Both the position numbers and the translations under genes were made by a program. From the IMG/VR virus record IMGVR_UViG_3300037110_000087, positions 186,001 to 250,000 of that record: a stretch of DNA of 64,000 nucleotides; one strand, given 5' to 3'. Below, in pieces: positions 1-64,000 of the stretch (positions are counted from its first letter, which is position 1; each line of letters starts with the position of its first letter). The notes under the pieces are model-generated. The model did no database searches. It was not told where the DNA came from and was given only the letters and a program-made list of their open reading frames with translations.

Positions 1-1228
1 CACAGCTCTTGCAGACTCCTCTGTCTCTCTTGTATACGGCCTTTCTGGCAAAACTGGGGAACATAGCAATCTTGTAGTCTGTCTCACATTCTTTGGAACA
101 ATAAACACTTCTGCGCTTCACTGTTATTGTCACTTTACATGCTTTGCAAATTTTGTTCTCGGATTTGGGTTCGCAAGCCTTGCAATACCATCTGCGATGA
201 TTCCATATGACCCTTCCTAACACAGTAAACTGGTGTCCATTTTTGCATTCGGTAAGAAACTCTGATTGGCCGTCTTTCCATGTTCCCGATATAAGCTTTC
301 CACCACAAGAGTTAATGTGCAATTCCAATTTGTCACGGTTGCTTGTAGTTCTGCTGGCTACCTGCATACCACAATCAAAACACCATCGGCCTTTCTTCAG
401 ATTGGCATAGGTACCGTTCCATTTATGGCCTTGGCCACACTGGAATGTGTATTTCCCATGATGTCCGAGATAAACACTGGATAGACATTCACCACCATAT
501 CGTCTTGCTAGTTCTTTGATCTCTATCATTTTGTCTTTGAATGTAGCACTAGCGAATTCTTCCACATTGTTGATCCTAAATGAGTCAGGGAGCAAGTTGT
601 TGATGAACTTTGGCAAATCGTTTATTTTGATGTTGTAAGGGATTACCAAGAGTTTCACATTATGATTGTCGCATTGTTTCTGTTTAAGTTCATCATAGTT
701 TGGATTCTCCCCCAGCCAAGTCGGTTTGTAATGTTGTTCTCCATTATGTTCGAAGGCTAATTTAAGTTCATCATTGAAACCATCAAGTTCTAATGAGTTG
801 CCCTTCGGAGAAACAAGCCAATCGGGTCTGATTTTCGAAAAAGACTTTCCGGTGATATGTTCCAACACTGACCTACAAAGTTCTTCTCGCACATAATACA
901 TCTTTGAGCATACAGTGCACCAACTATGGCCGGATACAACATTTGTATACGACGATTTCCATTGATGACCCAGATGACATTCCCAATCAAGAATGCTTTT
1001 TTCATTTTCGTAGTCTATGGATAAGCATTTGCCATTCTTTTGTTTCGCGAATGCTTGAGCGTTGGCCAAACTTTCTGTTTTTCGTATCCCCTTGCGCTCC
1101 TCTTTGCGCTTCGCAACAAGGTCCTGCCAATCCTTTTCTCTGAAATTCCTTCCGCAGTCCAAACATTTGAGTCTATGAACACCATTTCCAATTGCTCTCG
1201 TGCTCTTACAATCAGGACATTCTTCCAT
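1..1228 (-). CDS. Zn-ribbon-repeat nuclease with PD-(D/E)xK-type domain and start of an HNH-like domain; runs off window edge
   Basis: Not in ORF track (no stop inside window). Manual translation from ATG 1228: MEECPDCKS..., repeated C-xx-GH-x-W/F...W-C-xx-C units, RPDWLVSPKGNSLELDGFNDELKLAFEHNGEQHY, ends AVYKRDRGVCKSC. Confidence 0.75.
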   Translation of the reverse strand, partial: MEECPDCKSTRAIGNGVHRLKCLDCGRNFREKDWQDLVAKRKEERKGIRKTESLANAQAFAKQKNGKCLSIDYENEKSILDWECHLGHQWKSSYTNVVSGHSWCTVCSKMYYVREELCRSVLEHITGKSFSKIRPDWLVSPKGNSLELDGFNDELKLAFEHNGEQHYKPTWLGENPNYDELKQKQCDNHNVKLLVIPYNIKINDLPKFINNLLPDSFRINNVEEFASATFKDKMIEIKELARRYGGECLSSVYLGHHGKYTFQCGQGHKWNGTYANLKKGRWCFDCGMQVASRTTSNRDKLELHINSCGGKLISGTWKDGQSEFLTECKNGHQFTVLGRVIWNHRRWYCKACEPKSENKICKACKVTITVKRRSVYCSKECETDYKIAMFPSFARKAVYKRDRGVCKSC

Positions 1229-1313
1229 ATTTATACCTCTAGTTCATTTTATCATATTGACCATAATCCCTGTCGTGAGTGGTGGAGGGTTAAAGGATAT
1301 TTGGAGTAACCAA

Positions 1314-2054
1314 ATGTCGAAGAAGATCATGGTGGAAGTGTATAAAGACCACCCCGATGCGATCATGCCAAAGAAGGGTCGTACTGAAGGGATGTATGTG
1401 GATGCTTGCTATGATTTATTCACTCATGAGAACATCTGGATCCCGGCCCATTCTCAGGTGATGGTTGATACTGGCCTCAAGATACTGATCCCTACTGGCT
1501 ATTGGATCAAGTTCCATGAGCGCGGTGGTCTGGCTAGCAAGGCAATTAGTGTGGGTGCTGGGATCATTGATAACAATTATACTGGCAATTTCATAGTGAT
1601 TCTGCGCAACAACGATCCTGATGAAGATTTCAGTATCGCAGCGGGTAAGGCTATCGCCCAGTTTTCGCTAGAGAAGATCCGAGAAGTGAACTTTGTAGAA
1701 ATCAGCAAGGATATGCTTAACAGGATTAGTGAAGCTCGTAAGGAACGGGGTGAGAATGGATTTGGGTCATCTGACCGGATCGAATGCAAGGTTGTAGAAA
1801 AGCCTAGTGGGTACACGACTGATCACCATCCTGAGGAATGGGGTCCATCCAGTGATCGACATTTAACCTGTTCTTGTGGTGATACTGACCCAGATCACAT
1901 TCTACAAGTCCTGGGAGTACCAAAGGAACTCATTGAGGGTGGTAAACTATATGAACCAATCAATGGTGGACCACTTCCATTAGAAGCTCCGGAACAGATA
2001 AAAGAGATCTTCCATCATGGTAGTAGAATTGGTGGAACCCAGTACTACGCTTGA
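1314..2054 (+). CDS. dut: Trimeric dUTPase with C-terminal extension
   Basis: ACYDL, ERGGLA, GIIDNNYTG, AIAQ, RGENGFGSS motifs; ATG 1314 after GGAG. Confidence 0.9.
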   Translation: MSKKIMVEVYKDHPDAIMPKKGRTEGMYVDACYDLFTHENIWIPAHSQVMVDTGLKILIPTGYWIKFHERGGLASKAISVGAGIIDNNYTGNFIVILRNNDPDEDFSIAAGKAIAQFSLEKIREVNFVEISKDMLNRISEARKERGENGFGSSDRIECKVVEKPSGYTTDHHPEEWGPSSDRHLTCSCGDTDPDHILQVLGVPKELIEGGKLYEPINGGPLPLEAPEQIKEIFHHGSRIGGTQYYA

Positions 2055-2736
2055 TGATCGGAGTAGTCTATCACATTCCTCATAATTCCTCTATCATCCC
2101 ACCAGAGATAGAGGACTACTTCATTGCGAATATAAAAGAAGAAATAAACAAAGCTACGGATTTTTTCACCTTGGAACTCTTTATCAACAAGGTAACGAAT
2201 CTGGTTTTGGCTCCCTACAGTCTTGTGGTTGTGAACGTCCAAAGAAATATATATCAAGCGATTAGGGAAACTGCCCTCCGTAGGAAACTTTCTAGTGACG
2301 AGAGGGATCATTTGATCAAGGCTTATTACGAGCCACACCACAGATTGTTCAATGAGACAGTCAGCAAGGTTCTAGAAAAGAATGATCATTGTTTGATACT
2401 TGATTGTCACAGCTTTGAACCGAGAATCTCTGAAAGGATGGACATCTGTATTGGAACTAGCCGCTCTTATACCCCTAATAAGATCAGGGATGAGTTTGTT
2501 AGTTCTTTTCAGTCTATGGGTTTCAATGTTGAAATAAATAATCCTTATACCAGTCCCATAGTACCCAAGGAATATTTTGATAGCCCAAGAGTCTGGTCCA
2601 TCATGAAGTGAATCGCAAGATTTATCTTAGTAATGAGAAAGAGAAACTAGGTTCCTTCCAGAGCACTGCTGATAGAATTCAAAAGGCGATTGGATCTGCT
2701 CTGGTGGTTCTAGGAGCTAATGATAATCTTGTATAA
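2051..2736 (+). pseudogene. N-formylglutamate amidohydrolase-like, frameshifted near 2605 and apparently internally deleted
   Basis: HIPH, YYEPHH, LDCHSF, DICIGT, NNPY motifs; ORF stops at 2611 but EVNRKIYL continues in another frame to TAA 2736. Confidence 0.7.
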
Positions 2737-2738
2737 CA

Positions 2739-2754
2739 GGGGCCTTTCGGCCCC
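2739..2754. terminator. GC-rich hairpin
   Basis: GGGGCC-TTTC-GGCCCC. Confidence 0.55.
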
Positions 2755-2785
2755 CAAAAAGTATATAATGGAGAAAGGGAGGAAC

Positions 2786-3265
2786 ATGAAGCTCATTCTA
2801 ACAGCAAGAGTCAAAATGGCGACCTCTAAACTTTCTGATGAAGAGAGAAGAATAGCTTTGCAAAGACTCAGTGAATTATCTCCTCATAAAATCATTAACC
2901 GATATAATATGGATACATCTCCGCTCTATTCTGATAAAAGCGATATCGTCAACCCTGAAGACATATTTTCCAACAAGACAGTTTCAGCCTTCCCACGAAC
3001 TGATACCGAATTTTATTCCCATGCGACTGTTTCCGTGGTACATCTGATCTCACTTCAAGATTTTATTCCACGGAAAGGGATTGAGCATTATATTAATGAT
3101 CTCAGGACCGATGAACTTCCTTATGTAGTAGAACTTCCAGATGGACGACTTCTGATTGCTAGTGGGACCACACGATTGGCTGCACAAGTTTTAGCTGGTA
3201 GAAAATCAGTAGAGGTAATGTTGAGTGTTCTCGTCAATGGGAAACAGAAGAAGCCTAAGAGGTAA
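2786..3265 (+). CDS. ParB/Srx-like domain protein with Ala7 leader (MKLILTA)
   Basis: LPYVVELPDGRLLIASGTTRLAA resembles the ParB N-terminal G-x-x-R motif; SD GGAGG before ATG 2786. Confidence 0.55.
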   Translation: MKLILTARVKMATSKLSDEERRIALQRLSELSPHKIINRYNMDTSPLYSDKSDIVNPEDIFSNKTVSAFPRTDTEFYSHATVSVVHLISLQDFIPRKGIEHYINDLRTDELPYVVELPDGRLLIASGTTRLAAQVLAGRKSVEVMLSVLVNGKQKKPKR

Positions 3266-3269
3266 TAGC

Positions 3270-3578
3270 ATGTTGAAGTTCCGGGAGACAGCGTGGCTTC
3301 TGACTCTAAGAGAGTTCTTCAAGCATCTGTCCCCCGAAGATCAGCAGGATATTCTAAGAAAAGCTCCTGCCGATTGTGATGCCCTTGCTAACTTTGGCAT
3401 GGGGAAGATTGACACTGTGATCTTAAAATTGGTAGAGGTAAAAGCTTATGAATTGGAGGTAAAAGCTAAAGGGCAAGAATTGTCCTGCCAGGATAAAATA
3501 GATATATACGAGCAACCGATGATTTGGGGATCATTGGTCCAGGAACTGGCAGAGATAGAGAAGGAAGACACGAACTAG
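3270..3578 (+). CDS. hypothetical protein
   Basis: ORF with SD GAGG, directly after previous gene. Confidence 0.6.
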   Translation: MLKFRETAWLLTLREFFKHLSPEDQQDILRKAPADCDALANFGMGKIDTVILKLVEVKAYELEVKAKGQELSCQDKIDIYEQPMIWGSLVQELAEIEKEDTN

Positions 3579-3645
3579 ATAGTTGTGTCAAGTAGGATCG
3601 CGTTATTAATACAACAACACACATATCCTCGATGTAGGGAGTATA

Positions 3646-4812
3646 ATGTCTGAAAAGCGAAAGAGGGAGCAGAGTAGAGCTTCCAAAGAGTCAGAGACTA
3701 AAGAACCACAAATTTCTTTGTTGTCGGAACGAGCTAAAAAATATGATCCGGATGCAACCGTAGAGGATCTTATAGCGGATTTACGTAATGTACAGGAACG
3801 GTTCCCTGATATTTTCATCAGCAGGAACAAGTACCGCAAAGAGGGTGAGTATAGTGACTCTACCTGGGATTGCCGATTTGGTACCTTCAAAGAGTTCCGG
3901 AGACAGGCTGGCCTGGAGCTACATAGAGGTGCAACCAAGATCGAGATTGATACCGCTCTTCATGCTGCCAGGGATCGTTATCGTGGCTTTTTCGAAATTG
4001 AAGTAGCACCTTACGTAGGAAAATATGAGAAGACAGATAATTCAAAGGGCCTCAAGACAATTCTGATAGGATCAGACTTCCATGATAGAGAGTCTGATCC
4101 CTTCGTGTTATCGGTATTCATTGATACCGCACGTAGAGTTCAACCAGATGTGATCTGCCTTGCGGGTGACATCTTTGACCTCTACGAATTTTCCCGTTTT
4201 GACAAAGACCCAAGGCAAACTGACATTAGGGGCAGGTTTGACTTTGTAAGAGAAGAAATCTTTAGACCCCTCCGTGAAGCATGCCCAAGGGCACAGATTG
4301 ATTTTCTCATGGGCAACCATGATTATCGATTGATTAGACATATGGCGGATCGCACTCCTTACCTACGTTGCCTAATGGATCTGATGGGGATCTCCCTTTC
4401 CCAGGTGTTCGGTCTGGATAAGTTCCAGATCAATCTGGTCACCAGGGCAGATCTTTCTGCTCATACCCCTGCAGAATTCAAGGCAGAAATCAGAAAAAAC
4501 TATAAGGTCTATTATAAATGTTTTGTAGTAGACCACTATGGAGACAATGGATTCCAACTATGTGGGGCCAGTGGTCATACTCATAAACCAAGGCTGACTA
4601 CTAATGTCAATGAACTCATTGGCAATAGCTTCTGGATCACATTGGGTTGCATTTGCAATATCGATCTCGAGTATGTGGAAGGGTTGAACAAATATCAAAA
4701 CGGATTTGCAATGGTTCATATTGATCCGGAGACGAAAGAGTGTATTCCAGAGCCAATCATTTGCACAGCGAATCGTGCACTAGTTGGTGGCAAATTCTAT
4801 TCTAGATTATGA
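3646..4812 (+). CDS. Calcineurin-like metallophosphoesterase with N-terminal helical domain
   Basis: SDFH, AGDIFD, GNHD, GHTH motifs. Confidence 0.8.
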   Translation: MSEKRKREQSRASKESETKEPQISLLSERAKKYDPDATVEDLIADLRNVQERFPDIFISRNKYRKEGEYSDSTWDCRFGTFKEFRRQAGLELHRGATKIEIDTALHAARDRYRGFFEIEVAPYVGKYEKTDNSKGLKTILIGSDFHDRESDPFVLSVFIDTARRVQPDVICLAGDIFDLYEFSRFDKDPRQTDIRGRFDFVREEIFRPLREACPRAQIDFLMGNHDYRLIRHMADRTPYLRCLMDLMGISLSQVFGLDKFQINLVTRADLSAHTPAEFKAEIRKNYKVYYKCFVVDHYGDNGFQLCGASGHTHKPRLTTNVNELIGNSFWITLGCICNIDLEYVEGLNKYQNGFAMVHIDPETKECIPEPIICTANRALVGGKFYSRL

Positions 4813-4858
4813 TAATTGCGCCTCAGGCGATAAGCTGTTAAAATAATGAAGGTGCCCT

Positions 4859-5656
4859 ATGGATTTGATCTGCTCTGATCTCCACGCAAACATTCACGCT
4901 CTGAACCGGCTTAATCGCTATATCGGTGCGATAAAACCCTCGAAAATCGTCATCTTAGGCGATATTGTTGGCTATGGCGCATTCCCCAACGAAGCTTGTG
5001 ACTGGATTGGTGATCTTCAGTCCAGTTGCTATCTTACCTATGTTATCCATGGCAATCATGACTATGCGGTCAGAGATCTCGGTTATATACGCCATTTTAA
5101 TGATCGTGCAGCGCAAGCAGCACAATGGACAATCGATCAGCTGACTCCACGTAATAAGGAGTGGTTGGCTACTCTGCCACCACAGATAACCGATGAATCC
5201 GTTGAATATGTTCATGGTTCACCAACAGGTTTTGACGATTATATCCTTAATGGCTGGGATGTTCATAACGCCTTCGCGAAGATGACGGGAAAGATCTGTT
5301 TCTTCGGTCATACCCACCTTCCCATAATTATCTCTGCGCTTCCTGACGCTTCCGGTCGAGTGACTGATTTTGAAGTGGTGGAAACTGCTGCATCCAGTGG
5401 TGATATGTCAATGTATGGGCACATCAACAAGTGGTATCTGCTCGACTCTACCAAGAAATATCTGATTAACCCAGGATCTGTGGGCCAGCCACGAGATAGA
5501 AATTCTCGGTTGTCCTTCTGCCTGTTTGATCCGGATGCCTATGCAGTAAAATTTGTCAGACTGAATTATGATTGGGAAGCTGCAAAAGATGCCATCTACG
5601 CTACTGACGGTGGCCTACCCACCAGCTTAGGTGACCGGCTTCTAGAAGGCCGATAG
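4859..5656 (+). CDS. Metallophosphoesterase (YfcE/PPP-like)
   Basis: SDLHAN, GDIVGYG, GNHD, HGSP, GHTH, NPGSVGQPRD. Confidence 0.88.
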   Translation: MDLICSDLHANIHALNRLNRYIGAIKPSKIVILGDIVGYGAFPNEACDWIGDLQSSCYLTYVIHGNHDYAVRDLGYIRHFNDRAAQAAQWTIDQLTPRNKEWLATLPPQITDESVEYVHGSPTGFDDYILNGWDVHNAFAKMTGKICFFGHTHLPIIISALPDASGRVTDFEVVETAASSGDMSMYGHINKWYLLDSTKKYLINPGSVGQPRDRNSRLSFCLFDPDAYAVKFVRLNYDWEAAKDAIYATDGGLPTSLGDRLLEGR

Positions 5657-5712
5657 AACGCTCAGACCAGAAAATAGGTTAAAATAGAGGTAAGATCTCT
5701 ATGTGAGCCTAA

Positions 5713-8241
5713 ATGGAAATTGTAGCTGTCTCTGGAAAATTGGCAAGGAAGATTCTGCTAGATGTGAAGGGACTTCTATCTGAGGTCCCTTCACATGTGT
5801 CTATAGACACTCTCGATTATCAAACTCTCTCACATAAGATCAGAGCATTTATCATCTCAGACATCTATGAATATATGGGCACAGTAAAAATCTCCAAGTC
5901 CAGCAAATTTCATATTGGACCGGGTGGTGGCAAGGGTGAGAGCTGGTGTCATTACCAACCAAAATCGGATACCTTTGAATTCTTGACCGATCTCAATTCA
6001 CAAGCAACCAAAGAGGAATTTCTTTCTACATTGTTCCACGAGCTTGTCCATCTTGAGCAGTCTGCTAGGACCGTGAAGACCAATGAAGAGAAGTTCAAAA
6101 ATTTGAAACCGGCTGCAAAGTGGTTTGATGTGGGCGCTTGGCCCCTGGGTATCGGAGATTCTGTTCTGCACAAGACCAATGATCCCTATCTGGAAGATCC
6201 CCATGAGATCGAAGCCTATGCGGTGGAGCTGGCCGGTCTGATTGAAGATAGATACGATAGATCACAGATCAAAGAGCTAATCAACAAAATTTCCACTGAC
6301 CCAGAGAATCTCGATGAGCTGATCTATAGACATTTTGATGATGTAGTTATCAAGTATATCAGGAAAGTGACCGGAAAGTCGAAACAAAGATTTCTGAAGA
6401 TTTTATACCAGTGCTTATCCGAGTCGCTATTCGAGAAGACAGGATCTTCAGAAAATCTTATGAGTTGGTTTGGCGACAGTAAGATCGTGGATGGGGAAGG
6501 GAAACCTCTGAAGCTATATCATGGCAGTCGCTATACTTTTGATGGCAATTCGTTTAAGAAAGGTAAATATGGATATATTTACCTTACTCCAGAATCCTCA
6601 TATGCAGACTCTTATACTGATGATACGCCAGCATATCCACGAGGAGGGGTTTTCCCTCTCTATGTTAAGGCTATAAAGCCACTTGATCTCAGACCACTTT
6701 CTGATACTTATATTCCGTTGGAGAAATTCTTGGAGTTCGTAAACAGCAGGGGTGTTGATACAACACAAACCAACGAAAATGAGTATCAGGCCCTAGACTA
6801 CTTAACATGGAAATCAAAGGAATGTAGTCGTCTTCCAGCATGGTCATGGGTCAAGACGGAGGAGTTCAGGAAGCGGGTGATCGAAGCGGGTTATGATGCT
6901 ATCTGGCAGGTAGAAGGACTTAAGTATGATACACTAGCAGTATTTAGTCCAAAGCAATTGAAATCGGCTCTTGGGAATAATGGTGAATACGCGGAAGACG
7001 AGAACATCATAGCATCCACAAAGATAGCCACTGGGATTAAGCCACCAATCTGGATCAACGAACTTTGGGAATATGTTCGTAGATATACATTCAGACAGAT
7101 CACTGACATCTCACCTAATGTATGGAATGCCAAGGGTGGATATTTTTCGATTCCAGTCTCGAATTTTCTAACGGAGAAGGGTTTTAAGAACTCTGGCATC
7201 AACTTTAAATGGTTTTCGAAAGAGAGAAACCCAGAAGCCAAACAATGTAGCGGACATGCCTGTCGTTATTCTATAGATGGTGCTCCCTCAGGCTATTTCA
7301 TGGTAGTTATTCCTGATGCGGAGATGAACAATATTATAGCGGGTGAAAAAAAATTAGACCCCTATATATGGAACCGTGATGGTAAAGAAATAGTGACGGA
7401 GCGGAAAAGAGATCTTACCTATAGGGAACTGGATAAATATAAGACTGTCTTCGTTCATGAGTTTACGCATATGATGGACGAATCGGTTCATCACAAGAAC
7501 AAAAGATTACGATATCCCACTGATGCTGACTGGGAGAAGGACTGGGAGAAGTCTAATTTTCAACACAAGAAATTTCCCACAGAATGGAGAGCGCATCTCG
7601 GTGAGATCCGACAAGAACTAATTGATTCTAAAGCAGTAGAGGAATGGAATCAGGAATACTATTCTACAGTGATGGAGTTCCTGGACGAGCAATCCCCCAC
7701 TTGGAATAGAATCAAGAAATATCTACCTGCAAAAGGAAGACGTTACATCCTGCAAGCGATTGGTCATGATCTCATTGAAGCTCTTCCTGAAAAAGATAAA
7801 CCTTACAGGCGAAGAACTCTTGAAGAGAACCAACGTCAACGTGACGAATGGAAACGGAGAGAGGAAGCACCTTATCCACCTCGGTTTGAGAGTATCGAGA
7901 GAGTGAGAGCTTTATACGCGAAGGCTAAGCAGGATTTAGGGGAGCGCTCTCCAGAAGCCAAATTCCTTGAGGAGCGGCTTAAAACCTGGGATAAGGATCA
8001 GGAAGTTGAGAGTAGGGGTGAGTATGGCCCCATGCATATAGACAACTTCTCTGAATCCTACCTGGGGAATGAATGGAAGGATCTCGATCCAATGATTAAA
8101 GACTGGCTGAAGAAGGCTAACAAATCTCTCTTCCGAACACCCGCACCATCCGCGTATCCAGGGCATAAGTATGTTTGGAGAGATGAATCTCCTTGGATAC
8201 TTGGATTCGAAGATCCTATCGGAGAACCCTCTAAAGTTTAA
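5713..8241 (+). CDS. Polyvalent protein: zincin metallopeptidase - ADP-ribosyltransferase-like (ART-PolyVal type) - second zincin
   Basis: HELVH...DPHEIEA; WFGDSKIVDGEGKPLKLYHGS...YLT...GYDAI...AVFSPKQLKSA; HEFTH...PTEWRA. Confidence 0.75.
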   Translation: MEIVAVSGKLARKILLDVKGLLSEVPSHVSIDTLDYQTLSHKIRAFIISDIYEYMGTVKISKSSKFHIGPGGGKGESWCHYQPKSDTFEFLTDLNSQATKEEFLSTLFHELVHLEQSARTVKTNEEKFKNLKPAAKWFDVGAWPLGIGDSVLHKTNDPYLEDPHEIEAYAVELAGLIEDRYDRSQIKELINKISTDPENLDELIYRHFDDVVIKYIRKVTGKSKQRFLKILYQCLSESLFEKTGSSENLMSWFGDSKIVDGEGKPLKLYHGSRYTFDGNSFKKGKYGYIYLTPESSYADSYTDDTPAYPRGGVFPLYVKAIKPLDLRPLSDTYIPLEKFLEFVNSRGVDTTQTNENEYQALDYLTWKSKECSRLPAWSWVKTEEFRKRVIEAGYDAIWQVEGLKYDTLAVFSPKQLKSALGNNGEYAEDENIIASTKIATGIKPPIWINELWEYVRRYTFRQITDISPNVWNAKGGYFSIPVSNFLTEKGFKNSGINFKWFSKERNPEAKQCSGHACRYSIDGAPSGYFMVVIPDAEMNNIIAGEKKLDPYIWNRDGKEIVTERKRDLTYRELDKYKTVFVHEFTHMMDESVHHKNKRLRYPTDADWEKDWEKSNFQHKKFPTEWRAHLGEIRQELIDSKAVEEWNQEYYSTVMEFLDEQSPTWNRIKKYLPAKGRRYILQAIGHDLIEALPEKDKPYRRRTLEENQRQRDEWKRREEAPYPPRFESIERVRALYAKAKQDLGERSPEAKFLEERLKTWDKDQEVESRGEYGPMHIDNFSESYLGNEWKDLDPMIKDWLKKANKSLFRTPAPSAYPGHKYVWRDESPWILGFEDPIGEPSKV

Positions 8242-8692
8242 AGAAGGGATTGGCAGCAGCTTGATCAGCTAATTCATCAAGAGAGTAGACAATCTCAAGA
8301 TCTGGTTTAGCTAGAGACATTTGTATCTCAATATCTCGTTTACGCTGATACTCAGGCTCGATGCCAACCAGTAGAATTTTATCAGTGCTCCGATGCGCCC
8401 CTAATTCAAACAAGGTAATCGGGCAGAGAGTCTCCTTAGGGAACCAGAAGATGATTGCCTTAGCTTCCTGCATTGCCGCATATTCCCATTTGATTTGCTC
8501 TTCTGCTATCTTCCAGTCACCAATTCTAAAGGTAGGACGACGAGGATTAAGGAACTGCATGTCTTTAATTCCCTTAGCTCCTAGTAGTGTGATCAGTTGG
8601 CTTTGCCAATCAGGACAACCACTTATTCCTCCGGCTAAAAAACACGTAGTAGAGATTCCCTTGAAATAGGATCCTGGGGCCTTGATAATCAT
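8231..8692 (-). CDS. Nucleoside 2-deoxyribosyltransferase-like protein
   Basis: FLAGGISGCPDWQ, NPRR, QIKWE, PITLFELG. Confidence 0.8.
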   Translation of the reverse strand: MIIKAPGSYFKGISTTCFLAGGISGCPDWQSQLITLLGAKGIKDMQFLNPRRPTFRIGDWKIAEEQIKWEYAAMQEAKAIIFWFPKETLCPITLFELGAHRSTDKILLVGIEPEYQRKRDIEIQMSLAKPDLEIVYSLDELADQAAANPFFKL

Positions 8693-8774
8693 TGTTTCTT
8701 CCAAATTTTATCCCCAGGAGCGGGTACACGAGGTAATCCTGTCGGATGATAGGGTGAAGGTCTGGGTTTCATAG

Positions 8775-9869
8775 TTATCCTTCGATATCGAATTTGTTGA
8801 GATAGATTGGAGATCTCTGTTTGATAATTAACCTTCCAATCTCCTCATGACGCATCTCTTCCATTGGGGTGATGACGATCCCCTCTCGATATGGAGCATT
8901 ATTGATCAGAGAAGGTCCATTGCTGGCTTCCTTGATTGTCTTGCCATCTAACCATTCGTCCAGGTAAACGTCTTCTGCGATCACTGGGACAGAACATTCT
9001 GGTGATAGAAGTGGATCAATCAGTCTATGACTGAGGAATCGTCCATTGGTCCGAATATCAAATAGAGCGTAAGCCAAGCGCTGGAGCTTATAGACGTTCT
9101 TCTGAATATTGGGTCCATAAATCTCTCCATAGAAGACCACTGGCCCTGGGAATAACATGCGGCCAGCCACAAGATCTTCGTACAGTTTCTTCAAATGAGA
9201 GTCGAAGTACTGACGGGCGATTCTCCACATAAAATGTTCTTTATCGGGCTTTTCCACGATCCACTTTCCATGACTGCAGACACCAGTCAGCACACCATCA
9301 GTGATCTCTATTGGATTATTAGATCCCTCTACCTTCTCAGCGATTCTGACCTTGATCCGATTATCAATCAGGTACTGACCCACGGTGGTGTAACGATCAG
9401 CACCCTCGATGTCATAATAGGGGATATGATCAGGTAAAGGGTAGAGGATTGCATCTCCACTCATAGTCGGCTCAGGATCGTGTTTAATCACACCAAGCAA
9501 TCCACTCAGATCATCACCCTTTGTGAATTGATAATCTGCCTCAATGATCCCGATTTCATAGAGATATGAAGCGATCTCTTGTAGAGAGATAACTAAACCT
9601 TGACTGATACTACCCCTGAGGGTAACGGTCTTCACCCGATTCTTCTTAGCACCGGCAAGTTTACCTACCATGTCAATATATTCAATCAAAGGATCCGGTA
9701 AGAGTGAATCAATCGGGAAGTAACAAGCAAGCTTGCCTTCCTCAATATAGCCCTTCCCACTGACAGCAGTGAAGTCCATCCCAGCAATGGAGATAAGCTC
9801 AAGCCGATCCGCATTTGGATGCGGAGATACACGATCGATAAGTACTACTTCAACTTTGAATGTGGCCAT
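8775..9869 (-). CDS. ATP-dependent RNA ligase, DRB0094 family (N-terminal OB domain)
   Basis: HPNADRLE, YFPIDS, LRGSISQGL, EKVEGSN, YGEIYG, ALFDI, REGIVI. Confidence 0.88.
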   Translation of the reverse strand: MATFKVEVVLIDRVSPHPNADRLELISIAGMDFTAVSGKGYIEEGKLACYFPIDSLLPDPLIEYIDMVGKLAGAKKNRVKTVTLRGSISQGLVISLQEIASYLYEIGIIEADYQFTKGDDLSGLLGVIKHDPEPTMSGDAILYPLPDHIPYYDIEGADRYTTVGQYLIDNRIKVRIAEKVEGSNNPIEITDGVLTGVCSHGKWIVEKPDKEHFMWRIARQYFDSHLKKLYEDLVAGRMLFPGPVVFYGEIYGPNIQKNVYKLQRLAYALFDIRTNGRFLSHRLIDPLLSPECSVPVIAEDVYLDEWLDGKTIKEASNGPSLINNAPYREGIVITPMEEMRHEEIGRLIIKQRSPIYLNKFDIEG

Positions 9870-9878
9870 TATTCGCCT

Positions 9879-10175
9879 CTATTTATTTGGAAGGGTAAAG
9901 TCTTTAATGGGATAACTGTAAGTTGATGAATCTTTCGGATCAAACCATTTTTGCTGTGCTGCTGCGAGAGCCTGTTCAAGATTGTGAATCTTCTGATGCA
10001 GAGCGCAGAAGCGGATGAACTTCCCATTATCATAAATACAAGCTGGACAGGGCTTAGCCAGTAGATCTGGACTATTGCTCGTGAAATAGGTTTCCCAATC
10101 TTCTAAGGTTGGCTTCCACTTCTTTTTCCAGCATTTTGCAGGGACATTTTCCCAGGGTTCGACATTATCGCTCAT
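9879..10175 (-). CDS. hypothetical protein
   Basis: ORF in operon, ATGA overlap with upstream gene. Confidence 0.6.
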   Translation of the reverse strand: MSDNVEPWENVPAKCWKKKWKPTLEDWETYFTSNSPDLLAKPCPACIYDNGKFIRFCALHQKIHNLEQALAAAQQKWFDPKDSSTYSYPIKDFTLPNK

Positions 10176-10960
10176 AAAATACCTAACTCCCTCAAAAATC
10201 TCATTGACTCATGTTCATAATCGAGAGCATTGCGCAGTTGCTGCTTGGCCCTCCCGATATCATGGCAGGATTCTACTGCATTAACCCTATTCTTCCAATA
10301 ATTAACGGATTCTGTTAGAGCAATCTCAAACTCAACCGAAGACATTTTCGTGTCGGTTCCACCGGAAAGCCCAATATGATTCGCAATCAAGGTATCGGGA
10401 TGCATCGGCTCATCCTCGATCAGTTTGGGCAGCATGGTGATGATCTCCCAATCTGCTTCAGCGGATGCTTCATTCTTCTCCATCAATGTCTGATGGGAAT
10501 AGAGAACTACATCCATGAATAGAGCCTGAGGTAGAGTTTCCACCAGAGCATGAATGACTTTTCTGGGTTCTTCACCAAGAACTCTGGGTTTGTAATCAGC
10601 AAACAATAGGGTGTCTTTGGTAATTTCCACGTGCTGGACCGAATAGCCAGCGGGATCAATTGGAACAAGAATGACCCCTTTCCTATACCCTGGCTTCTGC
10701 TTATTGAAATTCGCCTTGATCTCTTTTAATACTCGATCACATTCTTCTCTGCTAATTCCAATGGTTCGATGGAAATAACTACTAAAGGCAATGTTAGGCT
10801 CCTCCACTGGTAATCCAGCAAGGATCATTGCATGCTTGGCTATTTCCATTATGCTGACTTGATCGGTACTAAGAGCAACCATTTGATTAGGGAGATATCC
10901 AAACGCACTGAGGACATTTCGTTCATAAAAACTAAATTCTTCGAACATCTTCTCGTTCAT
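10172..10960 (-). CDS. DUF3228-like protein
   Basis: GYRKGVILVP, LYSHQTL, ADWEII, EPMHPDTLIANHIGLSGGT, ESVNYW. Confidence 0.55.
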   Translation of the reverse strand: MNEKMFEEFSFYERNVLSAFGYLPNQMVALSTDQVSIMEIAKHAMILAGLPVEEPNIAFSSYFHRTIGISREECDRVLKEIKANFNKQKPGYRKGVILVPIDPAGYSVQHVEITKDTLLFADYKPRVLGEEPRKVIHALVETLPQALFMDVVLYSHQTLMEKNEASAEADWEIITMLPKLIEDEPMHPDTLIANHIGLSGGTDTKMSSVEFEIALTESVNYWKNRVNAVESCHDIGRAKQQLRNALDYEHESMRFLRELGIL

Positions 10961-10982
10961 AGAATACTCCCGTATATATAAC

Positions 10983-11009
10983 AAGGCCCTGATTAATAAT
11001 CAGGGCCTT
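10983..11009 (-). terminator. hairpin terminator
   Basis: AAGGCCCTGATT-AAT-AATCAGGGCCTT. Confidence 0.6.
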
Positions 11010-11012
11010 TGA

Positions 11013-11360
11013 TTAGAAATATCGGCTTGAACTCCGCTCTGACTTCCCATTCCAGCAGGAGACTCCTCGCCTCACTTGGGTCCAACCCCATTCGTGATTA
11101 CAATCACCACATCGCACTACAGTCCCACATGGGGTTCCGGATGAAGTCTGATTATGAAGTTCGTAAGTCTTGAAATTGATGGATTGGCAGTTAGGACAGC
11201 ATACCAAAGGTTCAGCATTACGCCGAATATACTCCCAGCGGGTCATGAGGACATCAGGACCTGATTCCCAGGCTTGGCACATGGAACACATTCGTTCCGA
11301 CCAGGGTTTCCAAGTTTTGAGATGACAGAAATGAACTGTGATAATCTCTTCGGGATCCAT
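11013..11360 (-). CDS. Cys-rich Zn-binding hypothetical protein
   Basis: CSMC, CPNC, CGDC. Confidence 0.55.
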   Translation of the reverse strand: MDPEEIITVHFCHLKTWKPWSERMCSMCQAWESGPDVLMTRWEYIRRNAEPLVCCPNCQSINFKTYELHNQTSSGTPCGTVVRCGDCNHEWGWTQVRRGVSCWNGKSERSSSRYF

Positions 11361-11364
11361 GGTT

Positions 11365-11847
11365 TCACCCACAGTAACCGTTGAAGTCAAAAGCCTTCCC
11401 TCTGCGTTCTGCATCAATTCGCAGAGAAAGGGCAACCATTTTTCCGTCGAGGTTAAGCAGCTTATCGAAATGCTGACAGATGAGCAGATTGGGCCAAGCG
11501 TAGCTGCGAACCCTTAGTACCTTCGCCCATGCCTCTTCCACAGAAAGTCCTTGGTGACAAAGGACTCCCCAGGCGGTAGCAGTGCTTCGGCTGACACCCG
11601 CGAAACAATGAACTAGCAGATGAGATCGCTGATGAACCTTGCAGGTTTTCACATGCTCGATCACAGACTTCATTTGCCAGAAATTGGGGCCATAAGGGTA
11701 GGTAGGATCGTCTACGTCTTCACACTGAATGAGAAGATGCTTAGGGCCAACTACCTCAATATTCGAAGGGGAATCGTCCAAGCTAATAATACAATCAGCC
11801 CAGTTGTAGTGCTTGGGTGCACTGGACTTATCGCAGATGATCAGCAT
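11365..11847 (-). CDS. Cys-based protein tyrosine/dual-specificity phosphatase
   Basis: HCFAGVSRS (CX5R) active site, WPN motif. Confidence 0.88.
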   Translation of the reverse strand: MLIICDKSSAPKHYNWADCIISLDDSPSNIEVVGPKHLLIQCEDVDDPTYPYGPNFWQMKSVIEHVKTCKVHQRSHLLVHCFAGVSRSTATAWGVLCHQGLSVEEAWAKVLRVRSYAWPNLLICQHFDKLLNLDGKMVALSLRIDAERRGKAFDFNGYCG

Positions 11848-11857
11848 TTCAAGGTCC

Positions 11858-12145
11858 TTAGGAATTCAATAAGGCGGTGATAGCTTCGGTGTAATACCAG
11901 AGAGCGACAATTCGCTCTGGAGCGTTGTCAGGAACATCCCTAACGTTCATATCATCAAGCTGGTCCTTGGCAAACTTGCCAATCTTTAACAATGCATCCC
12001 AACAGTGATCACGGTCATGTTCCAGGAGTCTCAGAGCCTTTCGAGAAATGATAGCTAGGGTATTAGGGTCCACCCAATCAGTCTGATAATTACGCAGAGC
12101 CGTCTTCAAGCTTTCTATAGCGGTTTCCTTATCTACCTCTAGCAT
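11858..12145 (-). CDS. hypothetical protein
   Basis: SD GGAGG before ATG 12145, downstream of sigma70 promoter. Confidence 0.6.
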   Translation of the reverse strand: MLEVDKETAIESLKTALRNYQTDWVDPNTLAIISRKALRLLEHDRDHCWDALLKIGKFAKDQLDDMNVRDVPDNAPERIVALWYYTEAITALLNS

Positions 12146-12180
12146 AACTTCCTCCGTGGGGAGGCATAATAGCTTTCTCA

Positions 12181-12209
12181 ATTATACCAAAATTCGAACT
12201 CTTTGTCAA
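12181..12209 (-). promoter_or_regulatory. sigma70 consensus promoter
   Basis: TTGACA-N17-TATAAT. Confidence 0.85.
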
Positions 12210-12225
12210 TTCCTCAATCTGCATC

Positions 12226-12951
12226 CTAACCTCCGATCAGAACCTTAAAGAAGCGGTAGATCTTGTACTGCGTGTAGAGCCGGAAAAAGGAAATTGGCTT
12301 ATGCCAGATATCCCAGCCCACATTCATCATTCTGCCATTGAATTTCCAGTAATTATGAATATGACCATGCATCAGTGGACCACCTTCGTCCGTGGGCCGG
12401 GCCTCTGGAAAACGATCGCCCTCTTGGTCAGGATGATCACCGGCATAGGGGAAATGACTGATCTTGACTCTCACCCACATCCATAGGTATTTAACCTCGA
12501 TATGGTCTTCGCCTTCTCCGATCCAATGAATTCCCGCATCCTTATATTTCTGGATCCATTCTTCCCGCTTTTCAGGCTTCTTGGTCTGCATATAGGAAGG
12601 ACGATCATGGTTGCCCAGGAGTAGATAAATGGTTCCATTTAGCAGTTTGACATATTCCAGACTATCAGCCATCTGACCCATAGCCAGATCACCCAGAACA
12701 ATCACCTTGTCCTCTGGATTGACCACTTTGTTCCAGGCATCAACCATATCCCGATTCATCTTTGCGATGTCCTCGGGAGTAGGAGAAGGGGGTTCTTTCT
12801 TTTCCAGTTTCGCCTTGCGAACAAGCTGGAGATCCTTATCAGTAGGGCATCTACCATTGAAATAAGGACGCTTGCAGTAGAAGATAATATTCTTATGTCC
12901 GAAATGTAAATCGGAAGTGAAGTAGGTTTTTTGGAGAGAAGTCAGGTGCAT
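12226..12951 (-). CDS. Metallophosphoesterase (phage calcineurin-like family)
   Basis: SDLHFGH, LGDL, GNHD, SHFP, HGHIH, NVGWD. Confidence 0.88.
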   Translation of the reverse strand: MHLTSLQKTYFTSDLHFGHKNIIFYCKRPYFNGRCPTDKDLQLVRKAKLEKKEPPSPTPEDIAKMNRDMVDAWNKVVNPEDKVIVLGDLAMGQMADSLEYVKLLNGTIYLLLGNHDRPSYMQTKKPEKREEWIQKYKDAGIHWIGEGEDHIEVKYLWMWVRVKISHFPYAGDHPDQEGDRFPEARPTDEGGPLMHGHIHNYWKFNGRMMNVGWDIWHKPISFFRLYTQYKIYRFFKVLIGG

Positions 12952-13092
12952 TTCGCCTCAGAGTTGAAAGTCATTAAAGTCGTCCCAATTGGTTAACTTT
13001 GACCACACTTTGATAATGATTATTACAAGGAGGACGATTACTGCGATTCCACTACCAAAACCCAGCCAGAACATCATCACATTTCCCCTATT

Positions 13093-13470
13093 TTACTCAA
13101 TTTTAACAGGGATGAAACGCGCTTCCTCTGGCGACCATTTGGCTTTCTGGAGAAGCCGATTGAGATCTTCCTTGGCTTCCGGATCATCTTTTCCGCAGAC
13201 TATCCAGCCCTTGCCTGGGGTGAACTTGGCGAACCACCCGAATTCCCGACATTCCACGACTCCTGGCCATTCTCCGGTCCAGAGGATCTTGGGCCATTTC
13301 TCGAATTCCTCGTCGGGACAACCACAGGAAATGGCTTGTCTGCCGCAGTTGGGACAGCGCTCGACATCACATCCTGGAATATGTTCCTCTCCCGGCTTCA
13401 CCGCACAATCAGGGCAGAGTTTCCCAGCCACGACACCAGCACCGATGGCCTTGATCTTCGCGTATGGCAT
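13093..13470 (-). CDS. Cys-rich hypothetical protein
   Basis: CPDC...HIPGCDVERCPNC...SCGC; SD AGGAGG. Confidence 0.7.
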   Translation of the reverse strand: MPYAKIKAIGAGVVAGKLCPDCAVKPGEEHIPGCDVERCPNCGRQAISCGCPDEEFEKWPKILWTGEWPGVVECREFGWFAKFTPGKGWIVCGKDDPEAKEDLNRLLQKAKWSPEEARFIPVKIE

Positions 13471-13479
13471 GGGATCCTC

Positions 13480-13779
13480 CTAAAAGATGACGAGGGGCAG
13501 CGAATTTCGGATGAATTCGCGGAAAGCTGTATCACTGAGCTTCTGGTTGTCCACATTGGCCATGATGGTGCGAAGGAAATTCTCAGCGGGGACAATTGGG
13601 GTTGGAATGGGGCCTAAGCGAATGGGGCCGATCGGGCGTTTGCCTGTACCACCACAATCCAGACATTTACGATCTCGTCCGTCGATGGAAGGTTCACCGT
13701 TGGCCTTGAAATGGCCGTAGCCCTTACAGGATCGACAATCCGGTGCAATAGCGATGTAGTCAACGCGTCTGTTGGTCAT
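13480..13779 (-). CDS. Small DnaJ-type Zn-finger protein
   Basis: CRSCKGYG and CLDCGGTG (CxxCxGxG twice). Confidence 0.6.
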   Translation of the reverse strand: MTNRRVDYIAIAPDCRSCKGYGHFKANGEPSIDGRDRKCLDCGGTGKRPIGPIRLGPIPTPIVPAENFLRTIMANVDNQKLSDTAFREFIRNSLPLVIF

Positions 13780-13782
13780 ACC

Positions 13783-14085
13783 TTACTCCAGAGTAACGAT
13801 GACCTTGGATTTGATGATCACCTTCTTGCCGTTTCTGAGAGCAACAAAGCTCTCGTCATGATCGTCGGTCAGCCGCTGGATCTCCTCAATCCAATCGGGT
13901 TCATCCTCCAGACAATACCATTCGTAGCTGAAGGTGGGTTCGTCACGATCGGGATAGCCATGGCCAGGATTGGTTCTCGACCGTTCATCGCCGGGAATGT
14001 GAATGGTAGAGAACCTGATGATGGCAAGGTGAGCCTCAGTAGGGAAGTCCTTGGGGTTATGGGCGAAATGACCGAATCTGGTCAT
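13783..14085 (-). CDS. hypothetical protein
   Basis: ORF in tight operon. Confidence 0.65.
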   Translation of the reverse strand: MTRFGHFAHNPKDFPTEAHLAIIRFSTIHIPGDERSRTNPGHGYPDRDEPTFSYEWYCLEDEPDWIEEIQRLTDDHDESFVALRNGKKVIIKSKVIVTLE

Positions 14086-14258
14086 ACCTCACCAAGGAAG
14101 AACTTGGTCACAGATTTGTGGAAATAGCGTAGCTTGTTGTCCTTGTGTTGACGCCTCGGGAGGACCCTGATCCTCTGTTCCTCTTCTCCCTGCCGCAGCG
14201 GCCTCTGTTTCTTACGTCTATCCTCGTTCTTTGCCCATAAGGACTTGATATCAAACAT
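14082..14258 (-). CDS. small basic hypothetical protein (58 aa)
   Basis: Below track cutoff; SD AGGAGG, ATGA overlap with next gene; MFDIKSLWAKNEDRRK... Confidence 0.55.
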   Translation of the reverse strand: MFDIKSLWAKNEDRRKKQRPLRQGEEEQRIRVLPRRQHKDNKLRYFHKSVTKFFLGEV

Positions 14259-14266
14259 GGCTCCTC

Positions 14267-14419
14267 CTACGCAGCCTCTGTCTTCAAATTGTCAATGAAT
14301 CGCTCCCCATCCTCTCTGGCGTGGGCGCTATTCGGGAAGACTTCTTCTTTGGGTTTCCCCTTATCCTTGTAACGGACGATCCAAACGTTCCTACCAGGGT
14401 GAAAGATCAGTTCAGGCAT
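14267..14419 (-). CDS. small hypothetical protein (50 aa)
   Basis: MPELIFHPGRNVWIVRYKD...; fills operon gap. Confidence 0.5.
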   Translation of the reverse strand: MPELIFHPGRNVWIVRYKDKGKPKEEVFPNSAHAREDGERFIDNLKTEAA

Positions 14420-14435
14420 GATAAATTCCAAAGAA

Positions 14436-14454
14436 AAGGCCCTTACGGGGCCTT
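14436..14454 (-). terminator. Rho-independent terminator
   Basis: AAGGCCC-loop-GGGCCTT followed by T-rich tract on minus strand. Confidence 0.6.
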
Positions 14455-14628
14455 GAGGCCGAACAGCTTCGTTAGATGCTGAATGATAGCCTGGGCCTGT
14501 TCCTTATCAACCCAGGTAACGACACACTTGTGATCTTTCAGGTAGGGACCATGCACTTCGATCTGAACATCGCCGTAGCGATCAAGGGCATCCTCGATCG
14601 TAAGGTGGTTGTGTTCCCCGGTGATCAT
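14443..14628 (-). CDS. hypothetical protein
   Basis: ORF coupled to upstream stop. Confidence 0.55.
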   Translation of the reverse strand: MITGEHNHLTIEDALDRYGDVQIEVHGPYLKDHKCVVTWVDKEQAQAIIQHLTKLFGLKAP

Positions 14629-15143
14629 TATATCCCCTTGGCCTCACGCTTGGCCTGACCGCGAAGACGGTTGTTGAGGGTCATCTTCTGTCGCCCATGA
14701 TCCAGGTGTTTGTATTTCTCTCGGAGTTCCTGCTCCGGAACACCCAGTTTGAGCGCGGCCAGGGCGTAGGTGTCGCTCAGGTCGCCGGGGAGTTCGACGA
14801 CCACGACATCATCATCGTCGTCAACGATGATGCTCGTGCTGGCGTGGGGTTCGACGGTGAGCGGCAGGATTTGAGTTTCCTCAGTGACCCCCTTATAATC
14901 CTGATTCTGCACCATGGCTTCGGCAGCAGCCTGGGTGCTGCAGGTCCCGATCAGCACCCACTTCTTGAAGCGATTCCACACGATGGAGGGGTCTTCGGGG
15001 TCCTGGCCCTCTTTCAGAGGCTTGACCGGCTTGCGAAGGCGCATATAACCGATGACAGCCAGAGTGTGGCCAACGTAATCATGGGAAGTCCGCTGCAGAG
15101 GGGTTCCATCGGGAGCGATGACACGGTAGATGACTTTGGCCAT
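14628..15143 (-). CDS. hypothetical early protein
   Basis: GC-rich codons, SD AGGAG, directly after sigma70 promoter; C-terminal KYKHLDHGRQKMTLNNRLRG. Confidence 0.7.
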   Translation of the reverse strand: MAKVIYRVIAPDGTPLQRTSHDYVGHTLAVIGYMRLRKPVKPLKEGQDPEDPSIVWNRFKKWVLIGTCSTQAAAEAMVQNQDYKGVTEETQILPLTVEPHASTSIIVDDDDDVVVVELPGDLSDTYALAALKLGVPEQELREKYKHLDHGRQKMTLNNRLRGQAKREAKGI

Positions 15144-15177
15144 TGGAGTTCTCCTACAGGCTTTTAACCCGACTTCC

Positions 15178-15207
15178 ATTATATCATGCGAAAGTATTCC
15201 GTGTCAA
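15178..15207 (-). promoter_or_regulatory. sigma70 promoter
   Basis: TTGACA-N18-TATAAT. Confidence 0.75.
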
Positions 15208-15834
15208 TTTCTCCCAGGATTCATAAAACTTATCATTAATCATTAATTCATCGTCATAAAAGGCATGAAACCATAGGTATTGCCGACTCTTGTAGCCCAA
15301 GCTGATTGAGATATCCCCGATATCGACAATCACCCCGAAGCCATCCAGGGGTGAATAATGGAGCAGAATGGCATCTTCCTGGGCCTGGAAGGGGTCTCTC
15401 TCCACTCTCTTGAGGATTCTGGATATCAGAGTGAGTTGGTTCAGGTGGGGCATCTTCGGAAACTTTGGATGGGCATTCTGACAAAGTTCCAGGAAGGCCC
15501 CTTTATCCATGGAGTTGAGGAAATCCATCTGGAGTGCAATCTGGGAATCTTCTTCCCAATTCCGGGACCTTACCGTGAGGAACCATTTATTAAGATTCCA
15601 CAGGTAGTCTTTCTGGAGCCGCTGGAAATAGCTAGAGGAAGATTCCTCGGCTTTTCTGGCAAGACCGAGTTCCTTTTGAACACTCCTCAACAGGGTATCC
15701 CCAAGACATCCCGCCCATCCGTTAAAAAGCGGAAGGATGGAGGGTTCTGCCTTGAATAGATTTGTTCCCTGTGGAATCTCAAAGGTTATTAGCCTTTGGC
15801 CTAACGAGTTGGTGGTTTTCTCCACGATCAACAT
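15184..15834 (-). CDS. hypothetical protein
   Basis: long ORF. Confidence 0.6.
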   Translation of the reverse strand: MLIVEKTTNSLGQRLITFEIPQGTNLFKAEPSILPLFNGWAGCLGDTLLRSVQKELGLARKAEESSSSYFQRLQKDYLWNLNKWFLTVRSRNWEEDSQIALQMDFLNSMDKGAFLELCQNAHPKFPKMPHLNQLTLISRILKRVERDPFQAQEDAILLHYSPLDGFGVIVDIGDISISLGYKSRQYLWFHAFYDDELMINDKFYESWEKLTRNTFA

Positions 15835-15852
15835 AGCTAGCCCCCATTTTAC

Positions 15853-15881
15853 AGTGTAGCGCAAGGGGAGCTAGCTGTCAA
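15853..15881 (-). promoter_or_regulatory. sigma70-like promoter
   Basis: TTGACA-N17-TACACT. Confidence 0.6.
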
Positions 15882-15887
15882 TTTTAT

Positions 15888-16298
15888 CTAGGGCAGGAGA
15901 GCGACTCCCCCGGTGACGAGAGCCTGTTCCTGAGAAAGGACGGCCATGGCACGAAGGATTACATCGGCCTTGCCCTGGTGTAATACAAAGGATGAGGCGT
16001 TATTTCGATCGTAACCCCCAGGGTAATCCAATCGAGCAATATGTTTCATTTCGAGAATTTCACTAACTGGTTTATCAAAACCTTCGATAGCGACTCTCTG
16101 CTCTACAGTGAAGGTCTTATCCGGATCAGTGACGACGAAGTGAAGCTCAATACCTACGAGAGCCTCAACCTTAAAGCTCATATTTTCGACTTTGACTCTA
16201 GCGTTTTCCAGAAATTCCTGAAATGAAAATTCGACTACACCCTCGGCTGAGTCTACGATGAAGTTCTGTTCGAAGGGAATAGCACGTGGTTGCTGCAT
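15888..16298 (-). CDS. hypothetical protein
   Basis: ORF. Confidence 0.6.
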   Translation of the reverse strand: MQQPRAIPFEQNFIVDSAEGVVEFSFQEFLENARVKVENMSFKVEALVGIELHFVVTDPDKTFTVEQRVAIEGFDKPVSEILEMKHIARLDYPGGYDRNNASSFVLHQGKADVILRAMAVLSQEQALVTGGVALLP

Positions 16299-16431
16299 TA
16301 AAACATTCCCAAGATCTTATCAAGTAACTGTCTGGCCCGATCTTCCTGTTCATTTGCTGGAAGATAACCAATAAGACTGATAGCTGCCTCTATGTATGCC
16401 ACTTTCTGTTCTTCTGACATGTTTGCTCCTA

Positions 16432-16641
16432 TTACTCGTCCGCGACGAGTTCAAATGTTTCCACTCTTGTAACCTCTTCCTCAAGAGGATCATGATAATT
16501 GACAACATTGAATAGATCGACATCATCGTCTGCGTCAATCTGTTCCTTGTACCCTTCGTACTTTTCTCTTGTCATCCTGATCGTTTGGTCGAATTCGACC
16601 CTAGCCCGACAGACAATGTGAACGGTTACCATTTCGCTCAT
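16432..16641 (-). CDS. hypothetical protein
   Basis: SD AGGAG. Confidence 0.6.
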   Translation of the reverse strand: MSEMVTVHIVCRARVEFDQTIRMTREKYEGYKEQIDADDDVDLFNVVNYHDPLEEEVTRVETFELVADE

Positions 16642-16649
16642 GGTTTCTC

Positions 16650-16967
16650 CTATTTAAGAATCGGGAACAGGTTGAGATCCCTCAGGTCCTTTACGGTCAG
16701 CCTTTGATAGTCGACATAGAGCCGAGAAATTTCCTCCAACAAGTTCACTCTGGCCATCTCCACCTTGGTTCCATAGCTTTCAGTTACTGCATCAGACTTA
16801 GCATGACTGACAATACTGAAAATCTTCCCAAGGTCTGCGGCTTTGAAACTATCAAGATTGTCCTGGACCTCTCGGAACCATTTATCGGATGCCAAAGGTA
16901 GATCACCAGTGGCAATAAGGATATCTAGGTCGGTTTGATTTCGAATTGTGTTGAGAAGGCTTGGCAT
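16650..16967 (-). CDS. hypothetical protein
   Basis: ORF directly after SbcD-like gene; start uncertain. Confidence 0.5.
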   Translation of the reverse strand: MPSLLNTIRNQTDLDILIATGDLPLASDKWFREVQDNLDSFKAADLGKIFSIVSHAKSDAVTESYGTKVEMARVNLLEEISRLYVDYQRLTVKDLRDLNLFPILK

Positions 16968-16968
16968 A

Positions 16969-17985
16969 CTAATTAGCATGATTTTTGATAATCTCCTGGG
17001 CTTCTTTAACAGCCATTTCGATGATTTCTGGTTCAAGTTTATTACGTTCCAGTACAGTGTTTAGACCTGATAGTGGATCACCAAAGTCAATCTGATTGTC
17101 GACCACAATCTCTTCCGCTGTGGTATCCTGCTTCTCTTCAAGCAGCTGGATACTAATTACGTTCGTAGGATAAGCATAATCAAGGAACTTGCTAATGGTC
17201 TGGACCCGATAAAGGACCGCAGGGTTGAAGTCCGGGAGCTTGTCATAAATCTTCTCAGTCTTTAGTGGGATTGCGGAGATTAACGGAACTTGCTCTCTTT
17301 GTCTGGTGTCGGTGTCGTAGATCTCAAATCCCTTCTGTCCACCCTCACCAAAATTAAGTTGGCAAATGCTACCAGGATAGAAGGCATTACTACCAATAGC
17401 CTGTCTCAGATGAATATCACCTAAGAACCATTGTTTGATCCGATCGGCTCGATAATTGAACTCCCAGCCTTTCATGGCCTGAGAGTGATTATCATAAAAG
17501 CAACCCTTGGCTGCATAATGGGCTACTACGTGATCGATCTCAGGATCAGTATCTAGGGTTTCACTGATTCTCCCAGTGAACATATGAGATGCCCATAATA
17601 CTCTACCGAAACATTCATTGGTCGCTTCAAGATCTAAGTGCCATTTGATGTTGGAATGGGTGCAGAACGCTCTGGCTGGGTGAAGACAGGTAATATGAGC
17701 GTCAATATCTTCATGATTTCCACTAATAATATTGACCTGAGCCTGTTCTGCAAGTGTGAGCAAGAACCAAGCCAACAAATTGTATTCCTTACTGGTGGGC
17801 TTGTTTTTGTCCAGTAGATCACCACCAAGAATTACGTAAGTAATATTGCTGGTAATGATCTTATCAATAATTTCTTGGAGGACTTTTTTATGTCTCTGAA
17901 GGTAAAATGGACTCTCTGCTTCAAGATCACTATACCATTGACGACCACTTCCGATATGAATATCTGCGATGAAAGCTAATTTCAT
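16969..17985 (-). CDS. SbcD/Mre11 (T4 gp47-like) nuclease subunit
   Basis: ADIHIG, GGDLLD, SGNHE, VAH, LGDIH, YPGSICQLNFGE. Confidence 0.85.
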   Translation of the reverse strand: MKLAFIADIHIGSGRQWYSDLEAESPFYLQRHKKVLQEIIDKIITSNITYVILGGDLLDKNKPTSKEYNLLAWFLLTLAEQAQVNIISGNHEDIDAHITCLHPARAFCTHSNIKWHLDLEATNECFGRVLWASHMFTGRISETLDTDPEIDHVVAHYAAKGCFYDNHSQAMKGWEFNYRADRIKQWFLGDIHLRQAIGSNAFYPGSICQLNFGEGGQKGFEIYDTDTRQREQVPLISAIPLKTEKIYDKLPDFNPAVLYRVQTISKFLDYAYPTNVISIQLLEEKQDTTAEEIVVDNQIDFGDPLSGLNTVLERNKLEPEIIEMAVKEAQEIIKNHAN

Positions 17986-18230
17986 TTACCCTTCCCTTTT
18001 ACAGCCTCAACTACTCTTTTAATATCCTCAATTGGGATAGATCCTTTGCAGGGTGGTTCCATCACCACACGATCCTTGCAGGAGAGTTCAACGAAAAGCT
18101 CAAATTCCTCGCCATTCAGATCAGTGATATAGGCATGTCCCTTGTCCTTCTCATCCTTAAAGAAGAATTTGATACCACATTTTTCTCTATTCTGATATAC
18201 GAGGTCAAAAACCTTCTGAGCCAGACTCAT
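17982..18230 (-). CDS. hypothetical protein
   Basis: ORF from MSLAQKV, overlaps neighbours. Confidence 0.55.
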   Translation of the reverse strand: MSLAQKVFDLVYQNREKCGIKFFFKDEKDKGHAYITDLNGEEFELFVELSCKDRVVMEPPCKGSIPIEDIKRVVEAVKGKGK

Positions 18231-18693
18231 AAACCATCCTTTGATAGGTGTCCCATAGATTAACAATAGGGATCTTACCTGTAGCGTATCTGATGCAATT
18301 ACCAGTCCCACCAGAACTCCCATCCCATAAGGCTACTAACTGTTCAGCGTTGTCTACCATAAATTCATTCCTGATCTGCATAGCCCTGGGACTATATTCT
18401 TCGCAACAATAGTGCACATACTTAGCCCCACTGAGAAGCCAATTCCAGCGATTTTGAGATTGTTTGGGCCACTGACTGGCTTGGGAAGGACACGGCACTG
18501 CTGCAGTAAAAGGAATCCTTAAAATATCAGCAGCCTCTGCAACAGCCATATCCCAACCAAGAGCCATACCGGTGATGATCTCATCTGGTCGATTCTTGGA
18601 GAAGTAAATGATAGCCGTTTTTGTCAGTCGTGTATCAACTTCTCTCCCATATCCTAGTTTAGACCCTCTATGTCCTGTAACAGCGGTTATCAT
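18205..18693 (-). CDS. SLOG family (YspA/DUF1273-like) protein
   Basis: AVTGHR, TGMALGWD, RNEFMVD, WDGSSGGTGNC. Confidence 0.85.
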   Translation of the reverse strand: MITAVTGHRGSKLGYGREVDTRLTKTAIIYFSKNRPDEIITGMALGWDMAVAEAADILRIPFTAAVPCPSQASQWPKQSQNRWNWLLSGAKYVHYCCEEYSPRAMQIRNEFMVDNAEQLVALWDGSSGGTGNCIRYATGKIPIVNLWDTYQRMVYESGSEGF

Positions 18694-18694
18694 A

Positions 18695-19414
18695 TCAATA
18701 TCCTTGTTCCTTATGATAATTATCATGACATTTCTTACACCAAGTAACGCCGTCTTCAAGTTTGTGTTCCTGGACGATAGCATTAATGAAGTTTTCTATA
18801 TCAGTCTCGGGAATTTTGGTCCTGACAAGTCCAACAATACTCGCGAACCTCCGGAGATGATGGACTACGAGTTTTACCACACTTCCACATTCCTGGCACT
18901 TAAAATTATCTCTTTTCATTATCGGATACACAAAGTAATGGTTAATTCTTTCTCTCGAAAGTTTTCTCCAACCTGTAATCCCACCTTTCCAACTTCTATG
19001 TTTAGATCCCTGTGCCCAAGGATGTGGTCTTCCAAGAAGTCCCTCAGATGGAGTCCTAACAGTGATCTTACATTGTACAAGACCTGTGAGAACTGTCCGA
19101 ACAGATAGACCAAGATAACTAGCGATCTCTGTAGTTGATTTCCCCTCTATAGTATACAATTGATGCATTAAAATTGGATTTCTTACTTGTTTTCTTGGAT
19201 TCATTGGATCAAGTTGGTTGATGACATTGTGAGAAGAATTTTCTTGTCCACTTCTTGAGGCTGAGTACATTTTGGTTTTTCTCTGTCCCAATATATATCC
19301 AACGCCGGTTTTGCTTATTCCTACAATATCAGCAGTTTTGCGGATGCTTTTGACCAAGAGATAAACTCTCTCAACTTCATTCCATTTTTCTACAGGTATT
19401 GGCTTTGCCATCAT
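18695..19414 (-). CDS. HNH endonuclease with N-terminal HTH domains
   Basis: RDNFKCQEC, VHH, TWCKKCH; WKGG motif. Confidence 0.8.
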   Translation of the reverse strand: MMAKPIPVEKWNEVERVYLLVKSIRKTADIVGISKTGVGYILGQRKTKMYSASRSGQENSSHNVINQLDPMNPRKQVRNPILMHQLYTIEGKSTTEIASYLGLSVRTVLTGLVQCKITVRTPSEGLLGRPHPWAQGSKHRSWKGGITGWRKLSRERINHYFVYPIMKRDNFKCQECGSVVKLVVHHLRRFASIVGLVRTKIPETDIENFINAIVQEHKLEDGVTWCKKCHDNYHKEQGY

Positions 19415-19944
19415 TGACCAAACCAGTCAACGTCATCATGACCTTCTGGCTTATAGCCCTCCTCGAAGGGTTGCGGCTTTTCGAGTATCGCCACAATCTC
19501 GGCATCTGTCATTTGTATACCATTCTGGTATAGTTGATTGAAGGCGTTTAATTTTTCTGGAATAAGCAGGAGTTCGGATAATCGTTTTATACTCTCTGTA
19601 GGAACTGGCGGATCGAATAAATTGTAACCAACATCCTTTTGGACTATTTCTTGACAGTTAACGGGTTCTTCCGAGCTATAGAGATCGAACCAATCAACCT
19701 TGGCTAATATCGCGGCAACATCAGCAGGAATTGGCTTTTGTGATGCCACGAAATCGTCGACAAATTTGCCAAAAAGCGCATCAATTGTCTCTTCTGAACT
19801 CTTTGGTATTTCGGTCCATTCAACCGGTGTCTTGGGACGAATGTAGTCGTCAATTCGATGCCAAGCCGCAAGTGCTTCCTTATCATCGTGACCGATAGAC
19901 GCTAAAAGGAAATCCAGATCATCATGTATATTATGTTCGTCCAT
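19411..19944 (-). CDS. hypothetical acidic protein
   Basis: ORF. Confidence 0.55.
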   Translation of the reverse strand: MDEHNIHDDLDFLLASIGHDDKEALAAWHRIDDYIRPKTPVEWTEIPKSSEETIDALFGKFVDDFVASQKPIPADVAAILAKVDWFDLYSSEEPVNCQEIVQKDVGYNLFDPPVPTESIKRLSELLLIPEKLNAFNQLYQNGIQMTDAEIVAILEKPQPFEEGYKPEGHDDVDWFGQ

Positions 19945-19945
19945 G

Positions 19946-20188
19946 TTAAAACCTATAAATAAAAGTGGCAACACCTGGGACTTCATATTTTCTGAGCTTC
20001 TTGTGATCCTCATCCACGAGTTTCAATACTTTAGATTTAATGGACTCTGAATCTTCATCCAGATCTACTTCGATCTCAAATTTGAAATGCCTAGTGTAAT
20101 TAGAAGATGGTCCAATCCTTATACTTACTGAGACATTAGCTGGAATTACTTCCATTACTGGATAGGAGCCTTCAGCTTTTATTTTCAT
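19946..20188 (-). CDS. hypothetical protein
   Basis: ORF, overlap-coupled. Confidence 0.55.
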   Translation of the reverse strand: MKIKAEGSYPVMEVIPANVSVSIRIGPSSNYTRHFKFEIEVDLDEDSESIKSKVLKLVDEDHKKLRKYEVPGVATFIYRF

Positions 20189-20430
20189 TTCTTCTTCTTA
20201 AAACAATCTTCAACGCATTGTCTGGTCGCAGCCATGCCAGTGATATAGGTATTCCAGCACCTTGAAAAAACTGGATCTTCCAGCCTCACATCAACACATC
20301 TAGTAATCGCGTCCCTGATTACTTCCGGAACTTGGCTCCCGTCTTCAACACTTAACATGAATGCTTCGTGTAAGACTGCGGCCTCTTTCAATAAATCTGT
20401 TTCATAAGTTAAACTAATTATCCCACTCAC
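20185..20430 (-). CDS. hypothetical protein
   Basis: GTG start with SD GAGG; TG-T-TATACT extended -10 upstream (~20461-20469). Confidence 0.55.
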   Translation of the reverse strand: MSGIISLTYETDLLKEAAVLHEAFMLSVEDGSQVPEVIRDAITRCVDVRLEDPVFSRCWNTYITGMAATRQCVEDCFKKKK

Positions 20431-20483
20431 TGCAACCTCATAAGTTTTTGGTTCTTATGTAGTATAACAGTCAGTGGAATTTG

Positions 20484-20726
20484 TTAAACATAACTGAGTG
20501 GAATGGTTCGCACGAAATATTTGAGCTTAACCCCAGGATCGTCCAGGGTAAGAATGTAACCACCCTCTAATAAACCAACTATTCCGTATCTGGATCCATC
20601 CTCTTCAATAGAAACCAATTTCTTGAAATCAACTGCGTAGGGATATTTCCTACGATAGAGAATCTCTGTCCCCTCATCAGCCTGAGATAACTGCTTCTTG
20701 AGCTTCATGATTTCATCGGCGTTCAT
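20484..20726 (-). CDS. hypothetical protein
   Basis: ORF. Confidence 0.55.
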   Translation of the reverse strand: MNADEIMKLKKQLSQADEGTEILYRRKYPYAVDFKKLVSIEEDGSRYGIVGLLEGGYILTLDDPGVKLKYFVRTIPLSYV

Positions 20727-20760
20727 GATTTCATCGTGATCCTGTAAAGTTCAACTGTCT

Positions 20761-20952
20761 TTATACCCTTACCTCATACTGCTTATGAGTATTGCGGCAG
20801 ATCGCGTCATAGACCATCACATGGTCGTCCTTGCGCTCTCGTTTGAGCAGAAGTAGACCAGCGATCTGATGGAACAACATGGGTTGTTTGCAACAAGGAC
20901 AAGAGATTGTCCCGGCCTTGAGGGTCTGATCCGGGAAAATAATGAACATCAT
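20761..20952 (-). CDS. small Cys-containing hypothetical protein
   Basis: SD GGAG, CPCC. Confidence 0.5.
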   Translation of the reverse strand: MMFIIFPDQTLKAGTISCPCCKQPMLFHQIAGLLLLKRERKDDHVMVYDAICRNTHKQYEVRV

Positions 20953-21121
20953 TGCTCCCTGGGATCAATAGTCTGAATAGTGGTCCAGATACCATTCTGC
21001 TTGGATTGAATTTCGAAACGGGAATTGAGCACCCTCTTTCCATCCCGTATGGCGATATCAGCGGATTCATAAAATCCCTGAGCGGTACCATTACACAAGA
21101 GTCTGAAAAGATCGTCGGTAT

Positions 21122-22639
21122 TCATTGTTGCTCCTGAATGAACTGGAAACAGGCTTCCTCTTTCTGCCGCTGGACTTCCTGAGGGATTCCCGTTATGGGT
21201 AGATTAACAGGTCGAAAGTTATTCAGAAATGCCATCAAATTAAAGAAGACGACAACCGACTCAATTGCTCCCACACTGTAGAGATCGATGGCCTGAGCCA
21301 ACCCATCGAAATCCTCTTCGACATAGTTTCTGAACCGCTTGGAGAAGTTGACCAGATCTTTAACATCCCTCGATTCCCAGTTCTTGATGAAGGGAGGGAG
21401 TTCATGGGTCCACATCCAGTCCAGTTGCTGCTTTTTGGTAGCCCCCCACAGATCCACGTTTTTGGGTGTCCACGCTTTTTCCAGGAACAAAATCGTATAC
21501 ATGGTCCTGATGTTAGCCTTAATGTGATCCAGGGTATAGGCGACACGTGCAGTAATGAAGGGCATGACCTCATGTGCTGGGTCAATCTCAGCCATGGTTC
21601 GGAAGAACTGGCTAGGATGATTGGAAACGAATGCCTTCTCCATTTCCATCTTCACCCGGCTTGGAGGAACATGATTAACGAGTTCGAACCCCCTGATCAT
21701 GAATTCCAGGGATTCCTTCGAGACTGTCCACCGGGGTCCCAGCTGAGCAGAGAATCGAGCAGCGCGGAGGACTCTGAGGGGATCCTCCCAAAAGGCATCG
21801 CTGACATGCCTCAGGATCTTGCTCGACAGATCAGACAAGGCCCAGGGGTGATAGGAAATGATGTTTCCAGCGCTGGTAATCGAGATCGTGTTGACGGTCA
21901 GATCCCTACGCATCGCATCATCTTCGAAGGATTTACAGGGAACTGCTTCAAAATCACTGTGCTTGTTGCCGGTCTTCCGTTCGGTTCTGCAACACGCGAT
22001 CTCATGTGATTCCCCATCCGTCTTGAAGAGGTAGACAGGAAACTTGGCATCGATGCGGGTCAGACCCATGGCTTCAAGAGTATCTGGATCGGCGTTGGTC
22101 ACGATATCCTTGTCATGAGGAATACGGACTTGGCCCAGGTGGGATAAGAGAGTATCACGGACGAAACCACCGATCAAGCGGAACTCAGGCTCTTCCAGCC
22201 CGGTCCGTGCTGCAAGACCCTCCAGATCCCGTAGCAACTGCACTTCCGGCATCGCGTAGAAATCTTTGTCTGAGAAGCCCCTGATCATTTTTTCTTCCTT
22301 CCGTTTCGCCTTCATGCGCTCCTTGTATTCCCGCAACTTCTTTTCACCCTTATCGAGTGGTCGATCTTTCAGCCAATAACAGGATCTCCTAGAAGAGTAG
22401 GGGATACCGGAGGATTTCTTGCGCACATGTTCCCTGGTTGCCAATTCAACCCTAAGTTGCATCTCTGGCTTATTGGGTTCCCTGGCTTCTCTCGTGTCCC
22501 TGTCCCAGTCGGAATAATGAAACCGGAACTTCCGCAGAAGGTTCAGCAACCGTTTGGTGTCCATCTGCTTGAGATCCAGATACTGATGCAGGTCAGTGGT
22601 CTTCAAGCATGGGATGGGGCCTGGAAGGAACTGACTCAT
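21122..22639 (-). CDS. cca: CCA-adding tRNA nucleotidyltransferase (class II), possibly with N-terminal fused domain; alternative start 22288
   Basis: GGFVRD, DKD, RTE, DAMRRDLTVN, EDPLRVLRAARF. Confidence 0.85.
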   Translation of the reverse strand: MSQFLPGPIPCLKTTDLHQYLDLKQMDTKRLLNLLRKFRFHYSDWDRDTREAREPNKPEMQLRVELATREHVRKKSSGIPYSSRRSCYWLKDRPLDKGEKKLREYKERMKAKRKEEKMIRGFSDKDFYAMPEVQLLRDLEGLAARTGLEEPEFRLIGGFVRDTLLSHLGQVRIPHDKDIVTNADPDTLEAMGLTRIDAKFPVYLFKTDGESHEIACCRTERKTGNKHSDFEAVPCKSFEDDAMRRDLTVNTISITSAGNIISYHPWALSDLSSKILRHVSDAFWEDPLRVLRAARFSAQLGPRWTVSKESLEFMIRGFELVNHVPPSRVKMEMEKAFVSNHPSQFFRTMAEIDPAHEVMPFITARVAYTLDHIKANIRTMYTILFLEKAWTPKNVDLWGATKKQQLDWMWTHELPPFIKNWESRDVKDLVNFSKRFRNYVEEDFDGLAQAIDLYSVGAIESVVVFFNLMAFLNNFRPVNLPITGIPQEVQRQKEEACFQFIQEQQ

Positions 22640-22686
22640 TTGGATTTCTCCTGGATGCCCTAGTGTAACACACGATCTTAGTCGTG

Positions 22687-22968
22687 TCAATGATTCCTGA
22701 GGGCCTGAATAGCAATCCTGGCATCTTGAATGGTGGACCATCCTTGGAATCCACACTGTTTACAGTGGACATAAAAATGTTCGTGGTCATTGGCCCCATC
22801 CCCGGTGGAATCCTGGGCCGAACGATAGAGGAGAGTATCAGGCTGACTACCACACTTAGGACAGGCTAATTCCTGAGTCTGATTGAGAGTAAACTGTTTG
22901 GTCTTGTCCACTGGATCAGGGGAGCAAGCCAACATGCCTAGGAGGGCCAACGCGAAGAATTTTTTCAC
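22687..22968 (-). CDS. Putative lipoprotein with Zn-ribbon
   Basis: MKKFFALALLGMLAC lipobox; CPKCG...CKQCG. Confidence 0.6.
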   Translation of the reverse strand: MKKFFALALLGMLACSPDPVDKTKQFTLNQTQELACPKCGSQPDTLLYRSAQDSTGDGANDHEHFYVHCKQCGFQGWSTIQDARIAIQALRNH

Positions 22969-23090
22969 AATTTCTCCTATTGATCTGGTGTATTACAAGA
23001 TTCAATCCAACTACGAAAGAACCAAATGAGCCATCCCACACCCAATATCGCTGCGATTAGCATCCGTAAGTTATCGGTCATGACTTCTTC

Positions 23091-23390
23091 CTATCGATAC
23101 ATATGGTTGTCAATATGACCGCTTTTCTCGGTCCCGAATTGTTTGTTGTAGAAATTAATGATCCAATTATATAGCCCGATTCTATACAGCCAGCAGAAAA
23201 AGGTCCCTATCATACAACAGACACACATAAGGAGGGAGAAACCTCCTAGGACGGTCATACAAGCTGCATCAGTTGAGTTATCCGGATGGGATCCCCAGCC
23301 TTCAGGCGTTAGATATTTACCCAGGAAGGCAGACAACATCCCAGCCAGGAGCCATATCATTAGGTATTCTATAAAATAGAGGATTATCAT
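23091..23390 (-). CDS. membrane protein
   Basis: two hydrophobic segments. Confidence 0.5.
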   Translation of the reverse strand: MIILYFIEYLMIWLLAGMLSAFLGKYLTPEGWGSHPDNSTDAACMTVLGGFSLLMCVCCMIGTFFCWLYRIGLYNWIINFYNKQFGTEKSGHIDNHMYR

Positions 23391-23617
23391 GCTAGATGAC
23401 TCGCAATGATCCAGACCAGACTGATGACGAAACATGATCCAGGGACCAGAATCGGGAAAGATGTTTTGATCCCCTTCAATTCGTCCAGCGCACGTTCCAG
23501 CGCACCAGCCTTACTGAAATAACGGATGCTGGCAATGATCCTAAGCAACGTAAATCCACCACTACTGATGCAAAGAATCCAAGCCATGATGTTGATGAAG
23601 ATCTGGAGGGCATGCAT
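23387..23617 (-). CDS. membrane protein
   Basis: two hydrophobic segments. Confidence 0.55.
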   Translation of the reverse strand: MHALQIFINIMAWILCISSGGFTLLRIIASIRYFSKAGALERALDELKGIKTSFPILVPGSCFVISLVWIIASHLA

Positions 23618-23623
23618 ACAATC

Positions 23624-24229
23624 CTAACCGAAGAGAATGACGCAGATGGGGATAATAAGAGAAGCAATACCAGCGGCCACAAAAAGGAAGCCAATCACTG
23701 TTGCTCCTTCACTAGCTTCTTCGAAGGCTTGGCCGACATTTTTGTAGGTAGTCATGCTCTTGGTGAAGCCTATCGCTCTCATAATCGGATTGGGATGGAC
23801 GATGCATTCGGAGGTCTTGACTAGGTAAAGCTTCCGGAAGAGCTTCAACCAGATTAAAGGAGCAAAGATAAAGATTAGCAATCCCATTGCCTTGGCCCAG
23901 AAGAAATGAACCAGGACGATCGTTAGAAGGACTTTACCAGAGAAGGAATTGAGAACTTTATCAGCAGCGATTCCGGTCTTCTCCGCGAATATTGGAATCA
24001 GATCAGCAACCTGCTTGCCCACTCCTAGCCACTCTCCCACCTTCTGAGGATTGGAGATACCCGGAATGGCGGAAGTGGCATTAAGCTTCTCCTGAACAAT
24101 CTTGGCCACTTCGATCTGTTGTTCCTTTGGAAGCTTGGAGAGGTCTGGATGAGCCAATTCCTGCGCGAGGGCAAAGGCAGGAGAAAGGCAGAGGAAGAGG
24201 CCCAGGATGAACAGAATACGTTTGAGCAT
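23624..24229 (-). CDS. membrane protein with signal peptide
   Basis: MLKRILFILGLFLCLSPAFA plus C-terminal TM helices. Confidence 0.65.
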   Translation of the reverse strand: MLKRILFILGLFLCLSPAFALAQELAHPDLSKLPKEQQIEVAKIVQEKLNATSAIPGISNPQKVGEWLGVGKQVADLIPIFAEKTGIAADKVLNSFSGKVLLTIVLVHFFWAKAMGLLIFIFAPLIWLKLFRKLYLVKTSECIVHPNPIMRAIGFTKSMTTYKNVGQAFEEASEGATVIGFLFVAAGIASLIIPICVILFG

Positions 24230-24240
24230 TTCGGTTCCTT

Positions 24241-24744
24241 TCAAGAAAGACCGATTTCGGAGAGGGGGATGTCACCAATGATAGTGGTGACGACAGGTGG
24301 TACATAAACTGAAGTGAATGGTGGTACAACCACTGAGTAAACATGACCGAATTCGAGGTCACAGGAAGTCGCCATCCTCCAAATCACATCTTCGCCAGCT
24401 CCATGAGTATTGCGACCAATCAGACGATCATCATAGGGCAGTGCGTGAATCTCGACTTCGTAACCATGTTTCTTGGCCAAATCCACATAGAATTTGCGAT
24501 CCCGCTGTTTGATATTGGTGTTGTCCACCACCACGATAGGATAATCATGTTCCACTGCCCAAGCTGCTGCATCCTGACAGCAATTATGACAGTAGCCAAG
24601 CCGATTGGGGTTGAATTCATAGTTTCCTGCGTCATCGACCATATAATGATCGGCTGAGCAGATGAACGGGAAATGGAAATGGTTCTGAATGTAAGTGGAT
24701 TTCCCACTACCGGGGACACCGACCATCAGGATGAGTTTACCCAC
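24241..24744 (-). CDS. P-loop kinase (AAA_33, polynucleotide kinase-like)
   Basis: GVPGSGKST, SADHY, VVDNTN, RNTHG. Confidence 0.85.
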   Translation of the reverse strand: MGKLILMVGVPGSGKSTYIQNHFHFPFICSADHYMVDDAGNYEFNPNRLGYCHNCCQDAAAWAVEHDYPIVVVDNTNIKQRDRKFYVDLAKKHGYEVEIHALPYDDRLIGRNTHGAGEDVIWRMATSCDLEFGHVYSVVVPPFTSVYVPPVVTTIIGDIPLSEIGLS

Positions 24745-24747
24745 AGA

Positions 24748-24790
24748 ATTGCCTCCAATTCTCTAACTAACTGAGAATTGGAGGCAATTG
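24748..24790 (-). promoter_or_regulatory. long hairpin sequestering the SD of the kinase gene
   Basis: AATTGCCTCCAATTCTC / GAGAATTGGAGGCAATT inverted repeat containing GGAGG. Confidence 0.55.
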
Positions 24791-24988
24791 TTAGACGGTG
24801 GCCTTCCGGTCCGTCGCCCTGCGCCCTTGAGCCACTATGAACGAGGGAAGACGACAGGGATTCGGCTCCGGAACGGGAGGAGCCGCTACCATATGGAATC
24901 CACAGACATCACAGCGAAGCAGCCCAGGTTCCGCAGCCCAATTAGAGGCCACTTCCATGGAGAACGAGCCACATTTGTCGCATCTCAT
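24791..24988 (-). CDS. small Zn-ribbon protein
   Basis: CDKC...CDVC; SD AGGAG. Confidence 0.6.
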   Translation of the reverse strand: MRCDKCGSFSMEVASNWAAEPGLLRCDVCGFHMVAAPPVPEPNPCRLPSFIVAQGRRATDRKATV

Positions 24989-25021
24989 GATTTCTCCTGT
25001 AGATGGTTTTGGGTCCGTTCA

Positions 25022-25050
25022 AGTATAACGCAGGAGAAGGCTCCTGTCAA
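25022..25050 (-). promoter_or_regulatory. sigma70 promoter
   Basis: TTGACA-N17-TATACT. Confidence 0.75.
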
Positions 25051-25051
25051 T

Positions 25052-25510
25052 CTACTCCTCAGCCCATCCAGTGGACAGAGGTTCCCAATATTCCTGACCG
25101 AAGAATAGCTGGTGGCCAAGCAAATTGTCACGGAAATCTCTAACCCATTCCACACCCTTGTGCTTCTTCATCCCGGTAGCCAAGGTGACATGAGGTAAGT
25201 AGGAGGTAAAAGAATCAACTCCACCGCGATCAATCCAAGCGTTGTGTAATGCCTCGATTCCAGTGCTTTTAATCTTCGCAACTAAATAACCAAGCCGGTC
25301 ATGACCATCCCAGTATTGCAAACTGATGATTTGACCACGGTAGCACATGGCGGGACGAATATAGATAGAAGGATTCGGCACAGTCACTTTGCTGTAAAGA
25401 AGAGTAATATGGAGCGATTTGGGCAAGTGAATCGGTGTGCCCACTAGCTTCTGTCTGAGTAATTTCTCAGATTCCTGTCTCACCTTCAGTGCAACAAATG
25501 TCCCTGCCAT
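25052..25510 (-). CDS. 2H phosphoesterase (Acb1/T4 57B-like)
   Basis: two HxT motifs: LHITLLYSK and YLPHVTL. Confidence 0.75.
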   Translation of the reverse strand: MAGTFVALKVRQESEKLLRQKLVGTPIHLPKSLHITLLYSKVTVPNPSIYIRPAMCYRGQIISLQYWDGHDRLGYLVAKIKSTGIEALHNAWIDRGGVDSFTSYLPHVTLATGMKKHKGVEWVRDFRDNLLGHQLFFGQEYWEPLSTGWAEE

Positions 25511-25983
25511 TATGATTCCTTTTCTACTTTAGCCCTACCACCTGCGTCATACTTCTTAGTGATTTCTTCACCCTTTTTGATATCTTTGATGGTTTTGACT
25601 TCCACAAAGTCCTTGCCAATGACCTGCTTGGCATTTGGATGGTCGTCGTGGTTGAGCATTACAAAATAGCTAAGGCCGATTGGATTCTTGCCCTTAAACA
25701 GTTTAACTTGACTGAGCTTTTCCTTCTCACTCTTAGCGAACGGGTAATTGACTGGACCAAAAGGCATTGCATGGGTATCATACCATTTGAAACCATATAG
25801 ATCCACGAGCTTGGAATCCTTCATCAGCTTCCAGTCCTCGTCGGAGATCATGGACACCTTATCATGACAAATCACTGTACCCGAAGGGATGTCCTTGGCA
25901 GCAAATAAACCATTGCCCTTACCGGGAGAGACTTTCACACAGACTAGGCCCTTGTCTACTTCAGCGATCAAATGCAGTTTCAT
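25510..25983 (-). CDS. SET-domain lysine methyltransferase with Ala7 leader (MKLHLIA)
   Basis: KGNGLFAAKDIPSG, LNHDDHPNA, DIKKGEEITKKYD; ATGA overlap with holA-like stop. Confidence 0.85.
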   Translation of the reverse strand: MKLHLIAEVDKGLVCVKVSPGKGNGLFAAKDIPSGTVICHDKVSMISDEDWKLMKDSKLVDLYGFKWYDTHAMPFGPVNYPFAKSEKEKLSQVKLFKGKNPIGLSYFVMLNHDDHPNAKQVIGKDFVEVKTIKDIKKGEEITKKYDAGGRAKVEKES

Positions 25984-26879
25984 AGTCCCAGCCACAACAT
26001 GATTTCTTGTTTAAAGATTTCAGACTTAGTGAGATCACCCACATTTTTGAGTCTTATTTCCATTGTAACAAGACAATTGAGCAGAGTGTGCACGGTGTCG
26101 ATTTTGACCGCAGCAGCCTGCTCAAAAACTTTCTTGGCCCGGAAAGGGTGCATCTTGTTTAGTTCCGCGTATTGATCAGAGGTCATTTTCTTAGCTCGTG
26201 CGTCCATTACATTCATCAGATCGCAGAGCATTTTTTCCAAGCCAAGGCATAGAGTAATTGGTTCATGTTCCTCAGTTAAGATGAACATGGCCTGGAGGGT
26301 TGCTCTGGAATTCCTTGCTAACAGGGCATTGAATAAGTCCCAAATTTGAGCCTTATACCCGATTACTGTTCTGACTATCGCCAGAGTCACTCGATTCTCA
26401 TTGGCCTGTAGACCCACTGCATACGCAGAATTCCATAACCCTATTGGATCCTGGATCTTCCCAGTGGCATCCCGGTGACTATCTACCAACATCTTCCAGG
26501 CATCTGGTTCGAATCTAATACCCTTCTCTTCTAATCGTTTGGTCGCTACCGTCAGGATCTCGAATTCAGAAGGTCCAATCCAATCTTCAGCAGCCTTGCA
26601 TTGTTTGCTGTCGGTGACCATCACGAAGGGGCAGGATAGTTTCCGCTTCTCCGCTGCCTTCCATACCGTTGCCTCATAAGAGGTCCAATACAGGGCTTTA
26701 GAAAATAAATTTCCTCTGGAGCAAGCTTCCAGAAGCTCTTCAGACGGAATTTCCACCACCTTATAGCCAAGAGTATTTAAATACTCTTTGAATAACTTGA
26801 TATGGTAGGAATTATCGAATCTCAGGCAGAAATTCTTTACCTTGTTCCTCAGATAGACTGAGAAGGTATTAGCGTCCAC
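25980..26879 (-). CDS. DNA polymerase III delta (HolA)-like clamp loader subunit
   Basis: NLFS, IWDLFNALL, EPITL, MHPFRAKK, MEIRLK pattern of HolA. Confidence 0.65.
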   Translation of the reverse strand: MDANTFSVYLRNKVKNFCLRFDNSYHIKLFKEYLNTLGYKVVEIPSEELLEACSRGNLFSKALYWTSYEATVWKAAEKRKLSCPFVMVTDSKQCKAAEDWIGPSEFEILTVATKRLEEKGIRFEPDAWKMLVDSHRDATGKIQDPIGLWNSAYAVGLQANENRVTLAIVRTVIGYKAQIWDLFNALLARNSRATLQAMFILTEEHEPITLCLGLEKMLCDLMNVMDARAKKMTSDQYAELNKMHPFRAKKVFEQAAAVKIDTVHTLLNCLVTMEIRLKNVGDLTKSEIFKQEIMLWLGL

Positions 26880-27006
26880 GGCTTATTACCACCATCAAAG
26901 CAGCGAACAACACAAATATAAGAAGCATGATACAAGGATAAATATCACACCAGTAATTTCTGGATGTTACTTTGGACATAATTCCTCTAATCCAGGATAT
27001 CATACT

Positions 27007-27579
27007 CTAATCCGCGCCCTGATGAAGATCTCCAGTATGTCTGGCTTCACTGATAGCCCGAAGTGCGGAGCTACTGATATGAGCTAAATTACGATTAGTA
27101 ATGAAGAAAGCTGTCGGGATATTCAATCCCAAGTCCTCATTCCAGTATTGCTGATTCATCTCATACTGAAGATCATCACCATTACGAAGACCACGAATGA
27201 CCGCCGAAATCCCATGATTCTCGGTGAATGGATAGTAAGAAATACTACTAATATAGTCTACCAACAAACCCCAGAACTCCACGACTGTGATACGATACAT
27301 TAAGTCTTCTCTAGTGAACTGGTCACCACAGATAATGGGACTCTGATCTCCGGTTTTTCTTTTTTCGGGATTAATCCCTTGGGCTACAATAACCTTATCA
27401 AAGACTTTGAGAGCCTTAGCCAAAATGTCTGCATGACCAGCATGCCAGGGATTGAAGGTACCAGGATATAAGCCAATCTTAGGATTGCCAACTTTGGTGA
27501 TCCATCTTGCTGGAGGCAAGCCTTCAAATTGTAGCATTCCGTCCACGATAACAAATGCGGTCATAATGATTCCATCCAT
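27007..27579 (-). CDS. coaD: Phosphopantetheine adenylyltransferase (CoaD)-like
   Basis: YPGTFNPWHAGH, NPEK, IRGLR...YE, HISSS. Confidence 0.8.
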   Translation of the reverse strand: MDGIIMTAFVIVDGMLQFEGLPPARWITKVGNPKIGLYPGTFNPWHAGHADILAKALKVFDKVIVAQGINPEKRKTGDQSPIICGDQFTREDLMYRITVVEFWGLLVDYISSISYYPFTENHGISAVIRGLRNGDDLQYEMNQQYWNEDLGLNIPTAFFITNRNLAHISSSALRAISEARHTGDLHQGAD

Positions 27580-27737
27580 TTCTTGGCGACGTAAAGTGAG
27601 ACAAAAGTCTTGGATTCAGCTTTTAATTCCGGCTTCGGGTGCGTCACCCAGCCATCCTTCCAGTATTCAATCCACCCAAGTTGAAAGTGGATATGACGGG
27701 TGGGACTTGCTTCAATCCATTCCTCTGTAAGTAGCAT
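27561..27737 (-). CDS. small hypothetical protein
   Basis: ORF between radical SAM and coaD; start uncertain. Confidence 0.4.
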   Translation of the reverse strand: MLLTEEWIEASPTRHIHFQLGWIEYWKDGWVTHPKPELKAESKTFVSLYVAKKWMESL

Positions 27738-27747
27738 GGGTTCCTTT

Positions 27748-28635
27748 CTAGAAAAGATAAGATCCCAAATCATCCCACTTTGTGTAAAGTTTGCAATTGG
27801 GCTGGAGAATCAGATACTTGACGGTCTGTTGGTTAGGGTCAGTGCTCATACAGTCATCATCCACGACCACAGACATTCCATCCACTGAATACCGAATACC
27901 ACCGAAGGGGAGTTTCTCAAGAGGACGTCCGTGGGCCTTGATGTAGTTATTCAGGTCAAACGCCCAGTAAGGATTCACGCTATGAGTGTTGATCCATTCA
28001 TTGATCTCCTGATGCTCCGCACCTTCACTTTGTGAAGTATAGAGCATGCGGAAGGTAATTTGGTCGGCTCCCAATTCTTTGGCCCGAATGAAGATCTCTT
28101 CAGCCGAATGATAATCATAGTCATCAGTCATATTCAGGGAAAGGCGTAAGCCGAACGAATACTTCTTGATCAGCCCACATACCTTGTCAATGTCAACGAC
28201 TAGCTTGTCTGAAGTCTGGTTATATTCGGCATTCTTGGCAGAACTGAAGATAGAGGACAAACTGAGGCTAATGATACTGACGCGGATAGTGTTTCGTAGC
28301 CAACGGAGGATCTCAATATCATCCAGGGTAATACCACTGGTCTGAATTTCAATCCAACGGAAGGGATCACTCAGCTGATGATTATACATGGCAAAGTCGT
28401 TTAGGAAATCTTTGTTCATCAATGGCTCACCATTGCCAGTAAGCATCACCGTATTGCAGCCATTATCCCTAGCGAAGGCCAAGCGGTCTTCGAAGTCCCT
28501 AATCCACAAGTCCCTAAAGGCGAGTTCCTTCTGGATTTTGTCGGGATGAGGACTGGGATGGAGCTTCGACACGCAGAATTTGCAGTGATTAGGACACCCA
28601 GCAGGGACCACAATGGACAAGGATTGGATTTGCAT
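27748..28635 (-). CDS. Radical SAM protein
   Basis: CPNHCKFC (CX3CX2C), TGNGEPL, QTSG. Confidence 0.85.
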   Translation of the reverse strand: MQIQSLSIVVPAGCPNHCKFCVSKLHPSPHPDKIQKELAFRDLWIRDFEDRLAFARDNGCNTVMLTGNGEPLMNKDFLNDFAMYNHQLSDPFRWIEIQTSGITLDDIEILRWLRNTIRVSIISLSLSSIFSSAKNAEYNQTSDKLVVDIDKVCGLIKKYSFGLRLSLNMTDDYDYHSAEEIFIRAKELGADQITFRMLYTSQSEGAEHQEINEWINTHSVNPYWAFDLNNYIKAHGRPLEKLPFGGIRYSVDGMSVVVDDDCMSTDPNQQTVKYLILQPNCKLYTKWDDLGSYLF

Positions 28636-28680
28636 AAGCACTCCTATTCTATTAACCGATGAAAGCTTAAACAAAGATTC

Positions 28681-28696
28681 GGGGCCTTTCGGCCCC
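28681..28696 (-). terminator. hairpin (GAAA loop on minus strand)
   Basis: GGGGCC-TTTC-GGCCCC, identical to 2739-2754. Confidence 0.55.
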
Positions 28697-28719
28697 AGGG
28701 AATCCAGATTTAGATGAGT

Positions 28720-28980
28720 TTATTCCTCGTCTGAAATCTCTTGAATCGCTTTCCATGAATTGTAATATTTCATATAGAATGCATTGTCTGGCATTGACGG
28801 TTCCAGACGCTCAAGAACATCAGCATAAGCCCGATGGTTCAAGCGTCCCATTTCTTCTCCATGTTCTTTGAAATGTTTAGAACAGAAGATGCCGTCCATG
28901 TAAAGATCACGACAGTCTTCACAGATTGGGGGATCTCCTGGCTGAGGATCCCCCCAGACTGGTTCATACTGATCTGACAT
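28720..28980 (-). CDS. hypothetical protein (Cys/His Zn motif)
   Basis: CEDC...CSKH; SD GGAGG. Confidence 0.6.
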   Translation of the reverse strand: MSDQYEPVWGDPQPGDPPICEDCRDLYMDGIFCSKHFKEHGEEMGRLNHRAYADVLERLEPSMPDNAFYMKYYNSWKAIQEISDEE

Positions 28981-29013
28981 ATATACCTCCGAAAGTTAGT
29001 GAACCGATGGTTC

Positions 29014-29214
29014 CTACAGGTGAACCTTGCAGTGAAGAATCTTGTACTGATGTTGGAGAACAACCTTCTCCTCTGGAGTGACAGATATGGTTGGGTCCAA
29101 TCCCTGGATCCACATTCTGATCGCGAACTCCAAAGATTTTTTAGACGGATAGGCTTTGAGTTCGTCATCCGTCAGTTTCAGCACTTCCGCTTTGGTCAGC
29201 ACTTCTGTTTGCAT
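29014..29214 (-). CDS. hypothetical protein
   Basis: SD GGAGG. Confidence 0.55.
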   Translation of the reverse strand: MQTEVLTKAEVLKLTDDELKAYPSKKSLEFAIRMWIQGLDPTISVTPEEKVVLQHQYKILHCKVHL

Positions 29215-29228
29215 AAACCCTCCAGGGC

Positions 29229-29420
29229 TCAACGCAGCAGAACCACAGTGGCCTTGCTGCCTTGTCCAATAGATATCATGTTGTTGCCGTCCTGCTTCTC
29301 GACAGCGAGCGCAAGAAGCCCTAGTGCCCGGCGAATCACTTCATTCCTCGATGTGGCACCGAGTGCCTTCTTGAGCTTGTCGAGTTCGGCTATGTTTACT
29401 TCAATCGTGGTGGCAGCCAT
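29229..29420 (-). CDS. Ribbon-helix-helix (CopG-like) regulator
   Basis: TTIEVN...LDKLKKALGATSRNEVIRRAL; SD GAGGAGG. Confidence 0.65.
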   Translation of the reverse strand: MAATTIEVNIAELDKLKKALGATSRNEVIRRALGLLALAVEKQDGNNMISIGQGSKATVVLLR

Positions 29421-29512
29421 GACATCCTCCTCTGTGGCAGCTTCCTGCCTGAAATCAGGGGGAGCAGGATTGAACCCATGCACCCCCTGTAGGGATCCAC
29501 CGCATGCATTGT

Positions 29513-29782
29513 TCATTTCAACCCCACAAGAAAAGGAGCGATCTTCTCTGCCCTCTTGAGGTATGTGGCTCCGATGGCCTCCTGGGCTTTGTCCCTTTCT
29601 TTTTCAAGGGCCTTCAACTCCTTGTGAATCTGCTGCCCTTCTTCGTCAGGTAGGAGGATGATTGGCTTGAATTGCATCCCAGTGTATCCTTCAACGCAGA
29701 CGAATCCACCGGGATGGATGTCCCCTTCCACCTTGCCACCTAAGACCCCGAAATGCATATCATACCTCCAGAACGCGTACAT
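29513..29782 (-). CDS. hypothetical protein
   Basis: ORF in operon. Confidence 0.6.
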   Translation of the reverse strand: MYAFWRYDMHFGVLGGKVEGDIHPGGFVCVEGYTGMQFKPIILLPDEEGQQIHKELKALEKERDKAQEAIGATYLKRAEKIAPFLVGLK

Positions 29783-29996
29783 CTTCCCTCCTCAGAGTTT
29801 TTAACTCGATTTTCAGTTTTTCGGAACATTCAGGGCAGATGCCATGGGAGACCTTGATATTTGGGTCTTGTTCGAAGAATTCTTCGAGTGATATCCAGTT
29901 ACCCTCAATATTTATCCTGCGACACCAAGCACAAACTCGGAAGAATTGCTTGAGATACCTCAGTTTAAGGAATATCCGGCGCTTGAGAGTTTTCAT
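29760..29996 (-). CDS. standalone CxxC...SHGICPEC domain
   Basis: VCAWCRRI...W...VSHGICPEC. Confidence 0.65.
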   Translation of the reverse strand: MKTLKRRIFLKLRYLKQFFRVCAWCRRINIEGNWISLEEFFEQDPNIKVSHGICPECSEKLKIELKTLRREDVRVLEV

Positions 29997-30019
29997 ATCC
30001 CACTCATTAAGGGACTAAA

Positions 30020-30050
30020 CAGATGCCGGGAGGTTTGCTCCCGGCATCTG
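30020..30050 (-). terminator. terminator after ligA
   Basis: CAGATGCCGGGAG / CTCCCGGCATCTG stem. Confidence 0.65.
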
Positions 30051-30057
30051 GTGTGGA

Positions 30058-32121
30058 CTACATCCCCAACATCTTGAAGAAGTCGGCTTCGGACACGATC
30101 TTGATCCCTGCGGCCTTGGCTTTCTTCATCTTGCCGCTGGTGGAGTCCATTTCGGCGGTGACCAGCATGGTGACGCTGGGCCGGAAGTCTTCTTCGATCC
30201 TGGCACCCTGCTTGGCCGCGAGATCCTGCATCCGCTTGCGGGTGAAACGCTCACCCTTGTCGTCGCAGCGTTCGATCTTGCCGGTGAACAGGAGGGTATC
30301 TCCCATCAGCACCATTTCGCCCTTGACCTGACTGCGTGGATCACCGTTACCGAAACCGGGCATGGGAGCCTCCTTGAGTTGGTTGAAGAGTGGATGGAAA
30401 TCGACGGTGGGAGGGAGTTCTTTTTCGTTGATCTTGATGGCTTCGAGCAGCGCTTCGATCATGGGCCGCGCCCTCTGGATGCCCTTCACGATAGTGTAGG
30501 CTTTCTTATCCTTGTAGCCGCCGACACTCAGCAGATAGGTAGCAGTCAGGCTGAACCAGCCATCGATGGTGTCGATGCCGGTCTTCTCCATGATGATCTC
30601 GCATTCCCTGCGGCCTAGAAACTTGATGCAGACCGAACCCATGAGATCGTTGAGATCGCAGTTCCTTGATTTGTTGATCTCACCGATGATACGATGAGCG
30701 TTCGCGGTTCCCAGCACCCCATTGCCCACCCTCACACGCTCCAGGGTGCTGTAGGTCAACTTGTAGAGATCCTGGGGCTGGGTCACAGTGCCGTTGTCGT
30801 AGAGAGCCTGGAGCAGGACGTCACCGATGAACAGGATGTTGCGCTTGGTGATCCACTGTTTGACCACCTGTATGCCCCGACCTTCGCAGGACTCGTTGAT
30901 GCATTTGGTCGAAGCACCATCCACGACCAGTGGTTCGTCACAGAAGGGACAGGTGCTGGGAGCCACGATCAGTTCACCGATGCGCTCTTTGGTCTGGTGG
31001 TCGTAGCGGGGGAAGACTTCCTTGATGTGGGGAATCACACCACCGGCCCGTTCGATGACCACCTTGTCACCGATACAGACACCACCCAGTTCCATGAGGT
31101 AGGGGAAGTTGTTGGCCAGGACGGACTTGCAGGTCACACCCTGGATGTCCACCGGATTGTATTTGAGGGTGGGGATGATGGCCCCAGTGCTGCCGATGGT
31201 GAGTTCCACACCAATGATGGTGGATTCGGCGGTGTCATTGGCGAACTTGATGGCCTTCTGCCCCTTCGGGCAGTTGTCGCTGCTCATGCCCAGGGTCTTC
31301 TGCGCTTGGACGCTGTTCATCTTGACCACGGTGCCATCGGCTTCGTAGTCGAACTCGTCCCGGTTGGTGACGAAGTAGGTCTTGAAGGCATTCTGGATGC
31401 CAACAGCGTCCTGGCAGAAGATGGACTCGACAGGCCGGAATCCCAGGTTCCGCATGAACTCGATGCGCATCTGCTCCGTGGGATAGACCCAGCGGCCATC
31501 CAGGGGGTCCAGCGGCTCATATTCGAAGACGATGAGATCCAGGTGACGGGCGAGGTTGGTTCCCTTCTGGTCGCGGACGACCGCCACCGAATTGCGGCAG
31601 GTCTTGTGACCCAGCGGCTGGAAGAACTCCGTATACTTGGTCTTGCTTAGCAGCAGTTCACCCCTCACATCGCCAGTGAAGGGAACTGGAAGCCGCTTAG
31701 GGATCGAGGGGATGTTCACGGCATTGAATAGCACGGACTCCCCGACCTCACCATCACCCCTGGTAGCCGCTTCGGTCAAGCAGCCATCGGTGTATTGGAG
31801 GACGAGGGTCATGCCATCGAGCTTCCATTCCTGGAGGTAGCCATCGGTGGGCCGGATGTTGTCCTTGACCCAGTTCTTGATCTCGTCAGGCGACTTGAGT
31901 TTGTCTTGGCTCCCGGCGACGATCCGGTGGGTGACCTTCCTGGCATCCACCGGGACCTTGGCCCCGACCTTCCTGGAATAGGGGTGATTGGGTTCCAGGG
32001 CGCAGAACCGCTCTGCCATCCGGTCATATTCGTTGTCGGACAGGATGGGCTTGACCCGCACATAGTAGTCGTGGTCTGCCTGGAGCAGCTTCGGGAGGAG
32101 GGCTTCGGCCTCTTTGTTCAT
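30058..32121 (-). CDS. ligA: NAD-dependent DNA ligase
   Basis: YY...SDNEYD, KLDG, TRGDG, VRGE, DGTVVK, RAGGVIP, CPFC Zn finger, HhH, C-terminal BRCT. Confidence 0.95.
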   Translation of the reverse strand: MNKEAEALLPKLLQADHDYYVRVKPILSDNEYDRMAERFCALEPNHPYSRKVGAKVPVDARKVTHRIVAGSQDKLKSPDEIKNWVKDNIRPTDGYLQEWKLDGMTLVLQYTDGCLTEAATRGDGEVGESVLFNAVNIPSIPKRLPVPFTGDVRGELLLSKTKYTEFFQPLGHKTCRNSVAVVRDQKGTNLARHLDLIVFEYEPLDPLDGRWVYPTEQMRIEFMRNLGFRPVESIFCQDAVGIQNAFKTYFVTNRDEFDYEADGTVVKMNSVQAQKTLGMSSDNCPKGQKAIKFANDTAESTIIGVELTIGSTGAIIPTLKYNPVDIQGVTCKSVLANNFPYLMELGGVCIGDKVVIERAGGVIPHIKEVFPRYDHQTKERIGELIVAPSTCPFCDEPLVVDGASTKCINESCEGRGIQVVKQWITKRNILFIGDVLLQALYDNGTVTQPQDLYKLTYSTLERVRVGNGVLGTANAHRIIGEINKSRNCDLNDLMGSVCIKFLGRRECEIIMEKTGIDTIDGWFSLTATYLLSVGGYKDKKAYTIVKGIQRARPMIEALLEAIKINEKELPPTVDFHPLFNQLKEAPMPGFGNGDPRSQVKGEMVLMGDTLLFTGKIERCDDKGERFTRKRMQDLAAKQGARIEEDFRPSVTMLVTAEMDSTSGKMKKAKAAGIKIVSEADFFKMLGM

Positions 32122-32141
32122 GGATCTCTCCTATCTGAACG

Positions 32142-32171
32142 ATTATACCACGGAGGGGGTATTTCTGTCAA
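32142..32171 (-). promoter_or_regulatory. sigma70 promoter for ligA
   Basis: TTGACA-N18-TATAAT. Confidence 0.75.
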
Positions 32172-32214
32172 GTATTTCGCACTAGAACAGGACACCCGCA
32201 TCATGAAATTCCTT

Positions 32215-32481
32215 TCACATGAGCAGAATGATCATCCCCGAGCCGTTCCCCGGCCCCGGCCCTTCCTTCGGCCCCTGGCCCGAAACCGCCTTGGCGTAAT
32301 CGTTGACCCGATCGATCAGAGGCAGGTAGTGGTAGGTGCCGTTCTCGTCCTTCAGGCCACCATCGGGAGAGTAGTGCTTCCAGGGAACCCCCTTGGAGTC
32401 GAGGAACTCGTGGAGTTCCTGAGCTTCCCCGGCATAGAATCCGAGTGGCATATCAGTTGGACGTCCGAATTGCTGTCCCAT
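32215..32481 (-). CDS. hypothetical early protein
   Basis: SD AAGGAG; GC-rich. Confidence 0.65.
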   Translation of the reverse strand: MGQQFGRPTDMPLGFYAGEAQELHEFLDSKGVPWKHYSPDGGLKDENGTYHYLPLIDRVNDYAKAVSGQGPKEGPGPGNGSGMIILLM

Positions 32482-32502
32482 TGGATTTCTCCTTAACCGC
32501 TA

Positions 32503-32531
32503 ATTATAACACCAAACAATTTAATTGTCAA
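32503..32531 (-). promoter_or_regulatory. sigma70 promoter with extended -10
   Basis: TTGACA-N17-TATAAT, TGT before -10. Confidence 0.85.
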
Positions 32532-32540
32532 GGTACGAGT

Positions 32541-32918
32541 TTAATTAGGCTTTCTGCTAAATCTGGCTACTTGTGTAATCTGTATAAACTGGTCAGGATG
32601 AGCCAGAACATCAGCCGCATCCCTAGCCACATTGGGGTTATATTGTTCAAATGAACCACCATGCCCAATGGTCAAATGACATTCAGTCTTCCCCATACAC
32701 AGTGTAATCAGATTCTTGGGATCTAATTCCATTGAAGGTTGATCATGGAAAGGCATTTTATGATGAACCTGGAGAAAGATGGTTCCACCGCAAGCAGCAC
32801 ACTTAGGCTGAGTTATCAAGAAAGCCTTTCTCACTCCGGACCACTTGCTACTGCGTGTTACTACCTTGATAATGTGTTCTCTAATGAGAGAATGTACTAC
32901 TCTTAAAATGTGTCCCAT
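32541..32918 (-). CDS. HNH endonuclease
   Basis: CAACG...VHH...NLITLC...CHLTIGH. Confidence 0.85.
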   Translation of the reverse strand: MGHILRVVHSLIREHIIKVVTRSSKWSGVRKAFLITQPKCAACGGTIFLQVHHKMPFHDQPSMELDPKNLITLCMGKTECHLTIGHGGSFEQYNPNVARDAADVLAHPDQFIQITQVARFSRKPN

Positions 32919-34502
32919 TTATTTTCCTTGATTCTTCCTTAGTGTAACAGGATCAGCCGTATAATAATCAATAAATTCCAAACCAAATGAATTACAATAG
33001 GTTGTAGCCATTTCGGTACTGGCGAATCGCATCATTGGTTCAAGCTCACGCCATCTACTCCGTCTAATAGTCATGGCATAATCAAATCCATTATTAGCAA
33101 AGAATCGGGCCGGAACCGCCCGGCAGGTGATCCATTTTACTTCAGTGAGTGCTTCTTCTACCTCTGTCTCTGGCTTCTTTAGGCCAAGTGCAGCTAGAAT
33201 CATCCCTTCAAATTCTGGATCAGCTTTGGGCCTACCATAACTTACCCCTTCTTGAGTGACCTCAGCATCTTCATCAGCCAATGGCCACCAATTAGATATA
33301 ACTTGAATAACGCTTACATGAGTAAACTGATGTTTGAGGAGCAATTCTCTGAAGATCTCCCGCCAGTTGGCTGGATGACCTAGGGATACTATTCTTGAGA
33401 AACGATTAGCAGGTAATTCAGATAAATTTTCAACTGTGAAATTATCACCGAGATATTCATCCACGACTCTCTTCGCATATCCAGGCTCTTGCTCTTTCAA
33501 CATCTCCACTTGCCAGATATCAAGATCGCCACCATGGACATGAGGGAAGGCTTCCCTATAGGGCAAAGTCGAAGTCAAGATCGCCATCAGATATAATTCT
33601 TCTTCGCCCAACTGCTGCAGCCAGCTGGAAAGTGACTTACCCGCGAATTCGGTGATTTCATAGAACATCATCGCCATGACACCGAGTTTGTCAGTATAAG
33701 CGAAATATCTATCCAATTTGACTGTTGACGGTGTAGCGAACTCGTCCAGGAAAAAATTAATATGTTCCTTGTTTAGTAGTTCCTCCATGATTTCTTTTAG
33801 ACCTTCAGCAGAATGCCCACTACCTGAAGAAGACATCATTACGCCTATTGGGGGTAATAACTGTCCAAGGCGATGATCATCACACCATCTAGTCAGGGTA
33901 TCCGCTCCTCCAAAGAATTCCTCATCTGTCACATCTTTCAATTGGCCTGTTGGCGCATGAAATTGAGCATAATTCCTACCATTCTTGCGGATCACATAAA
34001 GAGGACCCTGTTCCAGAAGCCCCGGAGCGTGTTCCTCTTGGGTCGTACACCAATTAGTCCCTGAGCCTAAGGCTCTCGCTGCTGGGAAAGTTGTGGCCTT
34101 ATAGACCGTCCAAATACCTTCCTCAAGCACGATCTCAGATCCTTCTGCCACATCCTGTTTAATTTTGTCTCGGACTTCCTGTTTCTTACTTGGGCCAAGC
34201 AGACCTTGATATCCCTGGAGCAAAGTGAATAGTTTCCCAGGTGTGTAGTCAAGAATATTCTTGGAATCAATGAATAAGGGCTTGTTCTTGACTGTATCAA
34301 AGTCCTTCAGTTGCTGCTTGATTTTATCGAAGTCAGACTCCAATATACGCCCAGCGGCGAATTCTCTGCACAACCACGCGATGTAGCTTGATTGCGGATT
34401 GTCAAGAGCAATGAGCTTGTCCATAGTCTCTAGATCAAGGTCGAACTTCTTCATAAAGAAATCCTTCTTGGGTTGGTTAATGGCGAAATACAGAGTTATC
34501 AT
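32919..34502 (-). CDS. GTxWCT-domain paralogue 4 (leader MITLYFA)
   Basis: shared N-terminal module YxxWLC...FDxxKxKPxFxDSKNI...GSGTNWCT. Confidence 0.8.
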   Translation of the reverse strand: MITLYFAINQPKKDFFMKKFDLDLETMDKLIALDNPQSSYIAWLCREFAAGRILESDFDKIKQQLKDFDTVKNKPLFIDSKNILDYTPGKLFTLLQGYQGLLGPSKKQEVRDKIKQDVAEGSEIVLEEGIWTVYKATTFPAARALGSGTNWCTTQEEHAPGLLEQGPLYVIRKNGRNYAQFHAPTGQLKDVTDEEFFGGADTLTRWCDDHRLGQLLPPIGVMMSSSGSGHSAEGLKEIMEELLNKEHINFFLDEFATPSTVKLDRYFAYTDKLGVMAMMFYEITEFAGKSLSSWLQQLGEEELYLMAILTSTLPYREAFPHVHGGDLDIWQVEMLKEQEPGYAKRVVDEYLGDNFTVENLSELPANRFSRIVSLGHPANWREIFRELLLKHQFTHVSVIQVISNWWPLADEDAEVTQEGVSYGRPKADPEFEGMILAALGLKKPETEVEEALTEVKWITCRAVPARFFANNGFDYAMTIRRSRWRELEPMMRFASTEMATTYCNSFGLEFIDYYTADPVTLRKNQGK

Positions 34503-34509
34503 GTCGTTC

Positions 34510-35877
34510 CTAATTATAGTCGCACCAATCAGTCATTACCTGGGCTTTGATGGGATCAACCACCCCTAGAGTTCGTAACTGTTCGTTTCTGAGCCACTCC
34601 GGATTGGATTCCATCGCTTCCATTTCTTCCAGGCTCCAACCTTCCTTGGGATCGACCTTGGTTGACTTTGGAGGAATATCGTCCTCTCTGACTACTATGC
34701 CCAGATATTCTAAGCAAGTTGCAAAATCCTCGTTGACGGATTCTATCTCGTCTGCCTTGGCAACCCAATCATTAACATAATTAACAGCGAACTTGGTAAG
34801 AGGATCGACCCTTTCCGGATTGGCCTCCATATCTACTTCCCGTTCCTCCGGAATACGAACGTAATATTTTACTGCTGTCATAGGGTCGGAGTGAATGAAG
34901 TTCAGAAGTCGAGTCAGCTGGCGTCCCGGTTTTCCTACAAAGACGGCCATTAATTCAAGGGCTGCTTCACTATCATGAGTTTCCTCGATTCTGTCTATGA
35001 GTTTATCAAAGATTTTCTTATTGAATTCCAGTCTGCCAAAAGTGGATTCATCTTGTTCCCAATCCAAATATTCCTGGTAGTAATCGAGGATCATCAAAGG
35101 ATTTTTTGGCAGAAGGCGTTGTACTCGCTCCATGAAGACCCATTGATCATCGTCGGAGTCGAAATAATCCACCTGCCCGATGTCGATAGGGAGCTTTTCT
35201 ATCCGCTTGAGGATTTTCAGATAGCCCAAACCCGAAGAATCTGGAGCAATGAACATGAATTTGATATCACCTGCTGACTCGTCGGCTGGGTTCATATATT
35301 GCATTTCTTTGCCCAAATGAAACTGGTATATTGGCTTCCCTTCGTATGCCTCTGCATCGGGGCCACCATACGCGATATAAACGGGTCCCTGCGCCAAGTA
35401 TTCTGTGGCGAAAGACCGCTGAGTGGTGCACCAGTGGGTTCCAGATCCCATGGTTACAACATCCTCGGGTCTGATGCATTTATACCAAGTGATTTCTCTA
35501 TCTTGATAAATAATTGTGGCTTGAGTCTTTTTCTCTCTCTTCTGCTGTTCGGTTGGTTTGCTGATCTCTGACTCTTTGTAAGTATCCAGGACTTTGTAGA
35601 GATCGTTAATTTTCTTGTATGAATCGATGTTTTTAGAGTCTTTGAACAACGGTTTATTTTTGATTTTATCAAATTTGGCGAGACTGTCCCTGATGATCTT
35701 GGTATCCTGAGGCAATCGTATGAAATCGACCTGACGACAAAGATAATCAAGGTAGGAACTATTAGGAGTGGAATCACATGCATCGAGAAGATCCACTAGC
35801 TTGGGATCCAGTTGGTATTTATTAATAACGAATTCCTTCTTATCCGGATTGGCAACGGCGAAATGTAATGTGATCAT
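34510..35877 (-). CDS. GTxWCT-domain paralogue 3 (leader MITLHFA)
   Basis: DSTPNSSYLDYLC, RLPQDT, TEQQKREKK, GSGTHWCT. Confidence 0.8.
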   Translation of the reverse strand: MITLHFAVANPDKKEFVINKYQLDPKLVDLLDACDSTPNSSYLDYLCRQVDFIRLPQDTKIIRDSLAKFDKIKNKPLFKDSKNIDSYKKINDLYKVLDTYKESEISKPTEQQKREKKTQATIIYQDREITWYKCIRPEDVVTMGSGTHWCTTQRSFATEYLAQGPVYIAYGGPDAEAYEGKPIYQFHLGKEMQYMNPADESAGDIKFMFIAPDSSGLGYLKILKRIEKLPIDIGQVDYFDSDDDQWVFMERVQRLLPKNPLMILDYYQEYLDWEQDESTFGRLEFNKKIFDKLIDRIEETHDSEAALELMAVFVGKPGRQLTRLLNFIHSDPMTAVKYYVRIPEEREVDMEANPERVDPLTKFAVNYVNDWVAKADEIESVNEDFATCLEYLGIVVREDDIPPKSTKVDPKEGWSLEEMEAMESNPEWLRNEQLRTLGVVDPIKAQVMTDWCDYN

Positions 35878-37163
35878 TATTGTCCCATCCTTCTGAAAGC
35901 TGATGAAGCCATCTCAGGATTCAGGATAAGCCCATCTGGAGCCTCTCCAAAATCCATGAAACAGCAGCAGCAATAAAAATCATCGTCATAAGGCCAATCA
36001 TGCACGGCCATGCTCTCGTATTTCTTTGTGTACTCGTTAATTATCCCAGCAGCTGCTTCTCGGAGACGTTTAATGGATTCTTTTGGTATATCGTCTTCGT
36101 CAGACTCGCTCCGTATGTAATATCTAATAGAGGCCATGTCGTCAGATTTTATCAGAGCGTAGAGTCTGGTATACTGAGCGTCATCGAATTCCATGTGTGG
36201 ACCATGGAAAGTCAGCAGTTCCACGGCTTCATCTGTATTGTTGGTTTCCTCGATTTTACGGAGTAGCATTTCTGGCATACCATCAAGAAGCGTGTCAGGT
36301 ATACTGTCAAGAAAATCTTCTAATTCTTCAATCCCGCCAAGCTGAACACATTCCCAGAAGACCGAAATCATCAAGGGATTCTGAGGTAGTAGATTATAAA
36401 TCCCCTCCCATTGTTCAACCGTGGGATCAAGGGATTCACCCTGTTTATAATAGGTTCCATCAGAAGGAAGGAGCATTGATAAATTCTCTGCCTTCATAAG
36501 CAGGCCAACTGGCTGCCTGAATGAATGAACTAAATCGGCCATCATCAACCTGATACCACGGGCTAGTGGAACATCTTCTGCATTCATGATCTGCAGATAT
36601 TTGCCCAAATGCAACTGGATCGTTGGCTTACCGGCTTTATTTAGATAGCAAATGTAAATAGGATTCTCTTTGAGATATTGATTGGCGACCTTCTTGTTTG
36701 GGACGGTACACCATTTTGTCCCAGATCCCATGACAGCAGCTTGTTCTGGTGTCTCGATCTTGTACCAAGTCATGATCGAATCTTTATAAACAACCTGAGC
36801 ACCGCACTTCATCTCTCTTTTCTGCTGTTCCGTTGAATCGGCCACTCCAGTTTCTTCGTAGGATTTGAGTGTCTTGTAGAGGTCCCCCAATTTCTTGTAG
36901 TGATAAATATCCTTGGAATCCTTGAACTTCGGTTTTTTCTTGTAAGAATCAAAGAGGGCGAGGGCTTCAAGAATGATCCCGGTGTCCTGGGGCAGACGCA
37001 TGTTCTTCTGCGAATACTGACCGCATAACCAATCTACGAAATCTTTTTTCGGAGTCGGGTCACAAGCATCAATCAGATGCAGATCCCTCTCCGTCAAACT
37101 ATACTTCCCTTTCAGGAATTCTGTTTTCTCCGGTTTGATCACAGCGAAGTGGAGGGTGATCAT
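35877..37163 (-). CDS. GTxWCT-domain paralogue 2 (leader MITLHFA)
   Basis: DPTPKKDFVDWLC, RLPQDT, TEQQKREMK, GSGTKWCT. Confidence 0.8.
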   Translation of the reverse strand: MITLHFAVIKPEKTEFLKGKYSLTERDLHLIDACDPTPKKDFVDWLCGQYSQKNMRLPQDTGIILEALALFDSYKKKPKFKDSKDIYHYKKLGDLYKTLKSYEETGVADSTEQQKREMKCGAQVVYKDSIMTWYKIETPEQAAVMGSGTKWCTVPNKKVANQYLKENPIYICYLNKAGKPTIQLHLGKYLQIMNAEDVPLARGIRLMMADLVHSFRQPVGLLMKAENLSMLLPSDGTYYKQGESLDPTVEQWEGIYNLLPQNPLMISVFWECVQLGGIEELEDFLDSIPDTLLDGMPEMLLRKIEETNNTDEAVELLTFHGPHMEFDDAQYTRLYALIKSDDMASIRYYIRSESDEDDIPKESIKRLREAAAGIINEYTKKYESMAVHDWPYDDDFYCCCCFMDFGEAPDGLILNPEMASSAFRRMGQ

Positions 37164-38858
37164 CTAGACCATTCCTTGGAAGCAAGCATCCGCGAACTCT
37201 GGGTCGTCAAGACCAAATTTAGCTAGCTTTGCCATTTTCTGGTCCTCGTTCATTTCTACATTGAAGAAGGCGGGAAGATCCATGATGTATCCATAAGCAT
37301 AACGATACTCATTATCCCAAGGAGGACCACCATCCTCATTAACTGGAGCCACATTCTGTAAGGCTTTATACTTTTTAGTATAGTCATTGACCGTCTGGAT
37401 GGCGTATTGCTTGATCGGCCATTTCATATCTCGTGGGATTTCCTGATCCAGGTTGATGCTATACAAAAGAGTTGCGTAACAATCAGCATAAATCAATCCC
37501 ATCAATCTTGATTGCTGGTCTTTTGTGAATCTTTCCCAGAGCGATCGTTCACCTTCATTATAATCATCAACTAACAGGTGAACAACACCCTCGTAATCTT
37601 CTCTTTTCTCGTAGTCCGCTACGAGAACCTCGAGTAGTTCGTCAGAAAATCCGCCCACTGGTACTGCCTCTTCTGGGACTTCCCCTCTACCACAAGCGAT
37701 ATTGAATTTACCGACCATATGCAGATTCTGGGGCAACAGATCGTAGATTTTCTTCCATTGGTCTACAGAAGGGTAAGGGACTTCCCCTCTTCGTTTCACC
37801 GCGTATTCTTCAATTGGTTCTAGAAAAATTGGCAAGTGTTCTACATCTTTGAGTATTTCAATGGCTTCCTTGAGTTTGCTATCACTAGTACAGAAAGGTT
37901 CCTTCAGATCAGCCAACATAAAGCAGATTCCTCTCACCGCCAATTCATCGAGAGGGTTCATAATCTGAAGGTGTTTGCCTAGGTGAAGCTGTAGGACCGG
38001 TTTGCCTTCAACATAACAAATATAAATGGGATTCTGCCCGACATACTCATTTGCGGTGCCTAGCTGGGTTGTGCACCATTTTGTACCCGAACCTAAGACG
38101 ACCGCTTGACTGCCAGTAACACATTTGTACCATGTCATTTGTCCATCTTTGTACACTACCTTGGCATTACTCTTCTTTTCTCTTTTCTGCTGTTCGGTGG
38201 AGTCCGTTGTTATCCCGGTATTCTCGTAGGATTCGAGGGCCTTGAATAACTCACCCTTAGTCTTGTATGAATCGAGGTTCTTTGAATGGTTGAACTTTGG
38301 CTTGTCTTTGATCTGATCAAACGAATCTAGAGCATCACGCATGATTTTGGTATCCTGCGGAAGGATTAATTCATCAAATCTACGGCACAACCAATCCAAA
38401 TACCGAGCGTTGGGAGTTGGATCACACTTCTCCAGAAGATCCAGATCCTTCTCTTCTAGGCTATACTTCCTGAGCAAAGCCGCTCTTTTCTCAGGTGTCG
38501 CATCAGCTCTTATCGCAAAAGATAGCTTGACTCTTGACATATACTGAGGAGTGTTGATCCAATCTACGACAGGCGACAGATGAATGTTATGAAGCGGTTC
38601 TCTCTTTTCGTGTTCAACCGTGGGCTTACCATCCAGGTTGAGATAAAATGCCACTTCACCGTTGTAAGAACCAAATGTCAGGCTGGGGTTAATTCCATAA
38701 GACAAGAATAACTTGGCTAGCTCATTCTGCTTGAATTTCAACCTGAGCAGATCATCACCAGTAGCCACGAAGTCTACACCACCTAGATCAGACACTAGTA
38801 CATCACAACCACATTGTATGAAGATGCTCTTGATTATGATGACGAAGTTCGATGGCAT
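37164..38858 (-). CDS. GTxWCT-domain paralogue 1 with extra N-terminal domain (internal VKLSFA motif; possible start 38540)
   Basis: DPTPNARYLDWLC, LPQDT, TEQQKREKK, GSGTKWCT. Confidence 0.8.
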   Translation of the reverse strand: MPSNFVIIIKSIFIQCGCDVLVSDLGGVDFVATGDDLLRLKFKQNELAKLFLSYGINPSLTFGSYNGEVAFYLNLDGKPTVEHEKREPLHNIHLSPVVDWINTPQYMSRVKLSFAIRADATPEKRAALLRKYSLEEKDLDLLEKCDPTPNARYLDWLCRRFDELILPQDTKIMRDALDSFDQIKDKPKFNHSKNLDSYKTKGELFKALESYENTGITTDSTEQQKREKKSNAKVVYKDGQMTWYKCVTGSQAVVLGSGTKWCTTQLGTANEYVGQNPIYICYVEGKPVLQLHLGKHLQIMNPLDELAVRGICFMLADLKEPFCTSDSKLKEAIEILKDVEHLPIFLEPIEEYAVKRRGEVPYPSVDQWKKIYDLLPQNLHMVGKFNIACGRGEVPEEAVPVGGFSDELLEVLVADYEKREDYEGVVHLLVDDYNEGERSLWERFTKDQQSRLMGLIYADCYATLLYSINLDQEIPRDMKWPIKQYAIQTVNDYTKKYKALQNVAPVNEDGGPPWDNEYRYAYGYIMDLPAFFNVEMNEDQKMAKLAKFGLDDPEFADACFQGMV

Positions 38859-38960
38859 GGACAGTCCTTCTTTTCGTAGTCTAACTTTCCTCCATTATAC
38901 AATGACGTAGAAAAGATCGCGGGAGAATAATTGGGTTATAATAGAAGGGAAGAGGATTCT

Positions 38961-39278
38961 ATGGTAAAGTTCAATTTTGCAAAGAAAGCCAAAGCCAGTG
39001 TGGATGCCCATGGTGTTGCGGAGTTCTTGAACCAGTTGTTGAGTCTGGATGCCTCTGCTGTCAACAGTCTAGTCAAGAGTCGTGTACCCTGCAACGAGGC
39101 GTTGATGCAGGACCCGTTCGTACAGATCTCGGAAGGGAAAGAATTCGGAGTACTAGGGCTGATCAACGGAATCCTACTCAAAGCAGAAGAATCAAGAATC
39201 GTTGGAATTTGGGAGAACGACAAACTAATTCGCTTCCAAATTCGAGAAGAAGTCAAACAAGAAGACGAGAAGAAATAG
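38961..39278 (+). CDS. hypothetical protein with Ala7 leader (MVKFNFA)
   Basis: SD GAGG; RVPCNEAL, GVLGLINGIL. Confidence 0.7.
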   Translation: MVKFNFAKKAKASVDAHGVAEFLNQLLSLDASAVNSLVKSRVPCNEALMQDPFVQISEGKEFGVLGLINGILLKAEESRIVGIWENDKLIRFQIREEVKQEDEKK

Positions 39279-39280
39279 TC

Positions 39281-39307
39281 ATCGGGCCTCCAATTTGGAG
39301 GCCCGAT
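39281..39307. terminator. hairpin between convergent genes
   Basis: ATCGGGCCTCCA / TGGAGGCCCGAT. Confidence 0.6.
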
Positions 39308-39313
39308 CTGTAT

Positions 39314-40333
39314 CTAGTTGATCAGAACAGTGACAATCAAACTGTCGAACAGGTGCATCACCTGCTTGGCCTGGGCATCAGTCAATTTCGGACTGAAGAT
39401 CGTGTCGGTCATGTGCTTGATGATGGCTTGCTTGATCGGTGAGGGGTCCACGATCTCTGAATAAGAAGAGGGGGCAGGCTTGGGTGCGGGTGCCGGTTTT
39501 GGTGCCGCATGAACGGGTGCCGCAGGGACAGCCTTGACTGGAGGAGCAGGTGCCTCGGGCAACATCGTTCCTGCTAAAATCTCCACTGGGGGAGCGGCCT
39601 TGACCGGAGCAGGGGCAGGAATAGCGGCCTTGGCCGGAGCAGGAAGCACCGGAGCGGGGGCATTAGGCAACTTGTGACCATTGCCGTTACCATTGCCCTT
39701 GTTGTCCGCTCTCTTTTCCTTGTTTGCCTTGCCAGTGAGATTGCCGGTCACACCAGCCGCCCTACGGATCAGTTCTTGATCGGAAGCGACTGGAATGGAT
39801 TCGTCGATCGGCAATTTGATGGCCTGGAAGAAATTCGTCCGTTCCGAGATAGAAAATTTCCTCCGTTCCCATTCAGCGGGGCTGAGGATATTGCTCTTCG
39901 CTCCCATTGCTTTGGACAGTTTCTCTTGGGAAAGCCCCGAAGCGATTCGATAATCCCTGAGTTTATCGCCCCATTTGGCTGTTTCGATTGAAGTCATATC
40001 GACCACCTTTCGTTGATGTGGAATGATTTGATTTCCCAATTCCGATCTTTTCATCGCCGGACCAAGGCTGTGTTGTTTTCCATCTGCTGATTCGTTGGGG
40101 ATTCCCCTAACTATCTCAGCCAACTCAGTCTCACTGAAACCCCGCTTCTTGAGAAATCCAAGGATCTCCTTAGCATTCTCCCCAGCGTATTCTTGAGTGA
40201 CATTGACACGAAATTTGTTGATGAAAGTCTTGGTCGTGAGAAATAACGGAATGGAGGGTTTGACCTTCTGGTATCGAAGTGGATGATCCAGGGCCAAGAA
40301 CTGTTGCATTTTGACCATGACTCCCTCATACAT
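39314..40333 (-). CDS. XRE-family HTH protein with Pro/Ala-rich linker
   Basis: LRDYRIASGLSQEKLSKAMG; PAPA-rich segment. Confidence 0.65.
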   Translation of the reverse strand: MYEGVMVKMQQFLALDHPLRYQKVKPSIPLFLTTKTFINKFRVNVTQEYAGENAKEILGFLKKRGFSETELAEIVRGIPNESADGKQHSLGPAMKRSELGNQIIPHQRKVVDMTSIETAKWGDKLRDYRIASGLSQEKLSKAMGAKSNILSPAEWERRKFSISERTNFFQAIKLPIDESIPVASDQELIRRAAGVTGNLTGKANKEKRADNKGNGNGNGHKLPNAPAPVLPAPAKAAIPAPAPVKAAPPVEILAGTMLPEAPAPPVKAVPAAPVHAAPKPAPAPKPAPSSYSEIVDPSPIKQAIIKHMTDTIFSPKLTDAQAKQVMHLFDSLIVTVLIN

Positions 40334-40389
40334 TTCGAGGGCCGAATGGCCCTCGAATGAATCTCTTCACGGTATGTTCCAATGGCGGG

Positions 40390-40800
40390 TTAACGCTTTG
40401 CCGCCTCGGCCTGTTCAGCAGCGTCGTGGGCGTTGAGCTTGGGCTTTGCAGTCGAGCGCTTGATCTTCGCAGCCTTTTCGGCCATGTCGTGGGCGTTGAG
40501 CTTGGTGGAACCGGCCCCGGCCCCCACGGGTTCCATCAGCCTCCACCCTGCGGCGGTCAGCTGGAGGAACCGGGTGGTACCCTTCTTCACCCTGGCGATG
40601 AGGCCCAGCTTGTACAGCGGGGTCATCACGCCAGCGGCAGAGGCCAGTTCGATCTTCGCGGCCTTCGCGACGTCAGCCGGGGTGATGCTGGAAGTCGACG
40701 GCGCACCCACCTTCTTGACCAGATTCGCCAGAACGACCAGGAACCTCTTGCTGTTGGCGGTGGCCTCGATCGCGACATCCTTGCGGAATTTGTAAGCCAT
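40390..40800 (-). CDS. basic winged-helix DNA-binding protein
   Basis: TPADVAKAAKI...LYKLGLIARV...LQLTAAG; SD GGAG. Confidence 0.65.
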   Translation of the reverse strand: MAYKFRKDVAIEATANSKRFLVVLANLVKKVGAPSTSSITPADVAKAAKIELASAAGVMTPLYKLGLIARVKKGTTRFLQLTAAGWRLMEPVGAGAGSTKLNAHDMAEKAAKIKRSTAKPKLNAHDAAEQAEAAKR

Positions 40801-40880
40801 TTTCTTCTCCCTTTTCAGGTGATAGATTTGGTTGCTACCGGGATTTCACCCGGAGAATGGGACTATTTGCCCCAACCATA

Positions 40881-40909
40881 ATTTTAAACTACCCAAAGAG
40901 GCTTGTCAA
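40881..40909 (-). promoter_or_regulatory. sigma70 promoter
   Basis: TTGACA-N17-TAAAAT. Confidence 0.7.
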
Positions 40910-40941
40910 TCCCTTCTCAATCCCTTCTCATTTGTAGACAA

Positions 40942-41306
40942 TTAGGGAAGTGTTATCTCCCAATACTTCTGCCAGCACCATACCAATAAGTTTGTATCAG
41001 CGATGGACCCTCTCAGATGGATTGTGGTGTCCACGACGATCCAGGAAGACACTCCTATCATCCAAGGATTCCGCAGGGGGAACAGATAATAACTAATACA
41101 GGATCCTGACATAGTGATGCCGCAGTAGAGCAGTGCAGCCAAAGAGAACCCAAATATTTTATCACAGAGATCTCGTTCAGTTGCAGTTGAAAAATATACA
41201 ACAATCAAACCATAGACTATAAACCAATTGAACCAAATATTACCGCCGACGAGCCAACTTAGGAGAAGAGACACCAGAGGCCAGAGGATTGGACCGAATT
41301 TGGACA
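40942..41306 (-). CDS. multi-pass membrane protein
   Basis: from MSKFGPIL, about four hydrophobic segments. Confidence 0.5.
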
Positions 41307-41531
41307 TACTACCCCTAGATTTTACTTCCTTTAGGAAATCTGGTATCTTACCTGATGGACAGCTCCCGTTGGGTCTTAGTATCCTTCGACAGACTGGAGG
41401 AGGCAGAACAACCAGTATACCACCCACGAGGGGTTCTGTCAATATAACCTGCAGCCATTTGGTCAAGGGGAATCTTGTGCTAGAGAGAATCCCGTGTTAA
41501 ACTCGTTACGGTCTTCTTAGGAGAGAGAGAA

Positions 41532-42116
41532 ATGAAACCAAGATTCGCGGTGATCTCTTACCTTCCCTTTTTTAGAGGAAAGACTCCAGAAGATGCTGCT
41601 GAATACATGAACGTTCTCCCTCACGAAATTGGCTCTGCCAGCGGTTGCATCTGGACAATGGAAGAAAAGACTGGTGAGATTACAGCCATTCTCATCCTGA
41701 ACCTCGCTGAAGGATTACATGAGCATCTGCTGGAATGGAGTGAAGGACACGTGGAGGCCCGGTGGAGATTCGGGACTCATGACTTCCCTGATGGTCGATA
41801 TGGATTTCTCCTGGCTCCAAACATCGAACAGTCCATTCTCAGAGCCAAGATCAACATTAGTCTGCAGACCGGTCAGGTGATTCCAGACGATCACACCAGC
41901 GAAGTAGTATTCCGTCCGTTCAGTTTCATCAGCCTCTCGACCTCTCCGGTCTACAATCAAATCAAGGACAAGATCGGCAACAACCTCAAGATCTACTTCC
42001 TGGATCAGGCTGATTTCGATGATCATGGGTTCAGGATTGAAGATCTGTTCCTGATCGGCATAATCGAACGAACGGACATGTTTACCGGCTATCTGGAAGG
42101 TCTGATCGAACCTTAG
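41532..42116 (+). CDS. hypothetical protein
   Basis: ORF with purine-rich SD. Confidence 0.65.
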   Translation: MKPRFAVISYLPFFRGKTPEDAAEYMNVLPHEIGSASGCIWTMEEKTGEITAILILNLAEGLHEHLLEWSEGHVEARWRFGTHDFPDGRYGFLLAPNIEQSILRAKINISLQTGQVIPDDHTSEVVFRPFSFISLSTSPVYNQIKDKIGNNLKIYFLDQADFDDHGFRIEDLFLIGIIERTDMFTGYLEGLIEP

Positions 42117-42700
42117 CGCTTCGACTTTCCCTTGATGCCCATGCCTTTTAAGAAATCGTCGTCGCTCTGAATCAACTTCTTGTGGACCAGGAAGAGATAG
42201 GTGTAAAGCTGGTATGCCTCCATTCCCTGCCACTCCTCTGGAAGCGCGTCAAAACTATTGTCTGGAAGGGTTTCACCATAGGCGTTGCATTCTTCCTGAG
42301 TGAATCCAGCCGCTTCTCTTTTCTTGTCCCATTCCTCAGCTAACTCATCCAGTCCATAAGGATCGGGATATTGTTCAAAATAGTCATATTCATTAAGGAT
42401 TTGAACCTTATAAACTTTTTCAAGTTTAGCTACAATAGATGCAACCCATTCAGGATGAGACATGTTCTGTCCCCAAGCAGAAAAACTACTGACAGTTCCA
42501 TCACTACTGGGATAAGCCCAAAGCCAGCCTTTTCCATTTGTAAGGCCCAAAGCCCCGTTTTCCTCTTTGCCCACCCAAATTCTATGTTTCTCTCTGGTTA
42601 ACTGTCGGAGACTATCGAAGGGGATTTTTCCCTCGTCATCAGGAATCAACATATAGGCAGTGTCTGCCGTTTTAACGAATGCTTTAAGATATAGTTTCAT
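42113..42700 (-). CDS. hypothetical protein with Ala7 leader (MKLYLKAFVKTA)
   Basis: ATG 42700 after GGAG; overlaps end of upstream gene. Confidence 0.65.
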   Translation of the reverse strand: MKLYLKAFVKTADTAYMLIPDDEGKIPFDSLRQLTREKHRIWVGKEENGALGLTNGKGWLWAYPSSDGTVSSFSAWGQNMSHPEWVASIVAKLEKVYKVQILNEYDYFEQYPDPYGLDELAEEWDKKREAAGFTQEECNAYGETLPDNSFDALPEEWQGMEAYQLYTYLFLVHKKLIQSDDDFLKGMGIKGKSKR

Positions 42701-43952
42701 TCTTCTCTCCGACACATTCAGGCCCAAACTTCTCAATGGCTTTTTTGAAATATTCCACCAGGGCCGGTGGGGTGGAGTCTTCTTGATATGATTTGCGTCC
42801 ATCGCTTATCACAGCATTACCAAGAACCAGCATCACACCATTTCGGAACTTCTTTTGATAATACTCACGTTCCATAAGCTGGTCGAACGCCTTGCCATAG
42901 ACTGGATCAATATCGGTCAGCATTGATGAACATCCTGGGTTCTCGCATCCAAACAAATCAGAGTAATCAGAATAGCCGTTCACTATGGGTCTATGATATT
43001 CATGACAGAAGCCACAATAAGCATCGTTGCAGAAACCACTGGTGTACCTGGGTTCGGTGCCATTCAACCACTTGACGAAATGCCAGGGTGCACGGAGACT
43101 ATTGCACCAGACTTGGCTCATACCACAACGACATACATACAAGATGCCATAAGGGTACTGATGGTTCGTATTGATTACTGGCTTCTCATCAGGAAGAAGA
43201 TAGCCATAGCAATGAGCACATCTCATCGAGTGTTCGTTTTTGAATTTGGCTGTCCTTAGAGAGGCATTCCTGGTTTGCAGTGGATGGATTTGCTCAGGGT
43301 AGAAAGCAATCCAGGCTTCTTCTCTATACTGTGCGCTATCATACCCTTCCGCTTTCAGCCCTGCCACTAAATTAATAAAGTTGGGATCACTCGGGCTGAT
43401 GTGAAGAGCACGAAGGTCTGCTGGATTTTCCACGGAAAGTCTTGCGGAGATAATCCTACCATTCGGTTGATCTTTAATTAGATCCCTACAGTAATTAATA
43501 TCTCGGTGGAACATTGCTGGGGTTCGGAAAGTCTCTAATTCTTTTGTAGTGCCATGGTAGACCACATCTGGGACTTTGAGACTTGCATTAATTCTAATCT
43601 GTAAGGGATGAATTTCAGTGACCATCGCTCTTACATTATCAACGTGATTTCTGACTAATGACTCAATCCGGTGTAACCCATCCCAGACATAATAATCATC
43701 TTTGTACTTGACAATCTCAGGCAAGTTGTGAAACTTCGTTACCTGTCTAAGTAATTCTACTTTCTTATCCTCTATCTTAGATTGGACGCTCTTTAACTCT
43801 TGGATGGGCAGGGTCTTCTTATAGGTAACTGAAGAATGATTCTTCAACGCCTTGGCAATTTCTTCCTCCAAACGACGCGAAGCTACCGGGAGAGTTGTTT
43901 CCGTATCCCAGTAAGCTTTTCTTTTTACCCTAGCAATTAAATATAATATCAT
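42684..43952 (-). CDS. Polyvalent protein: ParB-like - ART-like - Cys-rich domain; Ala7 leader (MILYLIA)
   Basis: VWDGLHRI; VVYHGT...LKAEGYDSAQY..EAWIAFYPEQI; multiple CxxC; repeated junction IHPLQxR(I)NASL. Confidence 0.7.
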   Translation of the reverse strand: MILYLIARVKRKAYWDTETTLPVASRRLEEEIAKALKNHSSVTYKKTLPIQELKSVQSKIEDKKVELLRQVTKFHNLPEIVKYKDDYYVWDGLHRIESLVRNHVDNVRAMVTEIHPLQIRINASLKVPDVVYHGTTKELETFRTPAMFHRDINYCRDLIKDQPNGRIISARLSVENPADLRALHISPSDPNFINLVAGLKAEGYDSAQYREEAWIAFYPEQIHPLQTRNASLRTAKFKNEHSMRCAHCYGYLLPDEKPVINTNHQYPYGILYVCRCGMSQVWCNSLRAPWHFVKWLNGTEPRYTSGFCNDAYCGFCHEYHRPIVNGYSDYSDLFGCENPGCSSMLTDIDPVYGKAFDQLMEREYYQKKFRNGVMLVLGNAVISDGRKSYQEDSTPPALVEYFKKAIEKFGPECVGEKNETIS

Positions 43953-43971
43953 AGTATAGTCGCGATAATTA

Positions 43972-44430
43972 TCATTTTCTTGTCACCAAATCCCAGACTC
44001 TGATTATCTTGTCGCCTCTCCGTATAGCTGCACAGACTCGATGGCAACCGAACCAGATTTCTCCATCTACCATAACACTTGGATTAGCTGTTGATCCTGG
44101 CAGACGAGAATAATCCTCAATCTTTTGAAAGTCCATTCCACAGAAAACATCAGGATTAGACTTGTTAAAATCCCATACATCAAGGAGGCTGTCGGGATCT
44201 TTAATAGCATCCCAATGAGGAAGATGCTGTTTGGCTAAGAATTCTGGTGTGAGTTCAACGGTTCGCGGAGTCCAATACCTCATGTGAATATTAGCGAATT
44301 CCCAACGATCGCTTAAAGAGCCATCAGGACGCTCCTCTTCGATTTCCCGCTGAAGCACTGGAGGGAATCTACGCATAATTTCCCTCCAGGTAGGAGGCTC
44401 TTCAATTGTGGCTTTCAGCATCAGTCTCAT
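43972..44430 (-). CDS. ParB/Srx-like protein with Ala7 leader (MRLMLKA)
   Basis: PSVMVDGEIWFGCHRVCAA; TG-C-TATAAT immediately upstream. Confidence 0.55.
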   Translation of the reverse strand: MRLMLKATIEEPPTWREIMRRFPPVLQREIEEERPDGSLSDRWEFANIHMRYWTPRTVELTPEFLAKQHLPHWDAIKDPDSLLDVWDFNKSNPDVFCGMDFQKIEDYSRLPGSTANPSVMVDGEIWFGCHRVCAAIRRGDKIIRVWDLVTRK

Positions 44431-44447
44431 GGTTCCATTATAGCATT

Positions 44448-44467
44448 GGACCCCCTTTCGGGGGTCC
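44448..44467 (-). terminator. hairpin after nrdJ
   Basis: GGACCCCC-TTTC-GGGGGTCC. Confidence 0.6.
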
Positions 44468-44482
44468 CTTGTTTTTAGTCAG

Positions 44483-47035
44483 CTAAGAGCATTTGCTCCA
44501 ACCACAACCAGATCCCTTTATACCCTCAGGACCACCACAACCAACGCAACCATCGACGTAAACGATCTTGCTGCCACACTCAGGGCAAAGCTTGGTGCCC
44601 AGCAGTTCCGGCTTGGTGATGTATTTCTTCAATACCCGTGCTATTGCTGCAGAGTATTCAACCAGACTACCACTATTCTCCTGAAGATCCTTGACAATGA
44701 ATTCTACAGGGATCCCATGTCTTAATTCTCTGCAAATCGAGCGGGTGAGTTGTCTCTGATTCTCTTCATCGTAGATTTCTTGAAGATCAGAAATGTTCTC
44801 AATACCATTACCTTTGATCTTCACCGCCAAGCTATAACGTTTCTTTGAGTTGCGCTTGATCTCAGCATGCTCTACTTCATTGGGACTGGGTAACTCGATA
44901 TTCTGTCCCGCGAAGATCTCGTAGGGCTTTCCCTTTAGTAGACCGACTACCACACCCCACAATTGGCCTTTCACTCTCACTTGATAGACATCACCGGGAA
45001 GAGTGGTGGGCCGTTTCGGTGAAATATTGTGAACGATCTCGGTGGGCCGTTCGTCCTTCTTGACAGTCTCAGTGGAGGACGAAACTAAAACTCCATCACG
45101 TGATCCATCTACGTAGACGGTCAGCCCCTTCAATCCCAGCTTCCAGCCCAGCATGTAGACTTCCTGGACCTGTTCCACTGTCGATCCCTTGGGCATATTG
45201 ATGGTCTTAGAAATTGAATGATCAATATGTCGCTGGATTGCAGCCTGGAGTTCCACACCTTTGAGATAATCAATCTCAGCAGAGGTCACGAAATAATCAG
45301 GTAGGACCTTTTTCAGTTCGGCATTAGCTTCTGCAATTGACATATTATCAAAACAGGCAGGAAGAACCATGTCATTAGCAGTGAGATACTGCAGGACCAC
45401 TGGGGAGATGACCTTGAATTTGGTCCATTTGTCGCCCATGGCATCAGTTCGATCAACTCTCGCACCAACTTCATTGACATTGATTTTGCGGAAACGTTCA
45501 AAAATCCAATCAAAGAAGGGTTCAATACCTGAAGCAGTCTGAGAAGCTAAAGCGACCGTTCCTGTTGGAGCATTGGTCAGATTAGCAATATTTCTACGAC
45601 CAAAAAGTCTGATCTTCTCCTGAAGCCAATGAGGAAGCCGTTTGATAAAGGGACATTTAATATCAGTTTCCCAACTCCAACCTTTGAAAGCCCCACGTTC
45701 ATCGGCTAGTTCAGCACTGGCTTCATAACTAGCAACCTTTTGAATACCATAGAGCTTATCACAGAAGGCAATAGCTTCATCAGAATCATAGCGAATACCA
45801 AGAGCGATGAGAACATCTGCTAGGGCATGTGTGCCCATCCCAGTTCTACGTCCATTCTTCCCAGCATCGTAGATCTTAGACCAGAGAGCTATCTCATCCG
45901 TGTCATCGGTGATATCACGGATCTTGCTAACTGCTTCAAGCTCAAGTTCCACCAAATCATCAGATAAACGCTGGACGAACTTGATATCCTGGTAGAATTG
46001 ATCAAAATCAAACTCAGAGAACTGAGTAAATGCCTTCTTGACCCAGCCCATGAGATTGTTGGAAATTAAACGACAGGAGTCATACATCGAAAGAAAGATC
46101 TCACTACATGGGTTAGTGGAAACACATTCAAACCCCTTGTAGTAATGAGCAGGAAGCTCCCGGCAAGCTGTATCCCAGAACAGAATTCCGGGTTCAGCAG
46201 TCTTGTTAGCAGAGGTCACAATCAGGGTCCAAAGATCCCTAGCCTTGATCTCTCTGGTGATTTCTGCCTCTTCAATCGGTACATCACAGGGCCATTGCAG
46301 CATGAACTGAGCATCAGCTTCTACCGCCATCATAAAATCATCACATACTTGAACCGAGACATTAGCCCCAGTCACCTTAGTGAGATCATGCTTCATGGTC
46401 ACAAAGTTCTCGATATCTGGGTGTCTGATATCAAGTGAGATCATTGTAGCTCCAACTCGCCCACCTTGACCAATCATTCTAGTAATATGAGAGATGAAGT
46501 CAGAGAAGCAAGGGACACCACTACTGATACGAGCGGCATTGTTGACTGGTGCTCCCATTGGTCGGAGAGTAGAAAGACTCACCCCGCAGCCACCACGCCT
46601 CTTGAAAATGGAAGCCATTTCATTACCAGTTCTAAAGATCCCAGTAATGGAATCCTTCGGTGATGGGACCACGAAACAGTTAGACAATGATTGAAGCTGG
46701 TAAGGGTTGCCCATGGCAGACATTGGTGAACCCTGAGGGACTACCTTCTTAAATCGGTCCAGGAGATCACGGACACGATTGTAAAACTTCTCCTCATCAG
46801 TCCAAGGACTGAGTTTCATCTCGATCCTAGTGAATTCTCTAGCTAAACGATCATGCATATCTGCAGGAGTTTTTTCTAGGTACTGGCCTTGTTTATTCTT
46901 TAAAAGGTATTTCTTTGCTACTGTAGTTGCTGCTAACTCGTCACCGCCAAAGTATTTAATAGATTCAAATTCTACCTCTTCTTTCGTGAATATAGACAAA
47001 CTTCCCGCCGGGACAAGACTCCCAGTACTATTCAT
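44483..47035 (-). CDS. nrdJ: Class II (adenosylcobalamin-dependent) ribonucleotide reductase
   Basis: SLSNCFV, RRGGCG, TGANVSV, AEPG, TNPCSE, APTGT, ISKTIN, KGLTVY, C-terminal CPEC...WSKC. Confidence 0.92.
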   Translation of the reverse strand: MNSTGSLVPAGSLSIFTKEEVEFESIKYFGGDELAATTVAKKYLLKNKQGQYLEKTPADMHDRLAREFTRIEMKLSPWTDEEKFYNRVRDLLDRFKKVVPQGSPMSAMGNPYQLQSLSNCFVVPSPKDSITGIFRTGNEMASIFKRRGGCGVSLSTLRPMGAPVNNAARISSGVPCFSDFISHITRMIGQGGRVGATMISLDIRHPDIENFVTMKHDLTKVTGANVSVQVCDDFMMAVEADAQFMLQWPCDVPIEEAEITREIKARDLWTLIVTSANKTAEPGILFWDTACRELPAHYYKGFECVSTNPCSEIFLSMYDSCRLISNNLMGWVKKAFTQFSEFDFDQFYQDIKFVQRLSDDLVELELEAVSKIRDITDDTDEIALWSKIYDAGKNGRRTGMGTHALADVLIALGIRYDSDEAIAFCDKLYGIQKVASYEASAELADERGAFKGWSWETDIKCPFIKRLPHWLQEKIRLFGRRNIANLTNAPTGTVALASQTASGIEPFFDWIFERFRKINVNEVGARVDRTDAMGDKWTKFKVISPVVLQYLTANDMVLPACFDNMSIAEANAELKKVLPDYFVTSAEIDYLKGVELQAAIQRHIDHSISKTINMPKGSTVEQVQEVYMLGWKLGLKGLTVYVDGSRDGVLVSSSTETVKKDERPTEIVHNISPKRPTTLPGDVYQVRVKGQLWGVVVGLLKGKPYEIFAGQNIELPSPNEVEHAEIKRNSKKRYSLAVKIKGNGIENISDLQEIYDEENQRQLTRSICRELRHGIPVEFIVKDLQENSGSLVEYSAAIARVLKKYITKPELLGTKLCPECGSKIVYVDGCVGCGGPEGIKGSGCGWSKCS

Positions 47036-47106
47036 GCAAAACTCCTATTAAATTCAGATGCAATGCTCCGAGTTCCTGAATGCATCTTTTGCTATCGTGC
47101 CTAACT

Positions 47107-47117
47107 AGTATAACACC
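47107..47117 (-). promoter_or_regulatory. extended -10 promoter for nrdJ
   Basis: TG-T-TATACT. Confidence 0.45.
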
Positions 47118-47152
47118 CATATCCAAAGACCTGCCTGTGGCATATCTCTTGC

Positions 47153-47968
47153 CTATTTTTGCCTTCGTAGGTATTCTTCTTCTAAATCCCAACAGGGCAT
47201 ACTTCGGCGCGATCTTTCTATGCCCATGACTACCAAAGAGGATTTTTTTCTAATTCCCTCATTATCGGATAAATCTTGATATCTGGTTGTTATTCCTTTG
47301 ATCATTTTCTTTTGATTCGATTCATCCAAGCTGGCAAACAATAAAGAGTATTCTCTATCAACTAAAATGGACTCAATCACCTGTTTTACAGATCTAATTG
47401 GCTCGTTTGTTTCAACAAAAAGCGGATCTACCTTTTCAAAACAAATTTGACCTAAATGGCCTCTTACCTCAGAATCTTGATTAAAATAACTAATCATTTT
47501 ATCAGAGGTTTCTTTATTTTCCGCCTTTTCTTGCCTTTTTACATCCCTTTTACTTTTCGGAGAGTCCACCAGATGAGTCAGTTCGTGGACAATGACCGGC
47601 ATCAACCATTCTTTAATTAGCGAAGGTCTGCCCAAAGAAAAATAAAACATACCAATATGGTCAAGATTAAACCTGAAACTGATAGTTCCATCAGATTTGT
47701 TGGTCATCCCTTCAAAAGGCGAACCACCGGACGTATTTTTTCCCCCTACCAATTCACAGATCAAAGTTATTACTAAGTTCACTAGATCATGTTTGTAATC
47801 CATTAATTCAATTGATAGATCTAGGGTGTTTAACACTCCCGGTTTAGAAATCAAATTGATATTAGGAATACCAGAAACTAACTCTTTGAGAGCACTTAGA
47901 AGTCTGGCTTCCTTTTCGGCATCCAAACCCAAATCAATTGGACGAGTGGCTGTGATTCTTAGCTTCAT
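47153..47968 (-). CDS. Zincin metallopeptidase with Ala7 leader (MKLRITA)
   Basis: IVHELTH...YFNQDSEVRGHLGQI, similar to both zincin domains of 5713-8241. Confidence 0.7.
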   Translation of the reverse strand: MKLRITATRPIDLGLDAEKEARLLSALKELVSGIPNINLISKPGVLNTLDLSIELMDYKHDLVNLVITLICELVGGKNTSGGSPFEGMTNKSDGTISFRFNLDHIGMFYFSLGRPSLIKEWLMPVIVHELTHLVDSPKSKRDVKRQEKAENKETSDKMISYFNQDSEVRGHLGQICFEKVDPLFVETNEPIRSVKQVIESILVDREYSLLFASLDESNQKKMIKGITTRYQDLSDNEGIRKKSSLVVMGIERSRRSMPCWDLEEEYLRRQK

Positions 47969-48600
47969 TTAATGCACAGAACAGCTTTTTTGTTGGCAGC
48001 CGCTAATTCATCACTGGCATTAGCGTTCCATCGATAAGGACACATTTTATAAGTTCTTGCATAAATCCAAAATTTCTTCACATGCTCAAGTAGTTCAGGG
48101 AATTCCTGGAGACAGAAACGTTCAGACTCAGCAATCAGGATATCCTGAATCCCAACATCAGGGCCACCCTCGACCAGATAGAAGAAAGTGGCATCTACAC
48201 GGTCCGAGAGTTTAACGAGAGCCTTTACCCGACCACCGAATAGTGGCTCCCCCTCATCCAATCCTCTCCGCCTCCAGAAATCGTTCTCAAGCTCCCCAAT
48301 AATATGACCTGCGCCCTTTTGATTCAGGGCCACTTTGACATTGGTAGGAATATCACCAGTTGCTTCGATCTCAGGCAGATCGTGAGTCAGGCAGAATTGA
48401 TAGCCCTCAGCCAATTCTTGCACATTAAACCGATCAGCGAGTCGTGCTTCCAGGAAAGAAAAGATCAGGCCAATCTGTCCAAGGTGTTCTGAAAGGGATT
48501 GTTTACGTGGCATTCTAACCAAGTGCCAGCGAGTCAAACCATTAACATCTGCAATATCACCAACACTTACTTCTTTGAAAGGATCAAATCGTCTTTCCAC
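47965..48600 (-). CDS. datZ: HD-domain dNTP hydrolase, DatZ-like dATPase
   Basis: RWHLV...QSLSEH, THDLPEIEATGDIPT, VKLSD; YfbR/DatZ pattern, 1.3 kb from purZ. Confidence 0.72.
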   Translation of the reverse strand: MERRFDPFKEVSVGDIADVNGLTRWHLVRMPRKQSLSEHLGQIGLIFSFLEARLADRFNVQELAEGYQFCLTHDLPEIEATGDIPTNVKVALNQKGAGHIIGELENDFWRRRGLDEGEPLFGGRVKALVKLSDRVDATFFYLVEGGPDVGIQDILIAESERFCLQEFPELLEHVKKFWIYARTYKMCPYRWNANASDELAAANKKAVLCIK

Positions 48601-48691
48601 TATGGACTCCCTGGATATTGTTTGTACTTAGTTAACCTAGAAATCGTTATCGTAACGTGATGGGTTCGTATATAATTAACAGGTAAGGATT

Positions 48692-48709
48692 GGGCCTCTT
48701 TCGAGGCCC
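48692..48709 (-). terminator. hairpin after glycosyltransferase
   Basis: GGGCCTC-TTTC-GAGGCCC. Confidence 0.55.
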
Positions 48710-48714
48710 TTTCT

Positions 48715-49815
48715 TTAATGGTAGAGATCTTCAATCTCCTTTAACCATTGATGTAATGAGTGCTTGCTGTAATTGTCCAAACTTCTCTGGCAAATCACTT
48801 GATGTATTGCTAGTTTTCTCATCCACCAAACGCGCAACATCTTCCTGATGATATCTCGACTATCCGTGGGATCAGCTTGAGTATGCCGAGGTGACCAGAG
48901 GACTTCTTTCGAAGTAACAATTGGGAGGCCCACATGGGTCATATCAGCGCCTACGATATTGAAAGTCTCTGAGAAACTAACTTGGAGTCCGATATCCATG
49001 GTCTTCAGTACTTCTAAAAATTGTTCGTGGGGGTACCAACCATGCTCTACTAGTTCATGACCTGAGAGTTTGGAGAACAACATCCGCAAATTCTTAAGGA
49101 TCTCCTTGCTACCTGCTCCCTCGATTCGTCCACCATTAATATGGAACCTGAGTTTCTTGCCTTTGAGTTCAGCAAACTTAAGGGCAGCGATCGCTTGCAT
49201 TAGATGGTTCTTCAGAGGTCTAATAGCTCCGAAGCAAGCAGCATCAAGATATTCATCCTCGACTTTTTCGGCCCCACGCTTCTTGTGGTCATGAGCATAA
49301 ATATTGGGAAAGAAAACTACCCGGTCCTTTCTCTCAGGGAAAGCCGAATTAACCATAATGGTCATGTCGCGGAGAGAACGGTAGGAATTCGCTGATACGA
49401 AGACATTTGGGTGTCTAAGATACTCAATGGTCCAGTCCATTACCACCCCTTCCTGGGCAGCAAACGGAATCTCTGAGTGATTCCTGATAATCCACTTCAC
49501 TTTAGGATGGAGCGGAAGTAAATCAAGGAATTTACTAGGCACTACCCAATAAGCCTCAATAATGACAATATCAGGTCTGAATAGAGTCACTTCACGGTCA
49601 ATGAAACTATTGTCCTGCACATGAACCAGTTTGGCATCAACCTTCCCGGTTCCCTTGAGAGCTTCACAGACGAATCTAGCACTATTGAACAAGCCAGAAC
49701 TCATCTCTTCGCCTTTGCCTTTATTGGGAGGAATGTCAGAGTATGGCCCCCAGGTATTTTCTCGATGCTTCAATACGAACAGAACTTTAGGGTTCCGTTT
49801 CATCTCTTGATCCAT
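48715..49815 (-). CDS. GT-B fold (GT4-like) glycosyltransferase
   Basis: FGAIRPLKN, HGWYPH, QVSFSETFNIVGAD...GLPIV. Confidence 0.8.
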   Translation of the reverse strand: MDQEMKRNPKVLFVLKHRENTWGPYSDIPPNKGKGEEMSSGLFNSARFVCEALKGTGKVDAKLVHVQDNSFIDREVTLFRPDIVIIEAYWVVPSKFLDLLPLHPKVKWIIRNHSEIPFAAQEGVVMDWTIEYLRHPNVFVSANSYRSLRDMTIMVNSAFPERKDRVVFFPNIYAHDHKKRGAEKVEDEYLDAACFGAIRPLKNHLMQAIAALKFAELKGKKLRFHINGGRIEGAGSKEILKNLRMLFSKLSGHELVEHGWYPHEQFLEVLKTMDIGLQVSFSETFNIVGADMTHVGLPIVTSKEVLWSPRHTQADPTDSRDIIRKMLRVWWMRKLAIHQVICQRSLDNYSKHSLHQWLKEIEDLYH

Positions 49816-49883
49816 TATACTCACCCCTACCAATAGGATATCATCCTATTGGTAGTAACCTCTGTGGTTACGGGGTATACAGC

Positions 49884-49908
49884 AAAGCCCGGAGATCCTC
49901 CGGGCTTT
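49884..49908 (-). terminator. terminator after purZ
   Basis: AAAGCCCGGAG / CTCCGGGCTTT. Confidence 0.65.
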
Positions 49909-49922
49909 TACTGCTTGAATTA

Positions 49923-51254
49923 TTAGATCAGTTCAATCAGTTCCGATCTCTTTGCTCCAGTGCCAAGATAAGCAATCTTGGCTCTCTGATGAACACCCTG
50001 ATAGAACTGGGTGTCATTGACCCATTTGACGAATTCGTGGACATTTGGGTACTCCCTCAGGTCGTCCATGGTCATCGGACCCTTCACCCCTGCGATATTA
50101 GCATCCAGATAATTCAGGAAGTTGATCGTGATATGAGTGGGCATGCAGCTCATGGTCGAGGTTCGCAGCTGAATGGCAGAGCGGGTGAATACCCGACGAA
50201 TGCGCTTAGTCAGGCTGGTCTTCTCCTTGACTGCGTTGCCAGTCATCCGTGAAACCTCTTCCCATGAGATTTCCTGCTGATCAGGGTAGCAACCACCGGA
50301 ACTGCCTAGGTTGATGACACCATTGAAGATTTTATCATCGATCGTCCAACCCACGAACTTCTCTGCCTCATTCTTGATTTCCTGTGCGGTTACGGTGATA
50401 TTGAGAGCACCATTCCCGGCCCACACTAACGTGGTCGGATCGTAGCCCTTCTCAGATCCGTCCGCGAATTTGAAGACGATACTGCCACCACTGTTCGAAC
50501 CATCACCCACCCGGATTGGGAAAGTGCGTAGGTTGAGAATCACTGAACCCAACAACTGATAGGGAACGAAGGACATCCCAGCGAATGCGGAAGGATTGAT
50601 ATTACGTGAAGTACAGGCTGGATAGAACTTACCTACTTCAGTAGTAGACTTTGGATCATCAAAGATCAGGTCCATAGAGAGATCAAATCCCTGAGCAGTT
50701 TCCAGAAGGCCGGTCTGACCCTGCTGCAACCATTCGACTACTAATCTCTGCACATTGGCGATATAGGGACGAAGCTCAGGGACCTGATCAGCAGTGCGTG
50801 TCATCTTATGTCGCATGACTTTGTGTCCCTTGGCCGCGCCTACGCCAGACATAGTAGAACCAATACATCCAAGGTTCTCCTCTTCCCATTTGATCTGTTC
50901 AGCAGTGATGACCGGCATGTTGGGATGGATGAAGAGTCGCCCTGGTTCCATCTTCCAATCTTCAATTTCCTTGAGCATCTGTGGCAGCTGAACTGCAGCA
51001 TCCGCACCCATTACAACCTTGGTGCTGCAGCAAGAAACAGCAGAGGGGAGTGCATTAAACTTGTAGGTATCGAAGCCATTGACTGGTTCATCAAATACGG
51101 TAATATGGGATGCGTTGTGTGAATTATGCGAGATTGCGAAGTCAAGATTTTCAACACTGGCTAGATAGTCAGAGAACTTGCCTTTGCCTCCGCTTCCCCA
51201 TGATCCGGAATCAATGGGTCCAACTGCTAGCTTGCCAGAGTGCAAAATGCTCAT
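49923..51254 (-). CDS. purZ: PurZ, N6-succino-2-amino-dAMP synthase (PurA paralogue)
   Basis: WGSGGKGK (Ser replaces PurA catalytic Asp), NASH, GSTMSGVG, ETAQG, YPACTSR, RTFPIRVG, YPDQQEISWE, TKRIRRVF, NFLNY. Confidence 0.85.
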   Translation of the reverse strand: MSILHSGKLAVGPIDSGSWGSGGKGKFSDYLASVENLDFAISHNSHNASHITVFDEPVNGFDTYKFNALPSAVSCCSTKVVMGADAAVQLPQMLKEIEDWKMEPGRLFIHPNMPVITAEQIKWEEENLGCIGSTMSGVGAAKGHKVMRHKMTRTADQVPELRPYIANVQRLVVEWLQQGQTGLLETAQGFDLSMDLIFDDPKSTTEVGKFYPACTSRNINPSAFAGMSFVPYQLLGSVILNLRTFPIRVGDGSNSGGSIVFKFADGSEKGYDPTTLVWAGNGALNITVTAQEIKNEAEKFVGWTIDDKIFNGVINLGSSGGCYPDQQEISWEEVSRMTGNAVKEKTSLTKRIRRVFTRSAIQLRTSTMSCMPTHITINFLNYLDANIAGVKGPMTMDDLREYPNVHEFVKWVNDTQFYQGVHQRAKIAYLGTGAKRSELIELI

Positions 51255-51353
51255 AAGCCCTTCTCCATTTCAATCTGTAAGTGATTGCCTATCTCTAACC
51301 CTTGTTCAACTGGCCTGTAATCACTTCTTTACTCAATTGACAAATAACAGATC

Positions 51354-51662
51354 TCAAACCAGATTCGATCTCTTCAATTGGGGTCTTTGGCACATATTGG
51401 TCCAAAAGCCTACCACGGTACCTTCCGCGCCTTTCACCAAGAAGTGCTTAGAGCGCATCCAGCCAGGGGCACTCTCTTGAGTAATATTTGGGGTCTTAGC
51501 AAGGGCTACCCGATCCCCTACCTTAAATGGAGCGAACCGCGACATCAGGAGGTCATAGCTAGCAACTAGCTGATCCAAATTCCATCCAATATCCCAGACA
51601 TTGAGTTTGGAAAATTCCTTGTATGCCTCGACAAGTTGTCTGACTTTTTCAACACTTGGCAT
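51354..51662 (-). CDS. hypothetical protein
   Basis: SD GGAGG. Confidence 0.6.
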   Translation of the reverse strand: MPSVEKVRQLVEAYKEFSKLNVWDIGWNLDQLVASYDLLMSRFAPFKVGDRVALAKTPNITQESAPGWMRSKHFLVKGAEGTVVGFWTNMCQRPQLKRSNLV

Positions 51663-51682
51663 TTCTACCTCCGGATATGACT

Positions 51683-51720
51683 AGCGGGTGTTAAGAGCAT
51701 CAACGATCTTAACACCCGCT
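51683..51720 (-). terminator. long hairpin
   Basis: AGCGGGTGTTAAGA / TCTTAACACCCGCT. Confidence 0.55.
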
Positions 51721-51726
51721 TGTTAG

Positions 51727-52770
51727 TTAGAAGACCTTGGCCCAATCCCTATCGAAACTGTCGCAGATCTTGTCCAGGGCTTTGTGCATGTAGACTGAAT
51801 CCTTATATTGCACACTGTCTACCATTAACGCAACCTCAATCTTTCTAGTATCACGACTGACCGAGAAGGTGAAAACATGAGGGCAAGTACAGGGGTCAAC
51901 TCGGGATTCCTTGACTTCGGGATTGTAACCATCATAACGACTCCTGAAAGCCACCTGCATCTCCTCAAGCATTGACTTGCCATGGAGAGTGACCGAAATG
52001 AGGAATTCCGGTTCGGTTTCCTTGGCAACCTGCGGCCTGAGTCTGAAAGAGAAGATACTAGGCATACCCGCATTACCGGCCCAGTGGGTGAAACCAAATA
52101 CTTGATTGCTCAAGGCTCCCTCGACAGTAGCTCCCTTTTCTTCCACTGGAACATAACCGAAGCTACTAGAAGCACTACACTGAAGGGTTCCATCAGTGAC
52201 AATAGAACTAGCACTGGTTGGAGTGCTCGTGTTTGCGGTGCTGCATGTGAACTGCATTCCTCTGAGGATATCTGAGGCTCCACCAGAAGCGCCAAGATTC
52301 ATACTCTGGGCCTCCACCCTACGGGAACCCAGCTTGAGTTCAGAACTGCACCAGGGATCCTTGCGATAGAAAGGTTCCCCCCATGTCTGAGCATATAGTT
52401 TATACTCCTTGCGCTCCCGGTGGACAGTGACAATAATATCACCATTGGAGGGATTGGTTGGATCAGCGACGGCATCATTATCCGCCTTGACGAACTTGAA
52501 TTTGCGATCAACATCGACAAATCGTTCGATATAATCGACATCACCCTTGTCTAGAATCAGTCCACCACCGCTGACATTAGCACCGTCGATGGAAATTTCC
52601 ACTCTGATACGGCAGTCATTCTGATTCTTGATCAGAAATTTATACTGGGTGTCGAAGGGGATGAACACTTCACAAGAGCGTCCACTTCTGTTCTTCCTTG
52701 GAGAGTACTCTCTCAAGGGCCGTTTCTGATCGTCGACAAGCGCGACAACTACGTTATCGTAATGCATCAT
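51727..52770 (-). CDS. hypothetical protein (beta-rich N-terminal domain)
   Basis: YKFLIKNQN..RIRVEISIDG, ERF...RKFKF, GATVEG; SD AGGAG. Confidence 0.7.
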   Translation of the reverse strand: MMHYDNVVVALVDDQKRPLREYSPRKNRSGRSCEVFIPFDTQYKFLIKNQNDCRIRVEISIDGANVSGGGLILDKGDVDYIERFVDVDRKFKFVKADNDAVADPTNPSNGDIIVTVHRERKEYKLYAQTWGEPFYRKDPWCSSELKLGSRRVEAQSMNLGASGGASDILRGMQFTCSTANTSTPTSASSIVTDGTLQCSASSSFGYVPVEEKGATVEGALSNQVFGFTHWAGNAGMPSIFSFRLRPQVAKETEPEFLISVTLHGKSMLEEMQVAFRSRYDGYNPEVKESRVDPCTCPHVFTFSVSRDTRKIEVALMVDSVQYKDSVYMHKALDKICDSFDRDWAKVF

Positions 52771-52867
52771 TTTCTACTCCTAATTTTAAAGTCGAGGGCT
52801 ACGACTAGTTGGTTAAAGCCCTGGGTGTTGATGCTTATTTAGTATAACATGTTCCAATTTCATTTAA

Positions 52868-53086
52868 TTAGAGAGGGTCAGTCAGCGCTAGCTTCTTCTC
52901 TATCTGTTTGATGCGCAAATACCGGCGCTCTTGGCGCTTTTCTGCTTCCGAGAATCCAGGGACGCCACAACACGGACAACATACTCCGCCGTCTTCCCAA
53001 AACTGCCGCTCTATTTCTCCAAGTCTAATATCCTCACGTTGTATCTTTGCTTTCAGGTTGGCTAGCTCTTCGCGTAATAAGCTCAT
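52868..53086 (-). CDS. small coiled-coil/Cys protein
   Basis: CCPCC. Confidence 0.55.
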   Translation of the reverse strand: MSLLREELANLKAKIQREDIRLGEIERQFWEDGGVCCPCCGVPGFSEAEKRQERRYLRIKQIEKKLALTDPL

Positions 53087-53182
53087 GTCACGCCGAAGTC
53101 CAAACGAGAACGAGAATTATTAGTATAATTGTCAATGCATCTTCTATTAATGAATGACCTGAATTTTTATAAGCTATGGTCA

Positions 53183-53914
53183 TCATATCAGCCCACCTAG
53201 TACATCATCTTCTGAATGGCCATCACGAGCAACAGCTTCACGAGCAGCAACAGGAATTTTAGCCAATTCCTCGGCAGTTAACATCCGCTCCCTGGTAATA
53301 CGTTTGAGATAAGTACCACGCTTGAAGAAGTCTGGATAATCATTCCAGTTGACTCCCTTAGCATGCAACATCTCGTGTTTTTCAGCACTGCCCTTTTTAT
53401 GGAGTTCCTTGTGGCTGTAGAATGCACCTGCGGCCATGGTGATGGAATTCTTGGTAGCATCCATTTCACGCCATTCGAGAACCTCGATAACAGTTTCAAT
53501 ATTGGGCACCTGCCAGACACGACAATCCAGGCATGGATATTTTCTAGCTTTCTCCGGAATTTCCCTTTCTAGATGTGCATTGAAAAACGCTGCGGCCAAG
53601 GATGGAAGAATGCTCGCGAGCTTGTGGATCCTTCCACCAAAAATCAACTCGTTCTTAGGTAGGAATACTAGAGTAATTTCGTCACTTTGTGTATAGCCTA
53701 AGTCCGCTTGGTTCTCGTCTATCAGATATTTGGTGGTTTCTATCATAAGTCTAGACAATCTCTCATCATAGGGTCTTTTTAATCCACGGGTGAAAGTATG
53801 CCAGGACTTCCCATCTAATCTCGCAATTATCGGCAAGCCTGGAATAAATAGTCGTCCAGCTTCGATCATTTCGAATTTCTTCATCCGATCGCCCAATTCA
53901 TCCGTGTAACCCAT
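53183..53914 (-). CDS. tRNA(His) guanylyltransferase Thg1-like (3'-5' polymerase)
   Basis: RLDGKSWHTFT, YTQSDEI, GRIHKL, DCRV, WREMDATKN, NWND. Confidence 0.9.
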   Translation of the reverse strand: MGYTDELGDRMKKFEMIEAGRLFIPGLPIIARLDGKSWHTFTRGLKRPYDERLSRLMIETTKYLIDENQADLGYTQSDEITLVFLPKNELIFGGRIHKLASILPSLAAAFFNAHLEREIPEKARKYPCLDCRVWQVPNIETVIEVLEWREMDATKNSITMAAGAFYSHKELHKKGSAEKHEMLHAKGVNWNDYPDFFKRGTYLKRITRERMLTAEELAKIPVAAREAVARDGHSEDDVLGGLI

Positions 53915-53916
53915 TT

Positions 53917-54690
53917 TTACCCCTCATATATTCCGCTTCTTATTACATGATAGCGAACTGAACTCGGACTGGTTCCGAATATTCTAGCTATCTCACTGCA
54001 GTTGTTTCCTTCTCTATAGAGTCTAACAAAATCTCCTTTGTTAGTAACATGGTTGGCTTGTTTGGTTATATCATGTTTGTATTCTTTGTACTTCCACTTG
54101 TAAGAATATTCTGGAACCGGACAATTTCCGATATAATCCAGAAATTCTTTTATACAAATATGTGGGATAATGGTCAAATACCCTTTATCCTTAGTGGAGC
54201 TGACTCTGGCTCTTCTTGCTCTGAATTGTGATAACTGAGGTAGAATGGTTTCATCAAGCTCGTCTTTGGTGAAACAGTTAGTTGCCAATTTAATATTCTG
54301 GCTACCCGCGTGAGTATCTAAATTACCATCTCCGATGTACCAAATAAGACAAGATAGCGAGGTTAATATAAGATCCTTCGGTATAATTTTGACATCGGGG
54401 TACCATTTATTCCTGATGGGGGCAAAAGTGATGTTCTGCTGGGTTTGGAATGAATATCTAGTATAAGTCTTGGTAGTTCTCCTATCATACACTAGTGTGG
54501 TCATGATTCCTGCGGGGGTGATTAAATTACTGAAGAATCTAGACACAAACTCGACATGAGATCTAATACTAGAAGAGTAGTGTAAAGAGGAACTCTCATT
54601 AGAGACTTTCTTAAGACATCCATCACCAAGAAGAGCGCCTTGGAGCGCCTCTAGTTGAATTGTGGTTAACTCTATTGGTTTATTTCTCAT
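53917..54690 (-). CDS. LAGLIDADG homing endonuclease (free-standing) with C-terminal HTH
   Basis: GALLGDG, WYIGDG, LATNCFT, YSYKW. Confidence 0.85.
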   Translation of the reverse strand: MRNKPIELTTIQLEALQGALLGDGCLKKVSNESSSLHYSSSIRSHVEFVSRFFSNLITPAGIMTTLVYDRRTTKTYTRYSFQTQQNITFAPIRNKWYPDVKIIPKDLILTSLSCLIWYIGDGNLDTHAGSQNIKLATNCFTKDELDETILPQLSQFRARRARVSSTKDKGYLTIIPHICIKEFLDYIGNCPVPEYSYKWKYKEYKHDITKQANHVTNKGDFVRLYREGNNCSEIARIFGTSPSSVRYHVIRSGIYEG

Positions 54691-54692
54691 AT

Positions 54693-54730
54693 TTTACTCC
54701 CCATTGTAGATTAACACAACGGGGAGTAAA
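54693..54730 (-). promoter_or_regulatory. hairpin sequestering the SD of the LAGLIDADG gene
   Basis: TTTACTCCCC / GGGGAGTAAA directly before ATG. Confidence 0.6.
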
Positions 54731-54758
54731 CCTGCCAAACATTATTCATCGAAATCAG

Positions 54759-54995
54759 TTATCCAATGACCTTGGTGTGAAACACGTGGTCTTTCAAATA
54801 ACAGAGGTCGTCCACCATGACCATGTTCTGTCCATTAGAATATTCGAAATGCAGATAGCCTTTCCAATGACTGCCATCGTCATGTCTTGCCAATCCCCGA
54901 TAAGAAGCCATTCGGAGAGTGTCATAGTTATCGCAGATGAGGTAGTTGTCTCCTTCGATCAGTTCTTCAGCCCTTGCCGGAATCAGGATTTTCAT
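54759..54995 (-). CDS. hypothetical protein
   Basis: from MKILIP, SD GGAG. Confidence 0.5.
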   Translation of the reverse strand: MKILIPARAEELIEGDNYLICDNYDTLRMASYRGLARHDDGSHWKGYLHFEYSNGQNMVMVDDLCYLKDHVFHTKVIG

Positions 54996-55464
54996 CGTCT
55001 CTCCAGAGAGTGTAGTCAGTAAGCGGAGGGAAACCAGGGAGATTGATCGCATACTTCGGATCAGTAGGCAAGATTGGAATCTTCTCTGTTTCTACCTTCT
55101 CATGTTCCGTTGGCAACCCAAATTTTTCCGCGATCTCTACGGCCAATGAGACTGTTGCAGCATCACCAACCACCGCATCCTTGGGATAGCCAAGTGAAGC
55201 CTCGAGAATCTGTTGGGTTTGCATCACTTCAAGCTCGTAGGTCGCATAGAGCTTCCGCATCCGACGATTCTCATCATCCACACCCTTGTAATACCAATGC
55301 TGCTGAGTCCCAGTGACTTCTAAGCCGCAGGCTGAACATTTGAACTTCGCATCTGCGTAAGGGACAACCGGACAGTCTGTTTCAGCCAGTAGAAAGACAT
55401 GAGGCATTCCCTTGCACAATGATTTACTTGATTGTTCGGTAGGTCTAAATGAATCGGTGTTCAT
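54967..55464 (-). CDS. hypothetical protein
   Basis: SD AAGGAG. Confidence 0.6.
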   Translation of the reverse strand: MNTDSFRPTEQSSKSLCKGMPHVFLLAETDCPVVPYADAKFKCSACGLEVTGTQQHWYYKGVDDENRRMRKLYATYELEVMQTQQILEASLGYPKDAVVGDAATVSLAVEIAEKFGLPTEHEKVETEKIPILPTDPKYAINLPGFPPLTDYTLWRDDENPDSGKG

Positions 55465-55508
55465 GTTGCTCCTTGTTTGCTACAGCATAAATTCTAACAA
55501 ATTCATCG

Positions 55509-55787
55509 TCAAGATTTAGACAAGGCCAAGGAGAATACAATATCGAGATAAGCGCTTTCAGGCATGCTCTCACAGCATTTGACAAAGTAATTGAACGAGA
55601 ACTCGTTCTGGATCATCAGAATCTCTTCGGCTGGATTCTCGGTAGTAGGGGTTTCGCCACCAATCCATCTTTCCATAACAATTCCAATCTGGCCTTCATC
55701 CATCTCATAGGTATAATCACCGAACTTGACTGATCCACCTTTAAATAAATACCTGAGAATATTTACGGAGCGCTTACCATCAGACAT
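55509..55787 (-). CDS. hypothetical protein
   Basis: overlap-coupled to mazZ. Confidence 0.6.
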   Translation of the reverse strand: MSDGKRSVNILRYLFKGGSVKFGDYTYEMDEGQIGIVMERWIGGETPTTENPAEEILMIQNEFSFNYFVKCCESMPESAYLDIVFSLALSKS

Positions 55788-56103
55788 GACTCATGACCCC
55801 CTTGCTATTGATCTTCCACTCCCTCTTCTCATTGATTTCAATCTTCTCAATCAATGCAAGACCAGAATCACCTCCGGTCTTGCCGACCTGATAAGCTAGG
55901 TCTAATACAAGGATGAAAAGGTCAGCATGTTCGTGAAGATCTCCGGGATCCTTCGTGATTTCAAGAATCTCCTCCCAGAATTTATCAAATACAGATTGGG
56001 GAGTGCGATGTGGATAAACCCGATCTGCCCAACCAGTTACTCTCGTCTGAATCAGATCGAAAGCACTTAAGATTATTTTCCGTTCCTCGTCCGTAAAAAT
56101 CAT
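55780..56103 (-). CDS. mazZ: MazZ / DUF550 dGTP(dATP) pyrophosphohydrolase
   Basis: W..xxYP.R.P....K..EEI.E.....D..E.AD..IL.LDLA...G....K..IN..R.W....G.M.H, the MazG-like all-alpha pattern of MazZ. Confidence 0.8.
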   Translation of the reverse strand: MIFTDEERKIILSAFDLIQTRVTGWADRVYPHRTPQSVFDKFWEEILEITKDPGDLHEHADLFILVLDLAYQVGKTGGDSGLALIEKIEINEKREWKINSKGVMSHV

Positions 56104-56570
56104 TAAGGCAGAGCCTGAATAACGATCTTGTTTGGACTACGATGGAGAGCATGGGCAGGAAGAACTTCTCCCTCAGGGGGTGGGGTGGAAGGAGCAGGGG
56201 CTTCTTCTTGAACAAAATTCTCCCGCCATTGATTTGCTTCCTCCCTTGCATTTTCCCGGCGTTCCCGAATCAAAGCCTTGAAGATATTCAGGTAAAGAAT
56301 CAGATCGTCGGCACGACCTTCGATATTCTCACTATATTCAAAGGTTTCATCAATGGCGACGTCGCCCACATAAGTGCTGATGGAATCGAAGTGCTTGGCA
56401 GCGTAGACGAACCAGATTTGCAAAGGATCGAGATTAATTCGTTCCGCATTGCGTTTGAAGTTGGCTAACTGATCCGATGATCCGGCGTATTCCCGGCCTT
56501 TGGTCTTGGTAAGGTCCATCATCTTCTGGTGGGTTTCTTCCAGCAGTTTGATAAAAGCTTCTTTATCCAA
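56103..56570 (-). CDS. Nucleotide-modification-associated domain 1 (Nmad1/DUF1599-like, MazG superfamily)
   Basis: KGREYA....LANF, K.FDSI, E.IEGRADDLILY. Confidence 0.65.
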   Translation of the reverse strand: MDKEAFIKLLEETHQKMMDLTKTKGREYAGSSDQLANFKRNAERINLDPLQIWFVYAAKHFDSISTYVGDVAIDETFEYSENIEGRADDLILYLNIFKALIRERRENAREEANQWRENFVQEEAPAPSTPPPEGEVLPAHALHRSPNKIVIQALP

Positions 56571-56580
56571 TTTATTGCTC

Positions 56581-56916
56581 CTATTTCTTGGCCTTTTTCT
56601 TGGTTTCCATCTTTGTCACATTAGTAGTGACTGGCTTCGTGATCTGCTGCTGCGCCCTGATACCTTCCAGTTGATGAGCAAATGCCTTGATGACAGCATC
56701 TACCACGCTTGTCCAGGTAGGAGTCTCTGGAGTAAGACCAGCGCGACAGACCACATTCTGATCTTCCATCTCAGGAAGAGCAACTTCAAAACGAATCAAC
56801 TGCTGTATGGTACCATCCTCTAACTGGCCGGGATGTTCAAGAGTGACCAGGGTATTGATCCATACTGGGTCAATTTTAGCCTGAAAGTATTCTCTGATTT
56901 CACTAATTGTTTCCAT
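56581..56916 (-). CDS. hypothetical protein
   Basis: ORF in operon. Confidence 0.6.
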   Translation of the reverse strand: METISEIREYFQAKIDPVWINTLVTLEHPGQLEDGTIQQLIRFEVALPEMEDQNVVCRAGLTPETPTWTSVVDAVIKAFAHQLEGIRAQQQITKPVTTNVTKMETKKKAKK

Positions 56917-57523
56917 TATTGCTCCATGGAAGAAAGACTACGAATTCTTCAGGACTCCGTAGTGGTTTGATTTCCGCACGAGATTTCATAATATCCGCGA
57001 GAGTAACCCATTGCCCCTGAGGGGCCATTGAGTAGTTTGGCCTTAAAAGATCCTGTTGTTCTCTCTGATGGGTTAACTTCGGTTCACCAGCCCAACCCGG
57101 AGATTTGATAATTGACCATCCCTGAGTCACGCCAAGGTCGCGCTGAAAGAGAGTCACATTCGCCGCATCACCAAATCCAGCCCAAGTAACTCTTGGATGG
57201 GGGTTTAAGGTCATGAGAGTTATGATTTGAGAGTTACGATGTTTGATCACATGAATATGATCACTGGTGAGTGGATAGATTACGCATTCCGCGTATTCTT
57301 TGACCCCATGATTTCCTTCCTTGATCTTGATGATCAGATCATTAGGTCTGTTCATGGCGTACATTACCAACATGGGAGCTTCCATGCGCTGATCGGCCTG
57401 ATCCTTGATCAGACAAATCTCAGCATTCGAATGCTTTGCCCACTGGGCAATGAATTTATCGACGAACTGATCCGCGAAACTATTCTCGCGATCCGGACCT
57501 ATGACTGCAATTAGTTTACCCAT
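56903..57523 (-). CDS. hypothetical protein
   Basis: SD GGGAG. Confidence 0.6.
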   Translation of the reverse strand: MGKLIAVIGPDRENSFADQFVDKFIAQWAKHSNAEICLIKDQADQRMEAPMLVMYAMNRPNDLIIKIKEGNHGVKEYAECVIYPLTSDHIHVIKHRNSQIITLMTLNPHPRVTWAGFGDAANVTLFQRDLGVTQGWSIIKSPGWAGEPKLTHQREQQDLLRPNYSMAPQGQWVTLADIMKSRAEIKPLRSPEEFVVFLPWSNNGNN

Positions 57524-57539
57524 GATATCTCCCTCTTCC

Positions 57540-58091
57540 CTAACCCTGTTCTACTTTAACCATGACTTTCGCTCTGGCTTTATCAATAATCTGTTGGAAC
57601 TTATCATAGAGATGTGCCCTTGGACTCATTGGTAATCTGACCAATATCAATCCAGCTTCTTCCACTGTTTTGTTACCCTTCTTTTGATTGTGGATCCGGC
57701 AGCATGCCACCAGATTCTTCCAAGTGGAGCTTCCTCCACGACTACTTGGGATCAGATGGTCCAGGGTATTCCCGGTTCGGGTACATTGTAATCCAGTGGT
57801 TTCATCAATATACTGACATTTATAATCATCTCTTCTCAAGATACTGCGTGATCCATCACCAAGAAGTTTAACTTCAGGGACCGCAGCGACCTGATGGTAG
57901 ACAATAATCTCAAATGGTTTGAGAATGTCTTCTAGTTTGTTTGAGGTAGAAAAGTCATAGGGATTTAAGATAACCGCTCTACCATTGATTATTGCCTTAA
58001 CACAATGATACCGGCCCAATTCACAGATAGGAAGGTAGTTTCGATCTAGAGCTATGATTGGGGATCGTTTATGAAATTTTCCCTTGTGCAT
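57540..58091 (-). CDS. HNH endonuclease
   Basis: RRDDYKCQY, TLDHLIPSSRGG, WKNLVACC..HNQKKG. Confidence 0.88.
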   Translation of the reverse strand: MHKGKFHKRSPIIALDRNYLPICELGRYHCVKAIINGRAVILNPYDFSTSNKLEDILKPFEIIVYHQVAAVPEVKLLGDGSRSILRRDDYKCQYIDETTGLQCTRTGNTLDHLIPSSRGGSSTWKNLVACCRIHNQKKGNKTVEEAGLILVRLPMSPRAHLYDKFQQIIDKARAKVMVKVEQG

Positions 58092-58144
58092 TTTAGCTTC
58101 TTAAAATATGCTACACTAGAATAACCATTATTGATTGTATACGC

Positions 58145-58174
58145 AAAGGCCCCAGCAGGGAAGCCAGGGCCTTT
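58145..58174 (-). terminator. hairpin terminator
   Basis: AAAGGCCC...GGGCCTTT. Confidence 0.45.
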
Positions 58175-58191
58175 ACGATGGGCGAACCGGA

Positions 58192-58806
58192 CTAAAAGTC
58201 TGAACAGTTGGCCTGAACACCCTCATAGAACTTCTGGAAGTCCTTGAAGGTCACTTCGATCGTACCAGACTCAATGCGACCATAACGACGATGGTCGATC
58301 CCCATGTAGGGGGCCACATCAGAGGCGCGAAGGCTTCTCTGAAGACGGATCACCGTCATCAGTTCATGGAGAGGACGATTGGCGTTTTCGAGGGCCTCCA
58401 CCATCTTATTGGCACGTTCGGGGGTAGTGGAGGAGATCCCATTGACGACACGACTGATGACATCGCGCTTGTTGCCCAGGAGCAAACTGGCGACACGGAC
58501 GTCAGCATTGGGATTCTGCTTGACAGCAGTACGGACGAGATCGACTGGATTTCTGTTGGTTCTGGCCATTTCAGGCTCCTTAGATGCGGCTTCTTCAGCA
58601 CATTGATTGTAAAGATGTTCGAGCATCGTTTCGAATTCCTCTTCCTTATGCTCCATGATCGAAGCGTCAGCGGAATTTAGAAGATCGAGACATTCTTGTG
58701 TAGTCAGGCCAAAAACGGCAGTCTGACCAATATTGAGGGAACGAGCAATTCGTTCGGCTTCAGCCAGATCGACTGGAACCACGAGGCAAATAACACATGA
58801 ATCCAT
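58192..58806 (-). CDS. XRE-family HTH regulator
   Basis: IRLQRSLRASDVAPYMGIDHRRYGRIESG. Confidence 0.7.
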   Translation of the reverse strand: MDSCVICLVVPVDLAEAERIARSLNIGQTAVFGLTTQECLDLLNSADASIMEHKEEEFETMLEHLYNQCAEEAASKEPEMARTNRNPVDLVRTAVKQNPNADVRVASLLLGNKRDVISRVVNGISSTTPERANKMVEALENANRPLHELMTVIRLQRSLRASDVAPYMGIDHRRYGRIESGTIEVTFKDFQKFYEGVQANCSDF

Positions 58807-58824
58807 ACAACCTCCTAGAAATTT

Positions 58825-59544
58825 CTAACCAGGGATAATTTCAAGGAACTTATCAAACAACATTGGGATCTTCGACTGGAGCTGTTTAAAGTATTCGTTA
58901 CTAACGACTCTCATATCAGGATGAGCAGTCTTAGGTAATCTAAGTCCAAAGAAATTTCTCAGACTGCGAATATTCATCGTTACCACGAATTCCGTCTTCA
59001 GCCCATTGGGAAGAATATCTCTGGCTTCTTGAGGAGTAAGGCCGTATTCACCTTCTTTATCCACCCAATCGCAGTAGGTCTGTAGACAACCCCACTGCTG
59101 CATATACCATTCGCGCTTGAATTTGTCAGATTTATCATTGATCCAAGCCGGGTAAACAATGGACCCAGCCTTCTTCAGATAGTTCACATAACGAGTGCTT
59201 TCCTGAGTATAAGCTGCGATCCGATGGCGAACCCATTCGTGACTGACCCCACGATTTGTGGTAACTAGTGCAGTAATACTGACATGTTCAAGAGTGGATT
59301 CATGTCCATTTGACAAGATAATATTAAGGATCTTCTCATAAGAAGTATCATTAATATTATCTTCGCTCTTATAGGCAACCCGGATGATACGTTCCAGTTT
59401 CTTTAGGATTTTGATCCCGTCGATTCGTTCACCCAAGAATTTGGTATCTACCTTGGGCAACACAATATCCGCATCACCATCAAAAACTCCGGAACGCTTG
59501 TCTCTCCGTAAACTTTCCTTCAAGTCATTCAAGTCAACTAGCAT
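58825..59544 (-). CDS. thyX: Flavin-dependent thymidylate synthase
   Basis: GHESTLEH, RGVSHEWVRHR, QESTRY, ARDILP, AHPDMR. Confidence 0.95.
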   Translation of the reverse strand: MLVDLNDLKESLRRDKRSGVFDGDADIVLPKVDTKFLGERIDGIKILKKLERIIRVAYKSEDNINDTSYEKILNIILSNGHESTLEHVSITALVTTNRGVSHEWVRHRIAAYTQESTRYVNYLKKAGSIVYPAWINDKSDKFKREWYMQQWGCLQTYCDWVDKEGEYGLTPQEARDILPNGLKTEFVVTMNIRSLRNFFGLRLPKTAHPDMRVVSNEYFKQLQSKIPMLFDKFLEIIPG

Positions 59545-59562
59545 TTGTCTCCTAACTAGAAA

Positions 59563-59886
59563 TTAATAGAGTCCTTGAGTAATGGTATCGGGAGTCTTGG
59601 TGATTTGTGCCTTACCAGTGACAATACCATCTGTGGTATCAGCCAGCGCATATACTTCAACAGGTGCTTCTTCAAAGAAAAGAATCATCCCCGCCTTAAA
59701 CTGCCCATCGGAATTTTCATAGTTACCAACTACCTTGAGGGTCCTGAGAGTAAGACCCTCCTTGTTCTTGATTGAGAAGGTCACATCATTAACTCGTTCT
59801 GGATAACAAGCTGTCTCGTCACCATATTCAACCACCATGGAAAGATATCTATCAACCAACCTTGCAGAGCAACCAAGTTTAAGCAT
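59563..59886 (-). CDS. hypothetical protein
   Basis: SD GAGG before MLKLGC. Confidence 0.55.
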   Translation of the reverse strand: MLKLGCSARLVDRYLSMVVEYGDETACYPERVNDVTFSIKNKEGLTLRTLKVVGNYENSDGQFKAGMILFFEEAPVEVYALADTTDGIVTGKAQITKTPDTITQGLY

Positions 59887-59972
59887 AATTACCTCTATTC
59901 TATTGTACCAGCTCCTATAAGACGAGGGACCACCCTGGACAGTGATCCCTCTTCCCAATCAGTTCAAGTCAG

Positions 59973-62018
59973 TTATTCACTCTCGTTGATCGCGGCGAAC
60001 AAGGCTCCCTTAGCGATGGTATTAAGGGGATCATCAGCCATGACAATCTTGTTGCCGGTCAAGAAGGAAATCTCCCTGGTAGCAGCGATCTTCTGAAATA
60101 GTTCCTTGAATCCCTTGGGAATCGCAGTACCACCAGCGATAGCGATCACAGGGGTATCAATCTCAGGCTTCTCTTCCATCCCATTCCAGGCAGCCGCGAT
60201 CTGATCAAGCACGTAACCAATGAGATGCGTGTAATAGTGGACAACCGCTTCCTGAACGTTGTCCTTGGGGTTCAGGAGATCCGTAGTTTCCTTAGCGCTC
60301 ATAGCTTTGAGGACGCTCACATTTACGGCTCTGGCAACATTTTCATCAATGTAGTCACCGGAGGCCGCGATACTGAAGGATAGCTTTGGCATTTCTTTGC
60401 CGAAGACCGCACCACTGACATTCATCATACCCGCACCGCAGTTATGGACGCAGACACCAGGAAGAGAAAACGAAGGGTCATTCTCAACTGATAAATCATA
60501 TACCCATCCGGTGTATTCTTCTTGCTTTACAGACTTGATCTTATTAAGTCTGTAACCACCAATTCTCTTATGTAGCTCTGAACCAATCGGACTGTCCAGA
60601 AGTGACTGAAGCATCCGTTTATTCGATCCGGTTACAACTACCTCATATACGGTCTTTTTTCCAGAGATCTGTCTTCCCCTGATTAATCCATCATTCCTCG
60701 GTTTTCTAGATTTAAATCTAGAACTAATTCCCAGGATTCCCAAGGCTTGATGTAAGAAGACCGACAGATCAGAACTAGTGTTGGAAAACGAAATGGTTTC
60801 TTGCCCAAAACATCCATCGCTGTTCAACAGACCATTAACAATCCCAGTAAGAACAGGCAGACTGAGACTTTCGACCTTAAATGGAACCACTTTATTGCCA
60901 CTATGATAGCAGTGGTTCAAAAGCCAGCGTGAAAGACCCGCGTAACCCATAGTCAGTCGGATATTATTCCTGTTTCCTCTACTGATCTGAGAAATTTCTC
61001 TATCGAAAACAGAACAAGACATCTTGTAATCTTCCACAAGATCTTGTTCATTTGGACCAAGATCAAGAATTACTGAAGTTTCCCTGGTATCGATATGCCC
61101 ATCACCAAGGAAATATCCAAGAAATTTGCCCAGATTGTAAGACATTTCGAATGTCTTATTGAACTGCTTCCCATTACCAATTCTATCTTTAAAACTGATG
61201 AAATTCCTTTTCTGATTGTGATTGATTACTGGTTCGCCCACGACATCATCTTTTTTCAGGGAATCCACTCTTTTCCATTTCCAGGACCCACCTTCCAGGA
61301 CATCTACAAGATGATCTCCAGTCAGACAAAGTTCTCTACCAGCAATCTTTAGTTTGTAGATTAACTCAGACCGTCCGGTTCTTGTGGTCTTATACACCTG
61401 ATTCCAAGAACCATTTTTGCTAAGAACCAAGTCCCCTTCCTCAATGTCCTCAATGTCCTTAACGCCCCCATTGCAGAAGACTTCCTGACCAGGAAGAAGG
61501 CAGCTGATGCCAATGCCGGTTAGGTTCTCATCCAGTAGTTCACTATAGATGACGCAAAGACCCTCACGGAGCGCTACCGGTCTGTAACCAAGCTCAGTAA
61601 GCATTTTCTTGAAGACCGCTTCATGATAGACCGCATTGAATTCCGCATCCACCGGGTTAGCAGGGACACTGAAATAAAGCAGTTCATTCGGTTCCGCAGG
61701 ATCACCCAGGACCTGTTTGATGATAGCTAGCATGATAGGGGTAGCATTCGGGTCATGAGGATTCAATACGCCCTTAGCCATGGGCCGCTTTGGAGACTGA
61801 TTAAACGCCTTGGCCAACTGCATGGCCTCTTCACCCAGGGCGTAAATCTTTCCGTTCATCTGAACGTAAGGAACACCAGCCTTCTTGAGCATACTTAGCA
61901 CGAGTGGATTTCTATCCAATTCCACATACATATTACGAACACGGTTGAAGATGTATTCGTCGTCTTTCATGATTGCCCCGACGACACCGCCGGTACCAAT
62001 GTCAAGACCCTTTGCCAT
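59973..62018 (-). CDS. Actin-family ATPase (volactin/MamK-like) interrupted by an intein
   Basis: GLDIGTG, KRPMAKG, SVPA, REG, GIGIS|CGAG, GDYID, AGGT, AKGAL; spliced product 327 aa. Confidence 0.8.
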   Translation of the reverse strand: MAKGLDIGTGGVVGAIMKDDEYIFNRVRNMYVELDRNPLVLSMLKKAGVPYVQMNGKIYALGEEAMQLAKAFNQSPKRPMAKGVLNPHDPNATPIMLAIIKQVLGDPAEPNELLYFSVPANPVDAEFNAVYHEAVFKKMLTELGYRPVALREGLCVIYSELLDENLTGIGISCLLPGQEVFCNGGVKDIEDIEEGDLVLSKNGSWNQVYKTTRTGRSELIYKLKIAGRELCLTGDHLVDVLEGGSWKWKRVDSLKKDDVVGEPVINHNQKRNFISFKDRIGNGKQFNKTFEMSYNLGKFLGYFLGDGHIDTRETSVILDLGPNEQDLVEDYKMSCSVFDREISQISRGNRNNIRLTMGYAGLSRWLLNHCYHSGNKVVPFKVESLSLPVLTGIVNGLLNSDGCFGQETISFSNTSSDLSVFLHQALGILGISSRFKSRKPRNDGLIRGRQISGKKTVYEVVVTGSNKRMLQSLLDSPIGSELHKRIGGYRLNKIKSVKQEEYTGWVYDLSVENDPSFSLPGVCVHNCGAGMMNVSGAVFGKEMPKLSFSIAASGDYIDENVARAVNVSVLKAMSAKETTDLLNPKDNVQEAVVHYYTHLIGYVLDQIAAAWNGMEEKPEIDTPVIAIAGGTAIPKGFKELFQKIAATREISFLTGNKIVMADDPLNTIAKGALFAAINESE
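60441..61502 (-). mobile_element. Intein (354 aa) with LAGLIDADG homing endonuclease
   Basis: CLLPGQEV start, LTGDH block B, GYFLGDG and GLLNSDG, VYDLSV block F, VHN/C end. Confidence 0.93.
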
Positions 62019-62037
62019 TTAATTCTCCTCGAAAAAA

Positions 62038-62346
62038 TTAGAACTCGATTTCATGTCCACCGCAAACGCCACAGATAGAATCATCCCGGCCCATTTCGAA
62101 CCCATCTCCAGCGAAAGATCTCAGGGGAAGCCTGACCTCAAGGGTTCGCCCAGAAGTAATTTCGCCCAGCACTCCATCACCGAAGGTATCAGCGATTTCC
62201 TGGCATTTATCAGGATATTTCTTAAGCAAAGACATCCATGACAGCATGCTCATGGTTACAAATTCGACTCTGTAACCACCTCTATCGTAGGCATCCGCCT
62301 TAGCGATGATTTCATTGGGGCCATATTTTACTTCAAACTGATCCAT
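62038..62346 (-). CDS. hypothetical protein
   Basis: ORF in operon with actin gene. Confidence 0.6.
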   Translation of the reverse strand: MDQFEVKYGPNEIIAKADAYDRGGYRVEFVTMSMLSWMSLLKKYPDKCQEIADTFGDGVLGEITSGRTLEVRLPLRSFAGDGFEMGRDDSICGVCGGHEIEF

Positions 62347-62803
62347 TTGGTTCTCCTTTGGATTTTTTAAACTTAGCTTTGAGATCTGCTGCGGACATTC
62401 CCTTCTGTTTCGAACTGTCTACTTTAATATCACTCTCACTAACAGGTTCGAAACTCGGAACAAATACATCACCCGATGGTCCAGAAGGTTTAACCTCTGG
62501 TGTGGCTCCCACTACTACCACCTGCTGTGGCGGAGTGGCCTTAAGTGCACGAATCTCCTCCATCATTTTGGTCTGCATGATCAGCAGTTGTTCCATCATA
62601 TTATTATCAGCTGGGATCTCAGGAGCATCTGGAATAAAATCAAACCTATAGATATTATTTAGTTCCTGCCAACCTTTGGGCAAAGAATTAACCGCAACGA
62701 CAACAGAGTCACCAGGATTAAGATAACTGCTAGCGAACCAGCAAGCTATCCCGCCTCCCTTTTGCACCTGATGGCTTATATTGGTTACTCTTACTTGTGT
62801 CAT
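62333..62803 (-). CDS. hypothetical protein
   Basis: ORF. Confidence 0.65.
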   Translation of the reverse strand: MTQVRVTNISHQVQKGGGIACWFASSYLNPGDSVVVAVNSLPKGWQELNNIYRFDFIPDAPEIPADNNMMEQLLIMQTKMMEEIRALKATPPQQVVVVGATPEVKPSGPSGDVFVPSFEPVSESDIKVDSSKQKGMSAADLKAKFKKSKGEPNGSV

Positions 62804-62810
62804 TAAACTC

Positions 62811-63080
62811 TCAAAGTTTCCAGTTATCCCACACCGGGATAACCTCTTCTGCGATAAACGCAGTTTTTATTTTAAACTGGTCTTCAAGAATTTTTTGAAT
62901 CTGAGTAAAAACAAGGGTATCCTGGGCCTCTGATTTCGAGAAGTCAATTATTATCAGGTCTTCACAAATGACACAGAGGTCTTTTTTGAAATCAATTCGT
63001 ATCGGCCATGTTGCTAGACCCAGATTCAAGATCTCGTCCCGGTTGGAGTTCCTCTTGATTTTCTTGAACGCATTGATCAT
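62811..63080 (-). CDS. hypothetical protein
   Basis: ORF, SD GGAG. Confidence 0.5.
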   Translation of the reverse strand: MINAFKKIKRNSNRDEILNLGLATWPIRIDFKKDLCVICEDLIIIDFSKSEAQDTLVFTQIQKILEDQFKIKTAFIAEEVIPVWDNWKL

Positions 63081-63285
63081 CGGGGGTCTCCAATGTAACT
63101 ACTACCTGAGTTAATTCATTAATTATTGATGAAATTGCTTGAACCTGTTCTTGATCAGTTCTTGAATCTCGCTCAATCCAAATTTTAGAAAATTGTCTAA
63201 AGTTTTCAACCCCTCGTTCATCCAGTAGACAGGAGGCTCTAGCTGATTTTAATTCATTTTGAAAGGTAAAAACCAAACAATTCAT
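62992..63285 (-). CDS. hypothetical protein
   Basis: ORF; 89-nt overlap with downstream ORF. Confidence 0.4.
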   Translation of the reverse strand: MNCLVFTFQNELKSARASCLLDERGVENFRQFSKIWIERDSRTDQEQVQAISSIINELTQVVVTLETPDDQCVQENQEELQPGRDLESGSSNMADTN

Positions 63286-63300
63286 TAATCGAGTTCCCTA

Positions 63301-63552
63301 TTAATATTTATATGAGGCATAAGGGCCTGAAGTACAGAAATAGATACAAGTCTTCCCATCAGTCAGGAAGACCCGCGTCACATCCTCTTCTATCTCAATC
63401 TTAAAGACTTCCCAGGTCGAATCATCAAGAGGGACCAAAGTAAACATTGAGCGTCTATCACGGACAAGCCAAGCATCACCCCTCTCAGTCCTGAGAGCGC
63501 TGCCACCCATGTGCCAGCCATTTAGTGTGATCTTGGTTCCAACTTGAATCAC
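63301..63552 (-). CDS. hypothetical protein
   Basis: GTGA overlap. Confidence 0.55.
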   Translation of the reverse strand: MIQVGTKITLNGWHMGGSALRTERGDAWLVRDRRSMFTLVPLDDSTWEVFKIEIEEDVTRVFLTDGKTCIYFCTSGPYASYKY

Positions 63553-63761
63553 CCTCGCTCCAAGTAGAAATCCTCCTTGGTACGTGGGGTACCATCTGGA
63601 TAGGTGTCACCCAGGCTCTTACATCCAGCCGTTTCATTGGTAACCCAGTAACCACCAGAAGGGCGCTTCACCGCCAAAAATTCCTGAATGGTGTGTGCCG
63701 AGTTGAGTGTAAGCCCTGGGCAAAGCACCTGGAATAATATGGCTTTCGGGGTTTCCATCAT
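63549..63761 (-). CDS. hypothetical protein
   Basis: SD AAGGAG. Confidence 0.55.
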   Translation of the reverse strand: MMETPKAILFQVLCPGLTLNSAHTIQEFLAVKRPSGGYWVTNETAGCKSLGDTYPDGTPRTKEDFYLERG

Positions 63762-63775
63762 ATCTCCTTGCCAGA

Positions 63776-64000
63776 TTAGCTTACCATCCGAAGATTCTGG
63801 TTGTCAATTACCCAGTCAGTCCAGGCTTTATCCCAACCCTTGGAATCCATCCTTAGACGGTATTCTTTCAATTCAGCCACTTGATTGATGTGGATCTGGA
63901 CATTTTCTTTGTGCAGCTTCCATAATTCGAACTTCAGCCGCTCTCTCTGCGTGTCTTCACTTACTTTTCTGGAATCTATTTCGAGCCGTTCGAGGACTGC
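63776..64000 (-). CDS. 3' end of hypothetical protein entering from window edge
   Basis: open frame AVLERLEIDS...DNQNLRMVS*. Confidence 0.55.
   Translation of the reverse strand, partial: AVLERLEIDSRKVSEDTQRERLKFELWKLHKENVQIHINQVAELKEYRLRMDSKGWDKAWTDWVIDNQNLRMVS
63778..63807 (-). promoter_or_regulatory. possible sigma70 promoter
   Basis: TTGACA-N18-TAAGCT. Confidence 0.4.

What the first reader, a model, noticed from the sequence alone, without database searches (positions are those of the whole stretch)
2786..47968. Shared 7-residue N-terminal leader ending in Ala7 on unrelated effector-like proteins: candidate capsid-targeting/processing signal
Seen: MKLILTA-RVKMA (2786), MKLHLIA (25983, SET), MITLYFA (34502), MITLHFA (35877, 37163), MVKFNFA-KKAKA (38961), MKLYLKA-FVKTA (42700), MILYLIA-RVKRKA (43952), MRLMLKA (44430) and MKLRITA (47968); weaker MEIVAVSGKLA (5713). 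Similar strings occur at internal domain borders: RVKLSFA-IRA (~38540), LQIRINA-SLK, QTRNA-SLRTA and NIIA-STKIA. Downstream domains are non-homologous (ParB-like, SET, zincin, ART-like, GTxWCT), and the housekeeping enzymes lack the leader. It is too short to be a Sec signal. Established analogy: T4 internal proteins share a 10-aa capsid-targeting sequence removed by the prohead protease. Inference: an Ala-terminated tag loads a modular arsenal into the head for injection, with polyproteins cut into single domains.
Basis: partly seen in the sequence, partly recalled or inferred. Interest (0 to 1): 0.85.

Follow-up and report, generated by a model that had tools for sequence, protein, structure and literature searches.

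The report
Shared N-terminal address tag, jumbo phage
An uncultured 307-kb peat phage puts the same ten-residue N-terminal peptide (consensus MKLHLKAFVK) on at least 31 proteins from about 20 unrelated families, many encoded beside its capsid genes, so the peptide is most likely an address label that loads an arsenal of effector proteins into the phage head; this has not been shown experimentally.

Summary
The window is bases 186,001-250,000 of a 307-kb jumbo-phage contig from peat. All quoted N-termini exist. Walking about 190 kb of the contig gave 31 leader-bearing ORFs in 20 unrelated families. The core motif occurs 21 times at N-termini and 9 times internally, against 0.3 expected; controls gave 0 of 259 ORFs. 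A DNA pattern for MKLxLxAF[VI]K hit all of IMG/VR 14 times, 5 of them in this contig.

Conservation is at the peptide level and runs to residue 10-11, not to Ala7. The alternating L3/L5/A7/V9 pattern suggests an amphipathic docking strand. The tag is separable: one paralogue lacks it, homologous profiles start after it, and AlphaFold leaves it disordered.

Leader genes sit in tandem between terminase and portal, on both sides of the major capsid gene, and after a ClpP-like maturation protease. None lie in 53 kb of replication and nucleotide genes. Cargoes include ART-PolyVal, zincin, SET and PcfJ-like modules.

A capsid-targeting tag like that of T4 is the best reading (about 0.5). Cleavage after Ala7 and general polyprotein processing are unsupported; only one protein has a convincing repeated linker.

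The parts
2786..3265 (+). 159-aa protein with class-1 leader MKLILTARVKMA.
   Evidence: hairpin, TATAAT and GGGAGG lie directly upstream of this ATG
25510..25983 (-). 157-aa SET-domain protein with leader MKLHLIAEVDKG. The Pfam SET profile starts at residue 23.
   Evidence: an independent gene call has the same 157-aa product
32919..34502 (-). 527-aa protein, leader MITLYFA followed by a GTxWCT (PcfJ-like) polyvalent-protein domain; paralogue 1.
34510..35877 (-). 455-aa paralogue 2, leader MITLHFA. AlphaFold leaves residues 1-10 unstructured, and the fold starts at helix 11-21.
35877..37163 (-). 428-aa paralogue 3, leader MITLHFA.
37164..38858 (-). 564-aa ORF (543 aa in the database's gene call) of paralogue 4. 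The leader-like MSRVKLSFAIRA is internal, at residue 107 (ATG at 38540, no ribosome-binding site), behind an extra N-terminal domain.
38961..39278 (+). 105-aa protein with leader MVKFNFAKKAKA. The homologous PHROG profile (phrog_21281) starts only at residue 14.
42113..42700 (-). 195-aa protein with leader MKLYLKAFVKTA.
42684..43952 (-). 422-aa multidomain protein: leader MILYLIARVKRKA, a DGLHR-containing domain, an ART-PolyVal-like domain and a Cys-rich tail.
43575..43613 (-). Linker copy 1 in the 422-aa protein: IHPLQIRINASLK, after domain 1.
   Evidence: the peptide is conserved with copy 2 but the codons differ
43254..43289 (-). Linker copy 2 in the 422-aa protein: IHPLQTRNASLR, after the ART domain.
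   Evidence: the motif is found nowhere else in about 190 kb
43972..44430 (-). 152-aa protein with leader MRLMLKATIEE. A hairpin and TATAAT box lie immediately upstream.
47153..47968 (-). 271-aa protein with leader MKLRITA and an HExxH zincin motif. It is weakly similar to the zincin regions of the 842-aa polyvalent protein.
5713..8241 (+). 842-aa polyvalent protein (ART-PolyVal and two HExxH zincin regions) WITHOUT the leader. Its N-terminus MEIVAVSGKLA does not fit the motif.
16969..17985 (-). 338-aa ORF, probably a metallophosphoesterase by its DxH motif (SbcD-like is only my guess). MKLAFIADIHIG matches the regex by coincidence: it looks like the first strand plus DxH motif of that fold. 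Treated as a false positive.
   Evidence: the DxH motif of the metallophosphoesterase fold is from my own knowledge, and this ORF was not scanned against Pfam

Best explanation
The element is an N-terminal address tag of about ten residues. The consensus is M-K-L-H-L-K-A-F-[V/I]-K, with a shorter variant [K/T]-phi-x-phi-A. A basic or Pro/Thr-rich spacer usually follows, and the cargo domain starts after it.

Inferred mechanism: the alternating L3/L5/A7/V9 face forms an amphipathic beta-strand. This strand docks by strand addition onto a component of the assembling prohead, such as a scaffold or core protein, the portal, or a carrier. Tagged proteins are thereby trapped in the head and delivered with the DNA. 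The tag may or may not be trimmed afterwards by one of the two head-maturation-type proteases.

The cargo set looks like a polyvalent protein taken apart into single genes: ADP-ribosyltransferase, zincin, SET methyltransferase and PcfJ-like modules, plus many small acidic proteins. It is analogous to T4 Alt and the internal proteins, and to the P1 Dar proteins.

Shown: the tag exists, is enriched, is selected at the peptide level, is modular, and its genes lie among head genes. Inferred: docking, packaging, ejection and any cleavage.
For: 1. Enrichment and specificity: 21 N-terminal against 9 internal occurrences of the core motif, with 0.3 expected; 0/259 control ORFs. Five of 14 IMG/VR-wide pattern hits fall in this one contig.
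2. Peptide-level selection: the Leu, Ala and Lys codons differ among copies.
3. Unrelated cargo: 31 proteins form 20 families after the first 14 residues are removed.
4. Modularity:
- The 737-aa paralogue starts at the domain without the tag.
- phrog_21281 starts at residue 14 of the 105-aa protein.
- The Pfam SET profile starts at residue 23.
- The same C-terminal domain follows the tag directly in a 140-aa protein and after about 95 residues in a 229-aa protein.
- The AlphaFold model made with a 65-sequence alignment (pLDDT 89.9) leaves residues 1-10 without structure.
5. Position in the genome:
- Three tandem small leader genes lie between the large terminase and the portal.
- Four lie upstream and three downstream of the capsid gene cluster.
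- One lies directly after a ClpP-like head maturation protease.
- None lie in contig 235-288 kb, which holds nucleotide-metabolism and replication genes.
6. Cargo type: ART-PolyVal and MPTase-PolyVal hits. The GTxWCT domain recurs inside 1,000-2,500-aa proteins that also carry ART-PolyVal. Its PA5oct homologue is annotated as a structural protein found by ESI-MS/MS.
7. [quoted passage not shown]
8. A relative with 49% portal identity has MKLRVTA on a gene next to its terminase.
Against: - There are no proteomic, structural or genetic data: the phage is uncultured and has no cultured relatives.
- The major capsid protein and the candidate scaffold proteins lack the tag.
- No conserved cleavage site follows the tag, and the first Glu appears at the distance expected by chance.
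- The specificity of both candidate proteases is unknown.
- The PA5oct 'ESI-MS/MS' flag also marks ribonucleotide reductase and thymidylate synthase, so it is weak evidence for virion location.
- Thirty or more different packaged species is a lot, and about 120 kb of the contig was not examined.
- Gene neighbourhood is only correlative.
Confidence: 0.5

Rival explanations
1. The tag is an N-terminal degradation or processing tag. It is read by a protease system, either the phage's own ClpP-like enzyme or host ClpXP/ClpAP, and it times the lifetime of these proteins rather than their packaging.
For: A ClpP-family protease (Pfam CLP_protease, 4e-29) is encoded in the genome, directly upstream of a leader-bearing gene. 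From my memory, not tested here, the tag loosely resembles the ClpX N-terminal recognition class Met-basic-hydrophobic.
Against: - The best PHROG matches of that protease are head-maturation proteases, not ATP-dependent Clp.
- No ClpX or ClpA partner was seen in the roughly 190 kb examined (Pfam lists).
- Degradation does not explain why the leader genes cluster among the terminase, portal and capsid genes.
Confidence: 0.15
2. The tag addresses proteins to something other than the capsid: a shared chaperone or carrier, the membrane, an export route, or an intracellular phage structure. The genome encodes an actin-like Volactin homologue, for example.
For: The data show only a shared, exposed, amphipathic N-terminal strand on unrelated proteins. 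An actin-like gene is present at 59973-62018.
Against: - The tag is too short and too polar to be a Sec, Tat or lipoprotein signal. Genuine signal peptides in the same genome look quite different, for example MKRHLLTLLSLVLFFCAVIVGCS.
- No compartment-shell genes were recognised.
- The genomic association is with head genes.
Confidence: 0.15
3. The tag is a Prp/L27-type leader. As in staphylococcal phage 80alpha, a short N-terminal leader resembling that of ribosomal protein L27 is removed just before the Ala by a Prp cysteine protease, host or phage encoded.
For: There is a superficial likeness: the published L27 and 80alpha motif is MLxx(D/N)LQ(F/L)F'A(S/H)KK, with the cut before Ala (PMC9405229). 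Here MVKFNF-AKKAK and MITLHF-AV are comparable.
Against: - The defining LQ and F-F residues and the (S/H)KK after Ala are absent from the consensus MKLHLKAFVK.
- No Prp-like His/Cys motif was found in the six frames of the window.
- No Peptidase_Prp hit appears in the precomputed Pfam lists.
- The capsid protein, which carries the leader in 80alpha, lacks it here.
Confidence: 0.05
4. There is no special function. The strings are ordinary first beta-strands of alpha/beta folds, or a translation-start preference for MK, picked out by eye.
For: The probable metallophosphoesterase N-terminus MKLAFIADIHIG matches the motif, apparently for fold reasons. Lys at position 2 is common in bacteria and phages generally (my own knowledge).
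Against: - The enrichment is extreme and specific to this genome.
- Conservation includes His4, Ala7, Phe8, Val9 and Lys10 across 20 families, some of them small all-helical proteins.
- The high-confidence model leaves the tag outside the fold.
Confidence: 0.03

Closest known systems
Phage T4 capsid targeting sequence (CTS) on internal proteins IPI-III (Mullaney & Black 1996; reviewed in PMC9026906)
   Same: Both are about ten residues at the extreme N-terminus, begin with MK, and are shared by otherwise unrelated proteins. The T4-type arsenal includes small internal proteins and an ADP-ribosyltransferase (Alt), which has its own terminal propeptides. The tag is separable from the cargo, and the cargo varies between phages.
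   Different: - There is no sequence similarity beyond MK.
- The T4 CTS ends in Glu and is removed by gp21 at an (L/I)xE site. Here no Glu or other fixed cleavage motif follows.
- The head genes are not T4-like by family (MCP phrog_2522, protease phrog_18299, plus a ClpP-like enzyme).
- The number of tagged genes (31 or more in two thirds of the genome) is several-fold larger.
- Function is untested.
[quoted passage not shown]
   Same: An N-terminal signal directs a large enzyme of polyvalent type into the head for delivery into the host, and the loaded proteins counter host defence.
   Different: The P1 signal is longer than 9 and at most 30 residues. It is known on one protein and depends on ordered loading through DarA and Hdf. 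Here a short common tag sits on many proteins.
Polyvalent proteins of phages and conjugative elements (Pfam ART-PolyVal, MPTase-PolyVal; Iyer et al. 2017, from my own knowledge)
   Same: The same domain repertoire is present: ART-PolyVal, zincin MPTase and the GTxWCT/PcfJ-like domain, which occurs inside 1,000-2,500-aa proteins elsewhere. The 842-aa protein at 5713-8241 is a classical example.
   Different: Here most modules are separate genes, each with its own copy of the tag, rather than one giant polypeptide. The classical 842-aa polyvalent protein itself lacks the tag.
Ejection and inner-body proteins of giant phages (phiKZ, SPN3US; PMC7411985, PMC10052503)
   Same: These are jumbo phages that load many different proteins into the head, with paralogous families and processing by a prohead protease.
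   Different: From my own knowledge, not checked in those papers here: their propeptides are cut at (S/A/G)-x-E motifs and no common short N-terminal tag has been described. No homology was detected with the proteins here.
Prp-processed L27-like leaders on the capsid and scaffold proteins of phage 80alpha (PMC9405229, PMC5744158)
   Same: A short N-terminal hydrophobic leader with a conserved Ala is shared by phage head proteins.
   Different: The motif differs: there is no LQ(F/L)F before the Ala and no (S/H)KK after it. It is carried by accessory proteins, not by the capsid or scaffold proteins, and no Prp was found.

Membership tests
T4-type capsid targeting sequence | A short (about 10 aa) N-terminal peptide shared by otherwise unrelated phage proteins | tested here: met
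   31 ORFs in 20 families; consensus MKLHLKAFVK
T4-type capsid targeting sequence | The peptide is sufficient to load a heterologous protein into the head | not testable with these tools
   This needs tag-reporter packaging experiments.
T4-type capsid targeting sequence | The peptide is removed by the prohead protease at a consensus site ending in Glu, (L/I)xE | tested here: not met
   There is no fixed Glu or other conserved residue after position 11. The first Glu lies 8-25 residues in, as expected by chance.
T4-type capsid targeting sequence | A T4-like head module (homologues of gp20, gp21, gp22, gp23) | tested here: inconclusive
   Portal phrog_16240, protease phrog_18299 and MCP phrog_2522 were found. 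Their relation to T4 gp21 and gp23 was not established: there are no Pfam or PDB sequence hits.
Prp/L27-type leader | The motif MLxx(D/N)LQ(F/L)F'A(S/H)KK | tested here: not met
   The consensus lacks LQ, FF and (S/H)KK (compared with PMC9405229).
Prp/L27-type leader | A Prp cysteine protease is available, from phage or host | tested here: inconclusive
   No His/Cys Prp motif in the window, and no Peptidase_Prp in the precomputed Pfam lists covering about 140 kb. The host and the rest of the genome are unknown.
Sec, Tat or lipoprotein signal peptide | A hydrophobic core of about 10 or more residues followed by a signal-peptidase or lipobox site | tested here: not met
   The hydrophobic positions alternate with Lys and His over only 7-9 residues. 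True signal peptides in the same genome are long and contiguous.
Polyvalent proteins | Several effector domains of the PolyVal set in one polypeptide | tested here: met
   Met for the 842-aa protein: ART-PolyVal at 1e-15 plus weak MPTase-PolyVal. Weak for the 422-aa protein: ART-PolyVal at 4e-4, confirmed by homologues. The other tagged proteins carry a single module.
Polyvalent proteins | Proteolytic release of domains at inter-domain linkers | tested here: inconclusive
   One repeated linker, IHPLQxRxNASL[KR], occurs twice in the 422-aa protein with divergent codons. It is found nowhere else. There is no evidence of cleavage.
PcfJ-like / GTxWCT domain family | A conserved DPTP...W and GTxWCT core fold | tested here: met
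   711 HMMER hits; W149 and C150 are invariant. The model has pLDDT 89.9. BFVD matches include the PA5oct structural protein at 1.6e-9 and PcfJ-like proteins at about 1e-3.

The most novel reading that the evidence does not exclude
This phage lineage runs the largest capsid-loading 'regulon' yet seen. One ten-residue beta-strand tag sends 30-40 or more different single-domain effectors into the head for co-injection. These include ADP-ribosyltransferases, zincins, a SET methyltransferase, PcfJ-like modules and small acidic proteins. Together they amount to a polyvalent protein split into individually addressed genes. The tag works by docking, with no obligatory cleavage. If so, the tag is a portable and easily recognised handle. 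It could be used to predict injected anti-defence proteins in uncultured phages and to load foreign proteins into capsids.
Probability: 0.4. Interest if true: 0.85.

Novelty: new variant of a known kind. Interest (0 to 1): 0.7.

Why it matters
Proteins injected with phage DNA act first in the contest with host defences, but they are very hard to recognise from sequence. So far, targeting signals are known experimentally only for T4 (internal proteins) and P1 (DarB).

A short tag that sequence alone can pick out, marking dozens of unrelated proteins in an uncultured jumbo phage, would have three uses. It would give a direct computational read-out of the injected proteome. It would link the scattered 'polyvalent protein' domains to a delivery route. 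And it would offer a compact handle for packaging heterologous proteins.

It also turns an old question into an ordinary experiment with a defined ten-residue peptide: how do giant phages choose the many proteins they load into their heads?

Tried and rejected
- Nucleotide and protein searches against cultured phages found almost nothing. The exceptions were PA5oct-like hits to the GTxWCT family and weak hits to the 105-aa protein.
- I tried to reach the capsid gene through the PA5oct annotation. It names no capsid gene in the stretch read, and its 'ESI-MS/MS' flag also marks metabolic enzymes. Abandoned.
- I tested the 586-aa, 1030-aa, 490-aa, 440-aa and 399-aa ORFs near the proteases as capsid, portal or scaffold candidates. 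They had no PHROG, Pfam or PDB hits where tested, and the Atlas model of the 586-aa ORF is poor.
- The real portal, terminase and capsid genes were found only by walking the contig and through the pattern hits.
- Prp/L27 idea: the motif does not fit and no Prp was found.
- I looked for a Glu-type cleavage site after the tag. There is none beyond chance.
- I looked for a shared promoter upstream of leader genes. Some have an extended TATAAT box, but there is no common motif.
- An internal KLGLIARVKKG at about 40611 looks, by eye, like the wing of a winged-helix protein, so I treat it as a chance match.
- AlphaFold of the SET protein from a single sequence gave pLDDT 33 and is uninformative.
- A word-based homologue search for the SET protein found only the protein itself.
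- Foldseek of the GTxWCT model against the PDB gave no significant match.
Full report
SOURCE AND CONTEXT

The window is bases 186,001-250,000 of IMGVR_UViG_3300037110_000087, a 307,124-bp viral contig. It comes from a peat metagenome. Megablast and tblastn against cultured phages found essentially no relatives.

Window genes include:
- ribonucleotide reductase, NAD-dependent DNA ligase, RNA ligase and a CCA/polyA polymerase;
- a PurZ-like adenylosuccinate synthetase;
- an actin-like Volactin gene interrupted by an intein;
- an 842-aa polyvalent protein with ART-PolyVal and zincin regions.

CHECKING THE OBSERVATION

All quoted N-termini are present at the stated coordinates, and so are the internal strings. 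Independent gene calls in JGI and Logan give the same starts for most of them. For 2786 the public call starts 57 nt upstream at a TTG. However, a G+C-rich hairpin, a TATAAT box and a GGGAGG site lie between that TTG and the ATG, which favours the ATG.

Three of the listed proteins (34502, 35877, 37163) and the neighbouring 37164-38858 gene are paralogues. They therefore count as one family.

EXTENDING BEYOND THE WINDOW

I walked the contig with exact-protein look-ups and locus fetches. I also used loci returned by a pattern scan. Together these gave about 190 kb. Many further copies of the leader appeared.

- Three tandem small genes lie between the large terminase (phrog_17415, 3e-107) and the portal (phrog_16240, 1e-98). 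They begin MKLLLRAFVKK, MKLHLKAFIKV and MKLHLIAYVKK.
- Four tandem genes lie upstream of the capsid cluster. They begin MRLHLKAHITR, MKLHFVAKGKG, MKLHLVANIKQ and MKLTLRAFLKT. The last leads straight into an ART-PolyVal-type sequence.
- Three genes lie just downstream of the major capsid gene (phrog_2522, 2e-57), separated from it only by a homing endonuclease.
- One gene (MGKLRLAFKTVVK, 399 aa) lies directly after a ClpP-family protease. That protease's best PHROG matches are head-maturation proteases.
- Others are scattered.
- A second head-maturation protease candidate (phrog_18299, 1e-31) lies next to the portal.
- No leader gene was found in contig 235-288 kb, which holds nucleotide-metabolism, repair and replication genes.

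STATISTICS

The core [KRQ][LV].[LIF].A occurs 30 times in 60,013 residues of 257 ORFs. Twenty-one of these lie directly behind a start codon, where 0.31 would be expected from the internal rate (P about 4e-31). The regex was derived from the data, so the P value is only indicative.

The same test gave 0/89 ORFs in PA5oct, 0/46 in two relatives and 0/124 in unrelated viral loci.

A test that does not depend on my gene calls used the degenerate DNA pattern for MKLxLxAF[VI]K. It matches 14 places in the whole IMG/VR collection. Five are in this single contig, each at the start of a real ORF. The other nine lie mostly in non-coding frames of unrelated contigs.

Codons for Leu, Ala and Lys differ freely among copies. 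Selection therefore acts on the peptide, not on the DNA or RNA.

ANATOMY OF THE TAG

Twenty-five copies were aligned on the Ala. The counts are K2 19/25, L3 23/25, H4 11/25, L5 20/25, K6 10/25, A7 24/25, F8 7/25, V/I9 17/25, K10 15/25 and K11 9/25.

The conserved element is thus about ten residues, not seven. L3, L5, A7 and V9 form one hydrophobic face of a beta-strand, and the alternate positions are basic. On this reading Ala7 is conserved as a small residue in the middle of a docking face. That is a more economical explanation than a scissile bond.

A shorter variant, [K/T]-phi-x-phi-A (MITLHFA, MVKFNFA, MGKLRLA), lacks one residue before the Ala.

One sub-family carries a longer module of about 35 residues. 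It consists of the tag plus KKYPTI[VT]F[NH]K.N.SGNDKSAV.PLKK, and it is repeated internally in two proteins.

MODULARITY

- After the first 14 residues are removed, the 31 proteins fall into 20 BLAST families.
- A 737-aa paralogue of the GTxWCT family begins at the domain without the tag.
- phrog_21281 aligns from residue 14 of the 105-aa protein.
- The Pfam SET profile aligns from residue 23.
- One C-terminal domain follows the tag directly in a 140-aa protein and after about 95 residues in a 229-aa protein.
- An AlphaFold model of the 455-aa protein (residues 1-215, 65-sequence alignment) has pLDDT 89.9. It leaves residues 1-10 without secondary structure, with residues 1-5 below pLDDT 50. 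The fold begins at helix 11-21.

THE GTxWCT FAMILY

An exhaustive HMMER search found 711 relatives. The domain is common at N-termini. It also occurs inside 1,000-2,500-aa proteins that carry ART-PolyVal domains. Its model matches a PA5oct 'structural protein' and, more weakly, PcfJ-like proteins in BFVD, but nothing in the PDB.

In other phages too, the domain is preceded by a short hydrophobic stretch ending in Ala. Examples are MKLQIIARI..., and internally GWFAKSA-RPSEQK. The short variant of the tag is therefore an old feature of this family. It may be where the general tag came from, or it may be a related linear motif.

INTERPRETATION

The best explanation is a capsid-targeting tag analogous to the T4 CTS, which is ten residues long and sufficient for packaging of foreign proteins (PMC9026906). 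It is also analogous to the N-terminal signal of P1 DarB (PMC9024508). The arguments are:
- a genome-specific, peptide-level, modular tag on unrelated effector-like proteins;
- leader genes arranged in tandem among terminase, portal, capsid and maturation-protease genes;
- absence from the replication block;
- cargo domains typical of polyvalent proteins.

Weak additional support comes from the PA5oct homologue annotated as structural by mass spectrometry. It is weak because that flag also marks ribonucleotide reductase and thymidylate synthase.

Against this reading, nothing shows packaging or cleavage. The capsid protein (MAVTPKRNPF...) and the likely scaffold proteins lack the tag. No cleavage consensus follows the tag. 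I put this reading at about 0.5.

RIVALS

- A degradation or processing tag read by a Clp-type protease: 0.15.
- Targeting to some other partner or place: 0.15.
- A Prp/L27-type leader: 0.05. The published motif MLxx(D/N)LQ(F/L)F'A(S/H)KK does not fit, and no Prp was found.
- Chance or ordinary first strands: 0.03. The only example found is the probable metallophosphoesterase N-terminus MKLAFIADIHIG.

THE POLYPROTEIN IDEA

Only the 422-aa protein (42684-43952) gives real support. Two unrelated domains are each followed by IHPLQ-x-R-(x)-NASL-[KR]. The two copies differ at most codons, including AGT against TCT for Ser. The motif occurs nowhere else in the sequence examined. It is a selected linear motif, perhaps a cleavage or docking site.

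Homologues show that the QI..L part of the second copy is also the normal end of the ART domain.

RVKLSFA at about 38540 is the paralogous domain start behind an extra N-terminal domain, with no ribosome-binding site. NIIA-STKIA occurs only once.

COMPARISON WITH KNOWN SYSTEMS

The tag works like a T4 CTS. It fails the one defining feature that could be tested, a Glu-terminated protease site, and it shares no sequence with the T4 CTS. I therefore file it as a new variant of a known kind rather than as a member of that family.

A relative with 49% portal identity carries MKLRVTA on a gene beside its terminase, and a 33% relative shows nothing. The tag therefore seems lineage-specific and fast-evolving.

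VERDICT

Interest 0.7.

Noticed in passing
window 49923-51254 (-) and 55780-56103 (-); also 58825-59544 (Thy1): A PurZ-like adenylosuccinate synthetase has its best tblastn hits to phiVC8-type PurZ. A dATP/dGTP pyrophosphohydrolase-family gene (PF04447) lies nearby. The pair suggests a genome with 2-aminoadenine (Z) in place of adenine.
   Followed up: no
window 59973-62018 (-): An actin-like Volactin homologue (Pfam 2e-70) is interrupted by an intein carrying a LAGLIDADG endonuclease. An actin-family cytoskeletal gene in a jumbo phage is unusual.
   Followed up: no
window 43254-43289 and 43575-43613 (-): A 12-13-residue linker, IHPLQxRxNASL[KR], is repeated after two unrelated domains of one protein. 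The two copies use different codons throughout, so it is a selected linear motif of unknown role.
   Followed up: partly
L025:3009-4943, L033:13098-13610 (outside the window): A longer N-terminal module of about 35 aa (tag plus KKYPTI[VT]F[NH]K.N.SGNDKSAV.PLKK) is shared by three proteins. It is repeated internally in two of them.
   Followed up: partly
L015:2664-3371 and L009:31-714 (contig about 147.5 kb and 169 kb): There are two different candidate head-maturation proteases in one genome. One lies next to the portal (phrog_18299, no Pfam hit). The other is ClpP-family, 20 kb away.
   Followed up: partly
L014:16234-19694 (contig 283.6-287.1 kb): Four paralogous genes share a different conserved N-terminus, M[KR]IR.GFVSNSSSSSF. 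This is a second family-specific N-terminal signature, of unknown meaning.
   Followed up: no
window 2735-2785 and 44431-44475: A G+C-rich hairpin is followed by a TATAAT box immediately upstream of the start codon. At 44430 the box ends 6 nt before the ATG, which would give a nearly leaderless mRNA. Extended GGTTATAAT boxes also precede several other leader genes.
   Followed up: partly
window 40390-40800 (-) and 39314-40333 (-): This is a patch of atypical composition: GC 0.63 and GC3 0.82, against about 0.45 for the window. It appears to encode a winged-helix-like protein (judged by eye) next to a Pro/Ala-rich 339-aa protein, and may be a recent acquisition.
   Followed up: no
window 8775-9869, 21122-22639, 53183-53914; L005:2839-4017: There is a set of RNA-repair and tRNA-related genes: two RNA ligases, a CCA-adding/polyA polymerase and a Thg1-like enzyme. 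NAD-salvage genes (NAD kinase, NAMPT) lie just outside the window.
   Followed up: no
L008:8788-10940 (contig about 272-274 kb): Secreted and lipoprotein genes have signal peptides ending ...LFA-Q and ...LTA-Q. Gln at +1 recalls, from my memory, the Bacteroidota 'Q-rule', a possible clue to the host. The peat source and a weak hit to an Acidobacteria jumbo phage point elsewhere.
   Followed up: no
L033:11199-12584, L010:9508-9981, window 53917-54690 and others: There are many homing endonuclease genes (HNH, LAGLIDADG). One is inserted between the capsid gene and the leader genes, and one lies just upstream of the ClpP-like protease.
   Followed up: no

Follow-up and report, generated by a model that had tools for sequence, protein, structure and literature searches.

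The protein P0001, encoded by an uncultured peat phage known from a 307-kb virus record, is by sequence comparison a fusion of genes that are separate in its relatives. It joins an ADP-ribosyltransferase (ART) domain of the ART-PolyVal family to two flanking modules, both of which are probably divergent gluzincin-like metallopeptidase modules. The gene lies in a 64,000-nucleotide stretch of the record, referred to below as the window, and its features are collected in Table 1. We consider it fairly probable that P0001 is a compact polyvalent-type conflict effector of this phage, in which an H-Y-D ART and two gluzincin-like flanks are fused as three modules, and that it is probably made intracellularly.

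Fusions of MPTase and ART domains, as well as MPTase domains interspersed between effector domains, have been described for polyvalent proteins (Iyer et al. 2017, PMC5512222). P0001 resembles these in its PF18760 ART with H-Y-D residues, in the presence of unrelated enzymatic domains on one polypeptide and in its interspersed HExxH...E modules; where the class is defined by at least two unrelated domains per phage polypeptide, P0001 has three modules and two chemistries. It differs in being just 842 aa long, the class typically spanning 1,000-5,000 aa, and in its zincin modules, which score below the cut-off for MPTase-PolyVal and represent rare families that Pfam, NCBIfam and PADLOC do not contain. 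Thus, P0001 is a small new member of the known polyvalent MPTase+ART theme, built from rare unclassified zincin-like families. It does not by itself change current views, as its architecture falls within the diversity described in 2017 and its ART domain is already in Pfam.

The reading frame and its integrity

The frame is open under table 11, with upstream extension blocked by an in-frame TAA at 5710-5712, and the protein begins with MEIVAVSGKL. A well-spaced Shine-Dalgarno sequence is absent at the annotated ATG; an alternative start is the GTG at 5764 (codon 18), which in the alignment coincides with Met1 of stand-alone P0007. A promoter and terminator scan gave counts no higher than in shuffled sequence, and the gene was not found in any RNA run. 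The original prediction described an ART-like domain bracketed by two HExxH-containing domains, and this order (zincin-like, ART, zincin-like) is correct. All the motifs that it quoted are likewise present: beside HELVH and HEFTH these are YHGS (residues 269-272), GYDA (393-396), AVFSPKQLKS (409-418), FEKTGSS (240-246) and IIASTKIATG (432-441). Across the 307-kb genome, HExxH occurs in just 7 ORFs of at least 100 aa, and three of those motifs are the pair in P0001 and the one in its paralogue P0002. Given this rarity, an ART match above the Pfam cut-off and the retention of HExxH with a downstream Glu in independent homologues, the motif set is beyond chance expectation.

Table 1. Features of P0001 and of its stand-alone paralogue in the window
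Feature	Position	Strand	Remark
Whole ORF P0001	5713..8241	+	842 aa + stop, intact
N-terminal zincin-like module, residues 1-236	5713..6420	+	Equivalent to complete stand-alone P0007
HELVH, residues 109-113	6037..6051	+	Putative zinc-binding/catalytic motif, N module
EIEAYAVE, residues 165-172	6205..6228	+	Candidate third zinc ligand region
Linker 1, ESLFEKTGSS, residues 237-246	6421..6450	+	Length differs in relative P0008
ART-PolyVal ADP-ribosyltransferase domain, residues 247-432	6451..7008	+	Pfam PF18760
H270 (YHGS)	6520..6522	+	His of H-Y-D triad; invariant in ART alignments A1 and A4
Y290 (IYLT)	6580..6582	+	Tyr of H-Y-D triad; conserved column
D395 (GYDA)	6895..6897	+	Asp of H-Y-D triad; invariant in ART alignments A1 and A4
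Linker 2, IASTKIAT, residues 433-440	7009..7032	+	Similar to the short N-terminal extension that stand-alone C-module homologues carry
C-terminal zincin-like module core, residues 441-700	7033..7812	+	Rare stand-alone family P0009, P0010, P0006, P0011-14
HEFTH, residues 582-586	7456..7470	+	Putative zinc-binding/catalytic motif, C module; on predicted helix
EWRAHLGE, residues 624-631	7582..7605	+	E624 is candidate third zinc ligand
Charged helical tail, residues 701-842	7813..8238	+	Partly common to P0009, P0010, P0006
Stand-alone 271-aa zincin-like paralogue P0002	47153..47968	-	HELTH 128-132, DSEVRGH motif, MKLRITA leader

The short junctions noted in the original prediction fall exactly where stand-alone homologues end (P0007, at ~residue 236) or begin (P0009, P0010 and P0006, at GIxLPEW = residue 441). 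One series of samples yielded both P0007 and P0009, on separate contigs. As each flank is a complete protein elsewhere, with both found in that series, P0001 is a three-part fusion. Three adjacent genes could alternatively have been joined through loss of a stop codon, a frameshift or chimeric assembly, which would fit the singleton status of P0001. No other full-length tri-domain protein was found in 5.8 billion clusters, 1.84 billion representatives, IMG/VR or JGI metagenomes; neither the P0001 protein nor the N-module alignment gave a match in scans of IMG/VR, two JGI metagenome scans recovered no relative, and blastn and tblastn searches of GenBank phages gave no match to the gene, the N module or the C module. 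Nevertheless, such an artefact is highly improbable. A Logan contig of 106,975 bp (depth 17.6), independently assembled from the probable source sample, matches 5400-8600 of the window without a difference; unitigs of two other samples span the ART-to-C-module junction (nt 7006-7033) with zero differences; and the relative fragment P0008, from an 854-bp contig and 65% identical, is in frame across the N-module-to-ART junction. An assembly artefact was rejected, as all three support the fused ORF. Furthermore, the zincin genes of the related samples occupy not only different contigs but also different gene contexts, from which it follows that simple read-through of neighbours was not the origin of the fusion.

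The central ADP-ribosyltransferase domain

The middle domain, which the original prediction had called ART-like, is a bona fide match to the ART-PolyVal family. PF18760 matches residues 260-425 over profile positions 1-139 of 140 with 58.8 bits, the curated gathering threshold being 31.2, and a six-frame search recovered the same domain with 62.6 bits. The active site of this family is H-Y-D, with the His on strand 1, the Tyr on strand 2 and the Asp on strand 5 (PMC5512222), and to judge by the alignments this triad is intact in P0001. G393 is likewise invariant in A1 and A4, which are alignments with other ART-PolyVal domains, and the Y290 column is filled by Tyr in most homologues, with Phe in a single one. 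A whole-protein word search with P0001 retrieved only ART-containing proteins of other architectures.

When PDB sequences were searched with the ART-domain profile, the top rows were ARTs only, namely diphtheria toxin (E 0.0056) followed by PARP12/15 and cholix toxin. The diphtheria toxin alignment, which is marginal and restricted to the first half of the domain, falls on the YHGT and GxYxT...AxxY region, placing H270 opposite SYHGT and Y301 (6613-6615) at the second Tyr of the toxin. The P0001 profile thus aligns with the H-Y-E ARTs typified by diphtheria toxin, cholix toxin and the PARPs at the NAD-binding elements YHG[ST] and Y...Y, whereas their third catalytic residue is a Glu and that of P0001 an Asp on a GxD motif. 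Moreover, unlike the diphtheria and cholix toxins, P0001 is a phage protein and is devoid of translocation or receptor domains. Iyer et al. placed ART-PolyVal near the diphtheria toxin/PARP group (PMC5512222). Judged by its family membership and intact triad, the central domain would be an ADP-ribosyltransferase of the diphtheria-toxin/PARP-like (H-Y-D) kind. The T4 enzymes Alt, ModA and ModB are also phage ARTs and reprogram host proteins with NAD+, but they belong to the R-S-E clade rather than the H-Y-D type and are without zincin modules.

The two zincin-like flanks

Assignment of the flanks as zincins draws on their motifs, on sub-threshold Pfam matches and on profile-profile matches. For the N-terminal module the closest relative is P0007, a complete stand-alone protein of 224 aa with 45% identity that covers residues 18-236. 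E165 and E172 are conserved between the two, their aligned counterparts in the C module being E624 and E631; the invariant columns of the N-module alignment A3 are E167 and E172. Its sub-threshold Pfam matches, to MPTase-PolyVal, DUF6782, DUF7844 and SprT-like, all fall on residues 77-130, the HExxH region, with MPTase-PolyVal (PF18818) scoring 18.3 bits (14.8 when scanned alone) against a cut-off of 27.5. The module also matches phrog_10499 (E 4e-7).

Stand-alone homologues of the C-terminal module are 260-350 aa in length and rare, with only 8 matches among 1.84 billion representatives. The HExxH motif, E624, R626 and W664 are conserved in all eight members of the family (8/8), and E624 is invariant in alignments A2 and A5. 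The module itself gives zero matches to PF18818; one member of its family matches MPTase-PolyVal with E 0.007. In the AF2 model of the core (pLDDT 77.6, pTM 0.66), an N-terminal helix and a small sheet are followed by HExxH and E624 on successive predicted helices, 137-153 and 182-198 in model numbering. Beyond these lie long family-specific helices (PTEWRAY, LPxEGRRYIL) and the charged tail. Its final ~40 residues, starting at ~804, are without equivalent in P0009 and P0010 and align loosely with P0006; an AF2 model gives residues 804-842 a pLDDT <50.

The three zincin-like modules of this genome are detectably related to each other. An hhalign comparison of the N and C modules gives 81.7% (E 1.1e-5), and one of the C module with P0002 gives 88.9%; the C-module A2 profile also finds P0002 at E 1.4e-8. 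The third, stand-alone zincin that the original prediction had placed at 47153 is therefore real and related to the C module, with MKLRITA as its N-terminus. However, the domain shuffling within this genome that was read from it is overstated, since the three modules share profile-level similarity only and are too divergent for any recent shuffling.

As for the description of the flanks as peptidases, the HExxH motif and a downstream Glu are present in both, but fold searches did not confirm the assignment. Neither module reaches any Pfam threshold, P0001 has no match in NCBIfam or PADLOC, and sequence-profile searches of the PDB with the N and C modules returned chance-level rows only. A search with the 402-residue C-terminal model was dominated by the long tail helices, and the 260-residue core model gave no significant PDB fold match, its top Foldseek rows being ZMPSTE24 and a putative Zn metallopeptidase (E ~0.2, TM ~0.2). 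Against BFVD the core found only uncharacterised phage proteins (E 1e-3), and its structural neighbours in the Atlas were M78, SprT-like and M48 proteins (TM 0.33-0.38). The flanks thus resemble the MPTase-PolyVal/ArdC C-terminal metalloprotease domain (PF18818) and the small zincins of the SprT-like, DUF6782, M78 and M48 families in having an HExxH helix with a Glu on the next one, in the N-terminal helix and small sheet that come first in the C-module model, and in their sub-threshold HMM matches and Atlas neighbours. They differ from these in scoring below curated cut-offs, in fold searches that were not significant and in possessing C-terminal helices of their own along with the charged tail.

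The succession of a zincin-like domain, an ART-like domain and a zincin protease is also seen in anthrax lethal factor, an analogy of layout only. Domain I of the latter is reported to resemble domain IV, an observation said to go back to Pannifer and colleagues in 2001. Its motif has been lost in domain I, whereas both zincin modules of P0001 keep HExxH. Domain II resembles VIP2, and domain IV carries HEFGH...E735 (PMC3496994). The ART-like domain of lethal factor is of the R-S-E (VIP2) type and inactive, unlike the apparently intact H-Y-D domain of P0001, and searching the PDB with N- and C-module profiles did not retrieve lethal factor.

These observations bear on whether the HExxH modules might be something other than peptidases, either regulatory or substrate-recognition scaffolds for the ART or metal-dependent enzymes of a different type, for instance an oxygenase with HExxH or a hydrolase of the ADP-ribosyl product. 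The want of any significant structural or HMM match to characterised peptidases would fit such a role, as would the precedent of lethal factor, where zincin and ART-fold domains cooperate with one partner inactive and the ART-like domain II has become a substrate-binding module for the protease (PMC3496994). We nonetheless regard it as quite unlikely, because the full HExxH...E set is kept in both modules and comprises the most conserved positions of their families, and because all the sub-threshold Pfam matches and Atlas neighbours are metallopeptidase families (MPTase-PolyVal, DUF6782, SprT-like, M78 and M48).

Genomic context, delivery and proposed function

P0001 is the last gene of a rightward nucleotide-metabolism block, and its neighbours within ~15 kb encode a dUTPase, metallophosphoesterases, an RNA ligase, a CCA-adding enzyme, SbcD and an HNH endonuclease. 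No head, portal, MuF, tail or other structural gene lies within this distance, so that the head-morphogenesis, MuF or portal neighbourhood by which polyvalent proteins are otherwise recognised is absent within ~15 kb. The virion delivery proposed in the original prediction is thus unsupported: structural genes are lacking nearby, a leader shared by other proteins of the phage is missing from P0001, and the context is unlike that of the polyvalent ART protein of Tunturi_5. The latter is a cultured jumbo phage of 308.7 kb, infecting Tunturiibacter and isolated from soil in Finland. Like the phage encoding P0001 it is a jumbo phage, but its gp273 (1489 aa, with NUDIX, three ART and GNAT domains) adjoins a minor-head gene and P0001 does not. 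From the soil habitat and the example of Tunturi_5, Acidobacteriota are candidate hosts for the phage encoding P0001.

If P0001 were packaged in the virion and injected with the DNA, its zincins could cleave it at the junctions, either prior to packaging or once it is injected, and free the ART to act on host proteins at the start of infection, comparable to T4 Alt, the model of a packaged, proteolytically processed ART (PMC5512222). We consider this doubtful, though it has several points in its favour: ART-PolyVal domains are characteristic of proteins for which packaging is predicted (PMC5512222; PMC9503650), interspersed MPTase domains have been proposed to autoprocess such proteins (PMC5512222), the short linkers sit precisely at the borders of complete modules, and the Tunturi_5 protein with its NUDIX, three ART-PolyVal and GNAT domains sits beside a minor-head gene. 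Against it stand the nucleotide- and RNA-metabolism enzymes encoded around P0001, in place of head, portal, MuF and tail genes, and the lack of the MKLxLxA leader borne by the ART paralogues and P0002, which would be odd if that leader were a packaging tag. The gene for T4 Alt lies with those of the baseplate and is expressed late, whereas P0001 adjoins nucleotide- and RNA-metabolism genes, and the R-S-E site and N-terminal capsid-targeting leader of Alt-type proteins give way in P0001 to an H-Y-D site and an N-terminus without the shared leader. We lean towards synthesis inside the infected cell over packaging in the capsid. As both the ART-PolyVal name and the literature tie the domain to packaged proteins, the case for intracellular synthesis is drawn from context.

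On the favoured reading of P0001 as an intracellular conflict effector, it would be made within the infected cell, its gene closing a rightward host-takeover and nucleotide-metabolism block. We infer that the ART domain is catalytically active and acts on host targets: it would most likely transfer ADP-ribose from NAD+ to some macromolecule of the host, probably a protein, which would be redirected or disabled in the course of infection. The zincin flanks would most likely cut the two short linkers, releasing three parts, or else cleave host proteins; both this self-processing and the timing of P0001 are likewise inferred. Should the prediction be true, P0001 would represent the polyvalent MPTase+ART theme in a small and readily handled form. 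With it, two predictions of long standing that still await experiments could be examined, namely self-processing by the interspersed zincins and ADP-ribosylation of host targets by H-Y-D ART-PolyVal domains. Additionally, the fusion ties two otherwise unannotated protein families of huge phages, typified by P0007 and P0009, to NAD+/ADP-ribose conflict biology.

A more far-reaching, and unlikely, proposition is that an H-Y-D ART and two members of a rare phage-specific zincin-like family work as functional partners, and that the fusion is a record of this. They could constitute a self-processing pro-effector with three products, or a machine akin to lethal factor in which ART and protease act on one substrate, perhaps as part of a wider tagged system. 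In this phage clade, the domains of polyvalent proteins (ART, NUDIX, SET and zincin) may mostly occur as separate small proteins with an MKLxLxA-x-[VI]-K-K tag, which could serve as a common sorting, packaging or turnover signal; P0001 would then be the one physically fused, untagged exception.

The leader is a side observation in its own right, and a more intriguing one than the fusion protein itself. This 12-residue sequence, MKLxLxA-x-[VI]-K-K, is absent from P0001 and heads ~25 other ORFs across the genome, among them other ART paralogues and the stand-alone zincin P0002.

The ART domain and its gene

P0001, the 842-aa protein combining two zincin-like modules with an ART-like domain, is encoded by one unbroken ORF (window 5713-8241, + strand; 842 codons), whose upstream extension is precluded by an in-frame TAA immediately 5' of the ATG. 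Its source is a huge phage, represented by a 307,124-bp IMG/VR virus record with an estimated completeness of 98% (window, bases 186001-250000). Nearly all sequencing runs containing the sequence are peat metagenomes, with one from freshwater. A 106,975-bp Logan contig (depth 17.6), which probably derives from the source sample, is identical over window 5400-8600, and short unitigs from two other samples match the second domain junction without difference. Searches of 50,697 GenBank phage records with blastn and tblastn recovered no detectable DNA or protein match to the P0001 gene. The intergenic stretch 5' of the gene (window 5672-5712) contains a 23-bp element, AAATAGGTTAAAATAGAGGTAAG, which recurs once, 22 kb away and with one mismatch, at G000:C1:169636-169658 (record coordinates). 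The spacing of its GAGG suits a two-codon ATG-TGA mini-ORF (5701-5706), not the annotated ATG at 5713; hence, either this start or the mode of initiation of P0001 is only tentative.

The ART-PolyVal profile of Pfam (PF18760) matches residues 260-425 over its whole length (58.8 bits; cut-off 31.2). The active site of this family comprises a His in strand 1, a Tyr in strand 2 and an Asp in strand 5, and its kin include the PARPs, diphtheria toxin and cholix toxin (Iyer et al. 2017, PMC5512222). In alignments of P0001 with ART-PolyVal repeats of three unrelated metagenomic proteins and one paralog from the same genome, H270 (YHGS) and G393-D395 (GYDA) are invariant, and the column of Y290 (IYLT) holds Y or F. 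Against all PDB sequences, the profile of these alignments had only ARTs in its top rows, namely diphtheria toxin (E = 0.0056; aligned elements SYHGT...GFYST...AAGY) followed by PARP12/15 and cholix toxin. The domain ends are marked by a WFGDSK motif (252) and a KSALGN motif (422), which places it at approximately residues 247-432. All ART-PolyVal sequence features that we tested are present in P0001, and the original reading of the central domain as ART-like is supported by the profile match and the predicted H270-Y290-D395 triad.

The flanking zincin-like modules

The N-terminal module (1-236) contains HELVH at residues 109-113. Its Pfam matches are zincin families throughout, every one on residues 77-130: MPTase-PolyVal, whose motifs P0001 carries, scores below threshold (18.3 bits), as do DUF6782, DUF7844 and SprT-like. 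Two PHROGs of unknown function also match (E = 4e-7 and 3e-5). A word search recovered P0007, a stand-alone 224-aa homolog (45% identity, 89% coverage) encoded amid 15 tRNA genes on a related 327,801-bp phage contig, L008; the 64-kb window has no tRNA genes. The start of P0007 aligns with P0001 residue 18, for which the window has a GTG codon, and its end with residue 236; thus, the N-terminal module is a whole protein elsewhere. A second match, P0008 (65% identity), from a frameshifted 854-bp contig, stays in frame where the module gives way to a slightly longer linker and then to the WFGDSK of the ART, indicating that this join is present in at least one relative.

As word and family searches left the C-terminal module open, an exhaustive search was run with residues 441-842. 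Among 1.84 billion representatives only 8 proteins were recovered at E <=1e-3, all of them stand-alone (156-348 aa). One of these, P0009 (348 aa, E = 1.7e-23), and P0007 lie on different contigs within one sample series. The N-termini (GIxLPEW) of P0009 and two further family members, P0010 and P0006, coincide with P0001 residue 441, and the alignment reaches the tail. The invariant positions of the family, E624, R626, W664 and L671, are held by the motifs HE[LF]TH, PTEWRAY and LPxEGRRYIL. A second paralog, P0012, lies 2.5 kb from P0009, and at its start the truncated protein P0014 carries the C-terminal motif of the module before it; hence, tandem duplications of this module exist. In an AF2 model of the 260-residue core (pLDDT 77.6, pTM 0.66), an N-terminal helix, a small sheet, the HEFTH helix and a later helix with E624 follow one another, a predicted order that agrees with the zincin core described in PMC5512222. 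For both modules, the ESM-Atlas neighbors are unnamed phage clusters and then, at low TM, M78, SprT-like, M48 and LPD23.

In profile-profile comparison the two modules match each other with 81.7% probability (E = 1.1e-5, 116 columns), with the two HExxH motifs superposed and P-x-E-x-x-A-[YH]-x-x-E likewise aligned to its counterpart. The suggested kinship of P0001 with the stand-alone 271-aa protein P0002 holds for the C-terminal family (88.9%), whose profile found P0002 in the genome (E = 1.4e-8), and only weakly for the N-terminal module (36%). On these profile-level scores all three are distant kin, far too distant for the domain shuffling proposed within this genome to have been recent. 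Fusion of modules that relatives carry as separate genes is better supported than recent internal shuffling. The resulting architecture is that of a polyvalent protein.

Gene context and proposed mechanism

The P0001 gene closes a rightward block encoding a dUTPase, an unknown protein, an HNH-repeat metallophosphoesterase and a second metallophosphoesterase. It converges with genes for a nucleoside-deoxyribosyltransferase-like protein and an RNA ligase, past which lie more phosphoesterases, a dual-specificity phosphatase, SbcD and a CCA-adding enzyme. This dense phosphoesterase and RNA-repair-type set suggests a region of tRNA/RNA repair or counter-defense. No structural genes occur within ~15 kb of P0001, so that it lacks the gene context of a polyvalent protein. 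Virion delivery of P0001 may occur but finds no support in the sequence. Among GenBank matches, the one that covers the P0001 ART domain best is gp273 of Tunturi_5, a Tunturiibacter phage of 308.7 kb from soil in Finland. In contrast to P0001, this 1,489-aa protein (NUDIX, three ART-PolyVal repeats and GNAT) has a 'minor head protein' gene immediately before its own.

In anthrax lethal factor an ART-like domain precedes a zincin protease (PMC3496994). The first domain of that protein is zincin-like, and the modules of P0001 mirror the resulting order zincin-like, ART-like, zincin, purely as an analogy of layout. In the best-supported picture, the predicted active H-Y-D ART would ADP-ribosylate a host macromolecule, and the two gluzincin-like modules would either cleave the two short linkers, ESLFEKTGSS and IASTKIAT, or act on proteins of the host; each of these roles has been put forward for MPTases interspersed in polyvalent proteins (PMC5512222).

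The leader peptide and other genes

The 'Ala7 leader' noted on P0002 is real: approximately 25 ORFs genome-wide start with M-K-L-x-L-x-A-x-[VI]-K-K, the full leader being 12 residues with a final [AS]. Its codons differ synonymously among carriers and the DNA upstream is unrelated; hence, it is the peptide that is under selection. Carriers include several ART-PolyVal paralogs, one NUDIX and one SET-domain protein, and P0002, whereas P0001 lacks it. The leader recurs in related phage contigs (L008 and L009), with a 74-aa HTH protein among its bearers, and the related phage also has it on an HNH-repeat protein. A role of the leader as a tag for sorting, packaging or turnover is possible. A match in SbcD (window 16969-17985) is a false positive.

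Coordinates of leader-bearing ORFs and gene clusters
Feature	Location	Strand	Remarks
Leader ORF	window 2786-3265	+	
Leader ORF	window 25510-25983	-	
Leader ORF	window 42113-42700	-	
Leader ORF	window 43972-44430	-	
Leader ORF	window 47153-47968	-	P0002
Leader ORF	G000:C1:28377-29729	+	example outside window
Leader ORFs	G000:C1:98515-100400	-	four in tandem; example outside window
Leader ORF	G000:C1:118035-119243	+	example outside window
Leader ORFs	G000:C1:143663-144415	+	three in tandem; example outside window
Phosphoesterase/RNA-repair set	window 1200-22756		four metallophosphoesterases, dual-specificity phosphatase, RNA ligase, CCA-adding enzyme, SbcD, nucleoside 2-deoxyribosyltransferase-like
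15-tRNA cluster around P0007	L008 5867-10989		related 327.8-kb phage contig
C-module paralogs P0009 and P0012	L014 560-1606 and 4078-4866		related phage

A 422-aa protein (window 42684-43952, - strand) starts with a leader variant, MILYLIA, and shows a ParB-like DGxHR motif, a Cys-rich C-terminal half and a weak ART-PolyVal match (21.6 bits; YHGT...GYD). Another ART-PolyVal gene (G000:C1:98403-98811, - strand) is apparently split over two frames, with the first half of the domain on a leader-tagged 98-aa ORF and the last part on a 44-aa frame; the split may reflect a frameshift, a pseudogene or a sequencing error.

Elsewhere in the window, a 681-aa terminase-like ORF (59973-62018, - strand) has tblastn matches in unrelated phages to genes annotated as terminase, portal, DNA polymerase III alpha and anaerobic RNR, a pattern that an intein or a Hint insertion would be expected to give; its best matches are the uncultured huge phages LR756511 (595 kb) and LR745208 (485 kb). 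A GC-rich island (30001-32000; 0.577 versus ~0.45 elsewhere) coincides with an NAD-dependent DNA ligase gene (30058-32121, - strand), consistent with a separate origin of this gene.

What the first reader, a model, noticed from the sequence alone, without database searches (positions are those of the whole stretch)
32919..38858. Four tandem paralogues with a conserved GSGTxWCT module and divergent C-termini
Seen: 6 kb of abutting genes sharing ~190 aa (DPTP..Y.DWLC, LPQDT, FD..K.KP.F.DSKNI..Y, TEQQKRE, GSGT[NHK]WCT, P.Y, QLHLG) and then diverging into acidic helical tails. All carry the leader motif. Inference: an expanded effector family with a possible catalytic Cys (loosely PcfJ/GNAT-like) and variable target-binding regions, a typical arms-race signature.
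Basis: partly seen in the sequence, partly recalled or inferred. Interest (0 to 1): 0.6.

Follow-up and report, generated by a model that had tools for sequence, protein, structure and literature searches.

The report
Tandem WC-domain phage protein family
Four neighbouring genes of an uncultivated 307-kb peat phage belong to a very large, unnamed phage protein family, with an invariant Trp-Cys core and variable helical tails, that looks like a set of host-directed proteins carried in the virus particle; its biochemical function is unknown.

Summary
Four abutting minus-strand genes (32919-38858) share a ~200-aa N-terminal domain with GSGTxWCT, followed by acidic all-helical tails. The window lies in a 307-kb IMG/VR jumbo phage from peat, which has two more paralogues elsewhere.

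The domain matches no Pfam or PHROG family. A profile of the six copies still finds 7,272 cluster representatives (E<=1e-3), nearly all viral. Trp-Cys is invariant in 182 domain instances.

In other phages the domain also forms tandem arrays. It also occurs 2-5 times inside giant polyvalent-type proteins that carry ART-PolyVal, PARP or GNAT domains. The only homologue in a cultured phage, PA5oct EST35_0205, is a mass-spectrometry-confirmed virion protein.

Fold searches give only weak partial GNAT-like matches (Z 5.2-6.5) and a run of PcfJ-like viral proteins (Foldseek E 5e-3 to 8e-2). Sequence tests for both families fail.

The "leader" is real. An N-terminal M-K-L-x-L-x-A-type peptide heads at least 14 unrelated proteins of this genome, including SET, NUDIX and ART-like enzymes, plus a looser version on the six paralogues. 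A second phage has its own leader, which resembles the T4 capsid-targeting sequence.

Best reading: modular, probably virion-packaged, host-directed proteins. The arms-race claim is untestable because dS is saturated.

The parts
37164..38858 (-). Paralogue 4 (P0004, 564 aa in the longest frame; the database gene call P0005 is 543 aa). Orphan N-terminal extension aa 1-106, core aa 107-311 (nt 37926-38540), acidic helical tail aa 312-564.
35877..37163 (-). Paralogue 3 (P0003, 428 aa). Core aa 1-205 (nt 36549-37163), helical acidic tail aa 206-428. AF2 core pLDDT is about 95.
34510..35877 (-). Paralogue 2 (P0002, 455 aa). Core aa 1-205 (nt 35263-35877); the tail is homologous to those of paralogues 3 and 4.
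32919..34502 (-). Paralogue 1 (P0001, 527 aa). Core aa 1-200 (nt 33903-34502). It has a different tail with one weak RWPEAE-type repeat (aa 474-489) and belongs to a different subfamily in the tree.
36705..36728 (-). GSGTKWCT motif of paralogue 3 (aa 146-153). Equivalent motifs lie at 38070-38093, 35425-35448 and 34044-34067. W-C is invariant family-wide.
37140..37163 (-). N-terminal leader MITLHFAV of paralogue 3. Equivalent leaders lie at 35854-35877, 34479-34502 and, internal or at an alternative start, 38511-38540. The leader is unstructured in the AF2 models.
32541..32918 (-). HNH endonuclease gene that abuts the last paralogue with no spacer and is probably co-transcribed.
39281..39307 (-). 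Strong intrinsic-terminator-like hairpin (12 pairs, 8 GC) that ends the upstream unit, so the array starts a new transcription unit.

Best explanation
The four genes, plus two elsewhere in the genome, encode members of a large, unnamed phage-specific family of modular host-directed proteins. Each protein has three parts.

(i) A short N-terminal leader peptide. This phage also places it on many unrelated enzymes.

(ii) A ~200-aa 'WC domain', made of a helical half and a small alpha/beta half that carries the invariant Trp-Cys.

(iii) A variable, acidic alpha-helical (repeat-like) tail.

Proposed mechanism (inferred, not shown). The leader targets the proteins into the assembling head, in the manner of the T4 capsid-targeting sequence. 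They travel in the virion and enter the cell with the DNA. There the variable tail selects a host or defence macromolecule, and the WC domain acts on it, most simply through its invariant cysteine (acyl- or thiol-type chemistry on a partial GNAT/PcfJ-like scaffold).

Having several divergent copies widens the range of targets. In other phages the same units are strung together in one giant polyvalent protein.
For: Shown:
- The six paralogues and their core.
- Family size: 7,272 representatives at E<=1e-3 and 3,191 at <=1e-10. The nearest Atlas clusters are essentially all viral.
- W151 and C152 are in 100% of 182 domains; Y163 98%, W45 96%, D35 94%.
- The domain is repeated 2-5 times in proteins of 1-2.7 thousand aa and co-occurs with ART-PolyVal, PARP and GNAT. 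Polyvalent proteins are predicted to be injected with the DNA (PMC5512222).
- Tandem arrays recur: 6 adjacent ORFs in a 250-kb contig and 3 in a 208-kb contig.
- Tails in those arrays are variable numbers of a ~33-aa RWPEAEP helical repeat. It is found in 69 of the 153 family proteins in hand, and as single copies in P0006, P0007 and (weakly) P0001.
- PA5oct EST35_0205 is a member (hmmsearch E 6e-44). It is annotated 'structural protein, ESI-MS/MS' within a block of virion genes (PMC7318152).

Leader:
- 27/354 N-termini match against 8/1781 internal Met (p 2e-15).
- Leader-bearing proteins are unrelated by BLASTP and include SET, NUDIX and a weak ART-PolyVal match.
- Codons vary, so conservation is at the peptide level.
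- The leader is disordered in both AF2 models.
- A second family-bearing phage has its own leader, M-[KR]-[ILF]-x-x-[ILF]-[ILTA], on 13/285 N-termini against 0/1369 internal Met. Its family members carry that version, and it encodes a T4 gp21-type protease.
- The T4 CTS precedent is in PMC9026906.
Against: - No protein of this phage has been shown in a virion. The single proteomic datum is a ~30%-identical homologue in an unrelated phage.
- The window's neighbourhood is DNA metabolism (LigA, RNR, HNH) with perfect sigma-70 promoters nearby, not structural genes.
- This genome has no Peptidase_S77 hit, although the same search finds it in three other family-bearing phages. A T4-type processing route is therefore not available here.
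- Paralogue 4 has its leader 106 residues inside the longest ORF.
- The fold matches are below the level that proves homology (Z<8; hhalign to PcfJ probability 0.2%).
- His185 is not universal.
- No enzymatic function can be assigned.
Confidence: 0.4

Rival explanations
1. The proteins are cytoplasmic early or middle host-takeover or anti-defence proteins, made after infection and not packaged. The leader would serve another purpose, such as efficient initiation, folding or recognition by a phage chaperone or protease.
For: - The array sits among DNA-metabolism genes with consensus sigma-70 promoters close by.
- The six-gene array in the 250-kb contig lies next to a replicative-helicase-like gene.
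- PcfJ, the nearest named structural look-alike, sits beside an AcrIIA9-family gene on pCF10.
- No S77 protease was found in this genome.
Against: - The PA5oct homologue is in virions.
- The domain is fused into polyvalent-type proteins that are predicted to be injected.
- Leader conservation is peptide-level and phage-specific. That pattern fits a targeting signal better than a translational effect.
Confidence: 0.3
2. The proteins are non-enzymatic internal head or scaffold-like structural proteins. They would resemble the paralogous inner-body and ejection protein families of phiKZ/SPN3US-type phages. In this view the WC motif is structural, and the acidic tails interact with DNA-condensing or core components.
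For: - The PA5oct homologue is annotated as structural.
- The proteins are tandem paralogues with N-terminal propeptide-like leaders and acidic tails.
- Ejection-protein paralogue families are known in giant phages (abstracts of PMC5694885 and PMC7411985, listed).
Against: - An invariant Trp-Cys across ~30%-identical sequences, and fusion with enzymatic effector domains, point to an activity rather than bulk structure.
- Copy number and tail length vary widely between phages.
Confidence: 0.15
3. The domain is a divergent GNAT- or PcfJ-type enzyme that works on the phage's own DNA, nucleotides or proteins. It would be a housekeeping modification enzyme, duplicated for substrate range.
For: - GNAT-fold matches recur over residues 112-229 in two independent models.
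- The neighbourhood is nucleotide and DNA metabolism.
Against: - No GNAT HMM hit.
- The domain stops after the equivalent of beta4/alpha3, and no conserved Q/R-x-x-G-x-G/A motif is visible.
- Housekeeping enzymes are rarely present in 6 divergent copies with variable repeat tails.
Confidence: 0.1

Closest known systems
PcfJ-like proteins (Pfam PF14284; prototype PcfJ of Enterococcus plasmid pCF10)
   Same: - Both are proteins of mobile elements and phages with unknown function.
- Foldseek against BFVD lists at least 12 PcfJ-annotated viral proteins (E 5e-3 to 8e-2, probability 0.80-0.99, ~240-260 columns).
- hhalign puts W-C on PcfJ's H-C, and the following strands (GPLYI / TTIVF, PYAQ.H / PYFTLE) fall in the same order.
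   Different: - No PcfJ HMM hit on any of 55 domain sequences at E<=1, nor in the genome at E<=10.
- hhalign probability is 0.2%.
- The motif is GTxWCT rather than HCVG.
- The N-terminal helical half and the tails are unrelated.
T4 internal proteins and Alt, which carry the capsid-targeting sequence (CTS)
   Same: - A short N-terminal peptide (~10 aa) is shared by otherwise unrelated proteins of one phage.
- The cargo includes host-modifying enzymes.
- CTS-bearing sets are diverse and poorly conserved between related phages (PMC9026906).
- The second phage examined has M-K-I-x-E-I-I-x-E-type leaders and a gp21-type protease.
   Different: - In this genome the leader is M-K-L-x-L-x-A-x-V, with no consistent L/I-x-E site.
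- No Peptidase_S77 or Gp23 match was found.
- Packaging and cleavage are untested.
Polyvalent proteins of phages and conjugative elements (Iyer et al. 2017, PMC5512222)
   Same: The WC domain occurs in proteins of 1,000-2,700 aa together with ART-PolyVal, PARP, GNAT, LRR and other domains, often in several copies. An ART-PolyVal-like gene lies 4 kb away in the window.
   Different: - Here the units are separate genes, not one polypeptide.
- The domain matches none of the LPD or other polyvalent-protein domain models in Pfam.
- It is not mentioned under PcfJ or cysteine in that paper.
GNAT-fold acyltransferases (HAT1, RimL, SidF)
   Same: The alpha/beta half (residues ~112-229 of P0003) aligns to the N-terminal arm plus alpha3 of GNAT folds at Z 5.2-6.5, rmsd 3.4-3.7 A, 84-94 residues.
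   Different: - Z is below the level that separates relatives from common arrangements.
- beta5-alpha4-beta6 is absent.
- No GNAT Pfam hit and no conserved pyrophosphate-binding motif.

Membership tests
PcfJ (PF14284) | Match to the Pfam PcfJ HMM above the gathering score | tested here: not met
   - No hit for the four proteins at E<=1.
- No hit for 55 domain sequences at E<=1.
- No hit in the whole genome at E<=10.
- One weak PcfJ hit (E 1.7e-4) occurs in one of 32 giant family proteins; its location was not resolved.
PcfJ (PF14284) | Profile-profile similarity to the PcfJ C-terminal core (HCVG ... PYFTLE region) | tested here: inconclusive
   hhalign of A4 against 8 enterococcal PcfJ sequences gives the expected register, but probability is 0.2% and E is 0.29. 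The PcfJ profile was shallow (Neff 2.7).
PcfJ (PF14284) | Shared fold | tested here: inconclusive
   Foldseek against BFVD gives at least 12 PcfJ-annotated proteins at E 5e-3 to 8e-2, probability 0.80-0.99, but with TM 0.15-0.18. No PcfJ structure is in PDB to compare with.
GNAT acyltransferases | Match to GNAT Pfam models | tested here: not met
GNAT acyltransferases | Complete GNAT fold (beta1-alpha1-alpha2-beta2-4-alpha3-beta5-alpha4-beta6) with the beta4-alpha3 Q/R-x-x-G-x-G/A motif | tested here: not met
   Only the N-terminal arm plus one helix aligns (Z 5.2-6.5). Conservation ends at D197, and no such motif appears in the 55-sequence alignment.
Polyvalent-protein-associated domains | Occurrence inside multidomain phage proteins that combine disparate effector domains | tested here: met
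   - P0019 has ART-PolyVal (E 2e-52) plus the WC domain at 1254-1454.
- P0010 has five WC copies plus WG repeats.
- 3 of 32 giant members carry ART-PolyVal, 2 PARP and 1 GNAT.
Polyvalent-protein-associated domains | Match to a named LPD or other polyvalent-protein domain model in Pfam | tested here: not met
T4-type CTS cargo (internal/ejected head proteins) | A short N-terminal peptide shared by unrelated proteins of the same phage | tested here: met
   - 27/354 N-termini against 8/1781 internal Met, p 2e-15.
- The proteins are unrelated by BLASTP.
- Conservation is at the peptide level, not the codon level.
T4-type CTS cargo (internal/ejected head proteins) | A gp21-type prohead protease (Peptidase_S77) in the genome and an L/I-x-E cleavage site after the leader | tested here: not met
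   No S77 hit in this genome, although three other family-bearing phages have one. The leaders here mostly lack L/I-x-E.
T4-type CTS cargo (internal/ejected head proteins) | Physical presence in virions and removal of the leader | not testable with these tools
   The only evidence is indirect: PA5oct homologue EST35_0205 is annotated as virion protein by ESI-MS/MS. The supplementary peptide data are not held.

The most novel reading that the evidence does not exclude
The M-K-L-x-L-x-A-x-V peptide is a previously undescribed, phage-specific sorting signal in a jumbo phage that lacks a T4-type prohead protease. It would mark a whole deliverable set of about 20 proteins, including the six WC-domain proteins, a SET methyltransferase, a NUDIX hydrolase and an ART-like protein. 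The WC domain itself would be a new cysteine-dependent enzyme superfamily, distantly tied to PcfJ, that phages diversify through repeat tails to hit different host targets.
Probability: 0.2. Interest if true: 0.75.

Novelty: new variant of a known kind. Interest (0 to 1): 0.5.

Why it matters
A domain present in more than 7,000 protein clusters, almost all viral, has no family name, no structure and no function. It is repeatedly amplified in jumbo phages and welded into giant effector proteins.

If the leader is a sorting signal, reading N-termini would give a cheap way to list the delivered proteins of uncultivated jumbo phages. It could also provide a tag for loading foreign proteins into their capsids.

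Identifying the target and chemistry of the invariant cysteine could also give a first function for the long-orphan PcfJ group found on conjugative plasmids.

Tried and rejected
- Pfam and PHROG scans of the four proteins, the two extra paralogues and 55 domain sequences gave nothing meaningful. There were only weak hits to phrog_17056 and phrog_28193, both of unknown function, for relatives.
- The word-index protein search found only the genome's own copies.
- The PDB sequence-profile search found nothing.
- Foldseek against PDB on two models gave no E<=1e-3 match.
- The ESM Atlas shape and feature searches returned only viral hypothetical proteins.
- dN/dS by region: dS is saturated, so no inference is possible. 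dN in the tail is about twice that in the core.
- tblastn of PA5oct head, neck and sheath proteins against this genome gave no hit, so the phage is not PA5oct-like.
- Peptidase_S77 and Gp23 HMMs gave no hit in this genome.
- The Atlas search of the 106-aa N-terminal extension of paralogue 4 returned noise, RdRP fragments below 0.9.
- Literature searches for PcfJ function and for the motifs (RWPEAE, GTNWCT) found nothing useful.
- Sequencing-run search: the DNA occurs fully in one peat metagenome run, which is probably the source. There is no RNA holder, so expression could not be examined and read laying was not used.
Full report
**What is there.** The window is bases 186001-250000 of a 307,124-bp IMG/VR virus record, CheckV 98% complete. 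The DNA is held in full by one peat-metagenome run. On the minus strand four ORFs follow each other without intergenic space: 38858-37164, 37163-35877, 35877-34510 and 34502-32919. An HNH endonuclease gene (32918-32541) follows directly. A strong terminator-like hairpin at 39307-39281 closes the upstream unit. Core identity is 51-57% among the three upstream genes and 34-39% to the fourth. A search of the whole genome finds two more paralogues, of 714 and 745 aa, at 88.5 kb and 158.5 kb.

**Tails and history.**
- The tails are acidic (pI 4.2-4.9) and all-helical in an AlphaFold2 model.
- They are not unrelated. The tails of the three upstream genes are homologous at 25-30% identity, while the 527-aa protein has another tail.
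- A maximum-likelihood tree of 55 core domains places those three in one clade (support 100/99). The fourth gene falls in a different subfamily. The two distant paralogues form a pair next to external sequences.
- Synonymous sites between paralogues are saturated (dS undefined or >2). dN/dS therefore cannot test an arms race, and dN is about twice as high in the tails.
- The copies are old.

**The family.**
- Pfam, PHROGs and a PDB sequence-profile search give nothing.
- A profile of the six cores finds 7,272 cluster representatives at E<=1e-3 and 3,191 at <=1e-10. The nearest ESM-Atlas clusters are viral 'hypothetical proteins'.
- Across 182 domain instances in 151 proteins the Trp-Cys of GSGTxWCT is invariant. 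Y163, W45 and D35 are at or above 94%. The His of 'QLH' is present in only 71%.
- Many relatives are giant proteins with two to five copies of the domain, spaced 400-600 aa apart. Some carry ART-PolyVal, PARP, GNAT, LRR or WG-repeat domains. This is the polyvalent-protein architecture that Iyer et al. interpret as proteins injected with the DNA (PMC5512222).
- Separate-gene arrays recur as well. There are six adjacent ORFs in a 250-kb viral contig and three in a 208-kb one.
- In that six-gene array the tails are 4-10 copies of a ~33-aa 'RWPEAEP' helical repeat. An HMM of the repeat hits 69 of the 153 family proteins in hand. It also hits single degenerate copies in P0006, P0007 and, weakly, P0001.
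- The typical plan is therefore leader, then WC domain, then a variable helical-repeat tail.

**Fold.** With 55 aligned sequences the core is modelled at pLDDT about 95 (a first model with 6 sequences gave 83). It has a helical half (10-120) and an alpha/beta half (beta-beta-alpha, the WC loop, alpha-beta-beta-beta, then a helix).
- Foldseek against PDB finds nothing at E<=1e-3.
- VIA-align repeatedly lists GNAT-fold enzymes (SidF, HAT1, RimL and others) over residues ~112-229 at Z 5.2-6.5. The tail matches alpha-solenoids at Z 6-7.9. Both are below the tool's stated confidence range.
- Foldseek against BFVD first returns family members, including the PA5oct protein. It then returns a consistent run of at least 12 'PcfJ-like' viral proteins (E 5e-3 to 8e-2, probability up to 0.99).
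- The pCF10 PcfJ C-terminus (…HCVG…PYFTLE…) lines up with …WCT…PYAQ.H… in hhalign, but without statistical support (probability 0.2%). The PcfJ HMM hits neither the domain nor the genome.
- I therefore treat 'distant PcfJ/GNAT-like scaffold' as a lead, not as membership.

**The leader.**
- Three paralogues start MITL[HY]FA and the two distant ones start M[TS]FRFSA. Paralogue 4 has MSRVKLSFAI at residue 107 of its longest frame.
- At least 14 other proteins of the genome, with no BLASTP similarity to each other beyond it, start M-K/R-L-x-L-x-A-x-V/I.
- A loose pattern matches 27/354 N-termini against 8/1781 internal Met (p 2e-15).
- The codons differ, so the conservation is in the peptide. The residues are disordered in both models.
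- Carriers include a SET-domain protein, a NUDIX hydrolase and a weak ART-PolyVal match.
- Family members in other phages also begin with short hydrophobic-patterned leaders.
- In the 250-kb contig a different leader, M-[KR]-[ILF]-x-x-[ILF]-[ILTA] and often ending I/L-x-E, heads 13/285 proteins against 0/1369 internal Met. Those 13 include the six family members. That phage and two other family-bearing phages encode a T4 gp21-type protease.
- This parallels the T4 capsid-targeting sequence, a 10-residue N-terminal tag that loads diverse proteins into the head (PMC9026906).
- In the present genome no S77 protease or Gp23 match was found, so any targeting route here would be of another type.

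**Experimental anchor.** Among 50,697 phage records only PA5oct-like Pseudomonas jumbo phages carry the domain. PA5oct EST35_0205 (482 aa, E 6e-44 to the family HMM) is annotated 'structural protein, ESI-MS/MS' in a run of virion genes. The PA5oct paper reports 93 virion-associated products (PMC7318152). This phage is otherwise unrelated to PA5oct.

**Verdict.** The best-supported reading (about 0.4) is a family of modular, probably virion-carried, host-directed proteins. The invariant cysteine is functional and the helical tails choose targets. The main rival (about 0.3) is the same kind of protein made and used only inside the infected cell. The biochemical activity is unknown. The family is not a known structural repeat and is a member of no named family, so I rate it a new variant of a known kind with moderate interest.

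Noticed in passing
Whole genome. In the window: 2786-3265(+), 25510-25983(-), 42684-43952(-), 43972-44430(-), 47153-47968(-): At least 14 unrelated proteins start with M-K/R-L-x-L-x-A-x-V/I. Among them are a SET-domain protein, a NUDIX hydrolase (genome 37003-37497) and an ART-PolyVal-like protein. Leader-bearing genes tend to cluster, for example genome 157045, 157929 and 158500.
   Followed up: partly
L019 (IMG/VR contig of 249,994 bp), locus 8612-16589; whole contig in L037-L050: Six tandem family members all start MRL[RK]EF..LEYRRDVT and end in 4-10 RWPEAEP-type helical repeats. Another 7 unrelated proteins of that phage start M-K-I/F-x-x-I/F-I..E, much like the T4 CTS. They include an RCC1-repeat propeller and a GH19 hydrolase. 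The contig encodes a Peptidase_S77.
   Followed up: partly
window 32142-32171 and 32503-32531 (-): Two perfect 12/12 sigma-70 consensus promoters (TTGACA, 17-18 nt spacer, TG, TATAAT) lie just downstream of the array. One precedes the ligase gene and the other precedes a small ORF.
   Followed up: no
window 30058-32121 (-): The NAD-dependent DNA ligase gene (adenylation, OB and BRCT domains) lies in a block of 57.7% GC, against ~42-50% elsewhere. This suggests a recent acquisition.
   Followed up: no
window 38541-38858 (-): A 106-aa in-frame extension lies ahead of paralogue 4, with no detectable relatives. A TATAAT and an AAGGA precede its ATG, whereas Met107 has no Shine-Dalgarno-like sequence. 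It is unclear whether this is a fused small gene or a 5' leader.
   Followed up: partly
window 32541-32918 (-): An HNH endonuclease gene abuts the last paralogue with zero spacer. It may be a homing-type element riding on the operon.
   Followed up: no
L036 (pCF10) 15874-17984: The prototype pcfJ gene overlaps by a few bases a gene annotated as Cas9 inhibitor AcrIIA9 family. This is an anti-defence neighbourhood for PcfJ.
   Followed up: no
window 39314-40333 (-): The protein has a weak HTH_3 match followed by a long Ala/Pro-rich low-complexity stretch. It lies immediately upstream of the array and is followed by the strong terminator.
   Followed up: no
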